This document shows, piece by piece, positions 1 to 64,000 of a stretch of 64,000 bases of DNA. Within the stretch, counting starts at the first letter, position 1. Each line of letters opens with the position of its first letter. The DNA lies in IMG/VR virus record IMGVR_UViG_3300005077_000489, positions 96,001 to 160,000 of that record. The stretch is one strand, 5' to 3'. The stretch comes from a virus (taxonomy: Duplodnaviria; Caudoviricetes). The notes under the pieces were generated by a model. It made no database searches. It saw only the letters and a list, made by a program, of their open reading frames with translations, and was not told the DNA's origin. The position numbers and the translations under genes were made by a program.

Positions 1-1
1 T

Positions 2-3000
2 GATAAATACAGATCCGATGTAGAAACCGCTGTCTCTCGTGGTCGGGGCTTTGGTAGCAGAACAGCAGCGGAGACCTACGCGAGAGTTTCTGGTATAGAT
101 ATTTCTTCATTAGATAAGAAGGCTAGGCAAGGTGTTACGCAGGGTATAACTGCTGTTGAAGATTTATTCACTAATATAAAACAAGAGTCTACAATCCTTG
201 CAGAGTCTACTGGTAGAACACTTTATGAAGCTAGAGATGAGATATCCAAAAAAATTACAGAGACTATAAATAATTTTGATATAACCAAAGCCTTGGATGA
301 TAAGACCTTGGCAGAAATGTCAAATGACTTAAGAGATAGACTTAAATCTTTAATACCAAAAGACTCTGAGAATGCTGCAAAACTAGAAGAGAATATTAAT
401 AGTTTAGTTTCTAAGTTCACAAGTTACTTCCAAAAATTCCAACGACCCATATTAGAGATTTCTAAAGATATTCCTACTGATAAACTTAAGAAGAGTATCG
501 TTGACCTATATGGAGCTATTGCCGGAAAAATAAATAGTCCAGCCATCAATGAACAAATTGAACTGGCTAAGCAAGTGTTTGAAAAGAATATGGGTCATTT
601 AAGAGGAAAATTAGGAGAAGTTAAGTTTGCTGAATACCGGGATAAGTTTGCAGAAATGATGGTTACACGATATCAAATGTGGTCCGAGAGTATCAGAACT
701 AAAATGGATGCATATATGAATTCGGCAAAAGACATGTTTACCAACATAGATGCTGCTTTGGGGGACACGTTTGGTAGGTCTTGGGATTATGTAAAAGGGA
801 TAAATATCGGACCAAAATTGCAGGCTGTATTAACTGGCTTAGTAGGTAGTGCTGCGGAATTATTTGAAGGTGCACAATCTAGTTTTGCACTACCTCTTAG
901 AGAAATAGAAAAACGGGTAAAACAATTAGACTGGAAGAGTACCTCGGATGTTATGCACGATGTTTGGTTTACACTACAAAAATCTTTAGTGTGGCTGCGT
1001 TCCGAAGCAGAAAGATATTCAGGAGAGGCTGAAAACTATAACAAAAAAGAACAGCAAGATCAGTTAAAACTAAGATTAAAACAGAGGGCAGCTTGGGAAC
1101 AAACATTAGCATTCCAGGGATTATCGAGAGAAGAGATACAAGGACCACCCGGTACAATAGCATTAAAACGACCAGAATCTTTACTAGCCGCTCCAAGTTT
1201 TGAAAGAGAAGGCATGTACAATATGGCTACAAAATATGGTCCCCTAGGGAGTTATGCCGACATCATTCAATCTTATAATGACATAGCTCGGGGTGCCTTA
1301 GCAGAAGGAAAGCCCTTTGGTACTAATTTGGGAACTGTCGTCCTAAGACCTGGATATGCACAACAGATGGGTATAGTTGGTGGCGGTACTAAATTAGGTG
1401 GAGTGGAGGTAGGACCTAAACTTCCTGTTACTTTAGGATACACTGCTGAAACAGGTGTTACCCCTATGGTTACTACACAACCTTTAGGTGGTATAGGTGG
1501 TCGTATTACACCACTGACTGAGTTACCAGAAGGTTCTATACAACTTGCTATGGGTGGCACCAGAATGATTAATTTTCGAGATACTTACGAAAAAGCAATC
1601 AGGTCTATAGCATACGGGGCTGGTATGAATGTATCTACCTACGCTGCACAAGAGAAGTTGAAGTTAGGTGCAGATTTTGAATGGGAAGTAAGGGGCTACG
1701 ATAAAGCTGTTAATTCTATGTGGAATATCTCCACTGCTCTGTTTAATATGAATAAGCAAATGGAAGAATTCAGAAAACAGGCTACTTCTGCTGGTGCTCA
1801 GACAGAGAGTGCTATGCAAAAGATAGAGGACATGAAACTAGACCAAAGGATGTTAGGTGCATTAATTAGACTAAAGGAAATGTTGGAAGAGTTCAATAAT
1901 GCCAAAGAAAAAATGACCTTTGATTTCGGTCTTGGAGAAGTAGAAGAAAACATCCGTGTGTTACAGAGGTCCCGTAGAGTAGGACTAGAAGGTATGGTAG
2001 GGTTGCCCACTAAAATGCCTACGGAATTAAGGTCTTGGTCTCAGTTGAAACCAGAGGAGCGAGCGGCTGTAGTCAGTCCGCAGTATGCCGCTTCTACACG
2101 CCGCTTAGCCGAAGCAGAGAGAAGACAAGGACTAGGTGAGAGGACGGAATTGCTCGCGGCTAAAGCAGATTATAGGGCTCGTGCATATGTGGATGAACTT
2201 AAGAAGCAGGTCAACTTAGAAAGAGAACTTGGTCCGGAAGCCTATCAAGCTTTATCAAGAGATATACTAACAGCAGATAATGAGACAGCCAGAAATACGT
2301 CGGTTAGTATAGGGCTACAAAAAGGTATGGTATCTGCACTAATCGGTATCAAAGACGCTATCACGGCAAACTTCTCCACAATGAAAGTAGAGGAAGTCTA
2401 TAAGGAAGCCATAAATTATAAGAAAACAGCGGAACAATTGGAACAGCAAGCATTAGCAATGGGTGTTCCCGAGAACTTGTCTCCGGAGATGCAAGAAAAA
2501 CAAAGGGGCTTAAATGAAAGAGCCCGCGTCTATAGGACTTTGTTTGAGGAAGGCAAAATAGAAATTTATGAGAGAACTAGAAGACCGGAAAAATCCCTTA
2601 TTACTCCTGAGTCCTTTCATAGGGTTGTATTAGGATTTCTGGCTAGTACAAAAGAGCAAGAAAGGACTATTAGGGCTAGCCTTAATGTTGGTAATAATAG
2701 AGCCGAGCAGGCACTATTTGATATTGCTACCAGACTACCACGTGAACGACGAAATGCATTCCTACAAAACAGGTATATAACAAAGAACATAGAGGCTGCT
2801 GGCAGCAATTATGTAGGTGTAGATTTTGCAGCGAATGTAGCCAAACGTCTTAAGAAATTTGATGACGAATGGTCTGAATTACAAGCCAGAAAGAAAGAGG
2901 GTAAGATATTAGAAGAGTATCTTAAACAGGCTCCACCACAGTTTCCAAACTACATGAAAGATTTCGTAGGTTTAGTGGGTATCAAATTAGGGGAAACCGT

Positions 3001-6000
3001 GGGTAAAAAGGTATTTGGTGACCCTGCCCGAGCACAACAAGCCAGTAAAGAATTATTAGAAAAAATGGTAAAATCCTCAGATTGGGAAAGGCAAATAATG
3101 CTAAACCAATCGGATTGGTTAAGACAAATTGCAGACAACACCAAAGCAATGAGAAGCAGTTCTCCTGCTTCTTCGGAAGATTTATATTCATATGGTCATA
3201 GTCCAGCAGACCGGCTAGTTAGAAACTTCTCGGCGGTGTCTTCTGGTTTAAATACATCTAGCCTGCTGGGTCCTGCCTTGATTGCTGCTGGTATGGTAGG
3301 TCTCTACAAATGGTTGGGGGGTAAGGGCGTTGCTTTAAATTTTATACCTGTTAGACAAGGGAACGTACCTGCAGCAGTATTATCTGACCAAAATCTAGCT
3401 AATATTTCTAAGGGACTCGACGGCTTAATTCGTAATTTTAAGTATTATAATGAAACACAAAAAATGGCATTTGACCAGGAGAAACTAGCTGCGTTAAGAG
3501 AACCTTCATGGCGTGGTGCTGTGGTAAGCCCGGATATAAGCAAAGGTCTAATACGCCGCGGTATCGCTGGTGGTGTTGCTGGATCTGTTCTAGGTATAGG
3601 TCTTTTACCTGCTGGGTTAGCTGCCGTTGCTTATACAGTGGCTAAACGATTAGAACCTAGTCTAGGTAAAGGTGTATTAAGCCGGTCTTTAGGTATTGGT
3701 CTAGGCACCAGCCTGCTGGCGGGTAGTGCAGCCAAAATGATTGGTCTAGGAGCTGCAACTTTTGCTCTTCCTATAATACCTATTGCGACAGTTTCTGCTA
3801 TCTATATGATGGTAAAAAGAATGGGTATGAGTGATACATGGTTGTCCGGACATATGGGGCATCCTATTTTTGGTAGGGGAGGGTACGAAGGTGGTATGTG
3901 GCGTGCTCGTGCCGAGATAGCGGATACCTTATTAAATAGATTTATAAAGGGAATTTCTAGGATACCTGAATTTTTTGGTGGTACTGGTCGTGGTCTTATA
4001 GGACGAGGCTTAACAGTAGGTGTTGGTGCTTCTCTGTTAGGTGCTCCTGGTCTGGCAGCAGGTTTAGCATATGGAGGTGGTGCTTTTGCATATAGATTAG
4101 CAACAGGTAAAGCCCCAGTAGGTCCAGGGTGGATGCAGACTGCGGGAGCACTAGGACAAGATGTTTTTACCGGCAAACTTGGTGCATTCCTTAATAGATT
4201 TCTGTCGGAACCTTACGGTGTACCGGGACCTAGAACAGGTAGATTTGGTAGGTATGCTAGAGATATAGAGACTCGTTATGCTCCTGGTACCACAGAGAAT
4301 TCTTTGGCACGTGCTTTCCAAGATCGACGTTTCATGAATGAATTTTTTATACAATTAGAAAGAGATGGGATACGCCTTGCTAAATTCAGTAATTGGTTAG
4401 CTACCACTGGTGAAAGATTAGCACCGCGTTTCTTTGGATATGTTTCTTCTCGGGTTTCTTCAGGCGGTGCCGATATTCGGTCTTACCCCTCTAGATTTTG
4501 GGAGGAAGCCAAGGATACTCTAACGAAGAGTAGTGAATTTAGACGTGGTTTCTATACTGATGTTCTAAACAGAATACCTCTTTCTCTAGAGAGGGCTGTC
4601 AGCGGAGCATTTAGTTCTAATTTAGTGCAACGGAGTATGTTGGGTACTGGTAAGTTAGCGACTGGTCTTCTGGAGAATTTATTAATTGGTACTATAAGTA
4701 TGGCTACCAGACGTGGTAATTTAGCAGTGGGTAATATGGCTGCTGGTACTGCTAGGGAATTAAGTCTCTACAGGGGAACTGGTAAAATTGTAGAGGGTAT
4801 TTCTAGCACATTAGAATTTACGAGAGCCTTAGTAAACGTCACCCAAGCATCCCTAGAGGCTGCTAGACAAGGAAAATATTTGTCTCACGTATTTAAACAA
4901 ATGGCTGATAGTGGGCAAGGGTTCTTCCGAACCTTGTTGACTAAGGTAAGAGACGAAAGACTTTATAGACAATTAGATTTGTTAAAGACAGCACCATTAA
5001 GTACTGTATCCAGAGCAGCTACAGAACCAATCTTTAGTTTGGCGTATGGAGCTGGTGGTTATACTGCCACTAGAATTCCTAGGGCTGGTACTCCTGTAGA
5101 GAATGTTTCTACGTTGCGTCAAAGAATGTCTGAAAGATGGCGAGTAGCAGGGTTACCGGAATATACTTTGCACGGAGAAAGGTTGCCTTGGGGTTTGAGT
5201 GGTGCAGGTATGAAATTAGGTGGTGCTTATGGAGCTGCCGCTGGTGCTATGGGAGGTCCTCTTGGTTTTCTTACTACTCCGTTATCTATGGTTATAGGTG
5301 GTGCTCTAGGAGCATTAGGAGGCGGTAGATTATTAGGTGCTTCTGCTGGAAGAGCAGGTATGACCAAGTTAGATATTAGGAATCGTGCTAGAGAAATGCA
5401 AGCAATTTTCGGTAATGCTCCCCGCAGAGCGTTAGAAAGAATAGCCGAGGAAGAGTTAAGCACTATGAGTGGAAAGGTCTATAAGACTGAACCTCAGTTT
5501 CTTAAACGTGTGTGGAATTATTTCACTGGTAAACAACAGGTAGGTGGCGGGCTAGAGTCTTTATATGAACTACAACAAATGAAGCCCGTTCCACCGGCTA
5601 AAGGTAAAGGTGTTGTAGAACTTGCTAGAGAAGCCAGAAATATTAGAATGGACCAAATAGAAAGAGAGTTTATGGCTGCTGGTGGTAGACCTGAAGATTT
5701 ATCTTCATTTAAATATACTAGAACTAGACCAGTTAAAGTTATGCCAGAATTTAGTCTACAGGCACCATATGAAGAAAGATTGGCTGCTGCTCGTAGTATG
5801 CCTGACTACAAAGAAGTACAAAAGAAATTAATGGACTTGTCCAGGGAAAGGGTTAATGTAAAAAGCAGACTACAACAATTAAATTCTAGTATTCCTACAG
5901 AGTTCAATGCTTATAATACTATAATAGATGACCTTACGCAGCAATTGCGCAATGTGGAATCTTCTATGACAAAAATTACGGATGCTAGGAATAAGATTTA

Positions 6001-9000
6001 TGCAGAACAGATAGCATCAGATTTACGAAAACAATTAAGTACTGTTACTAATGAAAGAAATACAAAAGTAGGAGCAATGGAAAGGGAGAGAAGCTCATTA
6101 GAAGCCAGACAATCTTCTTTGATAAAAGAAGCTGTTTCTTTAGATAAACAGAGAGTTTCAATACAAGAGACATGGCTAAGAGGAACATTTACCCAAGAGG
6201 AATGGGCGGCACAAATTAATGCTTTGAATGAGAGGAAGCAAGCCCTGAAAGAACTAAAAAATGCTGCAAGAACCAGAGGTGGACAAGCTCAAGTCAATGC
6301 GGAAACACTTATTGGTAGCAAAACTTATAGAGGAAAACTTTTAGCAAATGTGGACGTAGAAAGTGGGGTGAAAAAATTAAAACTAGAAAGAAATAAATCT
6401 TATATATTCGAGGCAATGTATGGTTCTACAGATGATATACAAAAACAAGTGAGAAGAGCTAAGTATGAAGAAACAAAATTAATGAAGAGAAGAGTGATAT
6501 ATGCAAAACAGTATGGGGCTGGTCCATTAGTATCTGATACCCAAGATAAATTAGATAAAATTAGAGAACGTATAGCAAAGTTACAAGGTAGAGAAAGAGA
6601 TTCTATAAATTGGGATTCCTTTAGAAAACAATATGCTGAAGAGATTGCAGACTTAAAGATAATAGAAGATTTCCAGACTACTAGGAATAATGTAAGAGAA
6701 CAAATACGAAAATATGACGCGGAATTAACTGCAACAGAGGGAGAGAAAGCTCAATTAAGGAATATGAGAGGAAGCCAGAGTGAAGCCAAGAAAGCCTCTA
6801 AGAAGGTAGGAAAGATATTAGGTACGAAAACTTCTACTACTCCTGGGACACCAGATACACTGGATGAGCTAGTAGGACTTACCCAAGATGAAATAAGAGA
6901 AATTAGTCGTAGACGGGAGTCTCGTATGAATTTGGGTGTAGAAACTACATCTAGAACAGGTATGAGGACCACAGGATTAGGAAAGTTACAAAGTATGGCA
7001 GCCCGCCGCGAAGAAATGTTGGTGGGTATCGAAGAGACTTTAACTAAGGCTCCTAAAGACCTACAGAAATCTATAAGAGAAAGATATTTGCGAACTATGG
7101 CTGAAGAAAATGTAATGTCTGCTATACCTAATGCTAGTCAAGAAGTACAAAATCTTGCCATCGAACGTGCGGTCAAACTTACTAAAGGTGCAGTTCCTCC
7201 TGTTAGAGATGTGGCAGAATGGTTAGTAAGTAGTGCTAAAGAAGGTAAAGCGGATGATATACTAAAATTGAGTGGTCTCAATGTAGATGACTTTGTAAAT
7301 TTGAAAACAATAACAGGCATCGATGATGCTATTGCTAAAAATCTAGGAGACAGATTACCAGAAATTTTAAAATCTCAAAGGGATGCTTATAACAATATAA
7401 AACCTCAAATAAAATTATTAGAGGCTGTTTATGATGACTTTAGAGATACTTCAAGATTATTTAATGAAGTTGGTGCGGGTGGTAAAAAGGGCTTAGTCTA
7501 TACTGAAACACAAGCTAAAGCAATGATGACTAGGCTTAGAGAGGCACTGGGTACAGAATTGGATGATATAATTAAACGGACTACTCCTGGGGGTGCTACT
7601 GACCTTGATATATTAGAAAGGAATCCTGTTGCAGTTCAAGAGATTGAAAAAGCTCTCAAAGGTGGTTTGAAAACTAAGAGGAAAGAATTAGGAAGATTAG
7701 AAACATCTTTGGATATAAAAGGTTTATTAGGGGATCGACAAAGTGCAATCCAGGAATTAGAGAGATTACAGAATTTAATGTTAAAGGAAGGTAGTAGTGA
7801 CCTTGCAAAGAACGATTTAACTTCTTTAATGATGCAGCAAGGTAATAAAATAAAAGATATAGACAATCAAATAAAGATGATGATCTCCGACGAGGGCTTG
7901 TTAGCATCTACTATAAAGAAGTTTATTAATGAAGGCAAAGTTTTACAAGACGAAATAGACAGATTACAAAAACAATATAAAGATGTGGAGCGACAAGTAG
8001 GGCAGGCGAAATTATTAAAGAATATAAAGACACCTGTACAAGCGGACTTAGAGAAGTTAGATGAACCAGTAAGAAACCTGTATAGGAATTTAGGAAATAA
8101 TTCTGATGAATTAGTAACCCACTTGGAAAAGAATTTATTAAATGCAAAGTCACAACTAGATAATTTACGTGAGGTGGCAGCAGGTAGGGCAGAGGTTCCC
8201 TTAAAACCGGCACAACTATTAGTACAACAAGAATTACTAACGAAATTAGAAGATATAGCTAAAGCATTTCGCTCCGGAGATAAGGCGGTTACGGATAAAG
8301 CAATCGGTCAACTCTCAAGATTGTTTGCAGCAAATGTAGATATACCTAGCGAGGTTTTACGTAATAATAGAGAATTTATTATGAATGTATTACAGATGGG
8401 CTCACAAGCACAATCTCCTTATTATGCCCCTGTACAATCACTATTCAATGTGGTTAAGGGTTCTGGGAAAAGTGCAATAGAGCAGGCTAACATTTTAGAT
8501 TCCGTGGTGGGAATGTTTGATGATGCAGTAAAAAGAGGTCATAGTTTTAATGATACATTAATGAAGGTAGAAGGACACTTATTAAAGTTTGGGTATGATA
8601 CACAGCAAGCAATGCGTTCTATACGTGATGCTGGAGATGATTTAGCAAAATTAACTAGAACTGCTGTTTTTGCTGCAGAAGGTACCCGTCCTGGTGGAGG
8701 CGCATTTGCTACTGTAGGTCCTAGAATGCACGGTCCTGGTATAGGTGGTATGATGCTAGCAATGGCTGGCACCGAGCTAGGTGCACAGGGATTACAATCA
8801 GCCTTTGGTATAAGTCCACTAACATCCTATGGCACTATCCTTGGTGGTGTTGCATTACATCAATTGATCAGCGGTGGCCGGGGACCTGGCTCTGAGATTG
8901 GTGTGATGAGCAGAATAGGTAGAGGTTTGGCGGGTGTGAATGAATCTGGTTGGGGGCGTACCGGTGGCCTATGGGGAGATTTGACTTCTGCGTTTAGACC

Positions 9001-12000
9001 CTCAGAATATGCTAAGTCTATTGGTTTTCCTGCTAAAGATTGGGCTACAAGAACTGGCGGGCTTTCCGGTATTAGTGGTTGGTTTGGCAAATGGCGAGAA
9101 ATTAGTACATATAAAGCTAATTTGCCAGCGACTGCCGCCGCAGAGGTGGGGCTTGCCGAGAAATGGTTAGGTCCTGGAGGTAAGCATCTAGGTGCTAATC
9201 TTTCTATGGCTGCTAAAGCACTGCCTGTTGTTATGTTGGGAGTTGAATCTATTTTTGCTCAACAACGGGAATCCGAGCGCGGCTACAAAGGTGCTACTGG
9301 ATTCATGGGCGGTTTTCTAGAGGTATTAACTCCTTCTGCTATGGCTATGATTGCTGCCTATGTTGCTGGTTCTATAGCAACAGGGGGTATTATGTCTATA
9401 GTGGCTGCAGCAGCCGCTGGTGCAGGTGCTTATACCTTGGCTACCCCATTAGGCGAGAAGGTAAAAAATGTTTACTATGGTGCAACTGGTGCTGTTCCTG
9501 TTCTTACAAAAACCATGCAAGAAGAGGAGTTAAAGGCATACAGCCCTGCGGCTAGAAGAAGTTTAGAATTTAAGAGGGCTAATGCTGAATTAGAGAGACT
9601 AAGACAAGAAACTCAAACGACTCTTCCTTCTAGGGCACTCAGTTTGATGATGCCTCTAGTGGGTGCGGGCGGCATGATGTTTACATTTGACCGACTATCC
9701 CGGAACATGGAACGAGAACAAGGCTTTACTAACGCACAAAAAACTGTGGCATCTCTAGGACAGTTGCTGTCTGATGGCGGGGATATCACGAAGATGCCGT
9801 TTCTGGCTAAGTATATGCAGCAAACCCCAGAATTAAAGGCTGAATATGACAAAATAGTAAAGTATAAGGAAGAGATGGATTCGGCTGTGGGGGGTAAGGA
9901 TAAAGAAGAGAAACGTAAACGCTATCAAGATGCTGTGAATGAAGGTCTCAATAAGTTCACTACTGCACTTAAAAGGTCATCAGACTTAGTGGAAATGATT
10001 ACCATAGATCAATACACGGAGAACGAGGCATTAAAACAGTCCTCTTTATCTCTAGTAAATCTTGCTGAGGTAGCCGCAAGAACAAAAACAATATTTGAGG
10101 AAATGCCAAAGGCTTGGGCTATCCAGGAGCAACCTTGGGGAGAGAGATTATCCGGACCGGAGGTCCCTAATTATAGGGGTCGTTTTGAAAGAACAGTTAC
10201 AGATTTAATGAAGGAAGAGGCACCAGAAGTCTACAACAGCGGTATGGCTGCTATAGAGGCAGATAAGGTGGCTTATTCTAAATTACTAAAAGAGAGAGAA
10301 AAAGAACGTAATATAATTGGAGATATGAGAAACCAGCAAGAGTCCATGAATCGATCTGTGGGTGCTAATTTAGATAAATTAAAACTTACTGGTGAAACTT
10401 TAGAAAAAGTAAAAACATTAGTACGCTTGGAAGGAGAATTTATTAATGCTCCACAATCTGAGGTGGGCAGTAGGGTTTTGGAATTAGATAAATTAGCAAA
10501 GGATTTGGGAAAACTTGGTAATTATATGTCTACTCAATCTTCATATGAATTCAAGGATGTTTGGAGAGTAGAAGCAAATAAATTAAGTAATTATTCTACC
10601 TTAAAGATGCCTTTAGCCGGAGCACAAGAAACCCTGAATGCTTTATCAGAGTTTGAGAATAGATTAGGGGAAAGAGTAAAGAAAGAAGGTCTTACTGAAG
10701 AAAATAGGAAAAACTTAGAAATTGTAAAGAAGGCTAAACCAGGATTACAAAAACAAATTGATGCAAGAGAGGGTGCTGAAAAAGTATTAACCAGATTACC
10801 TAGTGAGGTGGATGAACTCATTCGTAGACGTAGTAGTTTAGATTCACAGAGAAAATTGATAGAAGACGAGACCAAAGCCTTAGAAGAAAACAGGCATTCC
10901 AGAGCCGCCATCATACAGCAGTTGATGGAGTATACCGAAGTAATGAAGGTATTACATCAAGCACAGCGGCAGCTACTAGAAACAGAGACTGTACGAGTAT
11001 CTAATATGCCGGGTGGTGGTGCCCAAACTAGAAGAATGTATGAAGGAAGACTTCCTAATCAAATGATGTTTGGTACAGAGACCTCGGCAATACCACTTCA
11101 AGATTTAATGCCAAAATCTGTAACGCAACTTACTGCTATGGACTTATTTGCTCTATCTAATAAGACGGGCATGAATGATCTGAATAAAGTATACACTGCC
11201 TATAAAAAGGCGGAACAGAATATGTATGAAATACGTACTTCATTAGATACTGCTATGTCAACAGCAACATTGGAGAAATCCCGCATAAATAAGTTTGGCG
11301 ATCTAGTTAATAAAGGTGTATTTAATCAAAAGGATGAACTGACTAATTTGGTGGATACTGGTATTAATTACGTTAATAAGATACAGGGGGTGTTATCTGA
11401 TTATGGTGACCAACTCCCGGCAACTATAAAAACGGCATTAGAGAAACAAACCAATGAATATAAAACTCAATATGATAGGGTAACTAAACAGGAAACCAAG
11501 TTAAAGGAAGCGGAGCAAGAATTAACCGATCTTTACAAAATTGATACAATTCCAAAGGAGCAACAACTTAAGACCTTGGAAAGGGGAGTAGAAGGCAATA
11601 AACCAGAAAGAATTATTGCTACTGAGAAACGTATTAAAATTGGTTTAAACCAGACCATAATAGACCTAAATAAAGAAGGACTTACACGTTCCGACCAGTA
11701 TTTAATGTTGGAAGAGCGGAAAGCCACTGCTAGAAATTCAATGGAACAATATGAGAGAGCTGGTAATAAATCAAATGCTGCTTCTGAAAAAGATAAATTA
11801 GAGGAGTTGGAAGTAATTTCCAAAGTGCTCCTGGAGAAAACGCCAAAATTACCAGAATATTCTAAAGTAAAGAAAGAACTGGACGATTTAGCTAAACAGA
11901 AAACAGATAAATCTGCAGCGATTGAAAATCTTAAATCTGATATAAAGAAAGCAAAGGAATCTATGGATGCAATAGAAAAATCCATAGTCAAACTTCCTAA

Positions 12001-15000
12001 GGATAAACTACAATCAGCACAAGCAGAATTAGATAAAGCTCGAAGAAGGGTAGGGGAATTGGAAAAACAGCGGAGTTCCAAGCAAGTAGAGTTTGAGGCG
12101 GCAAGTAAAGCCCTCGTAGATACTCGTAATAAGTATTTGGATGCTATCTTTTCTAGTGTTGCCGAACAACTTAAGATAGCAGCGGATGCTATAGGCGAGA
12201 GAAATAAGGCGGCATTTGGTTATAAACTAGATCAAGGTAAGCTATATTCTCCGTTGGCGGGCATGATGTCAGGGGTATCGATGCCAACACAATTAGATAT
12301 CGGAAAAAATTATGTTGAAATGAGTGCCCAAGAAAGGTTTGCCGCTTTTAATCCTGAAGAATATTCTACTGCTGCAAAATCTCAAGAAGCCTATAACTCC
12401 GTATTGAAGCAATTATCTTATGTTACAGATGAATTAGTCAAATCAGAAGTAGAGATGATAATGCAAAGACAGGCGTTGGCTAAAATAGAAGACCAAAACA
12501 GTGAGCAGTACAAGAAGACTAAACGAACACTTGAGGACTTAGAAGTACGCAAAAGAGCTACTGAGCAGGCTATGGAAGAATATAGAGCCAGAGCATTAGA
12601 AAAACGTGTGGAAGCAGAAAAAAGAGCACAAGAAACTAGAATGGCTGTATTAGGGCATGAAACTAAGCGTTTTATAGAATCTACCACTAGGTCGATGGAA
12701 GAAGGAATTATTGGTATAACCGACAAATTTAGTCAGGCTTTTCGTATGTCTCCTTTGGTTGGTGCTACTGCTGGTTTGGCTACTCCTTTTAATATTAATA
12801 CTGGGAAAACAGAATTGCAACTGAGCCCACAAGAACGCGTTGCCCTGAATAACAATCAGTTATATAGAGCAGCATCTACAACGCAAGAAGAATTGCGTTT
12901 GGCTTCTGAACGTATTTCCAAGCTAGAGGGTAGAAGGGCTACTCTGCAGGCTGAGCAGCAAGAAGCAGCCCGCCTCGGTAACACTAGGTTAGTAGACGAA
13001 TATCAGAATAGGATAAATGCACTTACGCAAGAAATACAAAAAAATACTGATGAATTTAATAATTTGAGAAACTCTTCCAGAGAACTGATGGAGGAATTCA
13101 GGCAACAAGTCTGGGTAGAAGAGGTGAAGCGGCAATTATTGGACGTTGGTCTAGAAATGAAAAAAACTATAATAGGTTTTGGACAAGCCTTTGAACGTTC
13201 TAAAATATTTTCTCCTGTAACAGGAACTATGGCAGGTATAGGTTACTCAGGGGAAATCCCCAGAATACAAGAACTCCCAGAATTAAGTTCTAGTCAATTA
13301 TATGCTAAATATCAACCGGCGGGATACAGAGCAGGCATGGAGGCTATAAATCGTAGGAAGGCGTATGAACAAGCTATCTCTAGATACGACACAAATATAC
13401 AACAAATGGAAGCCCAATCTGCTATGGGCGGTGAGGCTGGTAAGGAAGCAGCGGCAAAGTTACCAGGATTATATGAAGCACGTCAGAAGTTGCTAGACCA
13501 GTATGATGCTGAGAAAAGTATATTAGAAGGTATAATAAAGGCTACTATGGAAGCCAATATGCGTTTTGAAGTTTTACGCGATGTCATACAGTCTGTTCAT
13601 AAGACAGTTAGTGCTATAGCACAAGGTATGGGACAATTAGTAGCAGCGGGGTTAAAGAGCCCGGTAGCGGGAGCCGCCAAGGGCCTCGTTCCTTATCAGT
13701 GGCAGGTCGCTAAACAAGAATTTGAACTTACTCCACAAGAAGTAGTAAATAAGTATGCTCCTAATATGGCAATGTCTGCTCATATGCAGCAACAAACTAT
13801 AGACACAATGGCAAACATGGCTGGAGAATTTACTACCAAAAGACAAGAAGCACTAATGAAGGCCCAGTTGGCAGAGACTCCGGAGGAACGTAATAGGTAT
13901 CTTAAGAAAGCAGATTATTATGGTGAGGCTTCTACTAGATTTGCTGATGCTGCCGAAGAGGCTCGTGCTGCATTGGAACCGTTGATTGAAAAATTAACTG
14001 CGTTAGCCAAAGTTGCTGAGGTTGCACAGAAATTTGAACAACTAGACCGCCAACTAAATATCTTAGCTAATACTCGTTGGGGTATGGATACTATACGTAT
14101 GGAGACCGAGATGGGTAAGCACCCGTCTTCATTACAAAGGGGGAGGTATGTAGAGGTAGGTGGTCGTTTAGAGTATATACCCGGCTTGGGCAGTGGTTCT
14201 ATGAATATACCCGGTATCCCTGGTGCCTATGCTGGTAGTTCCGGGTGGTACCAAACAGAGTACGAAAAGATTCCCGGCACGGAGTATGAAGTTCCTAGAG
14301 CATTCCAACCTGGTAGTAAAGAATGGCAGGAAATGAGAGTACTAGAGTTAAAACGGGATTCCGGCGAAGTAAAAGGTCCTGACTATGAACGGCAAAGAGC
14401 GATGATAACTTGGAATGCGGGTGAAGCACAAATACAATATTTGCAGAAGAGAGAGGACCAAAAATTTGAGAGACAGAAAGGTATAGCAGTACAAGCAGAA
14501 ACGGCGATAGAAGAAGCTCTTATAGGTTATAGCGATACATTACCACAACTACGGGGAATGTTAGAGCCTTATCGGGAGATGATAAAAGAGGATATGCAGC
14601 ATGCTGCAGATATCGTTGGAGAAGGTCCCGGCGGGGTATTACAACGGAGAGGCTTCCAAAGTTTGAGCGAAATGAAGAATGTTGCTTCTGAGTTGAAACA
14701 AATGATAAAGGCTGAAGATGCTCAAAATACTGCCCGTTATACTTGGTACCCAATAGTTAGACAATTAAAAGAATTACAAGAAGCATTAACAGGACAGTTA
14801 TCGGAAGAAACTCCAGAAGAAAAGGAAGCTAGAAAGCAAAATGAAGACGCTAAGAAATACTTTACTGAGAGATTAGATAAAATTACCTTAAAAGATAATA
14901 TGCCAAAGGATGAAACTGAGACTAAAACAGGTCGCAGAGATTACGCCGGTGCCCCTAGCGTAGAGCAAATAGAGAAAGCAAAAGAAGAAATTGATAAGAG

Positions 15001-18000
15001 AAAACCCTTTGACTGGTCTGGTATAAATGCAGGAAAGGGTATAAACCGGAGTCTTGCTGATTTCTCTAATGAAATATACAACAAGTATGTAGAGAAGTGG
15101 AAAGAGCAATCTAGGGTAGAGGGCTTATCTGGTAAACGTTATGGAGGGGCTGGTGTGGATGAAGATATACTAGGACAAGTCTATGGTTCTAAAGATATTC
15201 CTAGTATACTAGGTAAGAGTATGTTCAAACGCCTAGAACCTATGACAGGTGCTGAAGAAGCAGAGTGGTTAACATTCCTTAAAAATGCGGGGAAAGAAGA
15301 CGGTGGTGTTGCAGAATTTGCTAAAGCACAAGTAGAAAATATGCGTATGGCAAATACGTACGGAATACGCTCCTCCCAAGGTAGAGAAATGTGGCGTATC
15401 ATGAATTTTCAACCCGCTATGGATACACGACAGGAGAAGGACTGGCTGCAAGGTATGGAGGATAGTAAGAACCAAGTTAAATTCCAAAAGATGATGGGTA
15501 ACGCTACAGAGTGGGGAGTAAAATCTGCTACTGGTAGAGAAAATTGGCGTATAATGCATAAGCATGCTGAATTGATGAAGGAATATATAAGTAATCCACT
15601 ATGGAAACTGGTAAAACATTTTACTGGTGAAAATGCCCCAGATACTAAAGATACTACTCCAGATACCAAAGCTCCCGAAGTTAATAATGCTAATTCTATG
15701 TCATCAGATATCCTAGAAAAACAACTCGGTGTGCTACAAGAAATAAGAGATTGTATTTGTAGTGGTATGAAAGGTGGTGTAGGCGGAGTAAGTGGTGCGG
15801 GAGGTGCAACAGGTAGCGTTTCTTCCGCAGCAGTTGGTTTTGGTGTAGGAGAAAAAACTATTACACCGACGCCGACTACTATTCCTATTACACCGTCTAT
15901 CCCGAGACCTACTCCTACTACAATTATACCTACTGCTGGTAATGAAAAATTATTCTGGGATACAGAATGGAATTATCCACCAGAAGCAATAGGATTTGGT
16001 GCAGAATCTAAGACCACAACAGAATTACCGGATTGGGCTAAACCTAAACCATACAGACCTCTTCCCGAAGGTCTCGACCAGAATGAGATTAATCGTTTAT
16101 TATATGGCAATCCTAGTTGGATTCCCGAGTTGTCTGGACCCACGAAATTCCCAGAGGGTTTAGACGAGAATGAACTTAACCGATTGTTGTATGGTAATCC
16201 TAGTTGGACTCCTGAACTTACTCCTCCGACAGTATTTCCTCCTGGGTACACAGAGGATGTTAGCCCCGAAGATGTACTTGATTTGGAAGAACCTATATAT
16301 AGATCTCCTTCAAAATTATATAAAGACAGACTTAAAGATATGATGGATGCTGCGGTGGAGTATGGTTTCCCTGGCGGGGATAATTGGATATCTACAGGAA
16401 TGGATATGAGAAAGAAGAGAATACCCGGAGCTATCAAAGGAGTGAGAACATATAAAGAGTATCCTGTGAGAAGATTTAAATTTTTGTCTGGGGAACCTAC
16501 TGAAAAATCGATAGACTGGGATATTAGGTATAATCAAGCGCAAGACGAACTTGCGTCAGAGGAGGAATTTTGGGGAACTGTAGGTGGTTACGATGAAGGG
16601 TTCAACCAGCCGATTAATATAAAAAACTCAATGGGTGATTTACTATTGTATGCTGGACTTATCGATGATGCTGTAGCCATTGCTGGTTCTATCTCTGGGA
16701 TGTTTCGTGCTAAAAAGAAAGAGACATTACCTGTAGATTATAATAAATTATATGGTATGACTGGTGAGCAGGCTACAGAATATGCTATGCAATTCCCAGA
16801 AGAGATGCGCCAGCAAATAATGGATAAGTTTAATGATATAGAAATACAAAGAATAAGTGGTGAAGCTAGTGCTGGTGTTGAAGGAAAATGGGCACAAAGG
16901 GAGGAGAATTACAAGAGAAATGCTGAGAACAGAATTCGATTAACCAGTTTGCCTACTACACAAACACAACCAGAAGAAAAGAAAGATTTTACTACTATAC
17001 CTAGAGGGAGAGGGGAGGAAGAAAAGGCTACGGAAACAGAAGAGCAATATAAGAGGTACAACTGGCTCACTACTCCATTCGGTGAGAGAGTAGAGAAGGC
17101 TCTTGCTACTCCTATGGGGTTCAATGAAAGGTCATATCCGGCATCTGATGTGTTTCCTATAGGCGGCGGTCAGGCTCGTATATATGCGAAAACAGGTGGT
17201 CTTGGCGCTATGGTACCGGATAGCAAAGGAAAGTCTTATTTTGGTTTTAATGTTGAGGCGAAGGCTGGTGATATGTATGAGGAATTACAACATAGTAGAA
17301 CAGCTAAAATGTCTAAAGACCAATTACTTTCTATAGCGAATTCCGTGGGGGCATTACCTGGTGGTAAAGACCTTTTAAACGCCGCTATGACTTCTAGAAG
17401 GTCACAGACTGCATATAATGCTTATGGAGACCTTTCCAAGGAAATGCTTATGGAGGTCTTGGCTTCTTTAGGGCGCGGTGATAAGGAAAATATAGACAGA
17501 AGGAAAGCCTTACAGTCTAGCGAATTCGCGGAGTTAGATAGTGCTACATTATCTCTATATAAACAATCCGATGCTTTTAAATCCACTGTATTGAGGAAAG
17601 AATACGAGGAAGGACTAAAAAGGTATCTTGGAGAATTCATTGGTGCTACTAGTGCTCTGGGTCCGTCTGATATCTCGGATATATATACTTCTGATGTTTA
17701 TCCTGTTGGTGGAATGGGTTATTACGGAAAGAAAGAAGGACAGCCAGTAGATTATAGAGATTTTGTTGGTTCTGATGAAGAAATAATAGATTTATTTCCT
17801 GGCGGAGAGCCGTCTGAGGATAGAACACCGTGGTATAGTAGTCTAAGAGAACGAATTATGCAAGAAAGTGCCATGGAAAGGTTCTCTTCCGAACTGGACC
17901 AGTTCTATCCCGCTTCTAGTTGGCATGTAAATGATTTTGTTGATGCTGATAGGAAGAGACAAGAAGAATTACGAGCTAGTGAATTTGTGGATGCTGAGTC

Positions 18001-19753
18001 CTCATTACCAAAACCTACAGAAGCAAGAAGAGATTGGGTTCCTGAAGAAGTATTAGCAGAGAGATTCAGGAACGAAAAACCTATGATTACAAAGGAAGAG
18101 CAAAAAGCAAAGGAGAGGGAGAATGCACAAAAAGAAGCAGAACAAAAAGCAGAAGCTAAGAAAAAAGAGATGGCTAGTGTTCTATGTAATCAATGTGTAA
18201 TGAAAGTATTTATTACTAATTGGCCTGAGTCATTAGGCGGAGCAGGTGTAGAAACAGTTTCTGTTCCTGAAAAGTACAGCCCCACAGATAGGTCTAAGTT
18301 AACTGCACAAGGTATTATGGCGGGCAATATCTCTAAACACGTCGCAATAGAGGGTACCGGTAATAGTTTGTCTGTTACGGAATCTCCAATAGTAAGTAAC
18401 CAAGCGGGTATTCCTAATACTATGGGATTCCAAGTGCCAAAAGATATTGTAAAGGTGTTTGTTACGAATTGGCCCGGGGTCTATGGTGAAACATTTGGTC
18501 AAATGGACAGACAAGGTAAAATGGCTCCAGGTAGTGTTCTACCTCCTGCCGGGGCTAATTACATTAATAGTGCTCCCGAATATGGTCCCACAATTTCTAT
18601 GGGCGGTGGTGGTTCTATGCTTATAAAATCTCCTAGTAATCCTGCTATAGAAAGTTGCAGAAATTTAGGTGGTAGGTGGACGGGTGAAGAATGTATGTAC
18701 GGTCAAGACATGCCGAGACAAGAAGCAGGTTTAATGCCAGTACCGTCCAGGTCCGTAGAAGATGACTATTCAATGACTACACAGGCTATGTTGTGCGAGG
18801 CTCGTGGCGGTAAGTGGGATATGGCTAAAATGCGTTGTAAAACGAGGGAAGAAATAAAGAATGAAGAAATGGCTACTATTTATACCGATGTTGTAGATAT
18901 GATACCTGGTTATACGGTACCGCAAGGTACACCTAATTATTCTACTGTAACTGGGTATGGACCAGACATAAGCGGTAATGCCCAGTATTCTGTGGGTAAG
19001 GCTGCTGCAGGAATTATGTCTGGTAATGCTAACGGCTTACCTGTTGTAGTAATGAATTGGCCAGAGTTATTAATTAACCCTACGGCAGCACCATTAGATA
19101 TTATGCAGCAGAATCTGATGGATAAGAACATAAATCAACCGCTAGACCAAACCGGACAGACACCACAGTCTATAGTTGATGCAGATGCAATAACTAATTC
19201 TATAACGAATGCCTTGAGCCCTGTGCTCGCCGCTATAGAAAGATTTGCGACAAATCAAGTCAGCCCCGCGGGTAATGTTGGACCGGACGCAGGCACTGCA
19301 CTAGCGGAAGGTTTTAAAGCAGGTTTAGCTAACTTTGTATTACCTGTAGACCCAAATGCAATGGTCAAGTTGGACCCAAATGCAACGGTTAAAGTAGATG
19401 GCGGGGATAATGCTACAGGAAAGGGTGCAGTTGTTAACAGAGAAGTGGTTGACCAAGTTGTTAATGATGCATTAAAATCACGAAATATAGATTTAATTAA
19501 TGATACTGTCATAGAAATTAGAGATACTCTGGTACAAGTAAAGGCTGATGTATCACGTCAAAGTGATAAACTAGATAGTGATTTTACTGGTAGAGTAACT
19601 TCTCTTGAAACTAGGCTGGATGCTGTTATCCGAGAAGTAGCAAATGCTGTAAATCAACTAGCACAAACAACTACAAAGGTGGATGCTATCAAAAATACCC
19701 CACCACAAGACAGTAGTTCATTGAAACCAACAAATGGATATAATTTAACATAG
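2..19753 (+). CDS. Giant tape-measure-like protein (5'-truncated, at least 6,583 aa)
   Basis: Frame 2 has no stop from base 2 (DKYRSDVETAVSRG...) to TAA at 19751-19753, so the track's TTG start at 293 is internal. It is mostly helical/coiled-coil (E/K/Q/R/A/L-rich) with Gly-rich hydrophobic segments at ~3260-4100, ~5190-5360 and ~8690-9480. A V-[FV]-x-[TM]-NWP motif occurs three times near the C-terminus, as I recall from many phage TMP C-termini. It lies directly upstream of hub-like genes. Confidence 0.75.
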   Translation, partial: DKYRSDVETAVSRGRGFGSRTAAETYARVSGIDISSLDKKARQGVTQGITAVEDLFTNIKQESTILAESTGRTLYEARDEISKKITETINNFDITKALDDKTLAEMSNDLRDRLKSLIPKDSENAAKLEENINSLVSKFTSYFQKFQRPILEISKDIPTDKLKKSIVDLYGAIAGKINSPAINEQIELAKQVFEKNMGHLRGKLGEVKFAEYRDKFAEMMVTRYQMWSESIRTKMDAYMNSAKDMFTNIDAALGDTFGRSWDYVKGINIGPKLQAVLTGLVGSAAELFEGAQSSFALPLREIEKRVKQLDWKSTSDVMHDVWFTLQKSLVWLRSEAERYSGEAENYNKKEQQDQLKLRLKQRAAWEQTLAFQGLSREEIQGPPGTIALKRPESLLAAPSFEREGMYNMATKYGPLGSYADIIQSYNDIARGALAEGKPFGTNLGTVVLRPGYAQQMGIVGGGTKLGGVEVGPKLPVTLGYTAETGVTPMVTTQPLGGIGGRITPLTELPEGSIQLAMGGTRMINFRDTYEKAIRSIAYGAGMNVSTYAAQEKLKLGADFEWEVRGYDKAVNSMWNISTALFNMNKQMEEFRKQATSAGAQTESAMQKIEDMKLDQRMLGALIRLKEMLEEFNNAKEKMTFDFGLGEVEENIRVLQRSRRVGLEGMVGLPTKMPTELRSWSQLKPEERAAVVSPQYAASTRRLAEAERRQGLGERTELLAAKADYRARAYVDELKKQVNLERELGPEAYQALSRDILTADNETARNTSVSIGLQKGMVSALIGIKDAITANFSTMKVEEVYKEAINYKKTAEQLEQQALAMGVPENLSPEMQEKQRGLNERARVYRTLFEEGKIEIYERTRRPEKSLITPESFHRVVLGFLASTKEQERTIRASLNVGNNRAEQALFDIATRLPRERRNAFLQNRYITKNIEAAGSNYVGVDFAANVAKRLKKFDDEWSELQARKKEGKILEEYLKQAPPQFPNYMKDFVGLVGIKLGETVGKKVFGDPARAQQASKELLEKMVKSSDWERQIMLNQSDWLRQIADNTKAMRSSSPASSEDLYSYGHSPADRLVRNFSAVSSGLNTSSLLGPALIAAGMVGLYKWLGGKGVALNFIPVRQGNVPAAVLSDQNLANISKGLDGLIRNFKYYNETQKMAFDQEKLAALREPSWRGAVVSPDISKGLIRRGIAGGVAGSVLGIGLLPAGLAAVAYTVAKRLEPSLGKGVLSRSLGIGLGTSLLAGSAAKMIGLGAATFALPIIPIATVSAIYMMVKRMGMSDTWLSGHMGHPIFGRGGYEGGMWRARAEIADTLLNRFIKGISRIPEFFGGTGRGLIGRGLTVGVGASLLGAPGLAAGLAYGGGAFAYRLATGKAPVGPGWMQTAGALGQDVFTGKLGAFLNRFLSEPYGVPGPRTGRFGRYARDIETRYAPGTTENSLARAFQDRRFMNEFFIQLERDGIRLAKFSNWLATTGERLAPRFFGYVSSRVSSGGADIRSYPSRFWEEAKDTLTKSSEFRRGFYTDVLNRIPLSLERAVSGAFSSNLVQRSMLGTGKLATGLLENLLIGTISMATRRGNLAVGNMAAGTARELSLYRGTGKIVEGISSTLEFTRALVNVTQASLEAARQGKYLSHVFKQMADSGQGFFRTLLTKVRDERLYRQLDLLKTAPLSTVSRAATEPIFSLAYGAGGYTATRIPRAGTPVENVSTLRQRMSERWRVAGLPEYTLHGERLPWGLSGAGMKLGGAYGAAAGAMGGPLGFLTTPLSMVIGGALGALGGGRLLGASAGRAGMTKLDIRNRAREMQAIFGNAPRRALERIAEEELSTMSGKVYKTEPQFLKRVWNYFTGKQQVGGGLESLYELQQMKPVPPAKGKGVVELAREARNIRMDQIEREFMAAGGRPEDLSSFKYTRTRPVKVMPEFSLQAPYEERLAAARSMPDYKEVQKKLMDLSRERVNVKSRLQQLNSSIPTEFNAYNTIIDDLTQQLRNVESSMTKITDARNKIYAEQIASDLRKQLSTVTNERNTKVGAMERERSSLEARQSSLIKEAVSLDKQRVSIQETWLRGTFTQEEWAAQINALNERKQALKELKNAARTRGGQAQVNAETLIGSKTYRGKLLANVDVESGVKKLKLERNKSYIFEAMYGSTDDIQKQVRRAKYEETKLMKRRVIYAKQYGAGPLVSDTQDKLDKIRERIAKLQGRERDSINWDSFRKQYAEEIADLKIIEDFQTTRNNVREQIRKYDAELTATEGEKAQLRNMRGSQSEAKKASKKVGKILGTKTSTTPGTPDTLDELVGLTQDEIREISRRRESRMNLGVETTSRTGMRTTGLGKLQSMAARREEMLVGIEETLTKAPKDLQKSIRERYLRTMAEENVMSAIPNASQEVQNLAIERAVKLTKGAVPPVRDVAEWLVSSAKEGKADDILKLSGLNVDDFVNLKTITGIDDAIAKNLGDRLPEILKSQRDAYNNIKPQIKLLEAVYDDFRDTSRLFNEVGAGGKKGLVYTETQAKAMMTRLREALGTELDDIIKRTTPGGATDLDILERNPVAVQEIEKALKGGLKTKRKELGRLETSLDIKGLLGDRQSAIQELERLQNLMLKEGSSDLAKNDLTSLMMQQGNKIKDIDNQIKMMISDEGLLASTIKKFINEGKVLQDEIDRLQKQYKDVERQVGQAKLLKNIKTPVQADLEKLDEPVRNLYRNLGNNSDELVTHLEKNLLNAKSQLDNLREVAAGRAEVPLKPAQLLVQQELLTKLEDIAKAFRSGDKAVTDKAIGQLSRLFAANVDIPSEVLRNNREFIMNVLQMGSQAQSPYYAPVQSLFNVVKGSGKSAIEQANILDSVVGMFDDAVKRGHSFNDTLMKVEGHLLKFGYDTQQAMRSIRDAGDDLAKLTRTAVFAAEGTRPGGGAFATVGPRMHGPGIGGMMLAMAGTELGAQGLQSAFGISPLTSYGTILGGVALHQLISGGRGPGSEIGVMSRIGRGLAGVNESGWGRTGGLWGDLTSAFRPSEYAKSIGFPAKDWATRTGGLSGISGWFGKWREISTYKANLPATAAAEVGLAEKWLGPGGKHLGANLSMAAKALPVVMLGVESIFAQQRESERGYKGATGFMGGFLEVLTPSAMAMIAAYVAGSIATGGIMSIVAAAAAGAGAYTLATPLGEKVKNVYYGATGAVPVLTKTMQEEELKAYSPAARRSLEFKRANAELERLRQETQTTLPSRALSLMMPLVGAGGMMFTFDRLSRNMEREQGFTNAQKTVASLGQLLSDGGDITKMPFLAKYMQQTPELKAEYDKIVKYKEEMDSAVGGKDKEEKRKRYQDAVNEGLNKFTTALKRSSDLVEMITIDQYTENEALKQSSLSLVNLAEVAARTKTIFEEMPKAWAIQEQPWGERLSGPEVPNYRGRFERTVTDLMKEEAPEVYNSGMAAIEADKVAYSKLLKEREKERNIIGDMRNQQESMNRSVGANLDKLKLTGETLEKVKTLVRLEGEFINAPQSEVGSRVLELDKLAKDLGKLGNYMSTQSSYEFKDVWRVEANKLSNYSTLKMPLAGAQETLNALSEFENRLGERVKKEGLTEENRKNLEIVKKAKPGLQKQIDAREGAEKVLTRLPSEVDELIRRRSSLDSQRKLIEDETKALEENRHSRAAIIQQLMEYTEVMKVLHQAQRQLLETETVRVSNMPGGGAQTRRMYEGRLPNQMMFGTETSAIPLQDLMPKSVTQLTAMDLFALSNKTGMNDLNKVYTAYKKAEQNMYEIRTSLDTAMSTATLEKSRINKFGDLVNKGVFNQKDELTNLVDTGINYVNKIQGVLSDYGDQLPATIKTALEKQTNEYKTQYDRVTKQETKLKEAEQELTDLYKIDTIPKEQQLKTLERGVEGNKPERIIATEKRIKIGLNQTIIDLNKEGLTRSDQYLMLEERKATARNSMEQYERAGNKSNAASEKDKLEELEVISKVLLEKTPKLPEYSKVKKELDDLAKQKTDKSAAIENLKSDIKKAKESMDAIEKSIVKLPKDKLQSAQAELDKARRRVGELEKQRSSKQVEFEAASKALVDTRNKYLDAIFSSVAEQLKIAADAIGERNKAAFGYKLDQGKLYSPLAGMMSGVSMPTQLDIGKNYVEMSAQERFAAFNPEEYSTAAKSQEAYNSVLKQLSYVTDELVKSEVEMIMQRQALAKIEDQNSEQYKKTKRTLEDLEVRKRATEQAMEEYRARALEKRVEAEKRAQETRMAVLGHETKRFIESTTRSMEEGIIGITDKFSQAFRMSPLVGATAGLATPFNINTGKTELQLSPQERVALNNNQLYRAASTTQEELRLASERISKLEGRRATLQAEQQEAARLGNTRLVDEYQNRINALTQEIQKNTDEFNNLRNSSRELMEEFRQQVWVEEVKRQLLDVGLEMKKTIIGFGQAFERSKIFSPVTGTMAGIGYSGEIPRIQELPELSSSQLYAKYQPAGYRAGMEAINRRKAYEQAISRYDTNIQQMEAQSAMGGEAGKEAAAKLPGLYEARQKLLDQYDAEKSILEGIIKATMEANMRFEVLRDVIQSVHKTVSAIAQGMGQLVAAGLKSPVAGAAKGLVPYQWQVAKQEFELTPQEVVNKYAPNMAMSAHMQQQTIDTMANMAGEFTTKRQEALMKAQLAETPEERNRYLKKADYYGEASTRFADAAEEARAALEPLIEKLTALAKVAEVAQKFEQLDRQLNILANTRWGMDTIRMETEMGKHPSSLQRGRYVEVGGRLEYIPGLGSGSMNIPGIPGAYAGSSGWYQTEYEKIPGTEYEVPRAFQPGSKEWQEMRVLELKRDSGEVKGPDYERQRAMITWNAGEAQIQYLQKREDQKFERQKGIAVQAETAIEEALIGYSDTLPQLRGMLEPYREMIKEDMQHAADIVGEGPGGVLQRRGFQSLSEMKNVASELKQMIKAEDAQNTARYTWYPIVRQLKELQEALTGQLSEETPEEKEARKQNEDAKKYFTERLDKITLKDNMPKDETETKTGRRDYAGAPSVEQIEKAKEEIDKRKPFDWSGINAGKGINRSLADFSNEIYNKYVEKWKEQSRVEGLSGKRYGGAGVDEDILGQVYGSKDIPSILGKSMFKRLEPMTGAEEAEWLTFLKNAGKEDGGVAEFAKAQVENMRMANTYGIRSSQGREMWRIMNFQPAMDTRQEKDWLQGMEDSKNQVKFQKMMGNATEWGVKSATGRENWRIMHKHAELMKEYISNPLWKLVKHFTGENAPDTKDTTPDTKAPEVNNANSMSSDILEKQLGVLQEIRDCICSGMKGGVGGVSGAGGATGSVSSAAVGFGVGEKTITPTPTTIPITPSIPRPTPTTIIPTAGNEKLFWDTEWNYPPEAIGFGAESKTTTELPDWAKPKPYRPLPEGLDQNEINRLLYGNPSWIPELSGPTKFPEGLDENELNRLLYGNPSWTPELTPPTVFPPGYTEDVSPEDVLDLEEPIYRSPSKLYKDRLKDMMDAAVEYGFPGGDNWISTGMDMRKKRIPGAIKGVRTYKEYPVRRFKFLSGEPTEKSIDWDIRYNQAQDELASEEEFWGTVGGYDEGFNQPINIKNSMGDLLLYAGLIDDAVAIAGSISGMFRAKKKETLPVDYNKLYGMTGEQATEYAMQFPEEMRQQIMDKFNDIEIQRISGEASAGVEGKWAQREENYKRNAENRIRLTSLPTTQTQPEEKKDFTTIPRGRGEEEKATETEEQYKRYNWLTTPFGERVEKALATPMGFNERSYPASDVFPIGGGQARIYAKTGGLGAMVPDSKGKSYFGFNVEAKAGDMYEELQHSRTAKMSKDQLLSIANSVGALPGGKDLLNAAMTSRRSQTAYNAYGDLSKEMLMEVLASLGRGDKENIDRRKALQSSEFAELDSATLSLYKQSDAFKSTVLRKEYEEGLKRYLGEFIGATSALGPSDISDIYTSDVYPVGGMGYYGKKEGQPVDYRDFVGSDEEIIDLFPGGEPSEDRTPWYSSLRERIMQESAMERFSSELDQFYPASSWHVNDFVDADRKRQEELRASEFVDAESSLPKPTEARRDWVPEEVLAERFRNEKPMITKEEQKAKERENAQKEAEQKAEAKKKEMASVLCNQCVMKVFITNWPESLGGAGVETVSVPEKYSPTDRSKLTAQGIMAGNISKHVAIEGTGNSLSVTESPIVSNQAGIPNTMGFQVPKDIVKVFVTNWPGVYGETFGQMDRQGKMAPGSVLPPAGANYINSAPEYGPTISMGGGGSMLIKSPSNPAIESCRNLGGRWTGEECMYGQDMPRQEAGLMPVPSRSVEDDYSMTTQAMLCEARGGKWDMAKMRCKTREEIKNEEMATIYTDVVDMIPGYTVPQGTPNYSTVTGYGPDISGNAQYSVGKAAAGIMSGNANGLPVVVMNWPELLINPTAAPLDIMQQNLMDKNINQPLDQTGQTPQSIVDADAITNSITNALSPVLAAIERFATNQVSPAGNVGPDAGTALAEGFKAGLANFVLPVDPNAMVKLDPNATVKVDGGDNATGKGAVVNREVVDQVVNDALKSRNIDLINDTVIEIRDTLVQVKADVSRQSDKLDSDFTGRVTSLETRLDAVIREVANAVNQLAQTTTKVDAIKNTPPQDSSSLKPTNGYNLT
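12238..13770 (+). repeat. Four degenerate ~150-167-aa protein repeats in the giant ORF
   Basis: SP[LV]xG motifs (LYSPLAG, RMSPLVG, IFSPVTG, LKSPVAG) have Ser codons at 12248, 12749, 13211 and 13658. Each is followed ~25 aa later by MSAQE/LSPQE/LSSSQ/LTPQE and a long coiled coil. Confidence 0.65.
15362..15560 (+). repeat. Two-copy 51-aa-spaced protein motif G[IV][RK]SxxGRExWRIM
   Basis: GIRSSQGREMWRIM at 15362 and GVKSATGRENWRIM at 15515 (153 nt apart). Confidence 0.7.
16061..16250 (+). repeat. In-frame 87-nt (29-aa) tandem repeat, about 2.3 copies
   Basis: LPEGLDQNEINRLLYGNPSWIPELSGPTK / FPEGLDENELNRLLYGNPSWTPELTPPTV / FPPG. Pro codons at 16064, 16151 and 16238. Many differences are synonymous. 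Confidence 0.9.
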
Positions 19754-19761
19754 GAGAATCA

Positions 19762-22122
19762 ATGCCTTTATCTCAAACTGCAGAAGAACTAATAGCCGAA
19801 GGTAGATTATATTATGGCGACCCTTGTTACCAAGCACAGTGGGGTAGTACGTTTGGGGAATGCTATGATAAGACTAAGTTCGGTCATTTGGCTTTAATGG
19901 TTCTGGACTCCTATGGTATTACGGTTTCCCCCGACAGTGACCAAGGTTATCAATATGGTAATCATTTATGCTGTTGTCCTCTAGACTTATTAAATCAGGA
20001 CCCCTTTCAGTGCATTAATATGTCGCTACAAACTAAGTTGTTAGACGAAGAATTGTGGGAATGTTATGCAGATGAATTTGGTAATGCTAAGTTCGTAAGA
20101 GTACTAGAGGGTACTTCTGAGTCTAGTGTAATCTCTCCTTTGCCGCGGGTGAATTATTGCGTTCCCACTATTACTCCCCATGATATTGCTAATCTAGTTA
20201 TAGTTAATAGTGCCGATTCCCCGCCTTTTAGAAAATGTGGCGACTGGATTACTATAATAGATGGCAGCGAGGTGGATTTACTGAGAACCATACATCCACC
20301 TATATTTGCTGACCCGGCATCTGCCAAGGGCGTAAGATTTAGTTGGGGGGAAGTCACTGGGTTCGGAGGGCAATATGTATCAGAAACTTGTGAGGTAGGC
20401 GAATTCAATCGCTATGGTGGTATAGTCTATCCTGATTTTGATAGGAAACAAGTATATAAAGATGGTGTAAATGATATATTCGAATTACAATCTTGGGAGA
20501 GTATTCTGTTCTGGTTAATAGACTTTAGTTATGATACGAAGGTAGGTCAAAACATATTAAGGCATTACCAGATTAATTTTCAGAAACAAATGGAAATCCC
20601 TGTTCCTATCTCATTCTCACCCTCTTCCGATTATAGTGAATTATTTCCCCCAATCTGTGATATAGGTAGCCAAGGAACTGGTACTAATCCTCAGTTTACT
20701 TTAAATTTGTTATCAGACACCTCTTTATTAACAAAATCTTGTGAGAGTGTGCAAAGTTCGTTGTCGGCAGCAGCAGATAGGAAATCTATCATAGCATGGG
20801 CTGAATATTCCATACCTTCTTTTTTTGGGTATGGTCACGGGACTACACGCATCAGTTTTAATGATGTAAGTAAATGGAATTCTCTAAGTGAAGACTGTAT
20901 TGATAATGAAATTAGTTCTATTTATGAAGATACCACCGCAATAGTTGGTAATGGGTGTACGTTAGATAGCAGGGACCGCACTGCTAACATAATACTGGGC
21001 TGTACCTCTATCAATTTTGGTAATCAAGTAGATCGACGTACTTTTGATATAAGCAGGGAATTATGGACGACCATCGTGGACGACCCCTCATACTACGAAA
21101 ATGGACACATGGAATATGCTTTTAGAGGCATAGCCCCGCACGCAGCAACGTTCTCTTCCGACTGGGTTCCTCCCAAAGTATGGCAAAACCCATATGAATC
21201 CTATATGATGACATATTTAACGCAACGAGTAGGCTCTTCTCCCGGGTGCACGTCCACATACACTTTTGATACGGCGTATACTTATCCTGGTTACTTATTC
21301 GGTGATGGGGATAACTTATGGACAATGGAAGAACTCTGGGCTAAGGTCAGGGTGAGCCGTCCTGGTATTTCTATAGTTGGTCATGGTCGTGGTGTAGATT
21401 CTATAATGCCATATATGAATCTACGTGTTAAACCGGTATATCTGTCTGATTTTCCAGTAGCCACAGCCGCGGCTGGTGAAAACTGGGATGAAGGTTGCGT
21501 AGATGCCTTTGATGGTGTAAGAGATAATCTTTATTGTACTATTGAGGAAGACACGGCGACAGCCATGGAAAGACTACAAGAAGCACAAACGGGAAATACT
21601 ATACAATTAACTCTAAATTGGTTATATCCAGACTTTGCACAATTTGGTACAGATAGTAAAGATGCTTTTAATGATTGCTGCTCCAAGTGCTTAACAGTGG
21701 CAGAAATGTTGTGGGGTTACATACAAAGATATAAAGATGAACCTAATAAGAGTATGACCTATGTTTGTGGACCTCCTGCTACACAGGCAGATATTCCACA
21801 GTTGGGACATACCCTACAAACTCCGTACGGTAACCGTATAATAAATTCTATTTCTTATTCTTACACAGATGGTTCCAATTTTGCGGTAAACTTGGAAGTA
21901 GGACCAGTGTCAGTGTCCCAAGCCACTGCTGGTGGATTAAAGAAAAAAGATGTAAAACAGGAAAATGTGAAGGGCAGAATTATAAGCCATGAATATGGTG
22001 CATTGTTTAAAGTAAGTATACCCGGGATAGGTATAATAAAAGCGTGGAACCAAGATTATCATCCTTGGCAGGCTGGAGATACGGTACAAGTAACTATCTA
22101 TAACCAGCCTGTTGCGTTATAA
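19762..22122 (+). CDS. Putative tail-tip/baseplate hub-like protein, Cys-rich (786 aa)
   Basis: SD (taggag) precedes the ATG, 8 nt after the TMP-like stop. WECYADEFGNAKF resembles hub (gp27/gpD-like) motifs; RIINSISYSY...VNLEVGP resembles a hub barrel; the C-terminus is OB-fold-like. 22 Cys by hand count. Confidence 0.5.
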   Translation: MPLSQTAEELIAEGRLYYGDPCYQAQWGSTFGECYDKTKFGHLALMVLDSYGITVSPDSDQGYQYGNHLCCCPLDLLNQDPFQCINMSLQTKLLDEELWECYADEFGNAKFVRVLEGTSESSVISPLPRVNYCVPTITPHDIANLVIVNSADSPPFRKCGDWITIIDGSEVDLLRTIHPPIFADPASAKGVRFSWGEVTGFGGQYVSETCEVGEFNRYGGIVYPDFDRKQVYKDGVNDIFELQSWESILFWLIDFSYDTKVGQNILRHYQINFQKQMEIPVPISFSPSSDYSELFPPICDIGSQGTGTNPQFTLNLLSDTSLLTKSCESVQSSLSAAADRKSIIAWAEYSIPSFFGYGHGTTRISFNDVSKWNSLSEDCIDNEISSIYEDTTAIVGNGCTLDSRDRTANIILGCTSINFGNQVDRRTFDISRELWTTIVDDPSYYENGHMEYAFRGIAPHAATFSSDWVPPKVWQNPYESYMMTYLTQRVGSSPGCTSTYTFDTAYTYPGYLFGDGDNLWTMEELWAKVRVSRPGISIVGHGRGVDSIMPYMNLRVKPVYLSDFPVATAAAGENWDEGCVDAFDGVRDNLYCTIEEDTATAMERLQEAQTGNTIQLTLNWLYPDFAQFGTDSKDAFNDCCSKCLTVAEMLWGYIQRYKDEPNKSMTYVCGPPATQADIPQLGHTLQTPYGNRIINSISYSYTDGSNFAVNLEVGPVSVSQATAGGLKKKDVKQENVKGRIISHEYGALFKVSIPGIGIIKAWNQDYHPWQAGDTVQVTIYNQPVAL

Positions 22123-22139
22123 TAAGAGGTCAAGAATAT

Positions 22140-23207
22140 ATGGCAGATTGCGTTAATCTACAATTAGAAAGAGTAAGTGCTAGAATTGAAGTCGGCGGTT
22201 TTCTTTATACGACCCCAGGTCGTGCGGAAAATACCTCCGGTGATGTTATGTCTTTTTCTTTGAATAAATCTCGTGGTCAGGCTACAGCAAAACTACAATG
22301 TCAATTGATAGCGAATGTTGCTGACCAAGATGCTATAAATACCTTTAGTAACGTAGAAGATAATTTAGGTGAGGTAATAATTATGTGGGCGGGTCCCAGT
22401 GATAATATATATGAAATACCCAGATTATTTACTGGATACATAACTAGCGTTAGACCTACTCCGCATTGGAATGATGCTAGAAAACAAATATTGGATATAC
22501 AAGCAGAAGATGTCTTTGCAAAGATGGTTTATGGACCAAAGTTTAGCAGGAGATTTAAGATACAGGATGACCCCTTTGCAGTAATAACTGGAGGGAAACG
22601 TAATCAAGGGGGTTCTATGACGCAGCTCAGAAGAGTGAAGCCGGGGCAGAATGGAGTAAGTTATATTTTTACTGGTGGGAGTGGACAGGGATTTGAACAC
22701 AGTCCTTTAATAAAAACCCCAGACTACGTATCTAGGACACCAAACGGTGTATCTCCGGGTTATGGAAAAAGTTCTTTAGGTTCTGAAACTGGGATGTATC
22801 GGATGGAGCCAGCAGAGGCCACAGTCTATCCGGGAGCAATAGTCTCTTCACAAGTAATAAATGCTAAAACCGGTGAAATCGTTAGTGTGGCTGGGTTAGA
22901 GTCAACGGCAGGTAAAGCTTGTATGTGCCACGCCAAACCCTCTACTAAATCTTTTGAAACAGGACAAGTGTCTAAGTCTGGGTTAGAACCAGGAGTTAAG
23001 TCATTTCCTTTATGGTTTGATTACGGTAATAATGATACTCTGAATTTTTATATCACCGGCTCTTATTCCCCGATACAAGTTACATTTGTTCATCCGCTTG
23101 ATGGTGGTACAGCCTCGATAGAGTTTAAGATGGTGCCACCGCACACGCATAGAGACTTAGGACAAGGTGGACCTGCTGTCGCAGTGTTCGATGCTTTTCC
23201 TATATAA
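22140..23207 (+). CDS. Putative baseplate hub/tail protein (Mu gp44/XkdQ-like N-terminal barrel), 355 aa
   Basis: VMSFSLNKSRGQATAKL...LFTGYITSV...LDIQAEDVFAKM matches the pattern of hub-family N-terminal domains. SD gaggt upstream. Confidence 0.5.
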   Translation: MADCVNLQLERVSARIEVGGFLYTTPGRAENTSGDVMSFSLNKSRGQATAKLQCQLIANVADQDAINTFSNVEDNLGEVIIMWAGPSDNIYEIPRLFTGYITSVRPTPHWNDARKQILDIQAEDVFAKMVYGPKFSRRFKIQDDPFAVITGGKRNQGGSMTQLRRVKPGQNGVSYIFTGGSGQGFEHSPLIKTPDYVSRTPNGVSPGYGKSSLGSETGMYRMEPAEATVYPGAIVSSQVINAKTGEIVSVAGLESTAGKACMCHAKPSTKSFETGQVSKSGLEPGVKSFPLWFDYGNNDTLNFYITGSYSPIQVTFVHPLDGGTASIEFKMVPPHTHRDLGQGGPAVAVFDAFPI

Positions 23208-23216
23208 AGGAGTATA

Positions 23217-23957
23217 ATGGCTGGTTGTAATTGTTGTGTAACTTATGATTCTCAAATTATAGTTGGTGATGCTGATATAAGTAATCAAACTATTAGTATA
23301 TCAGTAGATTCATCACAAGAAATAATCTGGGAAGATAAAACAGACCAAGAGTGTGACCCTCTAGGAGATGAGAAGGTTTATCTCTACGGTCCGGGGAAAG
23401 CTTCAGTACAGATTACGGCATATCCATTTGCTCAATATACAGATTATACTTTTGGTTTTGAATGTCCTGTAAGTGTGAATGTAAATATACCATGGCGTTA
23501 CGTCTATGATTGTAGAGGTTGCGAACCATGTATAGACCCCGCGACAGGGGAGCAAGGTATAATGAGGAAAGGTCGCTATATTGGATTGCCAATGAAGAAG
23601 AAGCAGATTTCTGTTACTGGTGACATTGAGAATTCAAATCTATTTGAGGTGGGAGGTTGTGCTGTCCCTACAACAAAGTTTACTTTAACAGCAGGACCAC
23701 AGTCAATTATAACGCCTCAGCCGACCATGCAATACAGTTGGTTGAAATATCATGGGTTACCTTTTGAATTCGATACGGACCAAGTAAAGACTCCTTTTAT
23801 CATTACAATAAATAATGGTAGCGGTTGTAGTTGGGCATCGGGGTTTAGAAATGTAAGGGCTTATTTAACTAGTTTTTCATTTTCTTTCGCTCCTCCTCAA
23901 GTTCCTACTTGTAGTCTTAGTTTTGATGTTCTTGTAAGCTTCTGCCCAACATGCTAA
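23217..23957 (+). CDS. Cys-rich tail-tube/Dit-fold-like structural protein (246 aa)
   Basis: SD aaggag. Alternating beta pattern ending in AYLTSFSFSF...CSLSFDV, typical of tube/Dit folds. 13 Cys. Confidence 0.4.
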   Translation: MAGCNCCVTYDSQIIVGDADISNQTISISVDSSQEIIWEDKTDQECDPLGDEKVYLYGPGKASVQITAYPFAQYTDYTFGFECPVSVNVNIPWRYVYDCRGCEPCIDPATGEQGIMRKGRYIGLPMKKKQISVTGDIENSNLFEVGGCAVPTTKFTLTAGPQSIITPQPTMQYSWLKYHGLPFEFDTDQVKTPFIITINNGSGCSWASGFRNVRAYLTSFSFSFAPPQVPTCSLSFDVLVSFCPTC

Positions 23958-23971
23958 AAAGGAAATTTATT

Positions 23972-24907
23972 ATGAAATATAAAAAATGGAGTAAAGAAGA
24001 AATTGATTTATTAATATATAGATATCCGTCATGTTCAAAAGTTGAATTAGAAGAGATGTTTGATAGGCCTTATTATTCTATACGTAGAAAAGCTTCTGAT
24101 TTGAGGATTAAAAATGAAAAATGGTGGACAGAGGAAGAAGAATTATTGTTTAGGGGTATATATCCTTTTATTAGTAATTTAGAAATTGCAACTATAATTA
24201 ATCGTACAGAGGCTTCTATTATACATAAGGCCAAACGATTAGGTCTTATTAAAAATATAGATATGTTAACGTCTAGGAGAAGTAGTGACAATAGAAAATA
24301 TAATTTTAATACTAGGTATTTTAGAGAAATAAATAATTCAGATAAAGCTTACATTTTAGGTTTTCTTTTAGGTGATGGGAATATTAGCAATAAGAAATAT
24401 CGTATGAGATTACAAATAAACATGCGAGATGAAGAATTATTATACTTTATCAAAATAAAGATGAATGCTAATAATCCTATTTTGTATAAAAAGGAGAACG
24501 ATATTTGTGATTTTAGTCTTAGTTCTTTTGAATTAATAAGGGATTTATCCTGTTATAATATGAAACCTAGAAAAACTTATAATTTAGTTATACCAGATAA
24601 TATTCCTAATAATTTATATTCTCATTTAATAAGAGGTCTTTTTGATGCAGATGGTTGTATATATGTTGGTAAAAATAAGTTAATGGTATCAATTTGTGGT
24701 ACTGGGGATGTTTGTGAATGGATAAAAAAGGTAGGTAAGAAGTTTGTAAATATTAAAGGAAATGTTTACTACTATGATGGTAGGGTCCCAATTTATAAAT
24801 TAGGGGGACGAAAGCAAATTTCTAGATTTGCGGAATGGTTATATAAGGATGCAACATTTTTTCTTTCTAGAAAGTACAATAAATTTGTTGAGGCGGGGGT
24901 GTTATAA
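23972..24907 (+). CDS. Free-standing two-motif LAGLIDADG homing endonuclease with two N-terminal Myb/HTH-like repeats
   Basis: Motif 1 is KAYILGFLLGDGNI and motif 2 is HLIRGLFDADGCI. N-terminal repeats are KWSKEEIDLL...SIRRKASDLRI and KWWTEEEELL...SIIHKAKRLGL. Visibly more AT-rich than its neighbours. ATG 23972 (after agga) is preferred; an alternative in-frame ATG is at 23951. Confidence 0.9.
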   Translation: MKYKKWSKEEIDLLIYRYPSCSKVELEEMFDRPYYSIRRKASDLRIKNEKWWTEEEELLFRGIYPFISNLEIATIINRTEASIIHKAKRLGLIKNIDMLTSRRSSDNRKYNFNTRYFREINNSDKAYILGFLLGDGNISNKKYRMRLQINMRDEELLYFIKIKMNANNPILYKKENDICDFSLSSFELIRDLSCYNMKPRKTYNLVIPDNIPNNLYSHLIRGLFDADGCIYVGKNKLMVSICGTGDVCEWIKKVGKKFVNIKGNVYYYDGRVPIYKLGGRKQISRFAEWLYKDATFFLSRKYNKFVEAGVL

Positions 24908-24909
24908 AA

Positions 24910-25257
24910 ATGGCAGATATAAATAGTTGTGTTGTTGGTACTTCTTGGAAACTACGAAGCGGTCAACCTCAAATGGTGTGCGGTTGTTTATGCGATAGGT
25001 CCACTTCTTATTATATAATGCAGACATTCGGAGTTGAGCGAAGAGAGGTTAAAAACTATAAGGCAACCACACAATTGCTAGAATCAAATGATTTTATAGG
25101 ACTTAATCCAGATGCAGAATTTGAGAGTGCTTCTTACAATGCTAGCACATATCTAACGGCGGATGGAGAAATAATTTTTACCGGGCAGGAGCAGAAACTT
25201 CCGGAATATATTAATGAAAGTTTAATGCCCGGGGTAGAGAGTTTCGAATTTTCTTAA
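24910..25257 (+). CDS. Small hypothetical structural protein (115 aa)
   Basis: In operon, with purine-rich SD-like gaggcgggggtg upstream; contains a CGCLC motif. Confidence 0.6.
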   Translation: MADINSCVVGTSWKLRSGQPQMVCGCLCDRSTSYYIMQTFGVERREVKNYKATTQLLESNDFIGLNPDAEFESASYNASTYLTADGEIIFTGQEQKLPEYINESLMPGVESFEFS

Positions 25258-25269
25258 TAGGTACATAAT

Positions 25270-25569
25270 ATGGCAGATGTTTGGGAGGATTTAATAGAAG
25301 GTGAAGTAGTAGATTGTTCTACTTTGTCAGTAAATTATCAACCTTCCGGGTTGGCTACTATAGGACTAACTATTTATCGTGAGAAATCTTTAGGTGCTCC
25401 ATATACAGAGGGAGGACCTGGATTTGAAATGTGCTTTGGCGGGGTTCGTTTTAGAGGTTATGTCACTGACCAAAGTATAGTCCCTGAAAGTGATATAGAG
25501 TATATACAGTGGAGAGTATCTGCGATTTGTATAGGATGCAGGGATATTTGTGTACCTACCGGGTGCTAA
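25270..25569 (+). CDS. Small protein resembling a single hub-type beta-barrel (99 aa)
   Basis: TLSVNYQPSGLATIGLTI...RFRGYVTDQSIV...WRVSAI parallels the N-terminal barrel of the 355-aa protein. C-terminus CIGCRDICVPTGC. Confidence 0.5.
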   Translation: MADVWEDLIEGEVVDCSTLSVNYQPSGLATIGLTIYREKSLGAPYTEGGPGFEMCFGGVRFRGYVTDQSIVPESDIEYIQWRVSAICIGCRDICVPTGC

Positions 25570-25583
25570 TTAGTTAACTTTTT

Positions 25584-25606
25584 ATATACAGTAGGTTTTT
25601 GTATAT
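25584..25606 (+). other. Weak AT-rich intergenic hairpin
   Basis: ATATACA (25584-25590) pairs with TGTATAT (25600-25606) in one of the few intergenic gaps; function unknown. Confidence 0.25.
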
Positions 25607-25619
25607 TGGGAGATGCAAA

Positions 25620-26348
25620 GTGAGTGTTATAATCGGAAATTCGACCCTTGTTACTCTAGATTTCCCTAACGGTCAAGTGACTGAGGGTATTACATCAATA
25701 GAGTGGAATTTTGGCACTAATGTGAATAGACTTTATACTCTAGGTATGGGTGCCGGTTCTTGTGGCCCACGAGAATTCGGGAGTGTGCGTAGTGCTGAGG
25801 TAAGTGTTAGCTTTAGTATTTATGGTGGTATTACTCCTGAGACAAGTACGTGCCCTCCGGCAGAGTGTGCTAATTCTCCTGCTACAGTAGTCGTAAATAT
25901 TGTACCCGGAACGTGTGACGCCGATGTTGACGGTCTTAGTAGAGCCGTATTTATTAATAGTTATAGTTATTCTAAAGATAGGGTCTCTTTCGGCACCGAG
26001 TCGTGGGCGGGTAATGCTTATGTATCCCCCGAATCTGTACAAACTGGTACATGTAATGAGTACATAGAACCAGAACCAACCTATGTTATCTTAGGTCTTG
26101 CCGAAGGTACTATAGAAGGTGAGGGAGGAGATATACAGGCTACTGTTGGTGCTAGGTTCCGTGACGACGCTTGTGTAGTAGAAACTACTCGTGCTAGCGT
26201 TCAGGCAAGTAATATATCAATAGGTGAGTATATGATAGTACAACACGGTACGTTTCAATCTGTTGGTAATTCATTGTTTTGGGACCCTGGAGTAGTTGCT
26301 AAGGCTAATGTATCACTGACACTACAACCAGTATATATTAGTAGTTAG
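25620..26348 (+). CDS. Tail-tube/Dit-fold-like structural protein
   Basis: GTG at 25620 with SD gggag 7 nt upstream (track uses TTG 25599). ITSIEWNFGTNVNRLYTLG...VSVSFSIY and VFINSYSYS patterns; weak similarity to the 246-aa protein. Confidence 0.45.
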   Translation: MSVIIGNSTLVTLDFPNGQVTEGITSIEWNFGTNVNRLYTLGMGAGSCGPREFGSVRSAEVSVSFSIYGGITPETSTCPPAECANSPATVVVNIVPGTCDADVDGLSRAVFINSYSYSKDRVSFGTESWAGNAYVSPESVQTGTCNEYIEPEPTYVILGLAEGTIEGEGGDIQATVGARFRDDACVVETTRASVQASNISIGEYMIVQHGTFQSVGNSLFWDPGVVAKANVSLTLQPVYISS

Positions 26349-26360
26349 AGGAGGTACTGC

Positions 26361-26774
26361 GTGGCAGTAATTGAAAGGTATAAATTATACTTTGAGTGGA
26401 TAGGTCTTAAATATAATAAAGATGTTGCTAGTTTTAAAGATGCTTGGTTTCATGGTCCCGTGTTACAAAGGGCAGCCAAGATAAATTCTAATGACTATAT
26501 CGACTTGGATTTTTCCTCGCAGAATTTTAATAATAAATTATTCCTGGTCGATAGTTATTATATAGCCAAGTTGAGATGGAAGGACGTGGAATATAGGGAG
26601 GGAAAGGTCATGTTAAAGGGATGTAAACTTACGCATAATAAAGCGGGAACTCTTAGAGAGTTAAAGGATGGTTTTAGTTTTCTAATAGATTGTGGTAGAC
26701 ATGAATCTTACATGCACCACAAAACATTAGTGTACCCTTCATGGGTAATGAATGAAGAAAAAGTTATAATTTAG
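26361..26774 (+). CDS. Hypothetical protein (137 aa, Lys-rich)
   Basis: Strong SD gaggaggt before GTG; no recognisable motif. Confidence 0.7.
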   Translation: MAVIERYKLYFEWIGLKYNKDVASFKDAWFHGPVLQRAAKINSNDYIDLDFSSQNFNNKLFLVDSYYIAKLRWKDVEYREGKVMLKGCKLTHNKAGTLRELKDGFSFLIDCGRHESYMHHKTLVYPSWVMNEEKVII

Positions 26775-26786
26775 GAGGGAATTACA

Positions 26787-27098
26787 ATGGCTGTAATTAC
26801 AGGTTTAGGTCCATCTCGTAGAATTAAGTTGGAACAAAAAAATCCAGGTGGGACTACAGGTTCTGGTTTATATTGGAAATTAGACCTTATTTCTGCTGGT
26901 CCTGGTGTTACCATTGATTACAAAGAACTACATAGTTCCGGGGATTTAACTGCGGACAAGAATCTGGTACCGTGGGGTGCCAAGGTTATGAAGGTTGCAG
27001 AGATTTCTACTACTAGTGGGTATTATGGAGATATCCCCGTTGCTAGTGGTACTCTTACAGTGGCTAATGGTATTATCACTGGATATACTCCTGCGTAA
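26787..27098 (+). CDS. Small structural protein with spike/fibre-like C-terminus (103 aa)
   Basis: SD ggaggg. The C-terminal GTLTVANGIITG resembles trimeric beta-strand spike ends. Confidence 0.5.
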   Translation: MAVITGLGPSRRIKLEQKNPGGTTGSGLYWKLDLISAGPGVTIDYKELHSSGDLTADKNLVPWGAKVMKVAEISTTSGYYGDIPVASGTLTVANGIITGYTPA

Positions 27099-27100
27099 TA

Positions 27101-27469
27101 ATGGGTTGGTCTAGAAGAGAAGATATAACAATTGATCTGACTGGTATAACTGATAAAAACCAGCCAGGTTATTGTCATAAGTTGTGTCCATATAGTACGG
27201 CATATAGAGATAAGTACCAATACACGGGGAAAATTTGTACCGGAATGGTCGGCGGGGAACCACAGTACCAAACAGGAACCTTTGTATTAGGAAATTCTAA
27301 TGATCGTACTCTATATGGTGTAGCGTATGCTACGTATGAGTGTTCTGAACATACAACTACTAGTGGTCGTATGTTTTATAAGGACAATCCACCGGGCTGG
27401 GCTTGTAAAGACCCAGCCTGTTACTATCATACTACGGTTGCTAGCGGCGAATGTTACCAGGAGGTTTAA
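27101..27469 (+). CDS. Cys/His-rich small protein (122 aa)
   Basis: YCHKLCPY, KIC, YECSEH and ACKDPACYYH motifs; 7 Cys; starts 2 nt after the previous stop. Confidence 0.6.
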   Translation: MGWSRREDITIDLTGITDKNQPGYCHKLCPYSTAYRDKYQYTGKICTGMVGGEPQYQTGTFVLGNSNDRTLYGVAYATYECSEHTTTSGRMFYKDNPPGWACKDPACYYHTTVASGECYQEV

Positions 27470-27473
27470 TAAA

Positions 27474-28175
27474 ATGGCTATTAATGAAACCGTTTATTCA
27501 CCTCTCTATCCCAACAACACTAAAACAGTTACTATTGATTTAGTATCAAGAATACCTTTGGGTGAGGGGGGCGACGAAAAGTATATACTATCAGTATCGG
27601 TTGGTACTAATGTATATAGTGATATAGCAAATAGTACTAGAATATCTCCCATCTACATTTATGAGATGCGGAGAGGTTGGGCTCAGGGTTTTTCCATAGA
27701 TTTTCCTGTGGTGACTGCTGGGGGAACTCTTACTATTGCTATTGATGAAGCAGATAGCGGGGCTGTTACTGTAGATGTGGCATCAGGTACCTTATCATCT
27801 AGTACTCTTATACAAAGCTTACAGTATCAGTTGAGGGCTACTGCCTCTGGTAGTGGAGTGAAGGCAACTGCTTCTAATAAGCTAAGTTATATGAATGCCG
27901 AAGCGGTGGTGGAGGACGGTCGTCTCACTTTCTTATCAGGTTCTACAAAGAAGTCTTACAATTCTTCTACTTGGTCAGAAACATCGAGTGTTAAAGTTAC
28001 CGGAGGTACTGTCGCAGATGAGTTAGGTTTTTCTACTGGATATCCTAACTCTTATGATTTGGCTACAACTACTTCGGGGGCTTTACATGGACCTGCGTCT
28101 GCCCATGCTACGATGGATGATGCTGTACGATTTGCAGTTATGTCAATTGTTAATCAGATAGATTTTTCTGGTTAA
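27474..28175 (+). CDS. Structural/adaptor protein with an inserted sheath-associated-like domain (233 aa)
   Basis: The real start is probably ATG 27474 after SD ggaggt (the track's 27327 start overlaps the previous gene). Ends resemble the 181-aa protein; the middle resembles the N-terminal domain of the 539-aa protein (ADELGF vs ADALGF). Confidence 0.6.
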   Translation: MAINETVYSPLYPNNTKTVTIDLVSRIPLGEGGDEKYILSVSVGTNVYSDIANSTRISPIYIYEMRRGWAQGFSIDFPVVTAGGTLTIAIDEADSGAVTVDVASGTLSSSTLIQSLQYQLRATASGSGVKATASNKLSYMNAEAVVEDGRLTFLSGSTKKSYNSSTWSETSSVKVTGGTVADELGFSTGYPNSYDLATTTSGALHGPASAHATMDDAVRFAVMSIVNQIDFSG

Positions 28176-28194
28176 GTAAGTGGTTAGGTAATGG

Positions 28195-31100
28195 ATGTTA
28201 TCCAACTTTTTGACAAACAGTGGAAATGTAACTAGTATATCAGGTAATGATGCCTATGCACCATACCCGTATTGGGATACTTATACATATCGTCAGTTAA
28301 ATAGCACTGAGATTGATTCTTTAAAAGATAATGATTATTTGTCAGGGGGTGTGACATTTTCTCCGAATCAGTATACTTGTTTGGAGATAACCACCCCCGA
28401 ACCTATTTATATAGGTAGTATTCGTTTATATGGTCCTAGTCAACTTACTAATATGGAAGTTGGTGTGGTCATACCACAATTATCTCATACCTTATCCCAT
28501 CAAAATTTAAATTTATTAACCGATTCAGAAAGAGAAAATCTACAAGGTGAAATAGTCTACTGGGACCAAATAGATGCAAACCGTGGTTATTTCGAAACTA
28601 CACAAATCCCTCTGGTTTCTGGTTCCCCGGTAACGTTAGTGTCTGCTAATTATGATATCCTGTATTCGGCTACACTTAGCGGAGAATTAAGCGGAGTTGC
28701 AGGCAAGACAGTTAAACAAATACTAAAAGGAAATGATGTCCCCGCTGAGTTTATAAGTGTTCATATGTCAGCAGGTAGTACAGATCTAACCTTGAGTGAT
28801 GTCACTATCAGTCCTATGAATACTGAAAATTATATTCATACTTTTACTAAAGAGAATACGCTGGATGATGATGTGCGGGATAGAATAAGGTATTGGGTGG
28901 CTGATACCGAGGGCGGAGAGTACGGGCATTTTGAGGGTAGGGACATCTGGCTGGACGTCGGCTCCGGTGTTATCGGGAAATGGGACCAGTATACCACGTG
29001 GTCGGGTAACTATTCCAGAGAACAGTTAGCGGGGTACAGCTATTATACTTTTAGGCAAGTAATACCTAATAAGTATCTAGCTAGTTTTGGTGATGGAATA
29101 AGAGTTACATTTAGCGGATGTAGTGATCGAGATATCTTATTAAATGGTGTCTCCTATATGCAGGCTTCGTCGAATACGGTAACTCTGGACTTCCAAAATA
29201 ATTCTTCTTTTTTACAATATAATATAAAAGGTATAATAGATAGATGGAAGAATGATGGCTTTGATATAAACACTCCTATAGAAACGCTTCAAGGAGCAAC
29301 TACCCCAACAAATATCGGAGACTATATAGACTCTCAGAGGTCTAAACAATATGGCCATTTCGAAGGTACAGAGATAGATGTAGACGATGATACAGAAGCA
29401 ATCATGTATGATGCAAATGTGATTGGTATAATGGCTCAAAACCATGGTTTAGTACCCGGAGATTATATAAGGATATATGGTACAGAATATTATGACGGTT
29501 ACTACCAAGTCCTAACTTATTCTACAGCACATATTGTCGTCATCTGGGGAATCTATGACCCTGAAACTTTTTATTCGTCCGCGAAGATAAGGAAAGTTAT
29601 TTCTCTTGGTCCCGAAATAGATTTCTATGGAAGAAAGCAGGATTGTAGAGATGTTTTACCTTCTGTTCAAATAAATATGGCGAATGGCTCAGAGGTATAT
29701 ATTACAAACTATTCTAGTTATGGGTTGGGTCATAGTTCCGTAGAACTTAGTGATATAATAGAGACCGGCGTAGTAACCTCTATCTATGATGTGGACGTGG
29801 ATTCCAGTGGTTGGCTTACATCTATGCCTGGTCCGGATAATAATCAAGAATGGCAGACCAGTATGCCTTATGCTTATCAAAAATATTTCAAAGCTCGCAA
29901 GAAATTTACTAAGTATAGCACGGCGTGGACAGACCCTAGTAGAGGTTATACAACGCAAGCAGCCGAGGCTTACGATTACTCTGGTAAAATATCTTTAATA
30001 ACAGAGGCGGATGACCCGGAGTTTGAGGGTGATTGGACTGGTTCTTGGGACGCCCGGTTCTTTGATAGGATAATGGCCCAACCTTGGTCTATCCTTATTG
30101 CCGACGGGTGCCCATTTCAGACTTTATGTTATAGGGGTCCTATGCCTGTCAAGTTTATCTTTGATTTACAAACCCCGAAAATATTAAATAAATATAGAAT
30201 GTGGATACAACTACTTCTCTGTCCTAAATCCATGGCAGACGGAATACCTGCTCCACTAATATCTAAACCAAAGAGTTGGAAAATACAAGGTTCAAATGTA
30301 AATAATAATGATGATATTTATTGGACTACTCTTCATGAGGTAACCGATTTTAATCCGGACGATTTTATGGATACTGCGTACCCTCCGGATAAAAGGGTCC
30401 CTCTGTCTTGTGCTAATAGTGAGTGGTTATATTTTAGAAATACCGAGTTGTATCGTTACTACAGGTTGTATGTGTATGAGGTTTGGATAAAAGCCCTTGT
30501 ATATGATAAAAATCCTTATGGCGTCATATATTCTTCGGGTGTGGAGACTACTCACATAGACGAACTGGATTTGTGTGAACGCCGTGCAGCCCCGGGTATC
30601 TTTCCTACCGTGGTTACTTCGGATTTATTTGCAGATACAATAGATAGTGTATTACCGCTTGAGCATTTAAGGGATAAATCCAAGATTTTTTATTGCTTGT
30701 CCTTTGATGATGGCGATGAATTTAAGATATATAATGGAGTGGATTGGATAACGACAGTAAGGAATAATGGTGGGACATGGCAATACTTGTATAATGACAT
30801 ATTCTATAATGCAGAAGATAATAATGTGCGGAGGGCACTCTGGCAAGCCTTCTCTATACCTGAAAATAGGATGGATTATAATTCGCTTAGTAGGATAAAC
30901 ACCGGTGCTTATACTCTAGCAACTCCTTCTGGTACATATCTACAGATAGGTATTGGTTTGCTGTCCGAGGGTGTCATTGAACCTATGCTGGAAGGTATAG
31001 AGATTACTGGTATAATCTATAATCCGGTGGGGCAAAGTGAGCCCTATGAACTTACTTTCAGCGGTGCCACCGGGATTAATATACCTGCCGGGGAAAAAGT

Positions 31101-34100
31101 AACCTCCGATTGGATTAATGCTGATGTCCTACCAACAAATGATATACTGATTGTTATGGATACCGATTCTTCTGCTAGTGGTATTTCACGTTTTACAGTA
31201 GACAGGAATCCAAAGTATTTTGAACGGCGAGATGCCGCTTCTTATGATTTACAAAATGTTTCTTCTTCATTGTACACGATGAAAGAGGGCGTAGTTTTAA
31301 TAGACTCTATAGAAGTAAGACAATCTTCTACTGTAATTATTCCTGCTGCGACCAACGATCTGTTAGAGAATTCTATGGTAAGTTTGTCCGGAACTGAATA
31401 TTATAATGGACTACACACTGCGGTAAATGTTGCTGCCGACACATTTGAAATAGTTTCGAAACATAATCCTGAGACAATTATTTCCGGGGCTGTAGTCCAT
31501 GAGAGACTGTCCATCGGTGCTAATCAACTCCAACCAGAGGTGCAGGTTGGTTCCTTAGTAGAGTTCTCTGAACCAGGAGGTTATTGGTCCACTGATTACC
31601 AGTCCACACAAATAAGTGGTTATTATACTGTAACAGAAAGTAATTGTGTGGTGGGGTATGAAGCCACACATTTATTTGACCCTAGTATAACTACCTGGTT
31701 TCATAGCGGGCAGACTATCGAGGATGGTCCTATACACATTGGACTGAACACCGTTGATTTTACGAGGCAGTATAATAAAATAAGATTACGCTCAGCATAT
31801 AATGAAGACTACTGGTTAAGAGAATTTCCTAGAGGAATAAGAATAAGTGCTTGTTCCTCTAGTTCTACTCCCACTTTGACTTCTGAGGTCGAGTGGACTT
31901 TATTAGTGTCAGGAACATGCTCATTACCTATTGGTGCCGGTAGGTTCAATGAATGGATACCTTTCACTAATTCTGGTGATTATAACTGGTATAGACTTTC
32001 TTTTGACTCTAATTATGGTTCGTGGTATGATTGCGTTAGACTATCTGAGATTGAAATAGCAGATGATATTGACATTCTAAAAGGCTGCGGGTTGATCGGA
32101 GAGATACCGGGTTTCGATGCTAAATATCTCTTGGACTCGCAAAGTTATACACAATATGTTAGTTCTGGTACCATTGGTCTAGGAGCACTACATATAGGAT
32201 TAGATGCTAGAAATAGACCTAAGAAATTGAATCGATTCCAAGTAAAGTCTATCAGTAGTGCTATCACTGATACTAGTGATGACCCTTGGTTAAGGGTTAG
32301 TCCCAAAGATATCTTAGTTTATGGTTCCAATATAGCTAAGCCTACTTTGAATACGGATACTGGTTGGACCTTAATAACTACTACCGGTATAGCACTACCA
32401 CAAGCGGGGGCTGTTTATAGTAGTTGGGTAGGCGTGGTAGCTTCCGACAACTATACTACACCTACAATTAAATCTCCCACTATGACGGGGTATACTACTC
32501 CTGCTCCCTATAGTGCTTCTGCTACTTCTATTAGGGGAACATTTCACGAGCCCTGGCGGGCCTTCGATAGGGATATATCCGACAGTTCTTATGGCTGGGC
32601 ATCAAGTTCAATTTTGACTTTACCACAATCATTATCCATTTATTTAGGCAGCCCTATTATTATAAATGCTATTAGGTTACGTCCTTATAGTGGTGTAATG
32701 TATTCTAGTTTTCCTGAGACTATAAAAATGTACGGTAGTAATATATTGAGTCCCTCTATAACAAACGAGGCACATTGGTCAGAAATTACTGACTATATTT
32801 CTATTCCCGATCCTGGCGGCTTCGCGTGGACAACCTGGGTTTATTTTGATAACCCTGATGAATATTCTAGTTATAAGATTACTGTCTTTGAAACAATTAC
32901 AGGGACTCCCGATTGTGGTTTCAATGAGATATATTTAGGTTATAGGGAAAAGTTATTTCCGAATCCGGCTGATATTCCTTATCGTCATTATAAATTAAAA
33001 ATAACATCCTCCCATGGTGGTACTTCTTCTAACGTCGAGTTTTCTGATTTAAATCTTGACTATGACGAGAGCAGTTATTATCAACAAACAGTAAATTACA
33101 ATATTGACTTTCCAGTAAAGATTTTTGATTTACCCCCAAAACATGAGGTGACCGGAGTAAATATAACAACTATTAGCGGTTACAAAGGAGGTTATTCTGA
33201 GCAGGTAGGTTCTACGGTTAGTGGTACTTATCCAATTAGTTTTATAACTATCGTTGATAGGCATAATAAACTAGAGAATGATAAGTCTATAAGTCAAATA
33301 GGAGTCTCCAGTGACATAGGTGGACGTATCTATTTCAGAATATTCGAAGAATATACGGAGGGCTCCACCGAGAGATTTACTATATGGGATGTATTTAGTG
33401 TTACTCATAGTGGAGGCGGTTTTCAGTGGTTTACTTTGACAGACCCTTATATAATTCCTAGTGAGGGAAATCATTACTTAGGGTGGTATCAGGCTAATAA
33501 CCCTAGAAAAATGGGTGTAACGGGCGGTGAAGGTAAAACCTCTTATCAGTATGGAGATTATATTGGAACTAATATTTATCTACCGTTGCACCATACCGAT
33601 TTCCTACCTTCTTTAGCCGTAAGGTATAACAGTTATTTTGATTTAGGAATAACTACCAATAGCGGTCTATTATTAAATAATTTCAGTCCTGCTCGTAACA
33701 GCAAGATATTTAATAGTTCAAATACGCTGGGACCTTATTATGACGAGACTGTTTCTATATACTTAGGTCGTCCTAGTCCAGTCGTGGAACCTAATACTCA
33801 AGGGTCTATGCTGGTAACTATTTATTACAAAGAAGAGGGTGAGGATAACTATGGGTTATCACAATTGGTAACAATAAAAGATAGTTCTCATAAAATGTAT
33901 GACCACCCTATAAACAATGCTTTTGATTCCGATAGTAAAAACTATTTTAGTCCAGAGAAATGGTTGGATGAATACCAAAATCTCAGGTTTATGCTGCGTT
34001 TTTATGACCCCGTATATTTGGAAGCTTTCTCTGTTGCACCGGCACAGGTGTCAAACGGAATAGATTGCTTACCAGACTCCTTGATGATTGCTGGTTCCGA

Positions 34101-37100
34101 AGACTATGCTAGGTTGTATGATGCAGAGGATTGGACTGATTTATATTTTGATGAGGATTACTCAATTCCTACAATAAGTGATTGGAAACCGTACATATAT
34201 TTTGATGACCACACAACGCAATACCGTTATTATAATTTTACATTGTGGCATTATGGTTATCCACAAAAGTATGGTATGTTGGGTGGGGTAAGGGTTGTTG
34301 GCGTTCTTCCATACCCAACTTATGTTACCACATCTGGTTTGCTAACGACGGTACGAAGTATAACAGGCGACGGAAGGGATGCTAATGAAGTAAGATTATT
34401 ACATAAGAGCGGAGATAGAAGGTATATTAATAATATTTGGAATACTTATACATACAACGGACGTAATGAAGTTTCTCCTGGAACTGTGTTTTTGATGGGA
34501 GAAAATAACATGTCTACTACGTGCCCGCATCCCGTCTCAGTAATCAAAGAATATAATGGTAATCGTAATGAATTACCTGTATCCCCAGTAGAATTTGGTG
34601 GATTAAATATTCTTGCTTGGCATAAGTTTGAAGAGGAGACCGGTAATTTTATAGATTACTCTGGTAATAATATTAATGTGGTGCGAGTAGGGAATATAAT
34701 TATAGAAGATGGTAAGCGGGGGAAGGCGGCTAAAATAGTAGATTCTGATAGTCCTCCAAAATATGGTGTGTTTACATTACCACATCATTTGACTGAATAT
34801 AGTGTTTCCTTTTGGTTCAGACCAGTTCATGACATATATCCTGGATATCCAATAACTTTTGATATAATGGGTGGTTGGGTTTCTTATGGTAATGTACCGG
34901 GTGTGTGGCATATATCATTAGGTCGAACTTATTTATATGTGGATTCTCCTTATCCCTTTAGACAAGAGAATACTTTACCACTAGGTTCTTCGCATTCTAC
35001 CAAGATCTTTTTTGGTAATTATGGGAAGGTTATCTATACAGGGAGGGAAGTGTGGAGTAAGAAGTCCTGGCATAATATCATATTTTCATTCGATTCCGAT
35101 GGGGACTATAAAGTATGGGAGGACGGAACATTAGATTATGAGTCTGGAACTCTATCCTCGACCATCTACCCACCGCCACCTGAGATAATTGTAAATCCGG
35201 CTGATATACATTATGATAACTATGACTTTAATAATTGTATGTATTATGGTTTACCTTGGATAGACGGTCAAGGTGCCGTGGGAGAGTTTTATTTGGACCA
35301 CGTAATGCATTTTAATAAAGTTTTTACAGATGAAGAAGCCTTTACAATATATAGATTAAAAGATAATTCGGAAGAGTGGGATGGAATATATTTTAATAGT
35401 CCACAGAACATAGAGTTACCTAGTAAATTAATATTTGATTTTGGACAAGATATCTCTGTTAATAAATATAGTTTTATTTTATCTAACACCCAAACATGGG
35501 CAGTCCCAAAGACCGAGTGGTTGTTAACTGCGTCTGGAGAGGATACTTGGGAGGTTTTGGATAATAATTACATTGAACTCGGAGAAATGCAATATATAGA
35601 GGGGGAATATATAGAAGAAACGAGGGAATTAACCATAAGTTCAGAAACCCTACCTCTTGCTATCTATTCTATTTATCCGGGCGAGCAGGTTATAGAGGTG
35701 TCGTTTGAGACTACAGAATATTTCAGTGGGGGTCACGACGGCACTTACGGTGGTATATATAATGACCCAGTACCAAATCCATTTTATGCTGCATACCCCG
35801 CAAATAGGACGTCCTTAATTGCAGGATATAATGTCTCTCAGGAGATGGTCAGGAATAATGAGTGGATTTCCTTGATACAAATAGTAAATTCGGTCAGCGG
35901 TTATATAAAATTTAAATTATGGAAATCCTCTCCTAACTCGTCTACGCATGTGATTGAGGATATCACCGATTTACTTCCTCTATCTGCCGGATCAAATAGT
36001 TATAATGTTCACTATAAGACTGGAATACCTTATCTAGGGGTTTCACCCACATTTTTTCCTGCTTTTTATGCTACTTGTGAAATAGACAGGCCGTATGGTG
36101 GGAGTGATCAGGACCAATATAATTATAAGTCCGGAGATATAACCGGCACTAGCACTGGCTGGACCAATATGGGTGGTTATTATACTTGCAGACTCCTTGT
36201 CTATTATCATGCTCCCAAATATAATTTAGGATTGGGTGCATCATCTAACTATTTTTATACAGCAGTTTCTTTTAATAATTTGTATGAGAGTCCTTTGACC
36301 CATTCTTATCCTTTACCTGTTAAAGATGTGATTCAGAATATCTATATTTATAGTAATAATGTTGTACAAGTAGATACGGAGGGCGTGTTAAGACTCACAA
36401 TTAAGAAAAAGATTCCTCCTCATAATCTTTTTACTGATTATGTGCACAATATTACTAATACTAAAGCATATCGACATTATGCTATAGAACTGGTAGGGAC
36501 CAATGATTGCAGAGAGAATTTAGAATTATCCGGTTTGAGAATGTTTGATACCCCTAGAGTTCCGACTGTCTCAGGTAATAGTCTTTCTGTTACCTCGGGT
36601 ATAGCTGCTAATAATATACTAGAATGCATTTCTGATAGTAATCCGGGTGATGCTGCTATAAGTTATGCTGTTTCCCTAGACAATATAGATTGGTGTATCA
36701 TGACGGCGAGCGGGTGGGAACCTGTCATATTAGATAAGGATGCTGTCTTGACACCTTCCGGTCTCTTCTTTAGTATAAATAATTGTGATTGGTTATCATT
36801 AGGTTCGGGAACGTTGTCTATTGCTCACAAGTTTGTAACTAATTCTAATTATTGTTATCCTGGAATAAATTCCTATAATGTGTTAGCCACAGACTACACT
36901 GCTTCAGGGACTGGCTCCTATATAACCTATAGTGGCAATATAACATATACAGTTCCGATGACTACTACTATTTCTAGTGATTGGTTGCATTATGCGTGGC
37001 AGAACTACGGAGATTATCATATTTTAAGCTATTTGGTTGATAGTGGTTACTTACCTATAGGTAGTGGTCAAGGTTATTTTGTAGATACATCTTATACGTG

Positions 37101-40100
37101 TAGCGGTTCTAGCCTAACACCATACATAATATCCAGGACTGATGATGTTATAAAAATAACTGCTTCTACTGTTGATGGTTTGAATATTGGTAACAAAATT
37201 AATATTGATACAGTATCTGGTTATACTATATATGAAGTAGAAGACATAATTGGAAATAATATAGTTCTTAATGCTCCTAAATTGTATGACGTTTTACCTA
37301 CTGATAGTTATTATAGACGCATAGTAACGCCTTACTATGAACTACGCGGGGAACAAGTTAATGTAAGTGGTACCGAAGTCAGGATTTCTGAGATGAATGA
37401 GGACTTAATAACTTTGAGTGGTAGTTTTAACTCAGGTGATATAGTAAATATTTCTTCCTCTAAAATTACTGGTAGTGGTATATTACCTACTACTATAAGT
37501 GGTAGATATTTTAATTTAGCAGACGGTGGTTACTACTTTTCTCCTGTTATGACATCTTTCTCGACCCCCGGTTCTTATACTATAGCTACTAATAAAATTA
37601 TAGCAGCGACGGAAGATTATACTATTAATGCGACTGATACATTTCCTAAGAAGATTTTTACTCTACCTAAAGATACAGTTTTGTTTGATACTATAATAAC
37701 AGTAAAGGATAGTTTTAGTGGCGATACTCCAGATACTTTTGGATATATAAGTAGCAATAAAACAGATAGTTATTACAACCGTTCTTATATAAATGATGGA
37801 ACTACGTTGACGAACGGGCGTTTAATAAGTCATTTTTGCTTATGGCAAGGAACGTCTAGTTATTATAGAGATGCTTATATGGGATTAAATATAAAAATTA
37901 AGTTGGTAAAACAAACTGGTGGCAGTAATCAGTATTATGATATACTAGACACAATTTGGGAAGGAGTAAACCCCGTATATGGTGATTTTTATGTTTATCT
38001 AGACCCACCTTTTAGAATTCCTTCCACCGGCATCCACCGTCTCTGCTACTGTTTAGGTGCTGCAAATTCTTTTTATGCCTTCGGGGTCTTGACTACTTCG
38101 AGAAATGACGGGTTACGCTACAAAGACGATGCTGATCCTACGGGTAACAATGTTTCATTTCTCTATCATAGCGGTGGTAATATGAGTTATAATTTAGTTA
38201 CTTACTATACCAGTTCCTACTCTGTTGGCACTCTGTCAAATGCTACCTATTTCACTGATACATTTAAATGGAACAGTCCACCCACGATTACCGGTTCAAT
38301 CGGTCCCTTTGCTACGGAGACAGATGTATATATGCACCGACAAGTTACTGTAGGACATACTGCAGGGGCATTTAATGTCTCCTTCGAGCACTCCGATTAT
38401 ATGTATCATTTATTTGATGGTAAACTGGACCCGGTTCCTACAGTAACTTCGGGTACCGCTTTATCTATAGATATGGGTTCAACATCTAATGTTGATGGGT
38501 ATAGATGGTACTATAGTACAGACGGAGAAGTAAATAGTCCCCTTATTTGGTCTATGTACGGTTCTAATGAGTTGCCTTATTGGTCCCATATAGCGGATGA
38601 AACTTCAGTCGTCGTAAATAGGGTATGGTCGTCTGTATTTAGTTTAACCCCCGGTTATAAGTATTATGGAATTAGATTTTACGATGATTATGAATTAGCC
38701 GAGATAGAATTTGTATACAGGAATAATACAACTACGTCTGGAATACATTTACTATCTACCACCAGCGGATGGGGATTTAGTTATGTGGGAAAATTATCGT
38801 ATATTGAAGCAAATACTTATGAACCGGGCGGTACAAGCATATACCATGCGATAAGTTTTGATAACTCAAATACATTTAAAATTTATAAGAATGGTAATTG
38901 GGTGGATATCGTTAGATATTTGGGGCAGTGGCAGTATAATGGAGGCGGGTGGTTTAATGCTCCTGATAATACTAAGTATTCCGCTTTTAGGGGAGCCTTG
39001 GATTATGGTCATACTTTTTCTAGTATCGAACTGGGGGGCATATTAGATGATGACTGGTACACGACTGGCGGGTTAACTTCTACTTCTGGTAGAATAAACT
39101 TTATTAATGCTATGCTGAGTGATGGCTACATAGTTCCATCAATTTCCTACTATGATATCTATTATACTGCACGGTCAGGGAATGTAACAAGTCAATGGTG
39201 GGCTAATTCTCTTATACCTTCTGGTTATGCCTATACAGTGGTATCTGGTTCTCCATATTTCTTTACAAACCACTATGATGTACCTTTGTATACAGATGAA
39301 ACTTTTGATGAATATCGTTACGACAGAGAGTATACTAATAATTTCAGATTATATACTGTAAATAGGTCTGCGGCTACGAGTGTTCCTTTGTACGAAATAA
39401 TGGTAACGGATGTCCAAACCCCAGATGATGCATATAGATTAGAATTATTTTCTCATGTCGCAGAGGATTGTGTTGTTGTCTGCTCAGGTATAACAGTGGA
39501 TACCGCCAAATTAACGGATAAAATACTACGGACTGGTGGGATACAAATTACTGAAAATAAATTGGTAGACTTAGAACTTTCTTCTATTCCCCGCAGCCGT
39601 GGTTTATTCTACGGCGATTTACGTCTGTATTTTGACACTGCTTTGGATAGACCTAGTTTAATAAGTGCGGCACCTTCCAGTAATACTTTGAATGGGAATA
39701 TTTCTACTAATACTTTTCTTCCTGTCTCCGTCTCCGGTATAGTCTTTAACTCAAACTACAATTTATCGGATGACCATTATTCCGTCTATTTTTGGGCTGA
39801 TTCTCCTGTCACTAAATTGGCTGTACGTACCGCTAATAAGAATAGTGTTGGTACAGGATTAGAAAGGATTACGGAACTAGGCGTCTTTCCTATAGAGTAT
39901 GAGGGTGGGTGGAATGTGCCCAGCGGTTTTAATTTATTAGAGACTGCCGAGTCTAAAAGTTATGTACATACAGCATTTTCTGCTTATAGGTACCAGTATT
40001 TATCTACACCGCATTTGGAGAGACTCTTTGATACTTCGATTTCTGGAGCCCTGCCAATCTTTGGTGGTTATTACATCGGGGTGGAGTCCTCATTAAATTA

Positions 40101-42420
40101 CTTTACAGGGAAGGCTAGGGAGTTACGTTTTGTTGTGGAAGACAACTCTGATATGACTATAGCTTTTTATACACAGACTTCAGGGGAACCGTCTTGGACG
40201 GAACGTACTCCTACTTGGAGTGGTTCTGGGTATTTTTATTACACGTTTGATATGCCTACTAATATAACCGCTACCCGGGTGGCTTGTTTAAATACTGCTA
40301 CAGGTGTTCGATTTGAAGATATAAAATGGTGTAGGTCTATACAATTAGTAAATGCTGGAGACGAGATAGACTTTGGTACAACTGGCGGCGAACCCGGTGT
40401 CGTAGACTTGCCTTTGTATTATGGATTACCAGAAATTGTAGAAATATTCAATAATAGTAGTCACGGGAATTATGCTAATGCTCGCGTTTTGCCCAGATTC
40501 TCTAATAACTATAACTTGGACAGAAATACCCAATTATCTGAAGATATGGTAAATTGGTATGGGTTAAATTCCGGTCTTTGTTTACCGGAGGATCTACCAT
40601 TCGAAACAGGAACTTTTGTTGGAACAGAAATATCCACTGAAGGAACTATAAAGTTAATAGATAGTGCTGTCTCAGGCACATGGACTTCCAGAGTCATAGA
40701 GGTATTAGATCCATCAAGTACAGTTGCTTATGTATATACAGAGAATAGTAGTTATGATGGAAGTTATGTTAATAAAGATTACAAAACAGTAATGAATATA
40801 ATAGAAGTTCGGGCTGCAGATGCCAATATTTCTCATCCTTTGTTCGTTACTGGTGCCGGGACGGAACCACAAGACGGGGATCAGCTACCATGGAAAGCAG
40901 TAGCTTTTGATACCAGCGGAAACCTATTATCTTGGGACGGCGGCAATCTAAACCGGGGTAGTCTCACCTATATAATAGGCGGACCACACAGGACTTATTC
41001 TTATTATTCAAGGCAGCCCTTGTGGCAGTTTTATGGGGCTATGAACTCTATGGGTTATGGGGCTTACACTGCTGGTAATGAGAAGGAAAGTATAGCTTTT
41101 GGACCCTACTTATTCTATAAACTTAGAACTATTTATCCTTATGATTATTCTCCGCCAAGTTATGCTATTCCTAATGAAAATAGTTTACATATTTATGGGA
41201 ACACTTACGAATATATGATACCTGTCTTTAATAAATCTTTGAGATATACTACTAAATATACTGATGGAGTAACTAAACCAACATGGCAATGCTTAGACGT
41301 GGTCCACAGAGAACTTCCCTTTTATGAGCGTTACCAAGAATATTATTTTGATGAAGGGGGTTTTCAACTAAGAAGTTTATTCACATTTAATGGTGATACA
41401 GATACTCCTGAGAGCACCACTGAAATAGACTATATTTGTTCTTTACCGGGGACGGTCGAAGGATTATTAGCGGATAGTATAAGATGTGCAGCATGCATAG
41501 ACGGGCAGGTTGGGGATTACTATAGTTGGTTTCATTATGCCTATACCGCAGAGGGGGAGGAAGAGTATAAAACTTTATTACTTAATGGTAGTGAAATAGT
41601 TCGGGAATGGACTAACATAGAAAGGAGTTTTAACTATATGGTAGAGGCTCCTCCAGAGAGTCCTCGCGGGTTTTGGGGGATAGGAGAAACAGCAGTCTAT
41701 TGGTATGAATATGATGGTACTAATTTAACGGAAGTTTTCTCAGTTAATACAGACGGTAATAAAACATTCAAACTACTAACTTTCGGGTATAATGATTATA
41801 ATAATAATTTATGGGTAGTAGACCTAGCAACAGAACGAGTTATTCGTATAAATTTTGAGCAGCATAGTGTAGATTATAGTAGAATAGTGGATGGAGCGTG
41901 TAGTGTTTATCCAGACGCCTTTGATGGCTCGGCTTATGTTTATGTTTTAAGAGACCCTGAATTTCCATCTAATGATTGTATAAAGTTAGTACATGCTACA
42001 GACTACGATTACCTAGTTCCGGAAGTGGTTTGTGCTGTACCAGGAATCGCTTTAATAGACCCTTACAATGTGAATCTATACGGACGCGGTCATTACCCGG
42101 AAGGTTATTACAACATCATGCCACAAGATGTTGTATGGAAGGAAGTAGCGGGTGCAGAGTGGAAACGTTATAGTTCCGGCAGCCCAACATTACCTAAAGG
42201 ACAGTATAAACAATTCCGGATAACCTTACAAAGGAATGATTTAGATTCAGTTTCACCGGAAGTGCAATATATAAGAATACCGGTTCCAGCAGTAATAAAT
42301 AAGATACCTTATCAAGGGTATAAGAAGATATATGTTGATACTTTACTGCGTAATGAAAATACCGCTTTAAATGCCGGAGATTATTCAGCAGACTTATTAG
42401 TATGGTGGCCGAGGGATTAA
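28195..42420 (+). CDS. Giant multidomain tail fibre/adhesin-like protein (4,741 aa)
   Basis: Multiple discoidin/F5-8C-like modules (PKSWKIQGSN...YRYYRL; WRAFD...MYGSN), a LamG/ConA module (LAWHKFEE...YSVSFWFRP...WHNI), FCCH-like modules (HGLVPGDYIRIYGTEYYDG) and a C-terminal beta-propeller (NNLWVVD). No signal peptide. Confidence 0.8.
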   Translation: MLSNFLTNSGNVTSISGNDAYAPYPYWDTYTYRQLNSTEIDSLKDNDYLSGGVTFSPNQYTCLEITTPEPIYIGSIRLYGPSQLTNMEVGVVIPQLSHTLSHQNLNLLTDSERENLQGEIVYWDQIDANRGYFETTQIPLVSGSPVTLVSANYDILYSATLSGELSGVAGKTVKQILKGNDVPAEFISVHMSAGSTDLTLSDVTISPMNTENYIHTFTKENTLDDDVRDRIRYWVADTEGGEYGHFEGRDIWLDVGSGVIGKWDQYTTWSGNYSREQLAGYSYYTFRQVIPNKYLASFGDGIRVTFSGCSDRDILLNGVSYMQASSNTVTLDFQNNSSFLQYNIKGIIDRWKNDGFDINTPIETLQGATTPTNIGDYIDSQRSKQYGHFEGTEIDVDDDTEAIMYDANVIGIMAQNHGLVPGDYIRIYGTEYYDGYYQVLTYSTAHIVVIWGIYDPETFYSSAKIRKVISLGPEIDFYGRKQDCRDVLPSVQINMANGSEVYITNYSSYGLGHSSVELSDIIETGVVTSIYDVDVDSSGWLTSMPGPDNNQEWQTSMPYAYQKYFKARKKFTKYSTAWTDPSRGYTTQAAEAYDYSGKISLITEADDPEFEGDWTGSWDARFFDRIMAQPWSILIADGCPFQTLCYRGPMPVKFIFDLQTPKILNKYRMWIQLLLCPKSMADGIPAPLISKPKSWKIQGSNVNNNDDIYWTTLHEVTDFNPDDFMDTAYPPDKRVPLSCANSEWLYFRNTELYRYYRLYVYEVWIKALVYDKNPYGVIYSSGVETTHIDELDLCERRAAPGIFPTVVTSDLFADTIDSVLPLEHLRDKSKIFYCLSFDDGDEFKIYNGVDWITTVRNNGGTWQYLYNDIFYNAEDNNVRRALWQAFSIPENRMDYNSLSRINTGAYTLATPSGTYLQIGIGLLSEGVIEPMLEGIEITGIIYNPVGQSEPYELTFSGATGINIPAGEKVTSDWINADVLPTNDILIVMDTDSSASGISRFTVDRNPKYFERRDAASYDLQNVSSSLYTMKEGVVLIDSIEVRQSSTVIIPAATNDLLENSMVSLSGTEYYNGLHTAVNVAADTFEIVSKHNPETIISGAVVHERLSIGANQLQPEVQVGSLVEFSEPGGYWSTDYQSTQISGYYTVTESNCVVGYEATHLFDPSITTWFHSGQTIEDGPIHIGLNTVDFTRQYNKIRLRSAYNEDYWLREFPRGIRISACSSSSTPTLTSEVEWTLLVSGTCSLPIGAGRFNEWIPFTNSGDYNWYRLSFDSNYGSWYDCVRLSEIEIADDIDILKGCGLIGEIPGFDAKYLLDSQSYTQYVSSGTIGLGALHIGLDARNRPKKLNRFQVKSISSAITDTSDDPWLRVSPKDILVYGSNIAKPTLNTDTGWTLITTTGIALPQAGAVYSSWVGVVASDNYTTPTIKSPTMTGYTTPAPYSASATSIRGTFHEPWRAFDRDISDSSYGWASSSILTLPQSLSIYLGSPIIINAIRLRPYSGVMYSSFPETIKMYGSNILSPSITNEAHWSEITDYISIPDPGGFAWTTWVYFDNPDEYSSYKITVFETITGTPDCGFNEIYLGYREKLFPNPADIPYRHYKLKITSSHGGTSSNVEFSDLNLDYDESSYYQQTVNYNIDFPVKIFDLPPKHEVTGVNITTISGYKGGYSEQVGSTVSGTYPISFITIVDRHNKLENDKSISQIGVSSDIGGRIYFRIFEEYTEGSTERFTIWDVFSVTHSGGGFQWFTLTDPYIIPSEGNHYLGWYQANNPRKMGVTGGEGKTSYQYGDYIGTNIYLPLHHTDFLPSLAVRYNSYFDLGITTNSGLLLNNFSPARNSKIFNSSNTLGPYYDETVSIYLGRPSPVVEPNTQGSMLVTIYYKEEGEDNYGLSQLVTIKDSSHKMYDHPINNAFDSDSKNYFSPEKWLDEYQNLRFMLRFYDPVYLEAFSVAPAQVSNGIDCLPDSLMIAGSEDYARLYDAEDWTDLYFDEDYSIPTISDWKPYIYFDDHTTQYRYYNFTLWHYGYPQKYGMLGGVRVVGVLPYPTYVTTSGLLTTVRSITGDGRDANEVRLLHKSGDRRYINNIWNTYTYNGRNEVSPGTVFLMGENNMSTTCPHPVSVIKEYNGNRNELPVSPVEFGGLNILAWHKFEEETGNFIDYSGNNINVVRVGNIIIEDGKRGKAAKIVDSDSPPKYGVFTLPHHLTEYSVSFWFRPVHDIYPGYPITFDIMGGWVSYGNVPGVWHISLGRTYLYVDSPYPFRQENTLPLGSSHSTKIFFGNYGKVIYTGREVWSKKSWHNIIFSFDSDGDYKVWEDGTLDYESGTLSSTIYPPPPEIIVNPADIHYDNYDFNNCMYYGLPWIDGQGAVGEFYLDHVMHFNKVFTDEEAFTIYRLKDNSEEWDGIYFNSPQNIELPSKLIFDFGQDISVNKYSFILSNTQTWAVPKTEWLLTASGEDTWEVLDNNYIELGEMQYIEGEYIEETRELTISSETLPLAIYSIYPGEQVIEVSFETTEYFSGGHDGTYGGIYNDPVPNPFYAAYPANRTSLIAGYNVSQEMVRNNEWISLIQIVNSVSGYIKFKLWKSSPNSSTHVIEDITDLLPLSAGSNSYNVHYKTGIPYLGVSPTFFPAFYATCEIDRPYGGSDQDQYNYKSGDITGTSTGWTNMGGYYTCRLLVYYHAPKYNLGLGASSNYFYTAVSFNNLYESPLTHSYPLPVKDVIQNIYIYSNNVVQVDTEGVLRLTIKKKIPPHNLFTDYVHNITNTKAYRHYAIELVGTNDCRENLELSGLRMFDTPRVPTVSGNSLSVTSGIAANNILECISDSNPGDAAISYAVSLDNIDWCIMTASGWEPVILDKDAVLTPSGLFFSINNCDWLSLGSGTLSIAHKFVTNSNYCYPGINSYNVLATDYTASGTGSYITYSGNITYTVPMTTTISSDWLHYAWQNYGDYHILSYLVDSGYLPIGSGQGYFVDTSYTCSGSSLTPYIISRTDDVIKITASTVDGLNIGNKINIDTVSGYTIYEVEDIIGNNIVLNAPKLYDVLPTDSYYRRIVTPYYELRGEQVNVSGTEVRISEMNEDLITLSGSFNSGDIVNISSSKITGSGILPTTISGRYFNLADGGYYFSPVMTSFSTPGSYTIATNKIIAATEDYTINATDTFPKKIFTLPKDTVLFDTIITVKDSFSGDTPDTFGYISSNKTDSYYNRSYINDGTTLTNGRLISHFCLWQGTSSYYRDAYMGLNIKIKLVKQTGGSNQYYDILDTIWEGVNPVYGDFYVYLDPPFRIPSTGIHRLCYCLGAANSFYAFGVLTTSRNDGLRYKDDADPTGNNVSFLYHSGGNMSYNLVTYYTSSYSVGTLSNATYFTDTFKWNSPPTITGSIGPFATETDVYMHRQVTVGHTAGAFNVSFEHSDYMYHLFDGKLDPVPTVTSGTALSIDMGSTSNVDGYRWYYSTDGEVNSPLIWSMYGSNELPYWSHIADETSVVVNRVWSSVFSLTPGYKYYGIRFYDDYELAEIEFVYRNNTTTSGIHLLSTTSGWGFSYVGKLSYIEANTYEPGGTSIYHAISFDNSNTFKIYKNGNWVDIVRYLGQWQYNGGGWFNAPDNTKYSAFRGALDYGHTFSSIELGGILDDDWYTTGGLTSTSGRINFINAMLSDGYIVPSISYYDIYYTARSGNVTSQWWANSLIPSGYAYTVVSGSPYFFTNHYDVPLYTDETFDEYRYDREYTNNFRLYTVNRSAATSVPLYEIMVTDVQTPDDAYRLELFSHVAEDCVVVCSGITVDTAKLTDKILRTGGIQITENKLVDLELSSIPRSRGLFYGDLRLYFDTALDRPSLISAAPSSNTLNGNISTNTFLPVSVSGIVFNSNYNLSDDHYSVYFWADSPVTKLAVRTANKNSVGTGLERITELGVFPIEYEGGWNVPSGFNLLETAESKSYVHTAFSAYRYQYLSTPHLERLFDTSISGALPIFGGYYIGVESSLNYFTGKARELRFVVEDNSDMTIAFYTQTSGEPSWTERTPTWSGSGYFYYTFDMPTNITATRVACLNTATGVRFEDIKWCRSIQLVNAGDEIDFGTTGGEPGVVDLPLYYGLPEIVEIFNNSSHGNYANARVLPRFSNNYNLDRNTQLSEDMVNWYGLNSGLCLPEDLPFETGTFVGTEISTEGTIKLIDSAVSGTWTSRVIEVLDPSSTVAYVYTENSSYDGSYVNKDYKTVMNIIEVRAADANISHPLFVTGAGTEPQDGDQLPWKAVAFDTSGNLLSWDGGNLNRGSLTYIIGGPHRTYSYYSRQPLWQFYGAMNSMGYGAYTAGNEKESIAFGPYLFYKLRTIYPYDYSPPSYAIPNENSLHIYGNTYEYMIPVFNKSLRYTTKYTDGVTKPTWQCLDVVHRELPFYERYQEYYFDEGGFQLRSLFTFNGDTDTPESTTEIDYICSLPGTVEGLLADSIRCAACIDGQVGDYYSWFHYAYTAEGEEEYKTLLLNGSEIVREWTNIERSFNYMVEAPPESPRGFWGIGETAVYWYEYDGTNLTEVFSVNTDGNKTFKLLTFGYNDYNNNLWVVDLATERVIRINFEQHSVDYSRIVDGACSVYPDAFDGSAYVYVLRDPEFPSNDCIKLVHATDYDYLVPEVVCAVPGIALIDPYNVNLYGRGHYPEGYYNIMPQDVVWKEVAGAEWKRYSSGSPTLPKGQYKQFRITLQRNDLDSVSPEVQYIRIPVPAVINKIPYQGYKKIYVDTLLRNENTALNAGDYSADLLVWWPRD

Positions 42421-44996
42421 TGTCTATAAATTTAATTAAGCGTGCAGATGTTAGAAACATTTCCAATTATACTGGTTTACCGCAAACAACGGCGACCAGG
42501 AGTGAATTAAAACAATTAGTCGGCGTTGAGGATGGTAGCGGGCTAGTAGTTCCTTCTTTACACTACTTTGGCATGGAGGCTTTACTAAACAAGCCTTTCT
42601 TTTGTAAAGATTGTAGTGTGACTGTTTCCAATGGGGATGATGACTACGCAGAGTTATATTGTAGTATACTCAGGCAGTCTACAGAGTACTGGGAGAGTTT
42701 AGCCGTTACTAAAACCGACTTCGGTTTTTATATTGATTTCAACGATGTCCTACCGGACTATGCTAAGTTGATATATAAAATACAATTTACCTATTTGAAC
42801 CTATCGGTATCTCCGTCTACTCTGCAGATTATAGAACTACTCAGTGTTGATTATCCTATTAATTTTGATTTCAATGAATTTTCTGTAGTTGCTAGTAGTC
42901 ATGAAAATAGTCCGTTAAAGATTTATAATAACTCTGTACAAGGAACGGAGAGAGATGTACGCGTATTTCCTATATATAGTGGAGATTTTGCATTAGACCA
43001 GGTTTTTATGTTGACAGAAAGTGGAAAAGAGGATACTGACAAATATCATATAAACCGTGGTATATCTATTCCTGATAGTATACCATGGAGCAGCGGGTAT
43101 TTTGAGAATACCACAACTAGCGGGAGGTTTCTTACTTTGTCAGGAACCTCTACCTCTGGTAGTTGGACATCACCAGTTATTTTTACGAATAATGAAGATT
43201 ATATTACCATGTATCTATACTCAAACAACACAAATGAGAATGCTGTTGTTGAAAGAGACTGGACATCGGTTAATGAATTAATTGAGGCCCGCGGGTCTAA
43301 TGAAACACCCCTTCCTCACTTCCTAATCTTGTCTTGGAATAAAGAGTTATTCTCTATGATTGATGGCTATGGAAATTTAATGGCGGATAGTTTACCAACG
43401 CCTGATAGAAGACCAGTAGATATGTCTGCTGCAAGCCCTCCGGACCCCAGTGATCCCTATTGGTTAGTCGATGATTTTTTTGGGCCATGCGGGAATAAAG
43501 TTTCTTTTGTAAGCCCGTGCCCCTATATATTTGGGAAGTCTAAACGTATATTTATGAAGGGAGACGGAACCGTTATTCATCAGAGTGAAGACGGCTTCTA
43601 CGAAATGGCTTCCCGTGTTTATTGGGTAGGAATTCCTTACAAAATTTATGGTGATATAAATGATTACTGGACTGCTGGTTTGTATAACAATTTATTGGGG
43701 GCTGGCGATTACGGAGGTTGTACCCTTAGTTTAGCACAAGCAGGTATGCACGATAGGATGACTATAGGGAAAGAAGGTAGTCTTACAGCAGATTGGTTAT
43801 ATGGTAGGAGTATAAAGGATTACGGTATATCAAATATTTATCCGAATAAAGGATACTGCTTAAAACAAAACATAGGGGTTGCACAAGAACTCAAACCATA
43901 TGAATACTTTGGTGCGACAACTCTGGCGATGAAGAGGCATCCAAATGAATGGGCTGTAGTAAGTTCAGACATATATCCTATCGATGGTGGAGACAGATTT
44001 ATAAATGTTTATTTACTTAATATACGTAATTGGTGGGTATCCGAAAGACAGTACCTAGGCTCCTTCTCTATGGGAGGGGATGCCTGTGATGAGGGTTATG
44101 CTGTTTGTAAAAGTGAATTTGCTGATGATAATGAAGGTGGTTTTTGGTTGCACGTAGGTTATTCAAATAATATTATAAGGAAATATTCCATGGATGGTCG
44201 TTTGCTGGCTGATTATGAAGTTAAGAGAGGGTATAGTTATTTGATTGAATCTAAAGTAGAGGGAGAATTGTGGGCGGTAAGAAATACAGGTATTTATTAC
44301 TATAAAGAAGTTGGAGATGAGTTGGAGGTACAATTCAAAATAGAAGATGATCGCTTTGACTATTTACACCTAGGTGGTATAGATGATGATAACAATTTGT
44401 GGGTGGTGGACCGGGATACTTCTACTATTTATCGTATAAATTTTTCTAGTAGAGAAATAGATTATTCTAATTATGTACCTTATGTTATAGGGGTGTGGCC
44501 ACATCCATCAGATGGTTCTGCTTACTTGTATGTCAGTTTTTATCCAGATACCTTTACTACTGCAATTAAACGTGTTTGGGTTAATGATCCCTATCAATAT
44601 GAGGAATTAATAACTCCTGTTAATTCCATGCCTTTATCAGATTCAACCGGCGTCCAATTCAAAGGGAAAGTTTCCGGTAATTATATATCTGTGGGGTCAA
44701 ATGACCCAATATGGGGTAATAATGGTGACCTAACCCTGGAGTGGCAGTCTTACGCGAATGCTAGTCTGACTTTACCGACGGGTAAGTATAAACAATTTAG
44801 AATAACTTTACGAAGAAGTTCCTCTGGTGTTACTACTCCTAATATACAAAAGATTAGGATTCCGTTACCGCTCATTCTGGAGCAGGTTCCTTTCGAGGAT
44901 TATAAAAATGTTTATATTAATCCGCATCTCCGCTATGACAGGCAACGCGGACACTATACTACAGAATTAGTTTCATGGTGGCATCACGATGTATAA
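42420..44996 (+). CDS. Beta-propeller-containing appendage protein, paralog of the C-terminal ~830 aa of the 4,741-aa protein
   Basis: ATG 42420 overlaps the upstream stop (TAATG). Shares WTSPVI, IEARGS, NNLWVVD, PHPSDGSAYLY, GKYKQFRITLRR and LVSWW motifs. Confidence 0.75.
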   Translation: MSINLIKRADVRNISNYTGLPQTTATRSELKQLVGVEDGSGLVVPSLHYFGMEALLNKPFFCKDCSVTVSNGDDDYAELYCSILRQSTEYWESLAVTKTDFGFYIDFNDVLPDYAKLIYKIQFTYLNLSVSPSTLQIIELLSVDYPINFDFNEFSVVASSHENSPLKIYNNSVQGTERDVRVFPIYSGDFALDQVFMLTESGKEDTDKYHINRGISIPDSIPWSSGYFENTTTSGRFLTLSGTSTSGSWTSPVIFTNNEDYITMYLYSNNTNENAVVERDWTSVNELIEARGSNETPLPHFLILSWNKELFSMIDGYGNLMADSLPTPDRRPVDMSAASPPDPSDPYWLVDDFFGPCGNKVSFVSPCPYIFGKSKRIFMKGDGTVIHQSEDGFYEMASRVYWVGIPYKIYGDINDYWTAGLYNNLLGAGDYGGCTLSLAQAGMHDRMTIGKEGSLTADWLYGRSIKDYGISNIYPNKGYCLKQNIGVAQELKPYEYFGATTLAMKRHPNEWAVVSSDIYPIDGGDRFINVYLLNIRNWWVSERQYLGSFSMGGDACDEGYAVCKSEFADDNEGGFWLHVGYSNNIIRKYSMDGRLLADYEVKRGYSYLIESKVEGELWAVRNTGIYYYKEVGDELEVQFKIEDDRFDYLHLGGIDDDNNLWVVDRDTSTIYRINFSSREIDYSNYVPYVIGVWPHPSDGSAYLYVSFYPDTFTTAIKRVWVNDPYQYEELITPVNSMPLSDSTGVQFKGKVSGNYISVGSNDPIWGNNGDLTLEWQSYANASLTLPTGKYKQFRITLRRSSSGVTTPNIQKIRIPLPLILEQVPFEDYKNVYINPHLRYDRQRGHYTTELVSWWHHDV

Positions 44997-47900
44997 TTTA
45001 TTAGAACATGCATATTTACAAACTTGTACTTCTGGTATATCTGGGTATACTCTAGATAGTTTTACACCAAGTGGTATATTAGCAATACAGAATGGAACAT
45101 TAATCAAAACAATTGCTAATACCAAATATGTGGCTTTAGAGGCGATCTTCGGTAATGATTTCTTGTGTGATGAAGCTAGGATATATACTAGTGCTACGGG
45201 AATATCATATATATGTACGAAGGAGTTCATTTCTAATGTTGTTGCTGCTGATGGTTCCTATAATAATAGCACCGGTTATGGAACCCCTCAGATGACTAGT
45301 GCAGCAGATCCAGAGCCTTTTTCAGCATATAGTGATTATCAGGGTTGGACAGATGTTACTACCGCGATGACTTCTAACACCGCTCCTTTTCCTTACAAAG
45401 TTTTTACCACTAGTAATACTGCAAGCGGCTATAAGGCATTTGATCATAGTACACTTAATTACTGGAAAGCATCAGAGCATTTACCACAATCTATTTCTTA
45501 TGATTTTGGTTCGCAATACAAAGTGGAGAATTACAGATTTAGAAATGTGAATTCTACCACACGCAATCCTCCCAAAAGTTTTGGGTTATACGGTTCTAAT
45601 TTGGTTAGTCCGACATTAACTGATGAATCTAACTGGACTCAATTGCATTATTATTATGATTTACCGGATTATGGAGCGAACTCTTATTCCCCGTGGTTTG
45701 CTGTTACCAGCCCGGGTTTGTATAGGCATTATCGACTAAAAGTAACTGCTCTGCAATATCCGTCTGTAAGTATGTATGTTGACATAAACGAAATAGAATT
45801 CTCTACCGGTGTTGATACTGCGTGGAAAGCTTTTGACCAAACTGTCACAAGTTCTAGTGATTGTTGGACTTCTGATAGGTCACCGTTGGTGGGTAGTGGT
45901 GTTAATATAGTGTTTGGATGTGGTCCCACAGGTAAGGTATTTAATAAGTATGCCTTACAAGGAGCTAATGTAGCTGATGCTGCGGATAGAGCGAGCCCTA
46001 TAGACTGGACTTTAAAAGCAGCATTATTGACTATAGATGTGCCAGATATAAATAATCCTTCGCATTGGGTTACTTTAGATACACGGACTGGGGCAACTCC
46101 AGCAGCACAGAGTACTTGGACATCTTTTTATACTTTAAGTAATGCAACTGCATATAAATATTACAGGTTAAATATTACTAATAGATATGGTACAGCTTCT
46201 TATACTCGGATAGGTAATATTAAATTTGTTGAGTCTTCTAGATTTGGCACCACTGCTTACTCGGATTGGCGGTGCTATACTCCTACAAGGCAGGATTCTT
46301 ACTATTCTAAAGTTTTCGAGCCTCCTATAGGTCTAGAAGGTCTGCGTTTTTTCTATGCAAACTCCACTGGTAATAATGTTACAGTGTCAGGCTTTGAGGC
46401 TTTATCTTATAATGATGATAGTATAATAACTATGTCGGGTATAATCGCCAATTCATCTTTAGTTCCTAATTATTTCAGATTTAGTTTTGATACAACGGAG
46501 CCGAAGATTCTAAATATTAAAAATTATATGGATGGCTCTGCAACTCCTTTTATCCAATTACAGTATACTAATGTCTATGACATAGATAGGAATGTATTAT
46601 TTTCTACTGATTATTCTACCAATTATTATAAGGATGAGTCTTTATGGAAAGGTTTAGAGTCTGGTTTTGTCATACCGGAAGAATATGACTGGTGGTTAGG
46701 TACCTTAAGTGGTACTCAAGAGGTAAGCCGAACCCTGCGGTTGGTTGACACAGTCGTCAGTGGTTACTGGTCATCCCCAGTATTGGATACCGGAAATGTA
46801 CCAAGCATTGCCTATGTATATGGAACAGAGGGTATTTATCATAACAATAATTACAGGTTGTATAGCCCCTCTATAGAAATCAGAGCTAGTGAATCTCCCC
46901 CCGCGGAGGCATTGTTTTTAGTTATCACAACTAACAATACTCATAAGAATTTAATGTATCACCATAAGCGGGTGTTCATAGATTCTAATGGGCAAGTAAT
47001 CAATAAAGTAGAATGTAATTTAAGTACTGAAACAGGAAATAAACTTTGGCGTATAGCAGATAATACCTTTGCTGGAACAGAATTACGATATTACGGTTCT
47101 GTTAGCAGCAGGGGTACCGCATCTTTTCTTTGCCCGGGCATGACTACTTGTGGTGACACGGACCCGGTTCAGGAGATGCTTAACTATTCTAAGTGGTATA
47201 ATCTATGTAGTTGTACCATGGAGTCTAGTACTTATTGGAATAATGGTGTAACTGTTTCTGGTATAAAATGGGGGGATGAACAATCCGTGGTTTATACTAA
47301 GACTTTTCCTATTGAGGGTTCTACGGCTTTTTTCACGGCATCCATACTAACATCCACTTCCCAGGCAGAGGAAGATAGAACCATTATGACCCTCGCTTTT
47401 CAAGATGGTACTATTACTAAATTTGTAAAGCCTATGATTACAGTATTAGGAAATAAGTTATTAGGAGACGATTATTTTGAGATTATAGCAGATGTGGCTA
47501 ACAATGGTTGGTGGGTTTACTTAGGGGGAGACATAGGAAAAATTTATAAGATAGACCCTGGTAGTTTTGATACAGTAAGAATTTTTATGTCTGAGAATCC
47601 TTTGGCTGAGACAGGAGCACAAGATGATATATATTATGGTTATCTTTATTCTTTAAATATCACTAATACATTAAAGCATTTGATAGAAATTCCGAATCCG
47701 CTATACTCTGGTTTTTGGGCTTTTACTGATGAGAGTATTTATTTATATGATGAGGTGTATGATTATGATGAACCCAACCTAGTTGTAAAAAGGACCTTTA
47801 CGCAAGGTTCAATTAATACGGACACCTTCTCCGAGATACACACAGGAGCCTGTGATGCAGAAGGAAATCTGTGGGTTATAGATATTACACAAGCACGTCT

Positions 47901-48492
47901 TATGCGTATTAATCTACAGAAATGTTTGAATAATGATTCCTTGGCTATAGATTATGATAATATTATAGATGGAATAACAGGCGTGTTGCCTCACCCGTCT
48001 AACGGTTCTGCTTATGTATTTATAACAAATGAATTAGACCACCCGAACCAAGATATAGTTCGTATGGTTAATGTAGGACAGTCCGCAGGTAGCAGAGGAA
48101 AATATATGTGTGAAATTCCTGGATTTTGTTCATCTACCTACAGATATGGTGTACATTTCACTGGAATAGTTTTTGCTGGACCAATAAAAACTCATACCAG
48201 CGATCCTTTTTGGGGAACTACTGGTCTGACCTGGCAGCAATATTTTCCGGGAAAAACATTCATGCCACGGGGTAGATATAAACAATTTAGAATAAGTTTG
48301 CAGCGTTCGTCTAGTAGCTCTACTTCTCCTATACTTTATAGAATACGTATTCCAGAACCTATAGAGTTAGAACCCTTGGATAGGTTGCAAGAGAGACAAT
48401 TGGCTATAAAAACATTATTTAACAGAGTTACTACCTACGGTACCTACGATGTAAAATTATTAACTTGGTGGGGAAATAAGGAATTTGAATAA
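44989..48492 (+). CDS. Third paralog of the propeller family, with two nested discoidin-like domains (1,167 aa)
   Basis: WSSPVL, IEIRAS, GNLWVID, PHPSNGSAYVF, GRYKQFRISLQR and LLTWW motifs. Discoidin motifs MTSNTAPFPY...YKAFD...YRHYRL and WKAFD...YKYYRL. Confidence 0.75.
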   Translation: MYNLLEHAYLQTCTSGISGYTLDSFTPSGILAIQNGTLIKTIANTKYVALEAIFGNDFLCDEARIYTSATGISYICTKEFISNVVAADGSYNNSTGYGTPQMTSAADPEPFSAYSDYQGWTDVTTAMTSNTAPFPYKVFTTSNTASGYKAFDHSTLNYWKASEHLPQSISYDFGSQYKVENYRFRNVNSTTRNPPKSFGLYGSNLVSPTLTDESNWTQLHYYYDLPDYGANSYSPWFAVTSPGLYRHYRLKVTALQYPSVSMYVDINEIEFSTGVDTAWKAFDQTVTSSSDCWTSDRSPLVGSGVNIVFGCGPTGKVFNKYALQGANVADAADRASPIDWTLKAALLTIDVPDINNPSHWVTLDTRTGATPAAQSTWTSFYTLSNATAYKYYRLNITNRYGTASYTRIGNIKFVESSRFGTTAYSDWRCYTPTRQDSYYSKVFEPPIGLEGLRFFYANSTGNNVTVSGFEALSYNDDSIITMSGIIANSSLVPNYFRFSFDTTEPKILNIKNYMDGSATPFIQLQYTNVYDIDRNVLFSTDYSTNYYKDESLWKGLESGFVIPEEYDWWLGTLSGTQEVSRTLRLVDTVVSGYWSSPVLDTGNVPSIAYVYGTEGIYHNNNYRLYSPSIEIRASESPPAEALFLVITTNNTHKNLMYHHKRVFIDSNGQVINKVECNLSTETGNKLWRIADNTFAGTELRYYGSVSSRGTASFLCPGMTTCGDTDPVQEMLNYSKWYNLCSCTMESSTYWNNGVTVSGIKWGDEQSVVYTKTFPIEGSTAFFTASILTSTSQAEEDRTIMTLAFQDGTITKFVKPMITVLGNKLLGDDYFEIIADVANNGWWVYLGGDIGKIYKIDPGSFDTVRIFMSENPLAETGAQDDIYYGYLYSLNITNTLKHLIEIPNPLYSGFWAFTDESIYLYDEVYDYDEPNLVVKRTFTQGSINTDTFSEIHTGACDAEGNLWVIDITQARLMRINLQKCLNNDSLAIDYDNIIDGITGVLPHPSNGSAYVFITNELDHPNQDIVRMVNVGQSAGSRGKYMCEIPGFCSSTYRYGVHFTGIVFAGPIKTHTSDPFWGTTGLTWQQYFPGKTFMPRGRYKQFRISLQRSSSSSTSPILYRIRIPEPIELEPLDRLQERQLAIKTLFNRVTTYGTYDVKLLTWWGNKEFE

Positions 48493-49037
48493 TGGCTGAA
48501 GTAATTATACAAAACTTAAGAAACTTAGATCAGATAGTCAGTGTTATGGTTACCATAAGAAAAACGATAATACCTGAACATAGTGGCGGCGGGACTATGT
48601 GGATTATAGAGGCATCAACAGACGAACCTGATGCTAATGGAGATTTAATTCCTCCGGTGCGGCTTTGGTCTTCTTCTTATGATACTCTTACAGAAGATAT
48701 AAATAGCATAATAAATGAATTGGCACAAAAAGTTAATTGGGATTATGAGCCAGATTATGAACCACCAGAGATAAAAAGTCATTGGCCTATTTCTGGTGCT
48801 ACTGGTATAAGTGTAGACACTAATATACGCATAAACATCACGGAGGACGCACCCTCTGCTGGCATAGACCTTAGTTCTATTCGTGTGCGGGTTAAGGGTT
48901 TCGATTTAACGAGCCAAGTAAGTATAGAAGGAGATGTCCGGTCTTGCTCAGTTTCGCTGACACCCGGTAGTAAATACCAGTCTGCCATCAATGATGACAA
49001 TTGGCAAGACTACGTCGAGGCAGAGGATGGACAGTAA
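48492..49037 (+). CDS. Adaptor-like protein with an incomplete C-terminal Ig-like (Big_5/SbsA-type) domain (181 aa)
   Basis: TAATG coupling with the upstream gene. PPEIKSHWP...NIRINITEDAPSAGIDLSSIRVRV is an SbsA-type Ig pattern. Confidence 0.65.
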   Translation: MAEVIIQNLRNLDQIVSVMVTIRKTIIPEHSGGGTMWIIEASTDEPDANGDLIPPVRLWSSSYDTLTEDINSIINELAQKVNWDYEPDYEPPEIKSHWPISGATGISVDTNIRINITEDAPSAGIDLSSIRVRVKGFDLTSQVSIEGDVRSCSVSLTPGSKYQSAINDDNWQDYVEAEDGQ

Positions 49038-50367
49038 TATTCTGGCTATAGAGCCAAATATGGCTATGTTCTTAGAGAACCATGAATTAAAGTTCTTCAA
49101 TTTGATTTGGGGAGGGTGGCAAGTAAGCCAAGACCCTAGTGTTTCTTTCTTTACTAACACATTGCTCAGGAGAGGTACAGACGGTACTGTTATTCCTCCC
49201 TCCTGGCCTACCTCAGTAGAGATGCAAACTACAGTGGATAGTCTGGATTACAACGGCGTTAACTTTTGGTCAATACAGGCTATAAATAGTACGCCTTATT
49301 ATCCAGGATGGGTTGTTAGACGTTGGCAAACCAGCACAAAATCATATAGTTTGGAGATGAAACACTTTAAGTGTTTTCCTGGGTTTAGTAAAGGCTCCGC
49401 CCTAACCACAGAATATTATAATTTTACTTTGATGGTGGGGATCGATTCATCAAAGAATTATGCACAATTTAGTAGTCCTACCTATGACTATATCATGGAG
49501 AGGTTGTTGGTCGGGCAACAAATACGGATCGGTCCTAATACGCATGGAGATTATTACTGGGGTACCATAAGGACTATTACGAAATTCTCCGGGAGATGGG
49601 AAGTAGTTTTTAGTGAAAACTTTAACACCAGTTATGTGGCTGGCGAAGATTGTTTTACTGAAACGCGATTATATGTATTTGATGAGAGCGGAACATTAAC
49701 GACTTTGAACCCGGTAAACTTAAGTGTTATTAGCAGCACGCAGCAAGATTTCTATAAGGGAGTAACTGCGGCAGGTTTTAGTGTAATAAATAACGTTCCG
49801 GAGATAAACTTAGGTAATAGGACTAGAGCATTATTTTTTGTAAGTGGGATGGTAGTTTTTTGTAAGAGAGTGGAAGATTTGGGTCTGACCATCGCAGCAA
49901 AATCAATTCCCCTGGGTTACTATGATGATGCTAATTCATTTATACCTATTTATGAATTAAGAATCCGTAATGATGACCCTGAGGATATTAATAATCATCC
50001 TCAGTTCTACTTCTTACAACGGGACTATCGAGACTCCCATACTTCTGGTGTGTCTAGTTTTCCTAGTAGTACATATAATTATGTTATTTTGAAAGTAGAA
50101 CGAGAGAATGCTTTTATGGTGTTGAACTTATATCCCGAGTTCGTTATGCCTAGTGGTTATATAGATTGTAGATGTACTTTGTTGGATGATTACAGATTTC
50201 CCGTTAGTAGTGCCCCTGTGTACTGGTCTGCTACTCCCGGGGCTGGTAGTTTTATTACTGCCACCGGGGTAGTAACTAATTCTAGCGGGGTAGCATATGC
50301 AACTTTTAGCGGAGGGCAGGTTATACCTTTTCCTGCATATTTAACTGCTATGACGACGGCAATGTGA
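49027..50367 (+). CDS. Propeller-like protein with C-terminal invasin/Big_1-like Ig domain
   Basis: ATG 49027 preferred (gagg upstream; track start 48991). LDYNGVNFWSI...VVRRW at the N-terminus and CTLLDDYRFPV...TNSSGVAYATF at the C-terminus. Paralog of 51829-53370. Confidence 0.65.
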   Translation: MDSNILAIEPNMAMFLENHELKFFNLIWGGWQVSQDPSVSFFTNTLLRRGTDGTVIPPSWPTSVEMQTTVDSLDYNGVNFWSIQAINSTPYYPGWVVRRWQTSTKSYSLEMKHFKCFPGFSKGSALTTEYYNFTLMVGIDSSKNYAQFSSPTYDYIMERLLVGQQIRIGPNTHGDYYWGTIRTITKFSGRWEVVFSENFNTSYVAGEDCFTETRLYVFDESGTLTTLNPVNLSVISSTQQDFYKGVTAAGFSVINNVPEINLGNRTRALFFVSGMVVFCKRVEDLGLTIAAKSIPLGYYDDANSFIPIYELRIRNDDPEDINNHPQFYFLQRDYRDSHTSGVSSFPSSTYNYVILKVERENAFMVLNLYPEFVMPSGYIDCRCTLLDDYRFPVSSAPVYWSATPGAGSFITATGVVTNSSGVAYATFSGGQVIPFPAYLTAMTTAM

Positions 50368-50416
50368 TTATTTCTAAAAAAGATAAAGCAAATTACTATT
50401 ATCTTTTATGAAATAA
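50368..50416 (+). other. AT-rich hairpin between the structural gene and the omegaRNA scaffold
   Basis: TTATTTC (50368-74) pairs with GAAATAA (50410-16); AAAAGATAA (50378-86) pairs with TTATCTTTT (50399-407). Confidence 0.55.
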
Positions 50417-50590
50417 ACAGCGGGCTCTGGATAAGTGCAAGAGCAGAAGTTAATTTAATTATTCTACCAACAGATGTTGTTCCAGTCTGTTGCTCTAGAA
50501 CTTGTAACTAAGGGTAGCGGAAACGTGAATGTGTTACAAGTGTAAAAAGTTTAATTAACAACCGCGAGGAGCAACTAACTCTACGGAGGA
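50405..50590 (+). ncRNA. IscB omegaRNA (guide approx. 50405-50422 + scaffold from 50423)
   Basis: Scaffold starts GGCTCT with GCTCT/AGAGC stem (50424-28/50440-44). Other elements: long-range GTTAATT/AATTAAC (50449-55/50553-59); TTCTA/TAGAA plus CAACAGAT/GTCTGTTG stem; ACTTGTAAC/GTTACAAGT stem containing a GCG-GAAA-CGT GNRA hairpin; 8-bp pseudoknot GTTGTTCC (50476-83) with GGAGCAAC (50568-75). Lies immediately 5' of iscB. The 5' end of the guide is uncertain. Confidence 0.85.
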
Positions 50591-51822
50591 CTTAAATGTC
50601 AAATTTAGTTTATGTAATTAATAAGAATGGGAATCCTTTGATGCCTTGTAAACCTGCTAAGGCTAGGCATTTACTAGAGGCTGGTAAAGCTAAGGTTATC
50701 AAGCGTATACCTTTTACAATTCAACTGTTATGGAATTGTGAAGAGAATGTGCAGCCTATAACTTTAGGAATTGATAAAGGTTCCAAGATTACTGGTTTAT
50801 GTGTTGTAGAAAGTGACAATAGCAAAGTGTTATTTCAAGCAGATTTAAGACATCGTCTAGACGTTAAAGAAAAGATGGAGACGCGTAGAGAGCATCGTAG
50901 GTCTCGTAGGAACCGTAAATGGTATAGACCATGTAGGTTTTTAAATCGCAGTAGTTCTAAACGTATAGGAAGACTACCTCCTTCAATTAGAACCAATGTT
51001 GAGGAAGTAATCAGGGTAGTTAATAAGTTAAAAGTGATGTTACCTATAACCAGTATTGTAGTAGAAGATGTATTAGTGGATATAAGAAAATTGAATGAAC
51101 CCATAATTAAAGGTAAGCAATATCAAGTTTCTAATCGCCTATCTGAGAATTTGCGGCTAGCATGTTTAATGAGAGATAATTTTGTTTGTTATACGTGTAA
51201 GTCTAAAGGAGAACTACATGCTCACCACATTGTATGGAGGTCTAAGGGTGGTTCAGATACTATTACTAATTTGATTACATTATGTAAGAAGTGCCACAAC
51301 AAGGTACATAGTAATAAATTAACATTGGACTTACGAGGTTCTAACAATTTTAAAGACCGTATAGCACAACGTACAATGCAAGGTAAATCTTATCTTTATA
51401 GACAATTAGGAAATCCTGGGTTAGTTTATGGATATGAAACCGCTGAGCAGCGTAAGAAATTACAATTGGATAAAACACACATGATAGATGCATTTATAAT
51501 TGCTGGTGGTAATAAATATACAACTGATAACTCTTATTTCATAAATTTCAGACTTAGGCAAACTAGGCGACAATATTATGATTTGCCTAGAAAAGGGGTG
51601 GGTAGAGTTAGATATCAAGTCAATGAAGAATTAAATGGATTTAAAAAAGGGGATGTCGTTTTGGTAAAATCTTTTGTGAAACAAATTAATTCGATTCGTA
51701 GTGATGGACGCTTAGGTTTTTCTAAAAGCATAAATAGTGGACCACAGACGGCACTACCAAAACATTGTATATTACTAGAACGCCAGAAGACAGTTGTCTT
51801 TAATACAGTTAATATAAGGTAG
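50423..51822 (+). mobile_element. Non-autonomous IS200/IS605-family IscB (OMEGA) element
   Basis: omegaRNA plus iscB inserted between two paralogous structural genes; no tnpA in the window; right boundary approximate. Confidence 0.75.
50596..51822 (+). CDS. iscB: IscB RNA-guided endonuclease (408 aa)
   Basis: PLMP domain (GNPLMPCKPAKARHLL), RuvC-I LGIDKG, Arg-rich bridge helix RREHRRSRRNRK, RuvC-II IVVEDV, HNH (CYTC...HAHHI...GGSDTITNLITLCKKCH), RuvC-III HMIDA, C-terminal GFKKGDVV. All catalytic residues appear intact. SD ggagga. Confidence 0.95.
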   Translation: MSNLVYVINKNGNPLMPCKPAKARHLLEAGKAKVIKRIPFTIQLLWNCEENVQPITLGIDKGSKITGLCVVESDNSKVLFQADLRHRLDVKEKMETRREHRRSRRNRKWYRPCRFLNRSSSKRIGRLPPSIRTNVEEVIRVVNKLKVMLPITSIVVEDVLVDIRKLNEPIIKGKQYQVSNRLSENLRLACLMRDNFVCYTCKSKGELHAHHIVWRSKGGSDTITNLITLCKKCHNKVHSNKLTLDLRGSNNFKDRIAQRTMQGKSYLYRQLGNPGLVYGYETAEQRKKLQLDKTHMIDAFIIAGGNKYTTDNSYFINFRLRQTRRQYYDLPRKGVGRVRYQVNEELNGFKKGDVVLVKSFVKQINSIRSDGRLGFSKSINSGPQTALPKHCILLERQKTVVFNTVNIR

Positions 51823-51828
51823 GTAAAA

Positions 51829-53370
51829 ATGGCTTATGAAAACATTAGGTTAGATGTGGCTTCTTTTTGTGCGGCGGGTGAGTATTTCTATGAAATGAAA
51901 CCTGCTCCCACTAATATGCTTATACAGAAATCGAGTTACGGCGATTCTGTAATGGCTTATCCATTTTCGCACGAGATAGATTTATCCCTTGCAGGAGGAG
52001 CATTCTTATCTCTTCAGTACGATGGAATAAACTTTTGGTCTTTGGAGAAAAGATATATAGATGGACAAGGAACAGAAAAGGAGAGGATCTTAAGGAGATG
52101 GAGGATAGAGAACTTTGTTTGTAATCTAAAAGACTCTTGGCGTATAAGAGCACAAGGAATAGAGAGTATAAATGGAGAAGCCTTTGCCATAGAACATTAC
52201 TATAATACAATTACTACAGCAGTTGGTCCTGGAACAGGTAATCTAGATAGGATTTATTTGACATATCCGCGTGCATCCTTTTTCCACGTTACTGATAAAT
52301 TGACTTTAAAGTCGGCTACTCAGGATTATATACAAGATGTTGCTGTTGCTACTACGCCTGATAATTCAACGGTATGGACTGCAGAACCTGTAACTAATGT
52401 TTACTTACCCGGGGATTCTGTTGTTTTACGAAGGGATTTATACTTCTTTAATAATCAATCACCCAGCGAGGGTTCAGCCGGTGCCGCTCTTTACCATTTT
52501 TCGGTCCCGCACATAACTGCTGCAGATCCTACTGCTCTTAATGAATTAACCTATAAAGGCTGCCATGAAAGTGGGGTTTATGAACAGACTAAGTGTGCTA
52601 CCTTCATAACGACCTCTGGACAGTCAGACGCCATTAATCAGTCATATTACACCGGGTTAATAAGTTATGTTAGAGGGCAACAATTATTGTTGAAAAGACC
52701 AAACTTACCCGGGGGCGGATTACAGTATCCTGGTCCAAGTTCTGCTGGAGTTGTAACAACTGGTTTTGATTATGTCGGTACGAATACAGAATTCAGAGAT
52801 AATGTGTCTTCTATGATTATGGACAACGCTCTAAAGAATGATAGGATTAATCTCTGGACTATTTATGACTTAGGTGCTTCTGTGCATCCTACTAATTGTG
52901 TTAGTGTTAATATCTATAGATTGCAGATGGGTTATACGTATGGAGCACTGGAAGGGAGCTGGTCTACCTATAATTATGTTGTATCGGTTCTGAAACCACT
53001 TGTAACCTCTATTGCCTTGACTGCAGAACCCGCTTTAGTTGTTGCTAACGGGGTAGACAGGGCATTTATATGGGCTACAGTAAGAGACCAATATGGTGCG
53101 GCATTAAATTATAAACGTGTCGTGTTCGGACTACAGGCTACGGATGACGATGCCGAGGGTTATTTTATTTGCCCAGACTCAATCTCATCTTGTGTCCCTG
53201 GTAGTTTTACGTGGTTAGACAGCCCACCGCACAAAGAGGCTGAAGTATTAACAGGGAGTCAATCGTCTTATCCTGGCGGACCCCCGGCTATGGGTGGTCA
53301 AGCAGTCATAGAGTGGAGGTCAGGAACTAAGGCTGGGTTAGTTACGATTGTTGCTATAGTACAACCGTAA
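51829..53370 (+). CDS. Propeller-like protein with C-terminal Big_1-like Ig domain (513 aa)
   Basis: LQYDGINFWSL...ILRRW, IYDL and STYNYVV motifs shared with 49027-50367. LTAEPALVVANGVDRAFIWATVRDQYG is an invasin-type Ig. Confidence 0.7.
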   Translation: MAYENIRLDVASFCAAGEYFYEMKPAPTNMLIQKSSYGDSVMAYPFSHEIDLSLAGGAFLSLQYDGINFWSLEKRYIDGQGTEKERILRRWRIENFVCNLKDSWRIRAQGIESINGEAFAIEHYYNTITTAVGPGTGNLDRIYLTYPRASFFHVTDKLTLKSATQDYIQDVAVATTPDNSTVWTAEPVTNVYLPGDSVVLRRDLYFFNNQSPSEGSAGAALYHFSVPHITAADPTALNELTYKGCHESGVYEQTKCATFITTSGQSDAINQSYYTGLISYVRGQQLLLKRPNLPGGGLQYPGPSSAGVVTTGFDYVGTNTEFRDNVSSMIMDNALKNDRINLWTIYDLGASVHPTNCVSVNIYRLQMGYTYGALEGSWSTYNYVVSVLKPLVTSIALTAEPALVVANGVDRAFIWATVRDQYGAALNYKRVVFGLQATDDDAEGYFICPDSISSCVPGSFTWLDSPPHKEAEVLTGSQSSYPGGPPAMGGQAVIEWRSGTKAGLVTIVAIVQP

Positions 53371-53371
53371 T

Positions 53372-55357
53372 ATGGAAAAGTCTATATTAATAAGAGGCCC
53401 AAGTGAAAAAGAGAGTAATCACAATGTCCAGAGTTATACCTACGGGCATGAGTGGGGAGAGTCTGTAGAATATCTAGACCCCGATAATGATGCGGTTTAT
53501 AGTTATTATAGAACTAATGGACCTCCGGATTATAAGATTACAGGAGAGTTTGATACTCCGTGGGATACCCAACTGTACATACCACAGGGGATTCTACTAG
53601 CTCCACGCGATGACCCTGGTCAAACCATGACATACGGAAGAAAGCCCTCCTATGTACGTATTATAGCTAACAAAGGGGCTTGGCCACATATAACGGAGGA
53701 AGAAAGAACATGGATACAATCACATCTGAGCGAGGTCACGGATGAATTCTTATGCCCTGTTTTTTGGGGGTTGGACTTTGTTTATTTCTTATATCGCGAT
53801 CCTTCTCTTTACGGAACTGTTTGTAATCCTGGTGGTTATTTTACTATTAGGACGCAAGAAGAAATAGAAACACATCAGATGATAGATGCACCTTGGAATG
53901 CAGTTAACATAGAGACAATGACCATAAGTGGAACTCTAATCAGTGGTTCTACTACTTTAAGTATAACCATGCCTTGGGTTGATACTGGCGGTCTTACAGG
54001 CTTCTATATGGATACGAGTTTTTTAAATACTGGAGGTTACTTCTTCCTGGGACCTAATGCTCAGGGAGAGTCTGGTTCAGCTCGACTTATTTCTATAATA
54101 GACAGTGAAAATGTAGAAATTACTCCCACACCTTATACCTTTCAACATGGAGATGCTATATTATATAAAGACTCCTCTATAGAGAAAGGATATGATTTTC
54201 ATGTACCCGAGGGATCTGGAGCACATATTCTGGGAGGCGGGGAATACACAACATCAAGCGGAGGACACAGTACTGAAACCTTAATAGAGTTGAGAGGAGG
54301 ACTAGAGACTTTTACTATAATAGAGACTTTTATACCTATTCCTTGGGCTATACCGGCTCCCTATTCTATTCGCAATGTACCATTCACCAATATTTGGCAG
54401 CGATTTCAGAATCCCTCCGTTCCATTAAACTGGGATACATTAATCTATAAAGTTAACGGGTTAGATATTACCCCAGATGTAGAGTTGACACTTATCCCGG
54501 GGGGAGCCGAATTATTTTATGACCCTCCAACAGATTTTCCACTAGCTAGTAAGGTCTACATAGATATTTATGTTTCTGCTTCTCCTAGTATCCTGAGAAC
54601 TTTTGCGGATAATGTAATAGTTGGTACAGAATATGTGAATATTGCTGATGGTGATGCTTCTATTATACAACCAGGAGGCTTCGTATTCTTAGGACCAAAT
54701 AATCTGGGGCAGAGCGAATCAAAAGAAGTTCGGGGGGTAGTTAATGATACGCAGATATTGATATATGCGACAGAATATGAATATTCTGCTGGAGACGAGA
54801 TTCTATATACATATGATGATTATCCTTTATCTATAAAGTATTGGTTCGATATCGTAGATGATTTTAAGCCACCTACTATATATAATATGTATCCTTCACA
54901 AGGAATGGTGAACATAGATGTAAACCACTGGATACGATTCGAGATAAGGGATGAGGGTTTGGGGGTGGATATAAGTTCCTTAACCTTTACTGTAAATAAC
55001 TTAGTTGTCATACCTACTATCTATAAGTATAGTGATTATTGGTATCAAGTTATTTATGAACCACCCGTACCTTATTATTATAACGCTCCTATTGAGTGTT
55101 TTGCAACTGTCACAGATTTATCTAGTCAGAGAAATAGAGCCTTCGCTGTTTGGAGTTTTAATACAGGTCCGTCTGTCACTCCAATAATAATGAATCCTGT
55201 TCCTGGCTATTGTGCATTTCCAGTACATGCAAATGCTGATGTGAAGTTAGACGTTTTTGCTAGGGAAGGAGGAGCTAATTGGCCCTCCATGACTTTTACT
55301 ATAGACCAAAAGAAGTATGAATACTATAGTTATCCGAAAATCTATAGGTTTAAATAA
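53372..55357 (+). CDS. Multi-Ig-like appendage protein (661 aa)
   Basis: Two FLGPN...GD(A/E)ILY modules, SbsA-type Ig domains (PPTIYNMYP...VDISSLTFTVN...WSFNT), and a final incomplete Ig. Confidence 0.7.
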   Translation: MEKSILIRGPSEKESNHNVQSYTYGHEWGESVEYLDPDNDAVYSYYRTNGPPDYKITGEFDTPWDTQLYIPQGILLAPRDDPGQTMTYGRKPSYVRIIANKGAWPHITEEERTWIQSHLSEVTDEFLCPVFWGLDFVYFLYRDPSLYGTVCNPGGYFTIRTQEEIETHQMIDAPWNAVNIETMTISGTLISGSTTLSITMPWVDTGGLTGFYMDTSFLNTGGYFFLGPNAQGESGSARLISIIDSENVEITPTPYTFQHGDAILYKDSSIEKGYDFHVPEGSGAHILGGGEYTTSSGGHSTETLIELRGGLETFTIIETFIPIPWAIPAPYSIRNVPFTNIWQRFQNPSVPLNWDTLIYKVNGLDITPDVELTLIPGGAELFYDPPTDFPLASKVYIDIYVSASPSILRTFADNVIVGTEYVNIADGDASIIQPGGFVFLGPNNLGQSESKEVRGVVNDTQILIYATEYEYSAGDEILYTYDDYPLSIKYWFDIVDDFKPPTIYNMYPSQGMVNIDVNHWIRFEIRDEGLGVDISSLTFTVNNLVVIPTIYKYSDYWYQVIYEPPVPYYYNAPIECFATVTDLSSQRNRAFAVWSFNTGPSVTPIIMNPVPGYCAFPVHANADVKLDVFAREGGANWPSMTFTIDQKKYEYYSYPKIYRFK

Positions 55358-55371
55358 GAAGGAGGGTTAAG

Positions 55372-56529
55372 ATGCAAGTAGGTAAAATATCATCTTATAA
55401 CTTAGAAAAGAATTTTAATAAATTTTACAGTGAAATGAATGGGACTACTGGGTCTGGTCATGTTAGTTATTGTCCTAAGATAATACATAACCAAGAACAG
55501 ATAGTTCGTTGCCAACTACGGGATGGGTCAGCAACCCCTAATGGGATAATAAAATATTGGAACATGGACGGTACAGAGGCTGCTCAATTCACCATTGGTT
55601 CCGGGGGAGTGCCTTATAAGAATGTACTAGACATTGCTTGGATAAATGATGAAATGAAATTTGTTTACATTACATCTGACCCTTCCCTAGTGACTGGTAG
55701 TACTTATAATATATATAAATGTGGTGTAGATGGAGCCGACCCTGAGTTACTAATTAGTGAGTTTGATGGTGGGTCGGAATATGCTGCGTGGGCGGTTGCG
55801 TCTGTTAGTGGATATGTGGGTATTTGTGCTAGTGATACAGATCTATTCGTGAAGACGGGTAAAAATCTGTATAAAATTCCCGAAGGTACTACTGGTGATT
55901 GGGGATCTGTGAGTGGAGATACAATTTTGTTAGATGACGGTTTCCATTACGGAGACGGCGTGGGGTGCCAGAATCTGATGTACCAACCAGATGCTACTAC
56001 TTCAGGTTATATTTTATATACATGGTATGATTCGTCAATCGATACTTTGTACTTAAGGAGTATAGACACCCAAGATACTATGGCATATGATGCGTCTAGA
56101 TGGGCTATGCTTGATGTTACCTATTATTCGAGTGTAAAAGAACCCATATTCTTAAATCAATTAGATACTGATGCTTTACATGTTTTAGTACCTACGGCAG
56201 TTACAGCTACCGGTACTGTTACCCAGCAAGCTGCTTACCTTAATGTTTTTAATATTGATGACAATATTGCGGCATTTTTGAATGTTAATTCCTCTGACAC
56301 AGTGATGCCTGCTGGTATCGGTGCTACCTCCGACATTATTGCCACAGTAGTTAATTGTTGGGGTACCACGCTGTCAGGGAAGTTGGTTCAGTTCTGGGTC
56401 AGTAGTGGAGATGGCGGAGTTTATCCTACATATGATACTAGTGATGCAAATGGGCGTGCTCAAACAGAATTTACTACTGGAGCTAACGTAGGTATATCGA
56501 CCGTTGCAGTTGTGGTTAATGAAGCATAA
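55372..56529 (+). CDS. Propeller-like protein with C-terminal Big_1-like Ig domain (385 aa)
   Basis: SD aaggaggg. C-terminal ATVVNCWGTTLSGKLVQF...SDANGRAQTEFTTG is a Big_1 pattern. Confidence 0.7.
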   Translation: MQVGKISSYNLEKNFNKFYSEMNGTTGSGHVSYCPKIIHNQEQIVRCQLRDGSATPNGIIKYWNMDGTEAAQFTIGSGGVPYKNVLDIAWINDEMKFVYITSDPSLVTGSTYNIYKCGVDGADPELLISEFDGGSEYAAWAVASVSGYVGICASDTDLFVKTGKNLYKIPEGTTGDWGSVSGDTILLDDGFHYGDGVGCQNLMYQPDATTSGYILYTWYDSSIDTLYLRSIDTQDTMAYDASRWAMLDVTYYSSVKEPIFLNQLDTDALHVLVPTAVTATGTVTQQAAYLNVFNIDDNIAAFLNVNSSDTVMPAGIGATSDIIATVVNCWGTTLSGKLVQFWVSSGDGGVYPTYDTSDANGRAQTEFTTGANVGISTVAVVVNEA

Positions 56530-56537
56530 GGATTGTT

Positions 56538-64000: not shown

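What the first reader, a model, noticed from the sequence alone, without database searches (positions are those of the whole stretch)
2..19753. Tape-measure-like gene of at least 19.7 kb implying a tail near or above 1 micron
Seen: the frame is open from base 2, so the protein is at least 6,583 aa and longer still upstream. It has coiled-coil composition, hydrophobic Gly-rich blocks and NWP motifs, and precedes hub-like genes. Established: tail length scales at about 0.15 nm per TMP residue, and the Thermus phage P23-45/P74-26 TMP (~5,000 aa) gives one of the longest known tails. Inference: about 0.75 micron if only the helical ~5,000 aa count, about 1 micron if all count, which could be a record.
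Basis: partly seen in the sequence, partly recalled or inferred. Interest (0 to 1): 0.68.

Follow-up and report, generated by a model that had tools for sequence, protein, structure and literature searches.

The report
Back half of 13,616-residue tape measure
The open frame is the rear 48% of one unbroken 13,616-residue phage tail "ruler" protein, almost three times the largest one studied; by the usual ruler rule it predicts a tail of about 1 to 2.4 micrometres, longer than any virus tail on record, but nobody has seen the particle.

Summary
Window 2..19753 is the last 6,583 codons of a single ORF of 13,616 codons (genome 74903-115753) in a 211-kb uncultured phage record. The scan had already reported this gene from the adjoining window of the same genome. 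This report adds the back half and the tail-length question.

[quoted passage not shown] The gene follows a conserved tube-like gene and precedes a conserved 786-aa gene.

Three complete relatives keep the frame open: 13,616, 14,712 and 12,316 aa. A fourth contig shows at least 7,069 aa. The enzyme-bearing front is constant in length (5,346-5,552 aa) and 48-63% identical. The part from the core to the C-terminus diverges fast (23-36% identity, many indels) and varies from 6,457 to 9,160 aa.

By crude composition measures the window part matches the ruler part of Thermus phage P23-45 gp96 and lambda gpH.

Four measured phages give 0.126-0.176 nm per residue. That predicts 0.8-1.2 µm from the window part alone, 1.0-1.5 µm from core to end, and 1.7-2.4 µm if every residue counts. 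Tail length remains an inference.

The parts
2..19753 (+). Last 6,583 codons (aa 7034-13616) plus stop of the 13,616-codon tape measure ORF. The ORF starts outside the window at genome 74903, which is 21,097 nt before window base 1.
3575..3784 (+). Gly/Ala-rich hydrophobic (membrane-segment-like) cluster, aa 8225-8294. It lies at a matching distance from the core in relative G004.
5261..5317 (+). Hydrophobic segment, aa 8787-8805.
9347..9403 (+). Hydrophobic segment, aa 10149-10167. A counterpart lies at G004 aa 10040.
7850..11449 (+). Sampled 1,200-aa stretch (aa 9650-10849). The AlphaFold2 model is all-alpha by DSSP (about 74% helix, no strand) but has very low confidence.
11870..13822 (+). 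Four tandem modules of about 150-170 aa. Each ends in a S-P-[LV]-x-G motif, at aa 11116, 11283, 11437 and 11586. The last motif is conserved in G004, L033 and P0002.
12431..15655 (+). The only well-conserved block of the back half, aa 11177-12251. It is 33-48% identical in relatives, has few indels, and serves as the second anchor for length comparisons.
15653..16402 (+). Pro-rich, non-helical segment (12.4% Pro, aa 12251-12500). It opens the variable C-terminal region.
18185..19102 (+). Three copies of the strand-like motif V-[FV]-[IV]-[TM]-N-W-P. One or two copies also occur in the otherwise unalignable C-terminal regions of G004, L033 and P0002, but none in G005.
19460..19753 (+). C-terminal tail of the protein that reads as helix-like. 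Every relative ends in a similar charged, Pro-poor stretch of about 80 aa.
   Evidence: reading of the sequences
19762..22122 (+). Cys-rich 786-aa gene directly after the TMP, in the position of a distal-tail or hub protein. It is 43-49% identical in G004 and L033; G005 has an 837-codon ORF in the same position that was not aligned. No family or PDB match.

Best explanation
The frame is the C-terminal 48% of one 13,616-residue (about 1.5 MDa) tail tape measure protein of an uncultured phage that probably has a non-contractile tail. The front of the chain (about aa 1-5345, outside the window) is enzyme cargo. A TP901-type TMP core lies at aa 5458-5795. Everything after the core, including the whole window part, is the tape-measure body. 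That body has largely helical stretches, three or four clusters of Gly/Ala-rich hydrophobic segments, four tandem modules, one conserved block, and a variable non-helical C-terminal region with NWP motifs that ends in a helical tail. The rest of this paragraph is inferred. The C-terminus docks in the tail tip. Chaperones coat the chain and tube subunits polymerise along it until it is covered, so chain length sets tail length. On infection the chain leaves first, its hydrophobic segments form the membrane conduit, and the N-terminal enzymes follow. Published calibrations span 0.126-0.176 nm per residue. They predict at least about 1.0-1.5 µm from the core-to-end segment alone, and 1.7-2.4 µm if the cargo also counts, as the P23-45 numbers suggest it does there. 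Confidence that this is the TMP is about 0.93. Confidence that the tail exceeds 1 µm is about 0.55-0.6.
For: The ORF is open over 13,616 codons where 973 stops are expected. TMP core: PF10145, 91.7 bits against a cut-off of 33.2; TIGR01760 tape_meas_TP901, 129.9 bits against 28.8, covering 340 of 349 model positions. By tblastn the core matches 133 cultured phage records, and all 12 listed lie under CDSs annotated as tape measure. The best is Bacillus siphovirus vB_BcoS-136, whose TMP of 2,792 aa has the core at about aa 656-999.

Context: TerL, portal and major capsid protein lie upstream. A 576-aa gene is 64-68% identical in relatives, second only to the capsid protein, and its structural neighbours in the Atlas are tail-tube clusters (TM by hit 0.79-0.85). 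No sheath Pfam was found in G000 or in the complete G004.

Independent assemblies keep the frame whole: G004 14,712 aa, G005 12,316 aa, L033 at least 7,069 aa. All are collinear with ours. Front length is 5,346, 5,552 and 5,479 aa at 48-63% identity with few indels. Core-to-end length is 8,270, 9,160, 6,837 and 6,457 aa at 23-36% identity with 100-200 indel positions per 500 aa.

Composition: aa 7034-12250 has Pro 3.2% and heptad coverage 16.9%. P23-45 gp96 aa 1201-5002 has Pro 3.3% and coverage 15.1%, lambda gpH has 17.5%, and the globular RNA polymerase part of gp96 has 0%. The AF2 sample is 74% helix with no strand, at low confidence. The language-model neighbours of the conserved block that carry a name are mostly TMP families, at a weak score of 0.85.

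Calibrations: TP901-1 937 aa (own knowledge) and 118 nm (PMC5099701); Tsamsa 3,123 aa and 440 nm (PMC3903500); P23-45 5,002 aa and more than 800 nm, 'nearly 1 µm' (PMC10770324, PMC9022992, PMC10034513); lambda 853 aa and 150 nm (PMC9022992).
Against: No family, PHROG, NCBIfam or PDB sequence hit lies inside the window part itself. Its TMP identity therefore rests on being the same ORF as the core, on composition, and on context. The heptad signal covers only about 16% of the window part, and Pro occurs about every 25 residues, so this is not a continuous coiled coil. Both AF2 models were of very low confidence (pLDDT 33.7 and 33.9). The tube assignment rests on Atlas neighbours that count only as leads. 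The downstream 'hub' is unassigned. A tube lumen 4 nm wide could hold a trimer packed more densely than one extended strand each (own calculation: an extended trimer fills only about 21% of it), so the tail could be shorter than the rule predicts. G005 lacks both the strong hydrophobic segments after the core and the NWP motif. P0004, a 1,538-aa gene call on a 140-kb contig, may be a split or short form.
Confidence: 0.6

Rival explanations
It may fold back as helical hairpins, or its cargo and Gly-rich parts may be compacted in the lumen. The tail would then be long but not a record, roughly 0.4-0.9 µm.
For: A trimer at 0.15 nm per residue fills only about 21% of a 4-nm lumen. The whole trimer would fit in 0.43 µm at 100% fill and in 0.87 µm at 50% fill (own calculation; lumen width from PMC9022992). 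Prolines and Gly-rich blocks interrupt the helices often. The middle and C-terminal segments trade length between relatives. The middle is 4,932-4,935 aa in G000 and 1,709 aa in G005; the C-terminal part is 1,621 aa and 3,402 aa. So not every segment need be a strict ruler.
Against: In all four calibrator phages the whole chain scales at 0.126-0.176 nm per residue. This includes P23-45, whose TMP carries a 1,200-aa polymerase and has the same Pro content and heptad coverage as the segment here (PMC10770324, PMC9022992, PMC3903500, PMC5099701). No TMP is known to fold back (own knowledge).
Confidence: 0.22
2. The ORF is a polyprotein that is cut before or during assembly. Only one piece, for example the core plus 1,000-3,000 aa, measures the tail. 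The other pieces of the back half are separate ejection or membrane-channel proteins, so the tail is 0.5 µm or less.
For: Hydrophobic clusters recur about every 2,000 aa, as if several TMP-like units were joined. Four tandem modules end in a conserved S-P-[LV]-x-G motif. The Tsamsa TMP runs as two bands (PMC3903500). P0004 (1,538 aa) might be a free-standing piece.
Against: Three complete lineages and one partial lineage at 23-63% identity keep 12,316-14,712 codons in one frame, in the same order, with no fission. In lambda and T5 the cut comes after length has been set (own knowledge). No protease or intein family was found in the window part.
Confidence: 0.15
3. The frame is an assembly chimera or is not a virion protein.
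For: The record is a metagenome assembly, and none of the window part has a family hit.
Against: Four different records from different samples carry the same collinear gene next to the same neighbours. The frame has no stops where 973 are expected.
Confidence: 0.02

Closest known systems
Thermus phage P23-45 / P74-26 gp96 (5,002-aa TMP with N-terminal virion RNA polymerase; tail over 800 nm, the longest known) - PMC10770324, PMC10034513, PMC9022992
   Same: A giant TMP with enzyme cargo at the N-terminus and membrane-type segments. By Pro content, heptad coverage and Pro-free run lengths, its ruler part cannot be told apart from aa 7034-12250 here. The tail is non-contractile.
   Different: No detectable sequence similarity (best BLAST E 0.23). 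This protein is 2.7 times longer. Its TMP core is of the TP901 type. No metallopeptidase was found in the back half. The cargo is about 5,300 aa against about 1,200 aa.
Tsamsa-like Bacillus siphoviruses (vB_BanS-Tsamsa TMP 3,123 aa, tail 440 nm; vB_BcoS-136 TMP 2,792 aa) - PMC3903500
   Same: They carry the same TP901-type core domain (28% identity, E 2e-37, full length). The core is followed by a long C-terminal body, about 1,800 aa in vB_BcoS-136. They are large siphoviruses whose tail length fits TMP size.
   Different: The core lies about 650 aa from their N-terminus and 5,450 aa from it here. The body after the core is 4-5 times longer here. Nothing outside the core is similar.
Lactococcus phage TP901-1 TMP (prototype of TIGR01760/PF10145) - PMC5099701
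   Same: Same core family. The architecture matches: mostly helical, hydrophobic regions, tandem repeats that set length, and a non-helical extreme C-terminal region needed for assembly.
   Different: 937 aa against 13,616 aa. Its repeats are 11 or 18 aa, while the modules here are about 150-170 aa. It has no cargo.
Phage T5 pb2 and lambda gpH (own knowledge; lambda gene read)
   Same: They act as rulers, membrane-active segments are ejected first, and they are cut during maturation.
   Different: No sequence relation was tested beyond composition. They are more than ten times smaller.

Membership tests
Tail tape measure protein, TP901-1 type (TIGR01760 / PF10145) | Match to the family's core domain above the curated cut-off | tested here: met
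   TIGR01760 scores 129.9 bits (cut-off 28.8) at aa 5458-5795, model positions 3-342 of 349. PF10145 scores 91.7 bits (cut-off 33.2). The core lies in the same ORF but upstream of the window.
Tail tape measure protein, TP901-1 type (TIGR01760 / PF10145) | Gene placed between tail tube/chaperone genes and distal-tail/tip genes | tested here: inconclusive
   The order capsid - tube-like 576-aa gene - 325, 228 and 369-aa genes - TMP - 786-aa gene is conserved in relatives. The tube assignment rests on Atlas structural neighbours. AF2 failed. The chaperone-position and tip-position genes have no family hit.
Tail tape measure protein, TP901-1 type (TIGR01760 / PF10145) | Largely helical body with hydrophobic, membrane-type segments | tested here: met
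   Hydrophobic 19-mers lie at aa 5875-5948, 8225-8294, 8787 and 10149. Heptad coverage and Pro statistics equal those of gp96 and gpH. The AF2 sample is 74% helix with no strand, at low confidence.
Tail tape measure protein, TP901-1 type (TIGR01760 / PF10145) | Chain length sets tail length | not testable with these tools
   This needs particles. The indirect support is that body length varies between relatives (6,457-9,160 aa) while cargo length does not.
Tail tape measure protein, TP901-1 type (TIGR01760 / PF10145) | Present in the virion tail | not testable with these tools
   The phage is uncultured and no proteome exists.
Cargo-fused TMP of the P23-45 gp96 kind | Sequence homology to gp96 | tested here: not met
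   The best BLAST E-value is 0.23. The resemblance is in design, not in ancestry that can be shown.
Cargo-fused TMP of the P23-45 gp96 kind | Enzyme domains in the same chain, N-terminal to the ruler | tested here: met
   RNA_ligase lies at aa 3033-3176, LigD_N at 3381-3485 and RNase H at 3675-3801. The RNA polymerase reported by earlier agents was not re-tested here.
Contractile-tail (myovirus) TMP | A sheath gene in the genome | tested here: not met
   PF04984 and PF17482 were not found in G000 or in the complete G004. No sheath-sized gene lies next to the tube-like gene. A very divergent sheath cannot be excluded.

The most novel reading that the evidence does not exclude
Every residue counts, as the P23-45 numbers imply for its polymerase-bearing TMP. 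These phages (TMPs of 12,316, 13,616 and 14,712 aa) would then carry flexible tails of about 1.7-2.6 µm. That is two to three times the current record and longer than most bacterial cells. Such a tail would thread about 5,300 residues of unfolded enzyme cargo per chain through the tube, and might be an adaptation for reaching cells through thick sheaths, capsules or biofilm matrix.
Probability: 0.3. Interest if true: 0.88.

Novelty: new variant of a known kind. Interest (0 to 1): 0.72.

Why it matters
Tape measures are the textbook case of a protein ruler, and the longest one tested is 5,002 residues with a tail of about 0.8-1 µm. Here are three complete phage genomes and one partial contig whose rulers are 2.5-3 times longer. 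The rulers also vary by thousands of residues between relatives while the attached enzyme cargo stays constant in length. That gives a natural series for three questions. Does the ruler rule hold into the micrometre range? How is a 1.5-MDa chain kept extended and chaperoned? How is a tube of hundreds of rings built without error? It also suggests that some of the 'extremely long-tailed' siphovirus particles seen in sediments may belong to lineages like this one. No paper describing a TMP above 10,000 residues turned up in six full-text searches, which is limited evidence of absence. Within this scan the gene itself had already been reported from the neighbouring window.

Tried and rejected
- Pfam, PHROGs, NCBIfam and PDB sequence searches of the window part found nothing usable.
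- The search for homologous proteins returned nothing. Its length bands exclude proteins this large.
- The search for related loci with single proteins (TMP C-terminus, 786-aa gene, P0004) found no relatives. Relatives came only through TerL and through alignments.
- The exhaustive representative search with aa 11200-12399 gave only two hits in 1.84 billion proteins.
- AF2 of the tube-like protein (4 sequences) and of a TMP stretch (2 sequences) gave pLDDT 33.7 and 33.9. No fold search was run on them.
- My Chou-Fasman mask was too crude and was dropped.
- BLAST of the protein against itself found no long internal repeats. The four modules were seen only by motif.
- G003 (260 kb, TerL 48% identical) has no detectable homologue of this TMP. 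Its 3,199-aa ORF with a weak PF10145 hit most likely corresponds, by size and order of three consecutive ORFs (no alignment run), to our 3,141-aa ORF downstream of the window, and it has no BLAST similarity to this TMP.
- A -1 frameshift joining the 228-aa and 369-aa upstream genes was considered and rejected, because the frames do not overlap.
- The L033 record is not held for whole-record search, so its full ORF length is unknown.
Full report
OBSERVATION

The + strand frame that begins at window base 2 is open to the stop at 19751-19753, a run of 6,583 codons. The window is bases 96001-160000 of a 211,229-bp IMG/VR virus record, which is linear and 86% complete by CheckV. Read on the whole record, the frame starts at a GTG at genome 74903 and ends at 115753. 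That is 13,616 codons, 40.85 kb, or about 1.5 MDa.

Base composition predicts about 973 stops in a frame this long. There are none, and the other two frames of the same strand hold 1,213 and 1,377. The relative G004 starts with the same residues at a GTG directly after a stop.

- Gly-rich hydrophobic blocks are present.
- Three NWP motifs are present.
- The 'coiled-coil composition' holds only in the loose sense in which it holds for known tape measures.

IDENTITY

Nothing inside the window part matches Pfam, PHROGs, NCBIfam or any PDB sequence. Upstream in the same ORF there are four domain hits:
- RNA_ligase at aa 3033-3176, LigD_N at aa 3381-3485 and RNase H at aa 3675-3801.
- A tape-measure core at aa 5458-5795. 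TIGR01760 tape_meas_TP901 scores 129.9 bits against a cut-off of 28.8 and covers nearly the whole model. PF10145 scores 91.7 bits.

By tblastn the core matches 133 cultured phages, and all 12 listed lie under CDSs annotated as tape measure. The best hits are the large Bacillus siphoviruses of the Tsamsa group. In vB_BcoS-136 the core lies at about aa 656-999 of a 2,792-aa TMP, so the long body follows the core, as it does here.

CONTEXT

TerL, the portal and the major capsid protein lie upstream. Between the capsid gene and the TMP there is a 576-aa gene that is 64-68% identical in relatives. Only the capsid protein is better conserved, at 71-75%.

- The ESM Atlas holds a model of the 576-aa protein, and its named structural neighbours are tail-tube clusters (PF26461, PF18906; TM normalised by the hit 0.79-0.85). 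The tool counts this as a lead.
- My own AF2 run on four sequences failed, with pLDDT 33.7.
- A profile comparison of its two halves gave E 0.0076 over 151 columns. This is a weak hint of an internal duplication of the kind known in T5 and P74-26 (PMC10034513, PMC9022992).
- No sheath Pfam family was found in this record or in the complete G004, and no sheath-sized gene lies beside the tube-like gene. A non-contractile tail is therefore the more likely type.
- The two conserved genes just upstream (228 and 369 aa) and the Cys-rich 786-aa gene just downstream lie where chaperones and a distal-tail or hub protein would be, but they have no family match. The 'hub-like' label is therefore positional only.

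RELATIVES

Relatives were reached through TerL and through alignments.

| Record | Size and completeness | Giant ORF |
|---|---|---|
| G004 | 545 kb, CheckV 100% | 14,712 codons, one frame |
| G005 | 256 kb, 97% | 12,316 codons |
| L033 | 82-kb metagenome contig | at least 7,069 codons (cut by the fetched stretch), followed by the homologue of the 786-aa gene |
| G001, G002 | fragments | contigs end inside the gene |

All of these are collinear with ours.

An exhaustive search of 1.84 billion representative proteins with aa 11200-12399 found only two further pieces. P0002 is a 5,103-aa fragment. The cluster of the 380-aa P0003 also holds the 1,538-aa P0004. So the family is rare.

| Record | N-terminus to core start (aa) | Core start to C-terminus (aa) |
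|---|---|---|
| G000 (ours) | 5,346 | 8,270 |
| G004 | 5,552 | 9,160 |
| G005 | 5,479 | 6,837 |
| L033 | not known | 6,457 |

- The front is 48-63% identical and almost free of indels.
- The body is 23-36% identical, with 100-200 indel positions per 500 residues.
- One block is an exception: aa 11177-12251 is 33-48% identical.
- Between the core and that block, the chain is 4,932 aa in G000, 4,361 in G004, 2,486 in L033 and about 1,709 in G005.
- After the block, the chain is 1,365-1,621 aa in G000, 2,802 in G004, 1,913 in L033, 3,402 in G005 and 3,768 in P0002.

Enzymes of constant length joined to a fast-drifting body of variable length is what one expects of cargo attached to a ruler.

ANATOMY OF THE WINDOW PART

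- Helix-rich stretches have Pro-free runs of up to 209 aa.
- Hydrophobic Gly/Ala clusters lie at aa 8225-8294, 8787 and 10149. G004 has counterparts at matching distances from the core. G005 has none above my threshold.
- Four tandem modules of about 150-170 aa each end in S-P-[LV]-x-G. The last is conserved in G004, L033 and P0002.
- The conserved block follows. Its nearest named language-model neighbours are tape-measure families, at a weak score of 0.85.
- A Pro-rich segment comes next.
- The variable, non-helical C-terminal region has three V-[FV]-[IV]-[TM]-N-W-P motifs. The motif recurs in G004, L033 and P0002 although their C-terminal regions do not align, and it is absent from G005.
- The chain ends in a tail that reads as helix-like, as it does in every relative.

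TP901-1, the prototype of the core family, has the same plan at small scale. It is mostly helical, has hydrophobic regions, has repeats that set length, and has a non-helical C-terminal extremity that is essential for assembly (PMC5099701).

IS THE BODY RULER-LIKE?

I compared crude measures with TMPs whose tails have been measured.

| Segment | Pro | Heptad coverage | Pro-free run (median / 90th percentile / max) |
|---|---|---|---|
| This protein, aa 7034-12250 | 3.2% | 16.9% | 19 / 75 / 209 |
| P23-45 gp96, aa 1201-5002 | 3.3% | 15.1% | 21 / 66 / 197 |
| Lambda gpH | not compared | 17.5% | not compared |
| gp96 RNA polymerase part (crystallised) | not compared | 0% | not compared |
| Shuffled sequence | - | 0.9% | - |

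An AF2 model of aa 9650-10849 is about 74% helix with no strand, but its pLDDT is 33.9, so only the local helix call carries any weight. The body therefore looks like the ruler part of the largest studied TMP. It shares no sequence with that protein (best E 0.23).

TAIL LENGTH (INFERENCE)

The published pairs of TMP size and tail length are:

| Phage | TMP (aa) | Tail | nm per residue | Source |
|---|---|---|---|---|
| TP901-1 | 937 (own knowledge) | 118 nm | 0.126 | PMC5099701 |
| Tsamsa | 3,123 | 440 nm | 0.141 | PMC3903500 |
| P23-45 / P74-26 | 5,002 | over 800 nm, 'nearly 1 µm' | over 0.16 | PMC10770324, PMC9022992, PMC10034513 |
| Lambda | 853 | 150 nm | 0.176 |, PMC9022992 |

In P23-45 the ratio needs the whole chain, polymerase included.

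Applied to this protein (for 0.141-0.176; the 0.126 lower ends are by hand), the range 0.126-0.176 nm per residue gives:

| Residues counted | Number (aa) | Predicted tail |
|---|---|---|
| Window part only | 6,583 | 0.83-1.16 µm |
| Core to C-terminus | 8,271 | 1.04-1.46 µm |
| Whole chain | 13,616 | 1.72-2.40 µm |

For G004 the whole-chain figure reaches 2.6 µm.

A volume check shows a way out of these numbers. It assumes three copies per tail (own knowledge) and a 4-nm lumen (PMC9022992). An extended trimer fills only about 21% of the lumen, and the whole trimer would fit in 0.43 µm at complete fill or in 0.87 µm at half fill. A folded-back or compacted chain could therefore give a shorter tail.

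I put about 0.55-0.6 on a tail longer than 1 µm and about 0.3 on one near 2 µm. The rest goes to fold-back packing or to processing before assembly.

COMPARISON AND NOVELTY

In design this is a cargo-fused tape measure like P23-45 gp96. By ancestry of its core it is a TP901/Tsamsa-type TMP. It differs from both in three ways:
- Scale: it is 2.7 times the largest studied TMP.
- Core position: the core lies 5,450 residues into the chain.
- Body: it is 6,500-9,200 residues long.

The gene was already reported by this scan from the adjoining window (e1-5366498 and related notes). New in this report are:
- the analysis of the back half;
- the third complete relative and the fourth lineage;
- the finding that the cargo is constant in length while the body varies;
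- the conserved block and the NWP motif;
- the calibrated tail-length range with its rivals.

Six literature searches found no description of a TMP of this size.

LIMITS

- The protein-homology tool cannot see proteins this long.
- Both structure predictions were unusable for fold search.
- Tail length, virion presence and processing cannot be tested with these tools.

Noticed in passing
L005:9175-12036 (genome 64175-67036, upstream of the window): A 953-aa hybrid sensor kinase (receiver - PAS x3 - GAF - HisKA - HATPase) lies inside the virion structural block, between the capsid and tail genes. It is 37-43% identical in three relatives, and shortened to the kinase end in G004.
   Followed up: partly
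window 19762-22122: The 786-aa protein directly after the TMP has 14 invariant cysteines across three lineages and matches no known family or PDB sequence. It is a candidate tail-tip or hub protein of unknown fold.
   Followed up: partly
window 23951-24907 and 50596-51822; genome 38636-39943: Homing-endonuclease-type genes (LAGLIDADG/HNH, phrog_4645, phrog_2214) are scattered through the structural module. One lies between the portal and the next head gene.
   Followed up: no
L005:16744-17721 (genome 71744-72721): A 325-aa gene with a weak sulfotransferase-family match (PF03567, E 0.0018) lies between the tube-like gene and the chaperone-position genes. It is only 24-28% identical in relatives.
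   Followed up: no
P0004 (1,538 aa, JGI contig of 139,960 bp): This gene call covers only the four-module region plus the conserved block of the TMP. It starts with Met and ends about 180 aa after the block. It is either a lineage with a split TMP, a lineage with a much shorter TMP end, or a contig-edge call. The contig could not be fetched.
   Followed up: partly
G003 (IMGVR_UViG_3300029286_000009, 259,732 bp; L028, L029): This relative (TerL 48% identical, CheckV 96%) has ORFs of matching size and order to the 3,141, 2,187 and 655-aa ORFs that follow our window (not aligned). It has no detectable homologue of the giant TMP. TerL lies 30 kb from the contig end, so the record may be broken at the TMP despite its completeness score.
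   Followed up: partly
G004 (IMGVR_UViG_3300037484_000435): The relative with the longest TMP (14,712 aa) is a 545-kb record rated complete, in the megaphage size range. Only its tail-gene region, 285-365 kb, was read here.
   Followed up: no
L005:14796-16523 (genome 69796-71526): The N and C halves of the tube-like 576-aa protein align weakly to each other (hhalign E 0.0076, 28% identity over 151 columns). This may be a tandem tube-domain duplication like those in T5 and P74-26.
   Followed up: partly

Follow-up and report, generated by a model that had tools for sequence, protein, structure and literature searches.

Nested lectin-type domains and cassette variation in a giant protein of an uncultured phage

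The window, a stretch of 64,000 nucleotides from the 211-kb genome of an uncultured phage, contains an open reading frame coding for a single giant protein, P0001. The locus raises the question of how the many beta-sandwich modules of this protein are arranged, namely, end to end like beads on a string or, as the original prediction proposed, with complete domains lodged inside others. The coordinates of the features discussed below are collected in Table 1.

With regard to genomic context, the P0001 gene lies between a giant tape-measure gene, located upstream, and other tail-type genes; the surrounding structural block lies entirely on the plus strand, and the gene order is kept on a sister contig. 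Matches to PHROG tail proteins are weak, while BFVD returns virion-associated, minor-tail and F5/8-type-C phage proteins. A search of 1.84 billion representatives yielded 12 giant relatives of the full-length type (3,600-5,200 aa), all in uncultured phages, and few others, and a blastn comparison of 7.8 kb with a phage collection gave no match. Among the relatives, both termini are conserved and the middle part is variable. An HMM of the conserved C-terminal core matches the next two genes, which code for proteins of 864 aa (i-E 2e-28 and 7e-57) and 1,167 aa (i-E 6e-22 and 6e-50) and match each other by BLASTP. An ESM Atlas feature search with this core reached a best score of 0.78, under the useful range, to unnamed viral clusters. 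The position and order of the gene suggest that P0001, giant as it is, belongs to the virion, at the tail tip or baseplate, and it may function as an adhesin.

The domain names used here were assigned by fold matches and transitive homology, with no direct Pfam match. Neither the whole protein nor 13 fragments of it gave a significant Pfam match (DUF5000 and DUF5643 appeared weakly), none of them passed the gathering score of PF00754, and phmmer found no match among all PDB sequences. The domain copies are too divergent for the Pfam models. Homologs, however, do have significant matches, to PF00754, PF22633 and PF13313. The transitive link to PF00754 connects residues 1415-1564 with residues 109-247 of P0005 (BLAST E 3.6e-6), and the overlapping part of P0005 matches PF00754 with 49.6 bits against a cut-off of 28.2 (E 5e-13). 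No RTX or Ig family was found in P0001 by Pfam, and no Pfam, PHROG or PDB-sequence match identified a Dit or Tal fold.

At the level of the fold, AF2 models span the middle of P0001, between the N-terminal 1,140 and the C-terminal 1,900 residues. They contain the eight-stranded beta-sandwich of galactose-binding-domain-like proteins, which VIA-align pairs in model A with CBM32, CBM62, the N-terminal domain of galactose oxidase and discoidin I (Z 12-14, 127-135 residues aligned, rmsd 2.3-2.9), and which is also recovered in model B (Z 10-11). In discoidin and CBM32 domains, ligands are bound by the loops on the side of the sandwich that faces away from the termini, and the modules of P0001 may likewise bind glycans and take part in host recognition. 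The end-points of the structural alignments are unreliable, since discoidin matches to model A span residues 1..744, across two or three discoidins, and Atlas rows extend to residue 809 in a disordered tail; alignment ranges were therefore rejected as decisive proof of discontinuity. An Atlas fold search with model A gave rows that were weak, at a TM by query of 0.16-0.23, and had ranges that could not be used.

Table 1. Features of the P0001 gene, with positions in the window.
Feature	Position (nt)	Strand	Remarks
Whole open reading frame, P0001	28195..42420	+	4,741 aa; reading frame confirmed
Two tandem domains of ~110 aa (aa 110-222 and 223-340)	28522..29214	+	second one complete, containing RQVIP...IRVTFSG
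Uninterrupted discoidin-like domain 1 (aa ~1144-1290), internal reference copy	31624..32064	+	host HMM 3-151 in one piece
Host discoidin (a), N-terminal part (aa 1297-1420)	32083..32454	+	HMM 2-126, i-E 2e-37; AF2 pLDDT 78-95
Inserted discoidin-like domain (aa 1421-1591), 171 aa	32455..32967	+	absent in P0002, P0004, P0010
Host discoidin (a), last strands (aa 1592-1626, YRHYKLKIT...)	32968..33072	+	HMM 122-156, i-E 3e-12; pLDDT 74-92
Unit J1, outer sandwich (aa 1627-1667 and 1815-1885)	33073..33849	+	AF2 pLDDT ~90
J1 inner DUF4082-like lectin module (aa 1668-1814)	33196..33636	+	inside the outer sandwich
Uninterrupted discoidin-like domain (aa ~1893-2040)	33871..34314	+	AF2 strands pLDDT 73-90; CBM32/CBM62/galactose-oxidase Z 12-14
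Putative first strand(s) of host discoidin (b) (aa ~2106-2130), before the LamG-like domain	34510..34584	+	putative assignment
LamG/ConA-like lectin jelly roll (aa ~2132-2391)	34588..35367	+	match at fold level
Host discoidin (b), middle part (aa 2392-2461)	35368..35577	+	HMM 2-70, i-E 4e-18
Unit J2 (aa ~2475-2742; inner module ~2515-2674), within host discoidin (b)	35617..36420	+	absent in seven relatives
Host discoidin (b), last strands (aa 2749-2793, YRHYAIEL...)	36439..36573	+	HMM 73-115, i-E 5e-11; pLDDT 71-87
Unit J3 (aa ~3138-3400), then discoidin-like domain (aa 3403-3511)	37606..38727	+	variable cassettes; J3 nesting ambiguous
Conserved C-terminal core (aa 3860-4741)	39772..42417	+	common to the next two genes; core HMM and BLASTP

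Internal repeats were sought by chunked BLAST, self-BLAST of the whole protein giving the identity match alone, and residues 1152-1263, in the uninterrupted reference copy, were found to resemble residues 1304-1420, in host (a). An HMM of host (a), based on three relatives in which the domain is continuous, matches P0001 twice, with complementary HMM coordinates, and the 171-residue gap between the two matches holds a discoidin-like match of its own. This gap starts at nt 32455, exactly where the original prediction had placed the insertion of one discoidin into another. At the break site, P0002, P0004 and P0010 have a loop of 5-6 aa, and in P0003, P0005, P0006, P0007 and P0008 the same loop is filled by a DUF4082-like module, as revealed by an HMM of the inner module described below. 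In P0001, a putative binding module lies within a host domain, as shown by the insert-free relatives.

Host (b) was predicted to be interrupted twice, by a LamG domain and again by a jelly-roll unit, here named J2. The second interruption stands: an HMM built from seven uninterrupted relatives matches on both sides of J2 in complementary halves, and P0002, P0006, P0009, P0010, P0011, P0012 and P0013 carry a loop of 10-25 aa in its place. For the third unit, J3, nesting is ambiguous. The whole block of J3 and the following discoidin is missing in P0002, P0004, P0006, P0009, P0010 and P0011, and J3 alone is missing in P0012 and P0013. A first-strand-like motif lies on both sides of J3 in P0001, and the J3-less P0012 and P0013 align to either. 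J3 may be an ordinary cassette between domains.

Such a motif on both sides of a unit is what would be expected of duplication junctions, and it would suit a linear protein in which partial duplications and deletions left the separated halves behind, to fold independently or form disordered linkers, without any nesting. The low AF2 confidence of the inserted discoidin and of J2 points in the same direction. This explanation is nevertheless very improbable, given that relatives, including the sister P0002, have the halves joined, with a loop of 5-25 aa exactly at the break, and that conservation extends to the orphan strands, which match the corresponding end of the HMM at i-E 3e-12 and 5e-11 and reach pLDDT 71-92 in the models. 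The insert-free relatives show that the separated halves belong to one domain and, together with the conservation of the orphan strands and the confidence values, argue for re-formation of the split domains in P0001.

J1, J2 and J3, of about 270 aa each, are homologous end to end (hhalign probabilities 97-99.6%), which confirms, as homology, the prediction of a threefold unit with a shared inner module. The division into an outer sandwich and an inner module is backed by the model of J1 and by HMM searches. In J1, the lectin-like domain of Cwp84 matches model residues 373..519 (VIA-align Z 12.0, 135 aligned), and a 140-aa capsid chain of Pam1 aligns across residues 331..586 with only 109 residues aligned (Z 11.4), a count equal to the 109 residues of the two flanks (model 332-372 and 520-586). 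The inner module also occurs autonomously in about 28 other proteins, either alone, in tandem or as stand-alone proteins of 140-158 aa. By contrast, the outer halves occur only split around it: a spliced outer-sandwich HMM always matches in two pieces around an inner-module match, and found no uninterrupted outer sandwich among the ORFs of the genome and 41 fetched proteins. P0001 itself has no Pfam match to DUF4082 (PF13313); at the HMM level, the relative P0015 reaches 31.9 bits against a cut-off of 28.4, with P0020 and P0030 under the cut-off. One distant relative of the inner module matching DUF4082 forms the end of a protein with collagen and phage-tail repeats.

With regard to the first interruption of host (b), the predicted LamG domain was recovered as a fold, a two-sheet jelly roll of about 200 residues characteristic of the LamG/ConA-like superfamily, with no Pfam match. 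VIA-align gives Z 15-16.5 over model residues ~38-297 (190-206 aligned, rmsd 3.1-3.5; best match Z 16.5, 200 aligned, rmsd 3.3), the partners being lectin-like sub-domains of clostridial neurotoxin binding domains and domain 4 of AbnA, followed by pentraxins and CBM40 at Z 11-12. The assignment of the NNMSTTCPHP segment upstream to the first strand of the discoidin is backed indirectly. The strands preceding the LamG-like domain are confidently modelled (pLDDT 79-91, model residues 21-33), and the CBM32 matches begin at model residues 12-15. A complementation fold of residues 1692-1731 and 1984-2098 of P0002 lent weak support, with a score of 0.45 against 0.01 for the best control; the runs shared at least 78% of contacts, and partner pLDDT was at least 56. 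For comparison, 58 of the 80 solved complexes and 2 of the 110 mismatched pairs attained this mark, whereas at 0.60 or under only 7 of the 80 complexes, yet both passing mismatches, attained it. Indirect support suggests that the LamG-like domain sits inside discoidin (b), after its first strand.

This weakness of the complementation fold would also agree with a two-level architecture, where the LamG-like domain lies between domains, and the outer sandwich of the J units amounts to segments that extend a single larger lectin domain at both termini. In addition, hhalign detects no signal between residues 2100-2140 and the N-terminus of a discoidin, and the loose end-points of the structural aligner make alignment ranges a weaker argument both for a first strand upstream of LamG and for an outer sandwich. 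Since no LamG-less relative was found among the relatives, and no uninterrupted outer sandwich either, both nestings are without comparative proof. The two-level alternative is however unlikely: the inner module is autonomous elsewhere and its flanks never occur without it, the 109 aligned residues of the jelly-roll chain equal those of the flanks, and the strands before LamG are confident, their removal leaving a discoidin of seven strands, not eight. The evidence supports a nesting of three levels, with a DUF4082-like module inside an outer sandwich inside a discoidin. Nesting may even exceed this, as the structural alignments hint that residues 1296-2040 are more entangled than a linear reading implies.

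One of the four examples on which domain-in-domain insertion had been proposed turned out to be a misreading of tandem repeats. The domain containing the IRVTFSG motif was thought to be split and to resume near nt 31050. In fact, residues 223-340 form a complete unit, homologous over 110 columns to the adjoining residues 110-222 (hhalign 98.4%), and an HMM of residues 225-340 also matches residues 115-218. No relation is detectable between residues 223-340 and 940-1043, and an HMM of residues 945-1043 finds a repeat in an unrelated protein of 1,092 aa from the same genome. As an architecture, domain-in-domain insertion is nonetheless real in P0001 and attains three levels.

Comparison of the relatives, as the original prediction advised, revealed inserts present or absent as clean cassettes. 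On a tree of the C-terminal core, which may not reflect the history of the recombining middle region, P0001 and P0002 are sisters (100/99) differing by three cassettes, P0002, the closest relative, being devoid of all three variable ones. P0004 and P0010, likewise sisters (100/99), differ by J2.

Taken together, P0001 is probably a giant tail-region protein composed of a core and a lectin arm with nested modules, multivalent and variable by cassettes. The C-terminal core of about 880 aa, which has two shorter paralogs directly downstream, probably builds the protein into the tail or anchors it there, and the approximately 3,850 residues preceding it would form an arm displaying many lectin-type beta-sandwich modules, including at least six discoidin/CBM32-like domains, one LamG/ConA-like domain and three DUF4082-like modules. 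Several of these would bud from surface loops of other modules instead of following end to end, with a discoidin in a discoidin, a DUF4082-like module in a small outer sandwich, and this unit, probably like the LamG-like domain, in another discoidin. Modules would be added or removed in frame with the host fold left intact, and we infer that this is permitted by the adjacency of their N- and C-termini. Depending on the relative, one loop appears empty, or filled with a discoidin or a DUF4082-like module. The likely outcome would be a branched, multivalent glycan-binding appendage, the repertoire of which shifts by gain, loss and exchange of cassettes.

The architecture could be correct without P0001 being a receptor-binding device. 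It might instead decorate or shield the tail or baseplate, its lectin modules letting the phage adhere loosely to glycans in the environment, for instance those of mucus, biofilm or capsule, or else be a non-virion protein. Conserved termini around a variable middle, whereas classical fibres vary at their C-terminal tips, and the presence of cyanophage capsid-associated chains among the structural neighbours of the J modules, agree with this idea, which we nevertheless consider improbable. The location of the gene between the tape measure and other tail-type genes, in a conserved order, speaks for the tail, a turnover of cassettes among sister phages is in line with selection acting on host recognition, and DUF4082-like modules stand at the tips of proteins with collagen and tail repeats. 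A broader and more doubtful proposal is that, in a lineage of jumbo and mega-phages, a conserved lectin scaffold serves as a set of plug-in sockets. Particular loops of its discoidins might stay empty or take up a discoidin, a DUF4082-like module, or such a module carried by an outer sandwich, with cassettes swapped or lost between sister phages, and host or glycan specificity might be reprogrammed by in-frame loop cassettes and not by exchange of fibre tips.

If the modules bind glycans, very large phages would pack many sites on one polypeptide and alter them by inserting cassettes into loops, and P0001 would offer a natural starting point for the design of phage adhesins that are multivalent or retargeted. 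The three states of one loop among the orthologs, empty or occupied by a discoidin or by a DUF4082-like module, constitute a natural experiment on the tolerance of CBM32-like loops to insertion of a whole domain. Furthermore, linear domain callers miss nested proteins entirely, as illustrated by the blank Pfam result for P0001, which is a warning for annotation.

The suggestion that nesting may be an undescribed route of diversification does not hold, as precedents have been published for phage Dit and Tal proteins, RTX adhesins and recursive insertion in general. In evolved Dit and functionalised Tal proteins (Lactobacillus phage J-1, Streptococcus thermophilus phages; PMC9437275, PMC7291167), as proposed for P0001, CBMs are inserted in loops of host domains of a tail-tip protein, and the inserts, present or absent depending on the relative, add adhesion sites and leave the scaffold unchanged. 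However, the hosts there are structural, galectin-like or gp27-like domains with one nesting level, whereas those of P0001 are of the lectin type with three; P0001 is also about ten times larger, has a loop with alternative inserts, and no sequence relationship was found. In RTX adhesins such as AhLap and MpIBP (PMC12077191, and, as cited therein, Graham et al. 2024), giant proteins similarly project ligand-binding domains sideways from split domains, including a three-level case where a beta-roll contains a vWFA domain that itself carries an insertion (PMC12077191). These adhesins are bacterial, secreted by the type I pathway and Ca2+-dependent, with Ig-like extender or RTX domains as hosts on a long linear stalk, whereas P0001 comes from a phage, nests lectins within lectins and shows no RTX family in a Pfam scan, and the likeness is architectural only. 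Recursive domain insertion has also been catalogued generally, up to six levels (PMC13114784). In this catalogue, SI3 of the cyanobacterial RNA polymerase beta' subunit resembles P0001 in its A1-B1-C-B2-A2 order, produced by repeated insertion of small beta domains, with one fold acting as host and insert, and differs in fold (sandwich-barrel hybrid), function, setting and depth (six levels). With regard to the modules themselves, the F5/8 type C/CBM32, LamG/ConA-like and DUF4082 families match P0001 in fold at Z 12-16, the sequences being too divergent for their Pfam models. The principle of nested insertion is thus already known, and P0001 is a variation on it, of the lectin-in-lectin type.

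The gene for the 4,741-aa protein (P0001) belongs to a contig of 211,229 bp, which constitutes the whole genome, and lies in a block where every gene is on the plus strand, downstream of a tape-measure ORF and followed by ORFs of 864, 1,167, 181, 458, 513, 661, 385 and 1,892 aa. Its database signal is thin: Pfam matched neither the whole protein nor 13 fragments of it, no PDB sequence matched the protein, the phage nucleotide collection gave no match to the region, and PHROGs returned two weak matches, one of them to a 'tail protein' family. Even so, the gene is real: a word-index search and an exhaustive HMMER search over 1.84 billion representatives revealed 12 giant relatives (P0002-P0013; 2,684-5,242 aa), alignable with most of the protein at 30-55% identity. 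The closest, P0002, has lost its N-terminus at a contig end, and the P0002 and P0009 sequences are probably truncated. Downstream of P0002, the gene order is the same (863, 1,150, 181, 450, 512 and 658 aa). P0003 and P0005 are carried by contigs of 647 and 658 kb, and the family thus reaches megaphage-size genomes. Of note, a 408-aa HNH-type ORF (window 50596-51822) separates the 458-aa and 513-aa genes, while on the contig of P0002 (L001:17432-20337) the orthologous 450-aa and 512-aa genes are 15 nt apart without it; this ORF thus behaves like mobile DNA inserted among the structural genes. Another HNH ORF is present at 23951-24907.

Coordinates of P0001, its J units and neighbouring ORFs (window nucleotides unless marked aa)
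Feature	Position	Strand	Remark
Tape-measure ORF (3' end part)	base 2 to 19753	+	frame open throughout; upstream of P0001
P0001 ORF	28195-42420	+	single uninterrupted frame, 4,741 aa
J1	aa ~1627-1885	+	hhalign homology to J2, J3
J2	aa ~2475-2742	+	hhalign homology to J1, J3
J3	aa ~3138-3400	+	hhalign homology to J1, J2
Core in P0001 (~860-880 aa)	39772-42417	+	3,860 aa precede core
864-aa ORF	42402-44996	+	essentially core alone
1,167-aa ORF	44989-48492	+	core + extra N-terminal material

One confirmed case of nesting is a discoidin interrupted by a second one, whose start at nt 32455 had been correctly placed in the original prediction. Chunked self-BLAST related aa 1152-1263 to aa 1304-1420 (E 5e-13), and aa 1370-1432 to aa 1507-1570. 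In P0002 and P0004, the strand '...DWV[SD]V' leads through a loop of 5-6 residues to 'YRHY[RK][LF]KITS...', and the multiple alignment places ~170 additional P0001 residues at this loop; the domain is likewise uninterrupted in P0010. An HMM built from these three intact domains matches P0001 in two pieces, aa 1297-1420 (positions 2-126, i-E 2e-37) and aa 1592-1626 (positions 122-156, i-E 3e-12), and matches the adjacent reference copy (aa 1144-1288) as a single stretch. The insert has a discoidin-like match of its own (aa 1505-1571) and resembles P0005:109-247 (BLAST E 3.6e-6), which overlaps a Pfam-significant F5/8 type C domain of P0005 (E 5e-13). In P0003, P0005, P0006, P0007 and P0008, the same loop is filled by a different insert of ~175 aa, a DUF4082-like module. 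In P0012:1274-1672 and P0013:1321-1719, the host also has a second break following HMM position ~58, where ~220-250 aa including inner-module and outer-sandwich matches are inserted; at least two loops of one discoidin thus tolerate insertions.

The three units predicted to share an inner module (J1, J2 and J3) are indeed homologous from end to end (hhalign 98.6%, 99.6% and 97.0%; 232-253 columns), and their reading as an outer sandwich split by a DUF4082-like module is well supported. According to the inner-module HMM, about 28 other proteins contain the module by itself; it also exists as tandem copies, as the terminal part of a collagen and tail-repeat protein, as stand-alone proteins of 140-158 aa, and within discoidin loops of the P0001 relatives. 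Relatives of the module match DUF4082, one exceeding the Pfam cut-off. The spliced-flank HMM always matches in two pieces flanking an inner match, including in the unrelated 936-aa P0016. In the AlphaFold2 model of aa 1296-2105 (model A; mean pLDDT 75), J1 is the best part, with about 90. By VIA-align, model residues 373..519 make up a compact domain matching the lectin-like domain of Cwp84 (Z 12.0, 135 aligned), and a cyanophage A4 capsid chain aligned 142 residues with 372..517. Of the 140 residues of the Pam1 capsid jelly-roll chain, only 109 aligned across 331..586, which is the count of J1 flank residues (332-372 and 520-586). J3 itself is only a candidate for nesting within a discoidin. 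A discoidin first-strand-like motif occurs on both sides of J3 ('...MTSFSTPGSYTIATNKI', window 37546-37605; '...TAGAFNVSFEHSD', 38368-38400), and may represent the footprint of a cassette insertion or an alternative first strand; P0012 and P0013, which lack J3, retain the discoidin that follows it.

J2 in turn interrupts a further discoidin. Seven relatives have 10-25 residues in place of aa ~2462-2748. The HMM built from them matches P0001 in two pieces: its positions 2-70 cover aa 2392-2461 (i-E 4e-18), and its positions 73-115 cover aa 2749-2793 (i-E 5e-11). Since J2 is itself a split sandwich holding a lectin module, three nesting levels are reached. The other predicted interruption of this discoidin, by a LamG domain, is only probable. 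In the model of aa 2095-2800 (model B; mean pLDDT 59), residues ~38-297 (aa ~2132-2391) form a predicted LamG/ConA-like jelly roll, comparable to the lectin-like sub-domains of clostridial neurotoxin binding domains and AbnA domain 4 (Z 15-16.5, 190-206 aligned), and to pentraxins and CBM40 (Z 11-12), a fold-level resemblance only. All relatives carry this domain and are therefore uninformative as to a discoidin start ahead of it. We nonetheless consider such a start likely: omitting the preceding strands leaves the discoidin with seven, versus eight in each other copy; pLDDT is 79-91 for these strands (model residues 21-33); and CBM32-type matches (Z 10-11, 116-135 aligned) mostly start at residues 12-15 and end at 691-696. 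Two-chain folding of P0002:1692-1731 with P0002:1984-2098 (score 0.45, against 0.01 for the best control; runs sharing at least 78% of contacts, partner pLDDT at least 56) weakly favours the same start, as the mark was reached by 58/80 solved complexes and 2/110 mismatches, but at scores of 0.60 or less by only 7/80 complexes and both passing mismatches.

Comparison among relatives provides the solid proof of nesting, the two discoidin hosts being uninterrupted in three and seven relatives, respectively, when insert presence or absence is checked as had been proposed. The models identify the folds and lend confidence to the orphan strands (pLDDT 74-92 for aa 1592-1626; 71-87 for aa 2749-2793). 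Nearly all discoidin-type matches to model A (window 32080-34509) start at residue 1-2, finish at 741-748 and align only ~130 residues; this range contains several discoidins and Atlas rows finish in a disordered tail, so that the end-points are loose. Such spans reflect either loose alignment ends or first residues touching the last discoidin of the stretch.

One proposed example was abandoned, namely an IRVTFSG domain resuming at a second TFSG. The segment including 'RQVIP...IRVTFSG' and the strands after it (aa 223-340) aligns with the adjacent aa 110-222 (hhalign 98.4%, 110 columns), and neither HMM search nor hhalign related it to aa 940-1043; the two 'TFSG' motifs are thus not halves of one domain, the first belonging to a copy of the adjacent segment. 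Other repeats were noticed, namely a small barrel-like domain (aa 407-475 and 1044-1116; window 29413-29619 and 31324-31542; hhalign 97%) and a ~110-aa domain (aa 800-945 and 3534-3646; window 30592-31029 and 38794-39132; HMM i-E 1e-11). Outside the window, a 1,092-aa protein (G000:C1:45904-49182) carries repeats related to aa 945-1043 (i-E 1.5e-8) and aa 154-216 (3e-5).

When occupancy is mapped over the 13 proteins, three variable blocks stand out cleanly (aa ~1415-1595, ~2453-2740 and ~3090-3510), and the relatives have other extra inserts outside them. Beyond what P0001 has, P0003 and P0005 harbour a Pfam-significant F5/8 type C cassette following aa ~107, as well as additional inserts at aa ~3838-3932. 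The C-terminal-core tree groups P0001 with P0002 as sisters (100/99) that differ in all three blocks, and P0004 with P0010 as sisters (100/99) that differ in J2 state; this pattern requires either that blocks were gained and lost precisely and repeatedly, or that the middle region recombined.

The last ~880 residues of P0001 are its best-conserved part, and all three consecutive core genes end in a conserved '...YKQFRI[TS]L...IRIP...WW' tail. BFVD neighbours of the modelled portion are multi-lectin virion, minor-tail and F5/8-type-C phage proteins. We can propose that P0001 is a tail-tip or baseplate component, whose conserved core would be built into the tail and whose extended N-terminal arm would display lectin modules in a branched arrangement, putatively to bind glycans.

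Nesting had been put forward as an undescribed route for diversifying receptor-binding appendages, a claim that precedents contradict. Inserted CBMs are already established in siphophage Dit and Tal proteins (PMC9437275), split domains of RTX adhesins serve as bases from which ligand-binding domains protrude, on three levels in one example (PMC12077191), and domain insertion concerns about 20% of multidomain proteins, with nesting to six levels (PMC13114784). P0001 therefore represents a well-documented extreme variant rather than a new principle. What is new is the use of lectins as hosts for lectins, a single loop with three alternative states among orthologs, and cassette turnover between sister phages.

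Follow-up and report, generated by a model that had tools for sequence, protein, structure and literature searches.

An intact IscB-omegaRNA element in the tail module of an uncultured giant phage, probably a selfish homing element

The locus and its setting

The window, the 64,000-nucleotide stretch of DNA analysed here, belongs to a 211-kb IMG/VR virus record from an uncultured giant phage (>211 kb), and between two of its tail-fibre-like genes lies a gene for IscB, a small RNA-guided DNA cutter that is the ancestor of Cas9. The three genes are as follows.

48991..50367, + strand: upstream tail-fibre-like gene, 458 aa as an ORF and 446 aa as called (ORF list)
50596..51822, + strand: intact iscB gene, 408 aa (ORF list, Pfam, homologue alignment, AlphaFold/Foldseek)
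51829..53370, + strand: downstream tail-fibre-like gene, 513 aa (ORF list)

The genes around iscB all lie on one strand, 3′ of a giant tape-measure ORF; matches to a tail-protein PHROG and to Ig-like domains are found among the neighbours of iscB. It is firmly supported that a phage carries this IscB-omegaRNA element, intact, in its tail/late structural module, in agreement with the original prediction, which had placed such a system in a phage late structural operon. The product of the upstream gene gives a weak match to the Big_1 Ig-like domain, and its gene has orthologues in the related phages L004, L005 and L094, where orthologues of the downstream gene (512-526 aa) follow in synteny directly 3′ of it. 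The 513-aa downstream protein itself has no relative among GenBank phages, nor in IMG/VR by single-sequence patterns. That the two flanking genes are paralogues was considered and rejected, as they have in common only an N-terminal stretch of 66 residues with 29% identity (E 1e-4). The TAG stop of iscB sits within the ribosome-binding site of the next gene.

An intact tnpA is found nowhere in the 211-kb record, and a Y1 transposase is likewise absent from a complete 545-kb relative. The earlier statement that no tnpA is present thus stands for the surroundings of the element and for intact copies, but not for remnants, since a C-terminal TnpA piece of 70 aa persists beside a TnpB at genome positions 1477-1689, 145 kb from the element. 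The absence of a Y1 (HUH) TnpA fits a non-autonomous member of the IS200/IS605 superfamily (ISC), and tnpA is a close neighbour of only ~1.5% of iscB genes (bioRxiv 10.1101/2023.03.14.532601).

The nuclease and its omegaRNA

The 408-aa protein matches the Pfam families RRXRR (3.4e-60, residues 5-177) and HNH (4.8e-11, residues 198-239), and comprises a PLMP motif, an arginine-rich (RRXRR) bridge helix, a split RuvC I-III, HNH and a C-terminal domain. Its HNH domain is inserted between RuvC-II and RuvC-III, the feature that separates IscB from IsrB. [quoted passage not shown] Mapped by motif position, D60/E157/H295/D298 correspond to D61/E193/H340/D343 of OgeuIscB. Pfam and the homologue alignment together therefore confirm the predicted compact 408-aa IscB with all RuvC and HNH catalytic motifs. 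The best solved-structure relatives by sequence are all IscB (HfmIscB 8e-53, OgeuIscB 1e-33), as are the top structural matches of the AlphaFold model (pLDDT 70.8; 8csz, E 1e-23), in which residues ~310-408, a candidate WED / TAM-interacting domain conserved in close homologues, are modelled as beta strands with two stretches of pLDDT <50. The protein is 60-68% identical to its nearest relatives, with every invariant catalytic residue retained, and falls in a distinct subclade (tree split support 100/99). It had also been put forward as a compact editing candidate; the small size is real but not special, as database homologues of 408-411 aa number in the thousands, and as an editing tool it offers no gain over these equally small proteins, save possibly a different TAM.

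Upstream of iscB, the predicted RNA comprises the following parts.

50351..50366, + strand: predicted guide, 16 nt, directly 5′ of the scaffold (OgeuIscB layout and family boundary)
50367..50595, + strand: whole omegaRNA scaffold, ~228 nt (Rfam HEARO, RNAalifold, pair counts in relatives)
50367..50417, + strand: guide adaptor hairpin (omegaRNA stem-loop 1), equal to the transposon right end, RE (fold, alignment of relatives)
50420-50423 with 50562-50565, + strand: nexus stem (omegaRNA fold, as for the next five stems and hairpins)
50424-50444, + strand: small hairpin
50449-50458 with 50550-50559, + strand: central stem
50468-50492, + strand: pseudoknot hairpin
50500-50541, + strand: long hairpin
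50579-50588, + strand: terminal hairpin, overlapping the iscB ribosome-binding site
50476..50483, + strand: 5′ strand of the nexus pseudoknot, pairing with 50568-50575 (8 bp in the window copy)

The covariance-model search that had been named as a check of the original prediction found Rfam HEARO (RF02033) at 50405..50579 with the full model covered (E 2.3e-16), but at 81.9 bits, 1 bit below the gathering score of 83, because the 5′ hairpin of the model was forced onto wrong bases. The scaffold had been described as ~165 nt starting at 50405; it is in fact ~228 nt and starts at ~50367, the 5′ guide adaptor hairpin having been missed. The Rfam alignment, too, misses this hairpin (50368-50416). 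A scaffold start at ~50419 was also tried and abandoned: it left 58 nt past the upstream stop as extra DNA and a guide matching nothing, until the alignment of relatives showed the adaptor hairpin; 11-mers of that 58-nt stretch gave chance matches only, in the genome and in L004/L005.

The window omegaRNA is unusually AT-rich (34.5% GC), and its fold is that of the family. The 46 family pairs are paired in 95.1% of cases across 49 relatives, versus ~40% when the partners are slid, with compensatory changes at 31 of them, and RNAalifold on relatives finds such changes in 28/37 pairs; the window copy forms 45 of the 46. The 8-bp pseudoknot of the original prediction was recovered, its inner 5-6 pairs covarying family-wide (GC 31 / AU 17; UG / CG / UA) and its outer two being peculiar to this copy. 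The adaptor hairpin has a basal stem of 7 bp (50368-50374 with 50410-50416) followed by a 9-11-bp upper stem, and its folding energy is -10.5 kcal/mol (z -2.5); in 26 distinct relatives, 92% of the basal-stem cells are paired, and the window keeps 7/7 of the basal pairs via three double (compensatory) changes. Nine window pairs differ by double changes from the sister RNA in L011. These compensatory changes, in the AT-adapted adaptor hairpin and against L011, argue for selection having acted on the RNA in phages.

The right end of the element coincides with the 5′ end of the omegaRNA, a family-conserved block starting at 50367 next to a flank that varies in 68 loci; all four bases occur among these loci immediately 5′ of the element start, which marks the end of the flank. 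The guide of OgeuIscB lies immediately 5′ of the guide adaptor hairpin (PMC9640706). In the corresponding place here are ~16 nt from the 3′ end of the upstream gene, including the first two bases of its TGA stop (50365-50367), and these form the predicted guide. Within the 211-kb genome the 15-mer 50351-50365 occurs once, and no second site appears even when ≤2 mismatches are allowed, so that no self-target is seen.

Element ends, empty sites and sister elements

The opposite end of the element is less regular, and three short stretches are concerned.

51787..51806, + strand: left-end-like terminus within the iscB 3′ end, a 5-bp hairpin then ATAC (51803-51806), a likeness judged by eye in a stretch that is also coding
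51807..51814, + strand: eight bases, part of the inserted block (model A) or native phage spacer (model B), which the empty sites of L094, L004 and L005 lack
51815..51828, + strand: retained ancestral TAA stop overlapping the downstream Shine-Dalgarno, orthologous to the TAAGGAG junction of element-free L094, L004 and L005

Bacterial relatives end in a short hairpin and [A/G]ATAC 55-65 nt past the stop codon, followed by variable flank. The window copy is without this separate ~55-nt left end, which is missing or folded into the ORF, and TnpA-driven mobility is therefore doubtful. The same compaction, with the left end apparently inside the ORF, the ORF ending in the flank and an AT-adapted RNA, is seen in the subclade members read at DNA level (window, L011 and L012).

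The search for empty alleles was successful: the two flanking genes are directly joined, 9-14 nt apart, in L094 (67% aa identity), L004 (54%) and L005 (48%), and the L094 junction equals the left flank of the window (to 50365) plus its right flank (from 51815), base for base. The element is thus polymorphic in presence at an otherwise conserved site, and specificity of the nuclease for the empty site is predicted. The nearest empty site, that of L094, matches the guide at 13/16 positions and differs at three. Exact patterns for a near-identical empty site, built under both boundary models, gave 0 matches in IMG/VR, so the target allele is reconstructed rather than observed.

Two boundary models were compared, and ATAC and TAAGG are accordingly candidate TAMs. 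In model A, the insert spans 50365-51814 and the adjoining motif is TAAGG; the last base of the guide would then fail to pair with the reconstructed empty site next to the TAM, a position at which OgeuIscB accepts no mismatch (PMC9640706). In model B, the termini are 50367 (RE-like) and 51802, with ATAC at 51803-51806; the guide is then wholly flank-derived and the upstream TGA stop is present with or without the element, but the model needs 14 extra ancestral bases, which are found in 0/3 element-free relatives.

Sister IscB elements of two relatives at other tail-module junctions suggest that the lineage was active recently. L011 carries an IscB with 68% identity (tree sister at 85/88), located 3′ of the orthologue of window gene 53372-55357; neither the window nor L094 has an element at this site. 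An ENA contig carries an IscB 5′ of the orthologue of the 458-aa gene. A scan of IMG/VR for a scaffold word common to the window and L011 gave 0 matches. Decayed copies occur as well: in the phage contigs L121/L122 nothing beyond the first ~130 residues is left. Four iscB genes, all of other clades, are present in the complete 545-kb relative; two of them were compared with the window protein and are 35-39% identical, one over only ~166 residues, and the four are of no use for placing the element ends.

Proposed RNA-guided homing and its alternatives

Based on these findings, we propose that the element is a compact, non-autonomous IscB-omegaRNA (ISC / IS200-IS605 superfamily, OMEGA) element of ~50367-51802/51814, and we consider it reasonably probable that it acts by RNA-guided homing or maintenance; it is probably a selfish homing element. 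We infer its expression, TAM, cleavage and homing as follows. The element would have inserted, in operon orientation, into the short spacer between the two tail-fibre-like genes. Read-through transcription of the late operon, which is assumed, would yield an RNA with the guide (50351-50366) at its 5′ end and then the ~228-nt scaffold; a sigma-70 promoter/terminator scan around the element found none upstream of the RNA, with counts at or below shuffled expectation. IscB translated from 50596 would bind this RNA, and the RNP would recognise the 16-nt guide match where it adjoins a proper TAM rather than the element, as in the element-free allele of a co-infecting sibling phage or of an excision product. 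The HNH and RuvC domains would then cut both strands, and recombination with the occupied copy would reinstall the element.

The arrangement follows the published model of an omegaRNA bounded by the transposon RE, a flank-derived guide and an iscB co-oriented with the upstream gene (bioRxiv 10.1101/2023.03.14.532601). GstIscB in the ISGst element of Geobacillus stearothermophilus (Meers et al., bioRxiv 10.1101/2023.03.14.532601) is likewise non-autonomous and of IS200/IS605 type, with its omegaRNA 5′ of iscB bounded by the right end, a flank guide and co-orientation with the upstream gene, and its catalytic positions are near-identical (D58/H209/H210 versus D60/H210/H211). However, GstIscB is chromosomal and recognises the TAM TTCAT, whereas the window copy lies in a phage with no TnpA partner at hand, has a shortened left end and an ORF that reaches or passes the element end. 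OgeuIscB-omegaRNA (PDB 7XHT, 7UTN, 8CSZ; Kato et al. 2022, PMC9640706) has the same domain order, gives the closest match by structure (Foldseek E 1e-23) and shares the RNA plan of guide, guide adaptor hairpin, nexus stem, central stem, nexus pseudoknot and terminal hairpins, but the two proteins are only 17-23% identical over the structural alignment, OgeuIscB is longer (496 versus 408 aa) and its TAM is NNRR. The helices of HEARO RF02033 are those of the window RNA and are supported by covariation in close relatives.

An IscB with its omegaRNA is already known from GenBank phages and PHROGs, and the window copy is a further example. Clostridium phage c-st (CST143) and Microcoleus phage My-WqHQDG have full-length IscB homologues with upstream HEARO matches of 140 and 129 bits, and the families phrog_2214 and phrog_119 also contain IscB; these homologues are 30-38% identical to the window IscB, bear no annotation beyond "HNH endonuclease" or "hypothetical", and differ from it in clade and genomic site. 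Unlike the window copy, that of c-st keeps a truncated OrfA transposase adjoining iscB. In a further source, NAR 2026 gkag024, IscB appears only as a structural comparison. The T-even free-standing homing endonucleases Seg and Mob (intronless homing) likewise lie intergenically between conserved phage genes, are variably present in relatives, and are expected to spread through cutting of element-free genomes in mixed infection. However, their DNA recognition rests on protein contacts and their self/non-self discrimination on sequence polymorphism, whereas the window element would use an RNA guide and a TAM, and is predicted to protect itself by separating the guide match from the TAM.

Homing is favoured because the upstream gene provides the predicted guide with its 3′ end, empty alleles exist in three relatives, sister elements occupy other junctions and an intact TnpA is lacking. 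Classical transposon maintenance, the role shown experimentally for GstIscB (bioRxiv 10.1101/2023.03.14.532601), would suit the family-like termini (the RE-like start at 50367, the small hairpin and ATAC at 51803-51806) and, under model B, the fully flank-derived guide and the element-independent TGA stop. It is nevertheless unlikely, given the missing TnpA in both the record and the 545-kb relative, the absence of the ~55-nt hairpin left end of bacterial relatives and the 14 extra bases that model B demands but no element-free relative has.

We regard it as rather improbable that the element is an inert passenger, once mobile and then stranded in a phage with a guide that has no cleavable target, and tolerated as harmless to the operon. 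The seed-position mismatch and non-family TAM of model A, the shortened left end and the decay of IscB in L121/L122 would agree with this, and since the upstream gene takes a stop codon from the element and the downstream ribosome-binding site is undamaged, the element is nearly neutral; yet the full-length ORF with its invariant catalytic residues kept at 60-68% identity, the 45/46 RNA pairs, many kept by compensatory change, and the sister elements, which suggest recent activity of the lineage, speak against inertness. Improbable, finally, is a weapon between phages, in which the RNP would mainly destroy co-infecting relatives with an uninterrupted junction (exclusion) and copy the element little. 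T-even free-standing homing endonucleases also bring about exclusion of competitors where the flanks have diverged too far for recombination (PMC13565253), and the target here lies in a tail-fibre module that is variable between relatives; however, sequence data cannot separate exclusion from homing, and several occupied junctions are better explained by copying than by killing alone.

RNA-guided homing of this kind, by OMEGA nucleases between co-infecting phages without a transposase, has been termed "non-restorative homing" (PMC13565253). The present element gives this largely theoretical prediction a well-defined natural case, as the guide, the scaffold, the nuclease, the empty alleles and the sister insertions at neighbouring junctions are all readable from sequence. 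More tentatively, and with a rather low expectation, the subclade may have abandoned TnpA and become a phage-specialised, RNA-guided counterpart of T4 seg/mob, hopping between the stop/Shine-Dalgarno junctions of tail-fibre modules (TAAGG-type TAM) and co-converting the neighbouring host-range genes. The tail-fibre (host-range) module of this giant-phage lineage has been repeatedly invaded, and such invasion could promote module exchange.

The IscB protein and its omegaRNA

The element lying between the 458-aa and 513-aa tail-fibre-like genes is real, intact and correctly named IscB-omegaRNA, and by each sequence-level criterion tested it belongs to the IscB/HEARO (ISC, OMEGA) family, with its nuclease activity, TAM and left-end function putative. 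Its parts are as follows.

50351-50366, + strand: predicted guide; final codons of the 458-aa gene, then the TG of its TGA stop
~50367-50595, + strand: omegaRNA scaffold, ~228 nt, adaptor hairpin included
50368-50416, + strand: guide adaptor hairpin, fold z -2.5, shared by relatives
50596-51822, + strand: iscB, 408 aa; Pfam RRXRR (3.4e-60) and HNH (4.8e-11)

The original prediction of an intact 408-aa IscB was borne out, as both domains and the catalytic residues are present and IscB ranks top by sequence and by fold. Among solved structures, IscB proteins are the best sequence matches (HfmIscB 8e-53, OgeuIscB 1e-33), and a fold search with the predicted structure returned 8csz (IscB) first (E 1e-23), followed by IsrB, Cas9d and Cas9. 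Across the window IscB and 22 close homologues at 59-70% identity, an alignment shows no variation in the PLMP motif or at D60, E157, H210/H211, N225, H234/H238, the zinc cysteines, H295 or D298, all of which this copy has; the catalytic residues correspond, by motif, to D58/H209/H210 of GstIscB and D61/E193/H247/H340/D343 of OgeuIscB. The size is ordinary for the clade, in which thousands of 408-411-aa database proteins occur at 55-68% identity, some of them under the NCBI name 'RNA-guided endonuclease IscB'.

An omegaRNA upstream of iscB was likewise confirmed. The covariance model of the Rfam family HEARO matches 50405-50579 with an E of 2.3e-16, but its 81.9 bits fall below the threshold of 83. 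For 48 related iscB genes and the window, the 256 nt preceding the gene were aligned, and RNAalifold gave 37 pairs, with compensatory changes in 28; once the nexus stem and pseudoknot were added, the structure had 46 pairs, 95.1% paired and with double changes in 31, versus ~40% paired in a control with partners slid by 1-3 columns. The predicted 8-bp pseudoknot joins 50476-50483 with 50568-50575, and its inner 5-6 pairs covary family-wide. In the upstream-region alignment, conservation begins ~50 nt 5′ of the start assumed by the original prediction and by the Rfam alignment, and a hairpin directly before the nexus stem is common to relatives; its counterpart in OgeuIscB is a 43-nt 'guide adaptor hairpin' directly 3′ of the guide (PMC9640706). 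The 7-bp base of this hairpin is paired in 92% of cells, in 26 distinct versions; the AT-rich hairpin of the window keeps 7/7 basal pairs via three double changes, and a GC-rich phage copy, L121, keeps the same pairs with a different base set. Because this conserved hairpin, missed earlier, extends the omegaRNA 5′, the scaffold reaches ~228 nt and not the ~165 nt first claimed. The 3′ arm of the hairpin (50405-50416) also forms a 12-nt inverted repeat with 51534-51545 in the iscB coding sequence, probably by chance in AT-rich DNA.

Guide, insertion site and boundaries

Across 68 related loci, any of the four bases can stand immediately 5′ of the point where the conserved element begins, and the flank therefore ends at that point. 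Applied to the window, this family boundary would make A50367 the first base of the right end, from which the guide is predicted to be 50351-50366, and 58 seemingly 'extra' bases would be accounted for. The guide 15-16-mer is single in the 211-kb genome, with no second site at up to 2 mismatches. The predicted layout is the same as the canonical arrangement of Meers et al., in which the right end delimits the omegaRNA, flanking DNA supplies the guide, and element and upstream gene share one orientation (bioRxiv 10.1101/2023.03.14.532601).

The window covers positions 96001-160000 of its source, an IMG/VR virus record of 211,229 bp with a completeness estimate of 86%. All large ORFs of the window lie on the + strand, running from a giant tape-measure ORF through proteins of 786 to 4,741 aa to a series of 181-1,892 aa, of which the 1,167-aa protein matches a tail-protein PHROG; Ig-like (Big) domains are weakly matched in the 181-, 458- and 513-aa proteins. 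Since the ORF layout, the PHROG match and these domains agree, 'phage late structural operon' is a fair label. GC content is 34.2% in the element, lower than in the genome (38.3%) and the flanking genes (40-42%). Two + strand ORFs are very large (2-19753, >6,583 aa, running off the window start; 28195-42420, 4,741 aa). Amid the structural genes, a 318-aa ORF (23951-24907, +) matches the PHROG 'endonuclease' family phrog_4645 at 9e-44, with a weak hit to Pfam LAGLIDADG_3; it is likely to be a further homing endonuclease of this module, one guided by protein.

In three related phage contigs the gene order is conserved and the element absent, the flanking genes being just 9-14 nt apart.

Element-free relatives at the junction
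L094: 140-kb JGI contig; element-free; 458-aa orthologue at 67% identity
L004: 545-kb IMG/VR genome; element-free; 458-aa orthologue at 54% identity
L005: IMG/VR contig; element-free; 458-aa orthologue at 48% identity

In all three, the upstream TAA stop overlaps the downstream Shine-Dalgarno sequence (TAAGGAG). The L094 junction is interrupted in the window, its left half running to 50364/50365 and its right half from 51815; the upstream stop is TGA (50365-50367), and the downstream ribosome-binding site is preserved with the iscB stop codon inside it. Since both junction halves are retained, the operon appears unharmed by the insertion. Exact-pattern matching in IMG/VR found no near-identical element-free genome.

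Against the three empty sites, the most parsimonious reading would be insertion of a single block, 50365-51814, after the last sense codon and ahead of TAAGG, which would imply a TAAGG-type adjacent motif as candidate TAM and a mismatch at the last base of the guide. Consistent with this motif, the sister element in L011 lies directly 5′ of an ancestral TAAGG; TAAGG occurs at ~4% (9/216) of crude ORF ends in the window's genome. A candidate alternative takes the canonical family ends, with a start at 50367 and an end at 51802, then ATAC. Bacterial relatives end in a short hairpin and [A/G]ATAC with variable DNA after it, and 51787-51806 holds a 5-bp hairpin and ATAC. With these canonical ends the guide would be wholly flank-derived and TGA would end the gene whether the element is there or not, at the cost of 14 ancestral bases seen in no relative.

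Related elements in phages

The nearest IscB, P0002 in L011 (68% identity), is the sister of the window IscB in the tree (85/88) and sits after an orthologue (53% identity) of the window gene 53372-55357, at a junction that is empty in the window and L094. P0001-P0010 cluster together, apart from 13 other relatives (branch support 100/99), and P0005 (63% identity) is surrounded by small genes in a phage-like contig of 149 kb, which shares its sample with L094. In one ENA contig IscB precedes an orthologue of the 458-aa gene, and in another contig it may follow a >1,828-aa gene. The ~55-65-nt left end of bacterial relatives is missing from the three group members covered at the DNA level (window, L011 and L012), whose ORF reaches the element end.

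Several copies left other traces. In L011, the ~80 nt between a 660-aa gene stop and the sister element (2690-2770) hold a second, truncated adaptor-like hairpin, plus a stem and U run resembling a terminator. They look like what remains of the right end of an earlier IscB insertion at this junction, which would then have been invaded repeatedly. In L012 (149-kb phage-like contig, 5745-5800), the guide/left flank is a Shine-Dalgarno sequence and the opening bases of the element create an ATG that starts an ORF of 17 codons, so that the element seems to separate the start codon of a gene from the gene's ribosome-binding site. L121 and L122 (116 and 70 kb, both from IMG/VR; ~2300-2900) carry a decayed copy of a related IscB, its first ~130 residues kept (72% identity) before stop codons, downstream of a still complete omegaRNA with the GC-rich adaptor hairpin.

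Phage-borne IscB was already known as sequence: 22 GenBank phage records match over at least 80% of the protein, 25 further viral loci occur in IMG/VR, and PHROGs holds two IscB-like families, both labelled 'HNH endonuclease'. As in the window, HEARO directly precedes iscB in Clostridium phage c-st (140 bits) and in Microcoleus phage My-WqHQDG (129 bits). Phage c-st (L101) also has a RAGATH-18 RNA (179-239, 64 bits), the kind of guide scaffold that IS607-type TnpB uses, beside an OrfB gene and a few hundred bases from its IscB/HEARO; two OMEGA systems are neighbours in this cultured phage.

Proposed RNA-guided homing and its alternatives

As a less likely alternative to the route proposed below, homing could be restorative and depend on TnpA, supplied by a host transposase. 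The 211-kb record holds one RRXRR gene and one HEARO, and the predicted lack of tnpA held near the element and for any intact Y1 gene, but not for the whole record: a 70-aa C-terminal Y1 TnpA remnant, the sole trace, lies ~145 kb away. Directly after it stands an intact 371-aa TnpB (remnant and TnpB together: L003, C1:365-1689, -, outside the window), a second OMEGA-type element of this phage likewise without a working transposase. The related 545-kb genome G001, to which L004 belongs and which is rated 100% complete, carries four iscB genes of other clades (340-420 aa; C1:27278, 135511, 471525 and 491151), two of which, when compared, share 35-39% identity with the window IscB, and a search of it for Y1 transposase found none. 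Less likely still, the copy could be stranded and inert; nine omegaRNA pairs differ from L011 by compensatory double changes, which argues that the RNA is under selection while in phages. A chiefly exclusionary role is the least likely alternative.

A 2026 review considers homing of OMEGA elements into co-infecting phages possible in theory, citing plasmid evidence for TnpB (PMC13565253), and our literature search found no documented homing of a phage IscB between co-infecting phages. By analogy with what experiments have shown for GstIscB and OgeuIscB, we propose that processing of the late operon transcript would yield an omegaRNA that carries the end of the tail-fibre gene as its guide, that the IscB RNP would cut this sequence where the TAM, not the element, comes next, namely in an element-free sibling genome, and that recombination with an occupied copy would install the element, while the resident copy would be spared because the element parts the guide match from the TAM. 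RNA-guided homing is a plausible reading of this phage element, and one testable from its coordinates.
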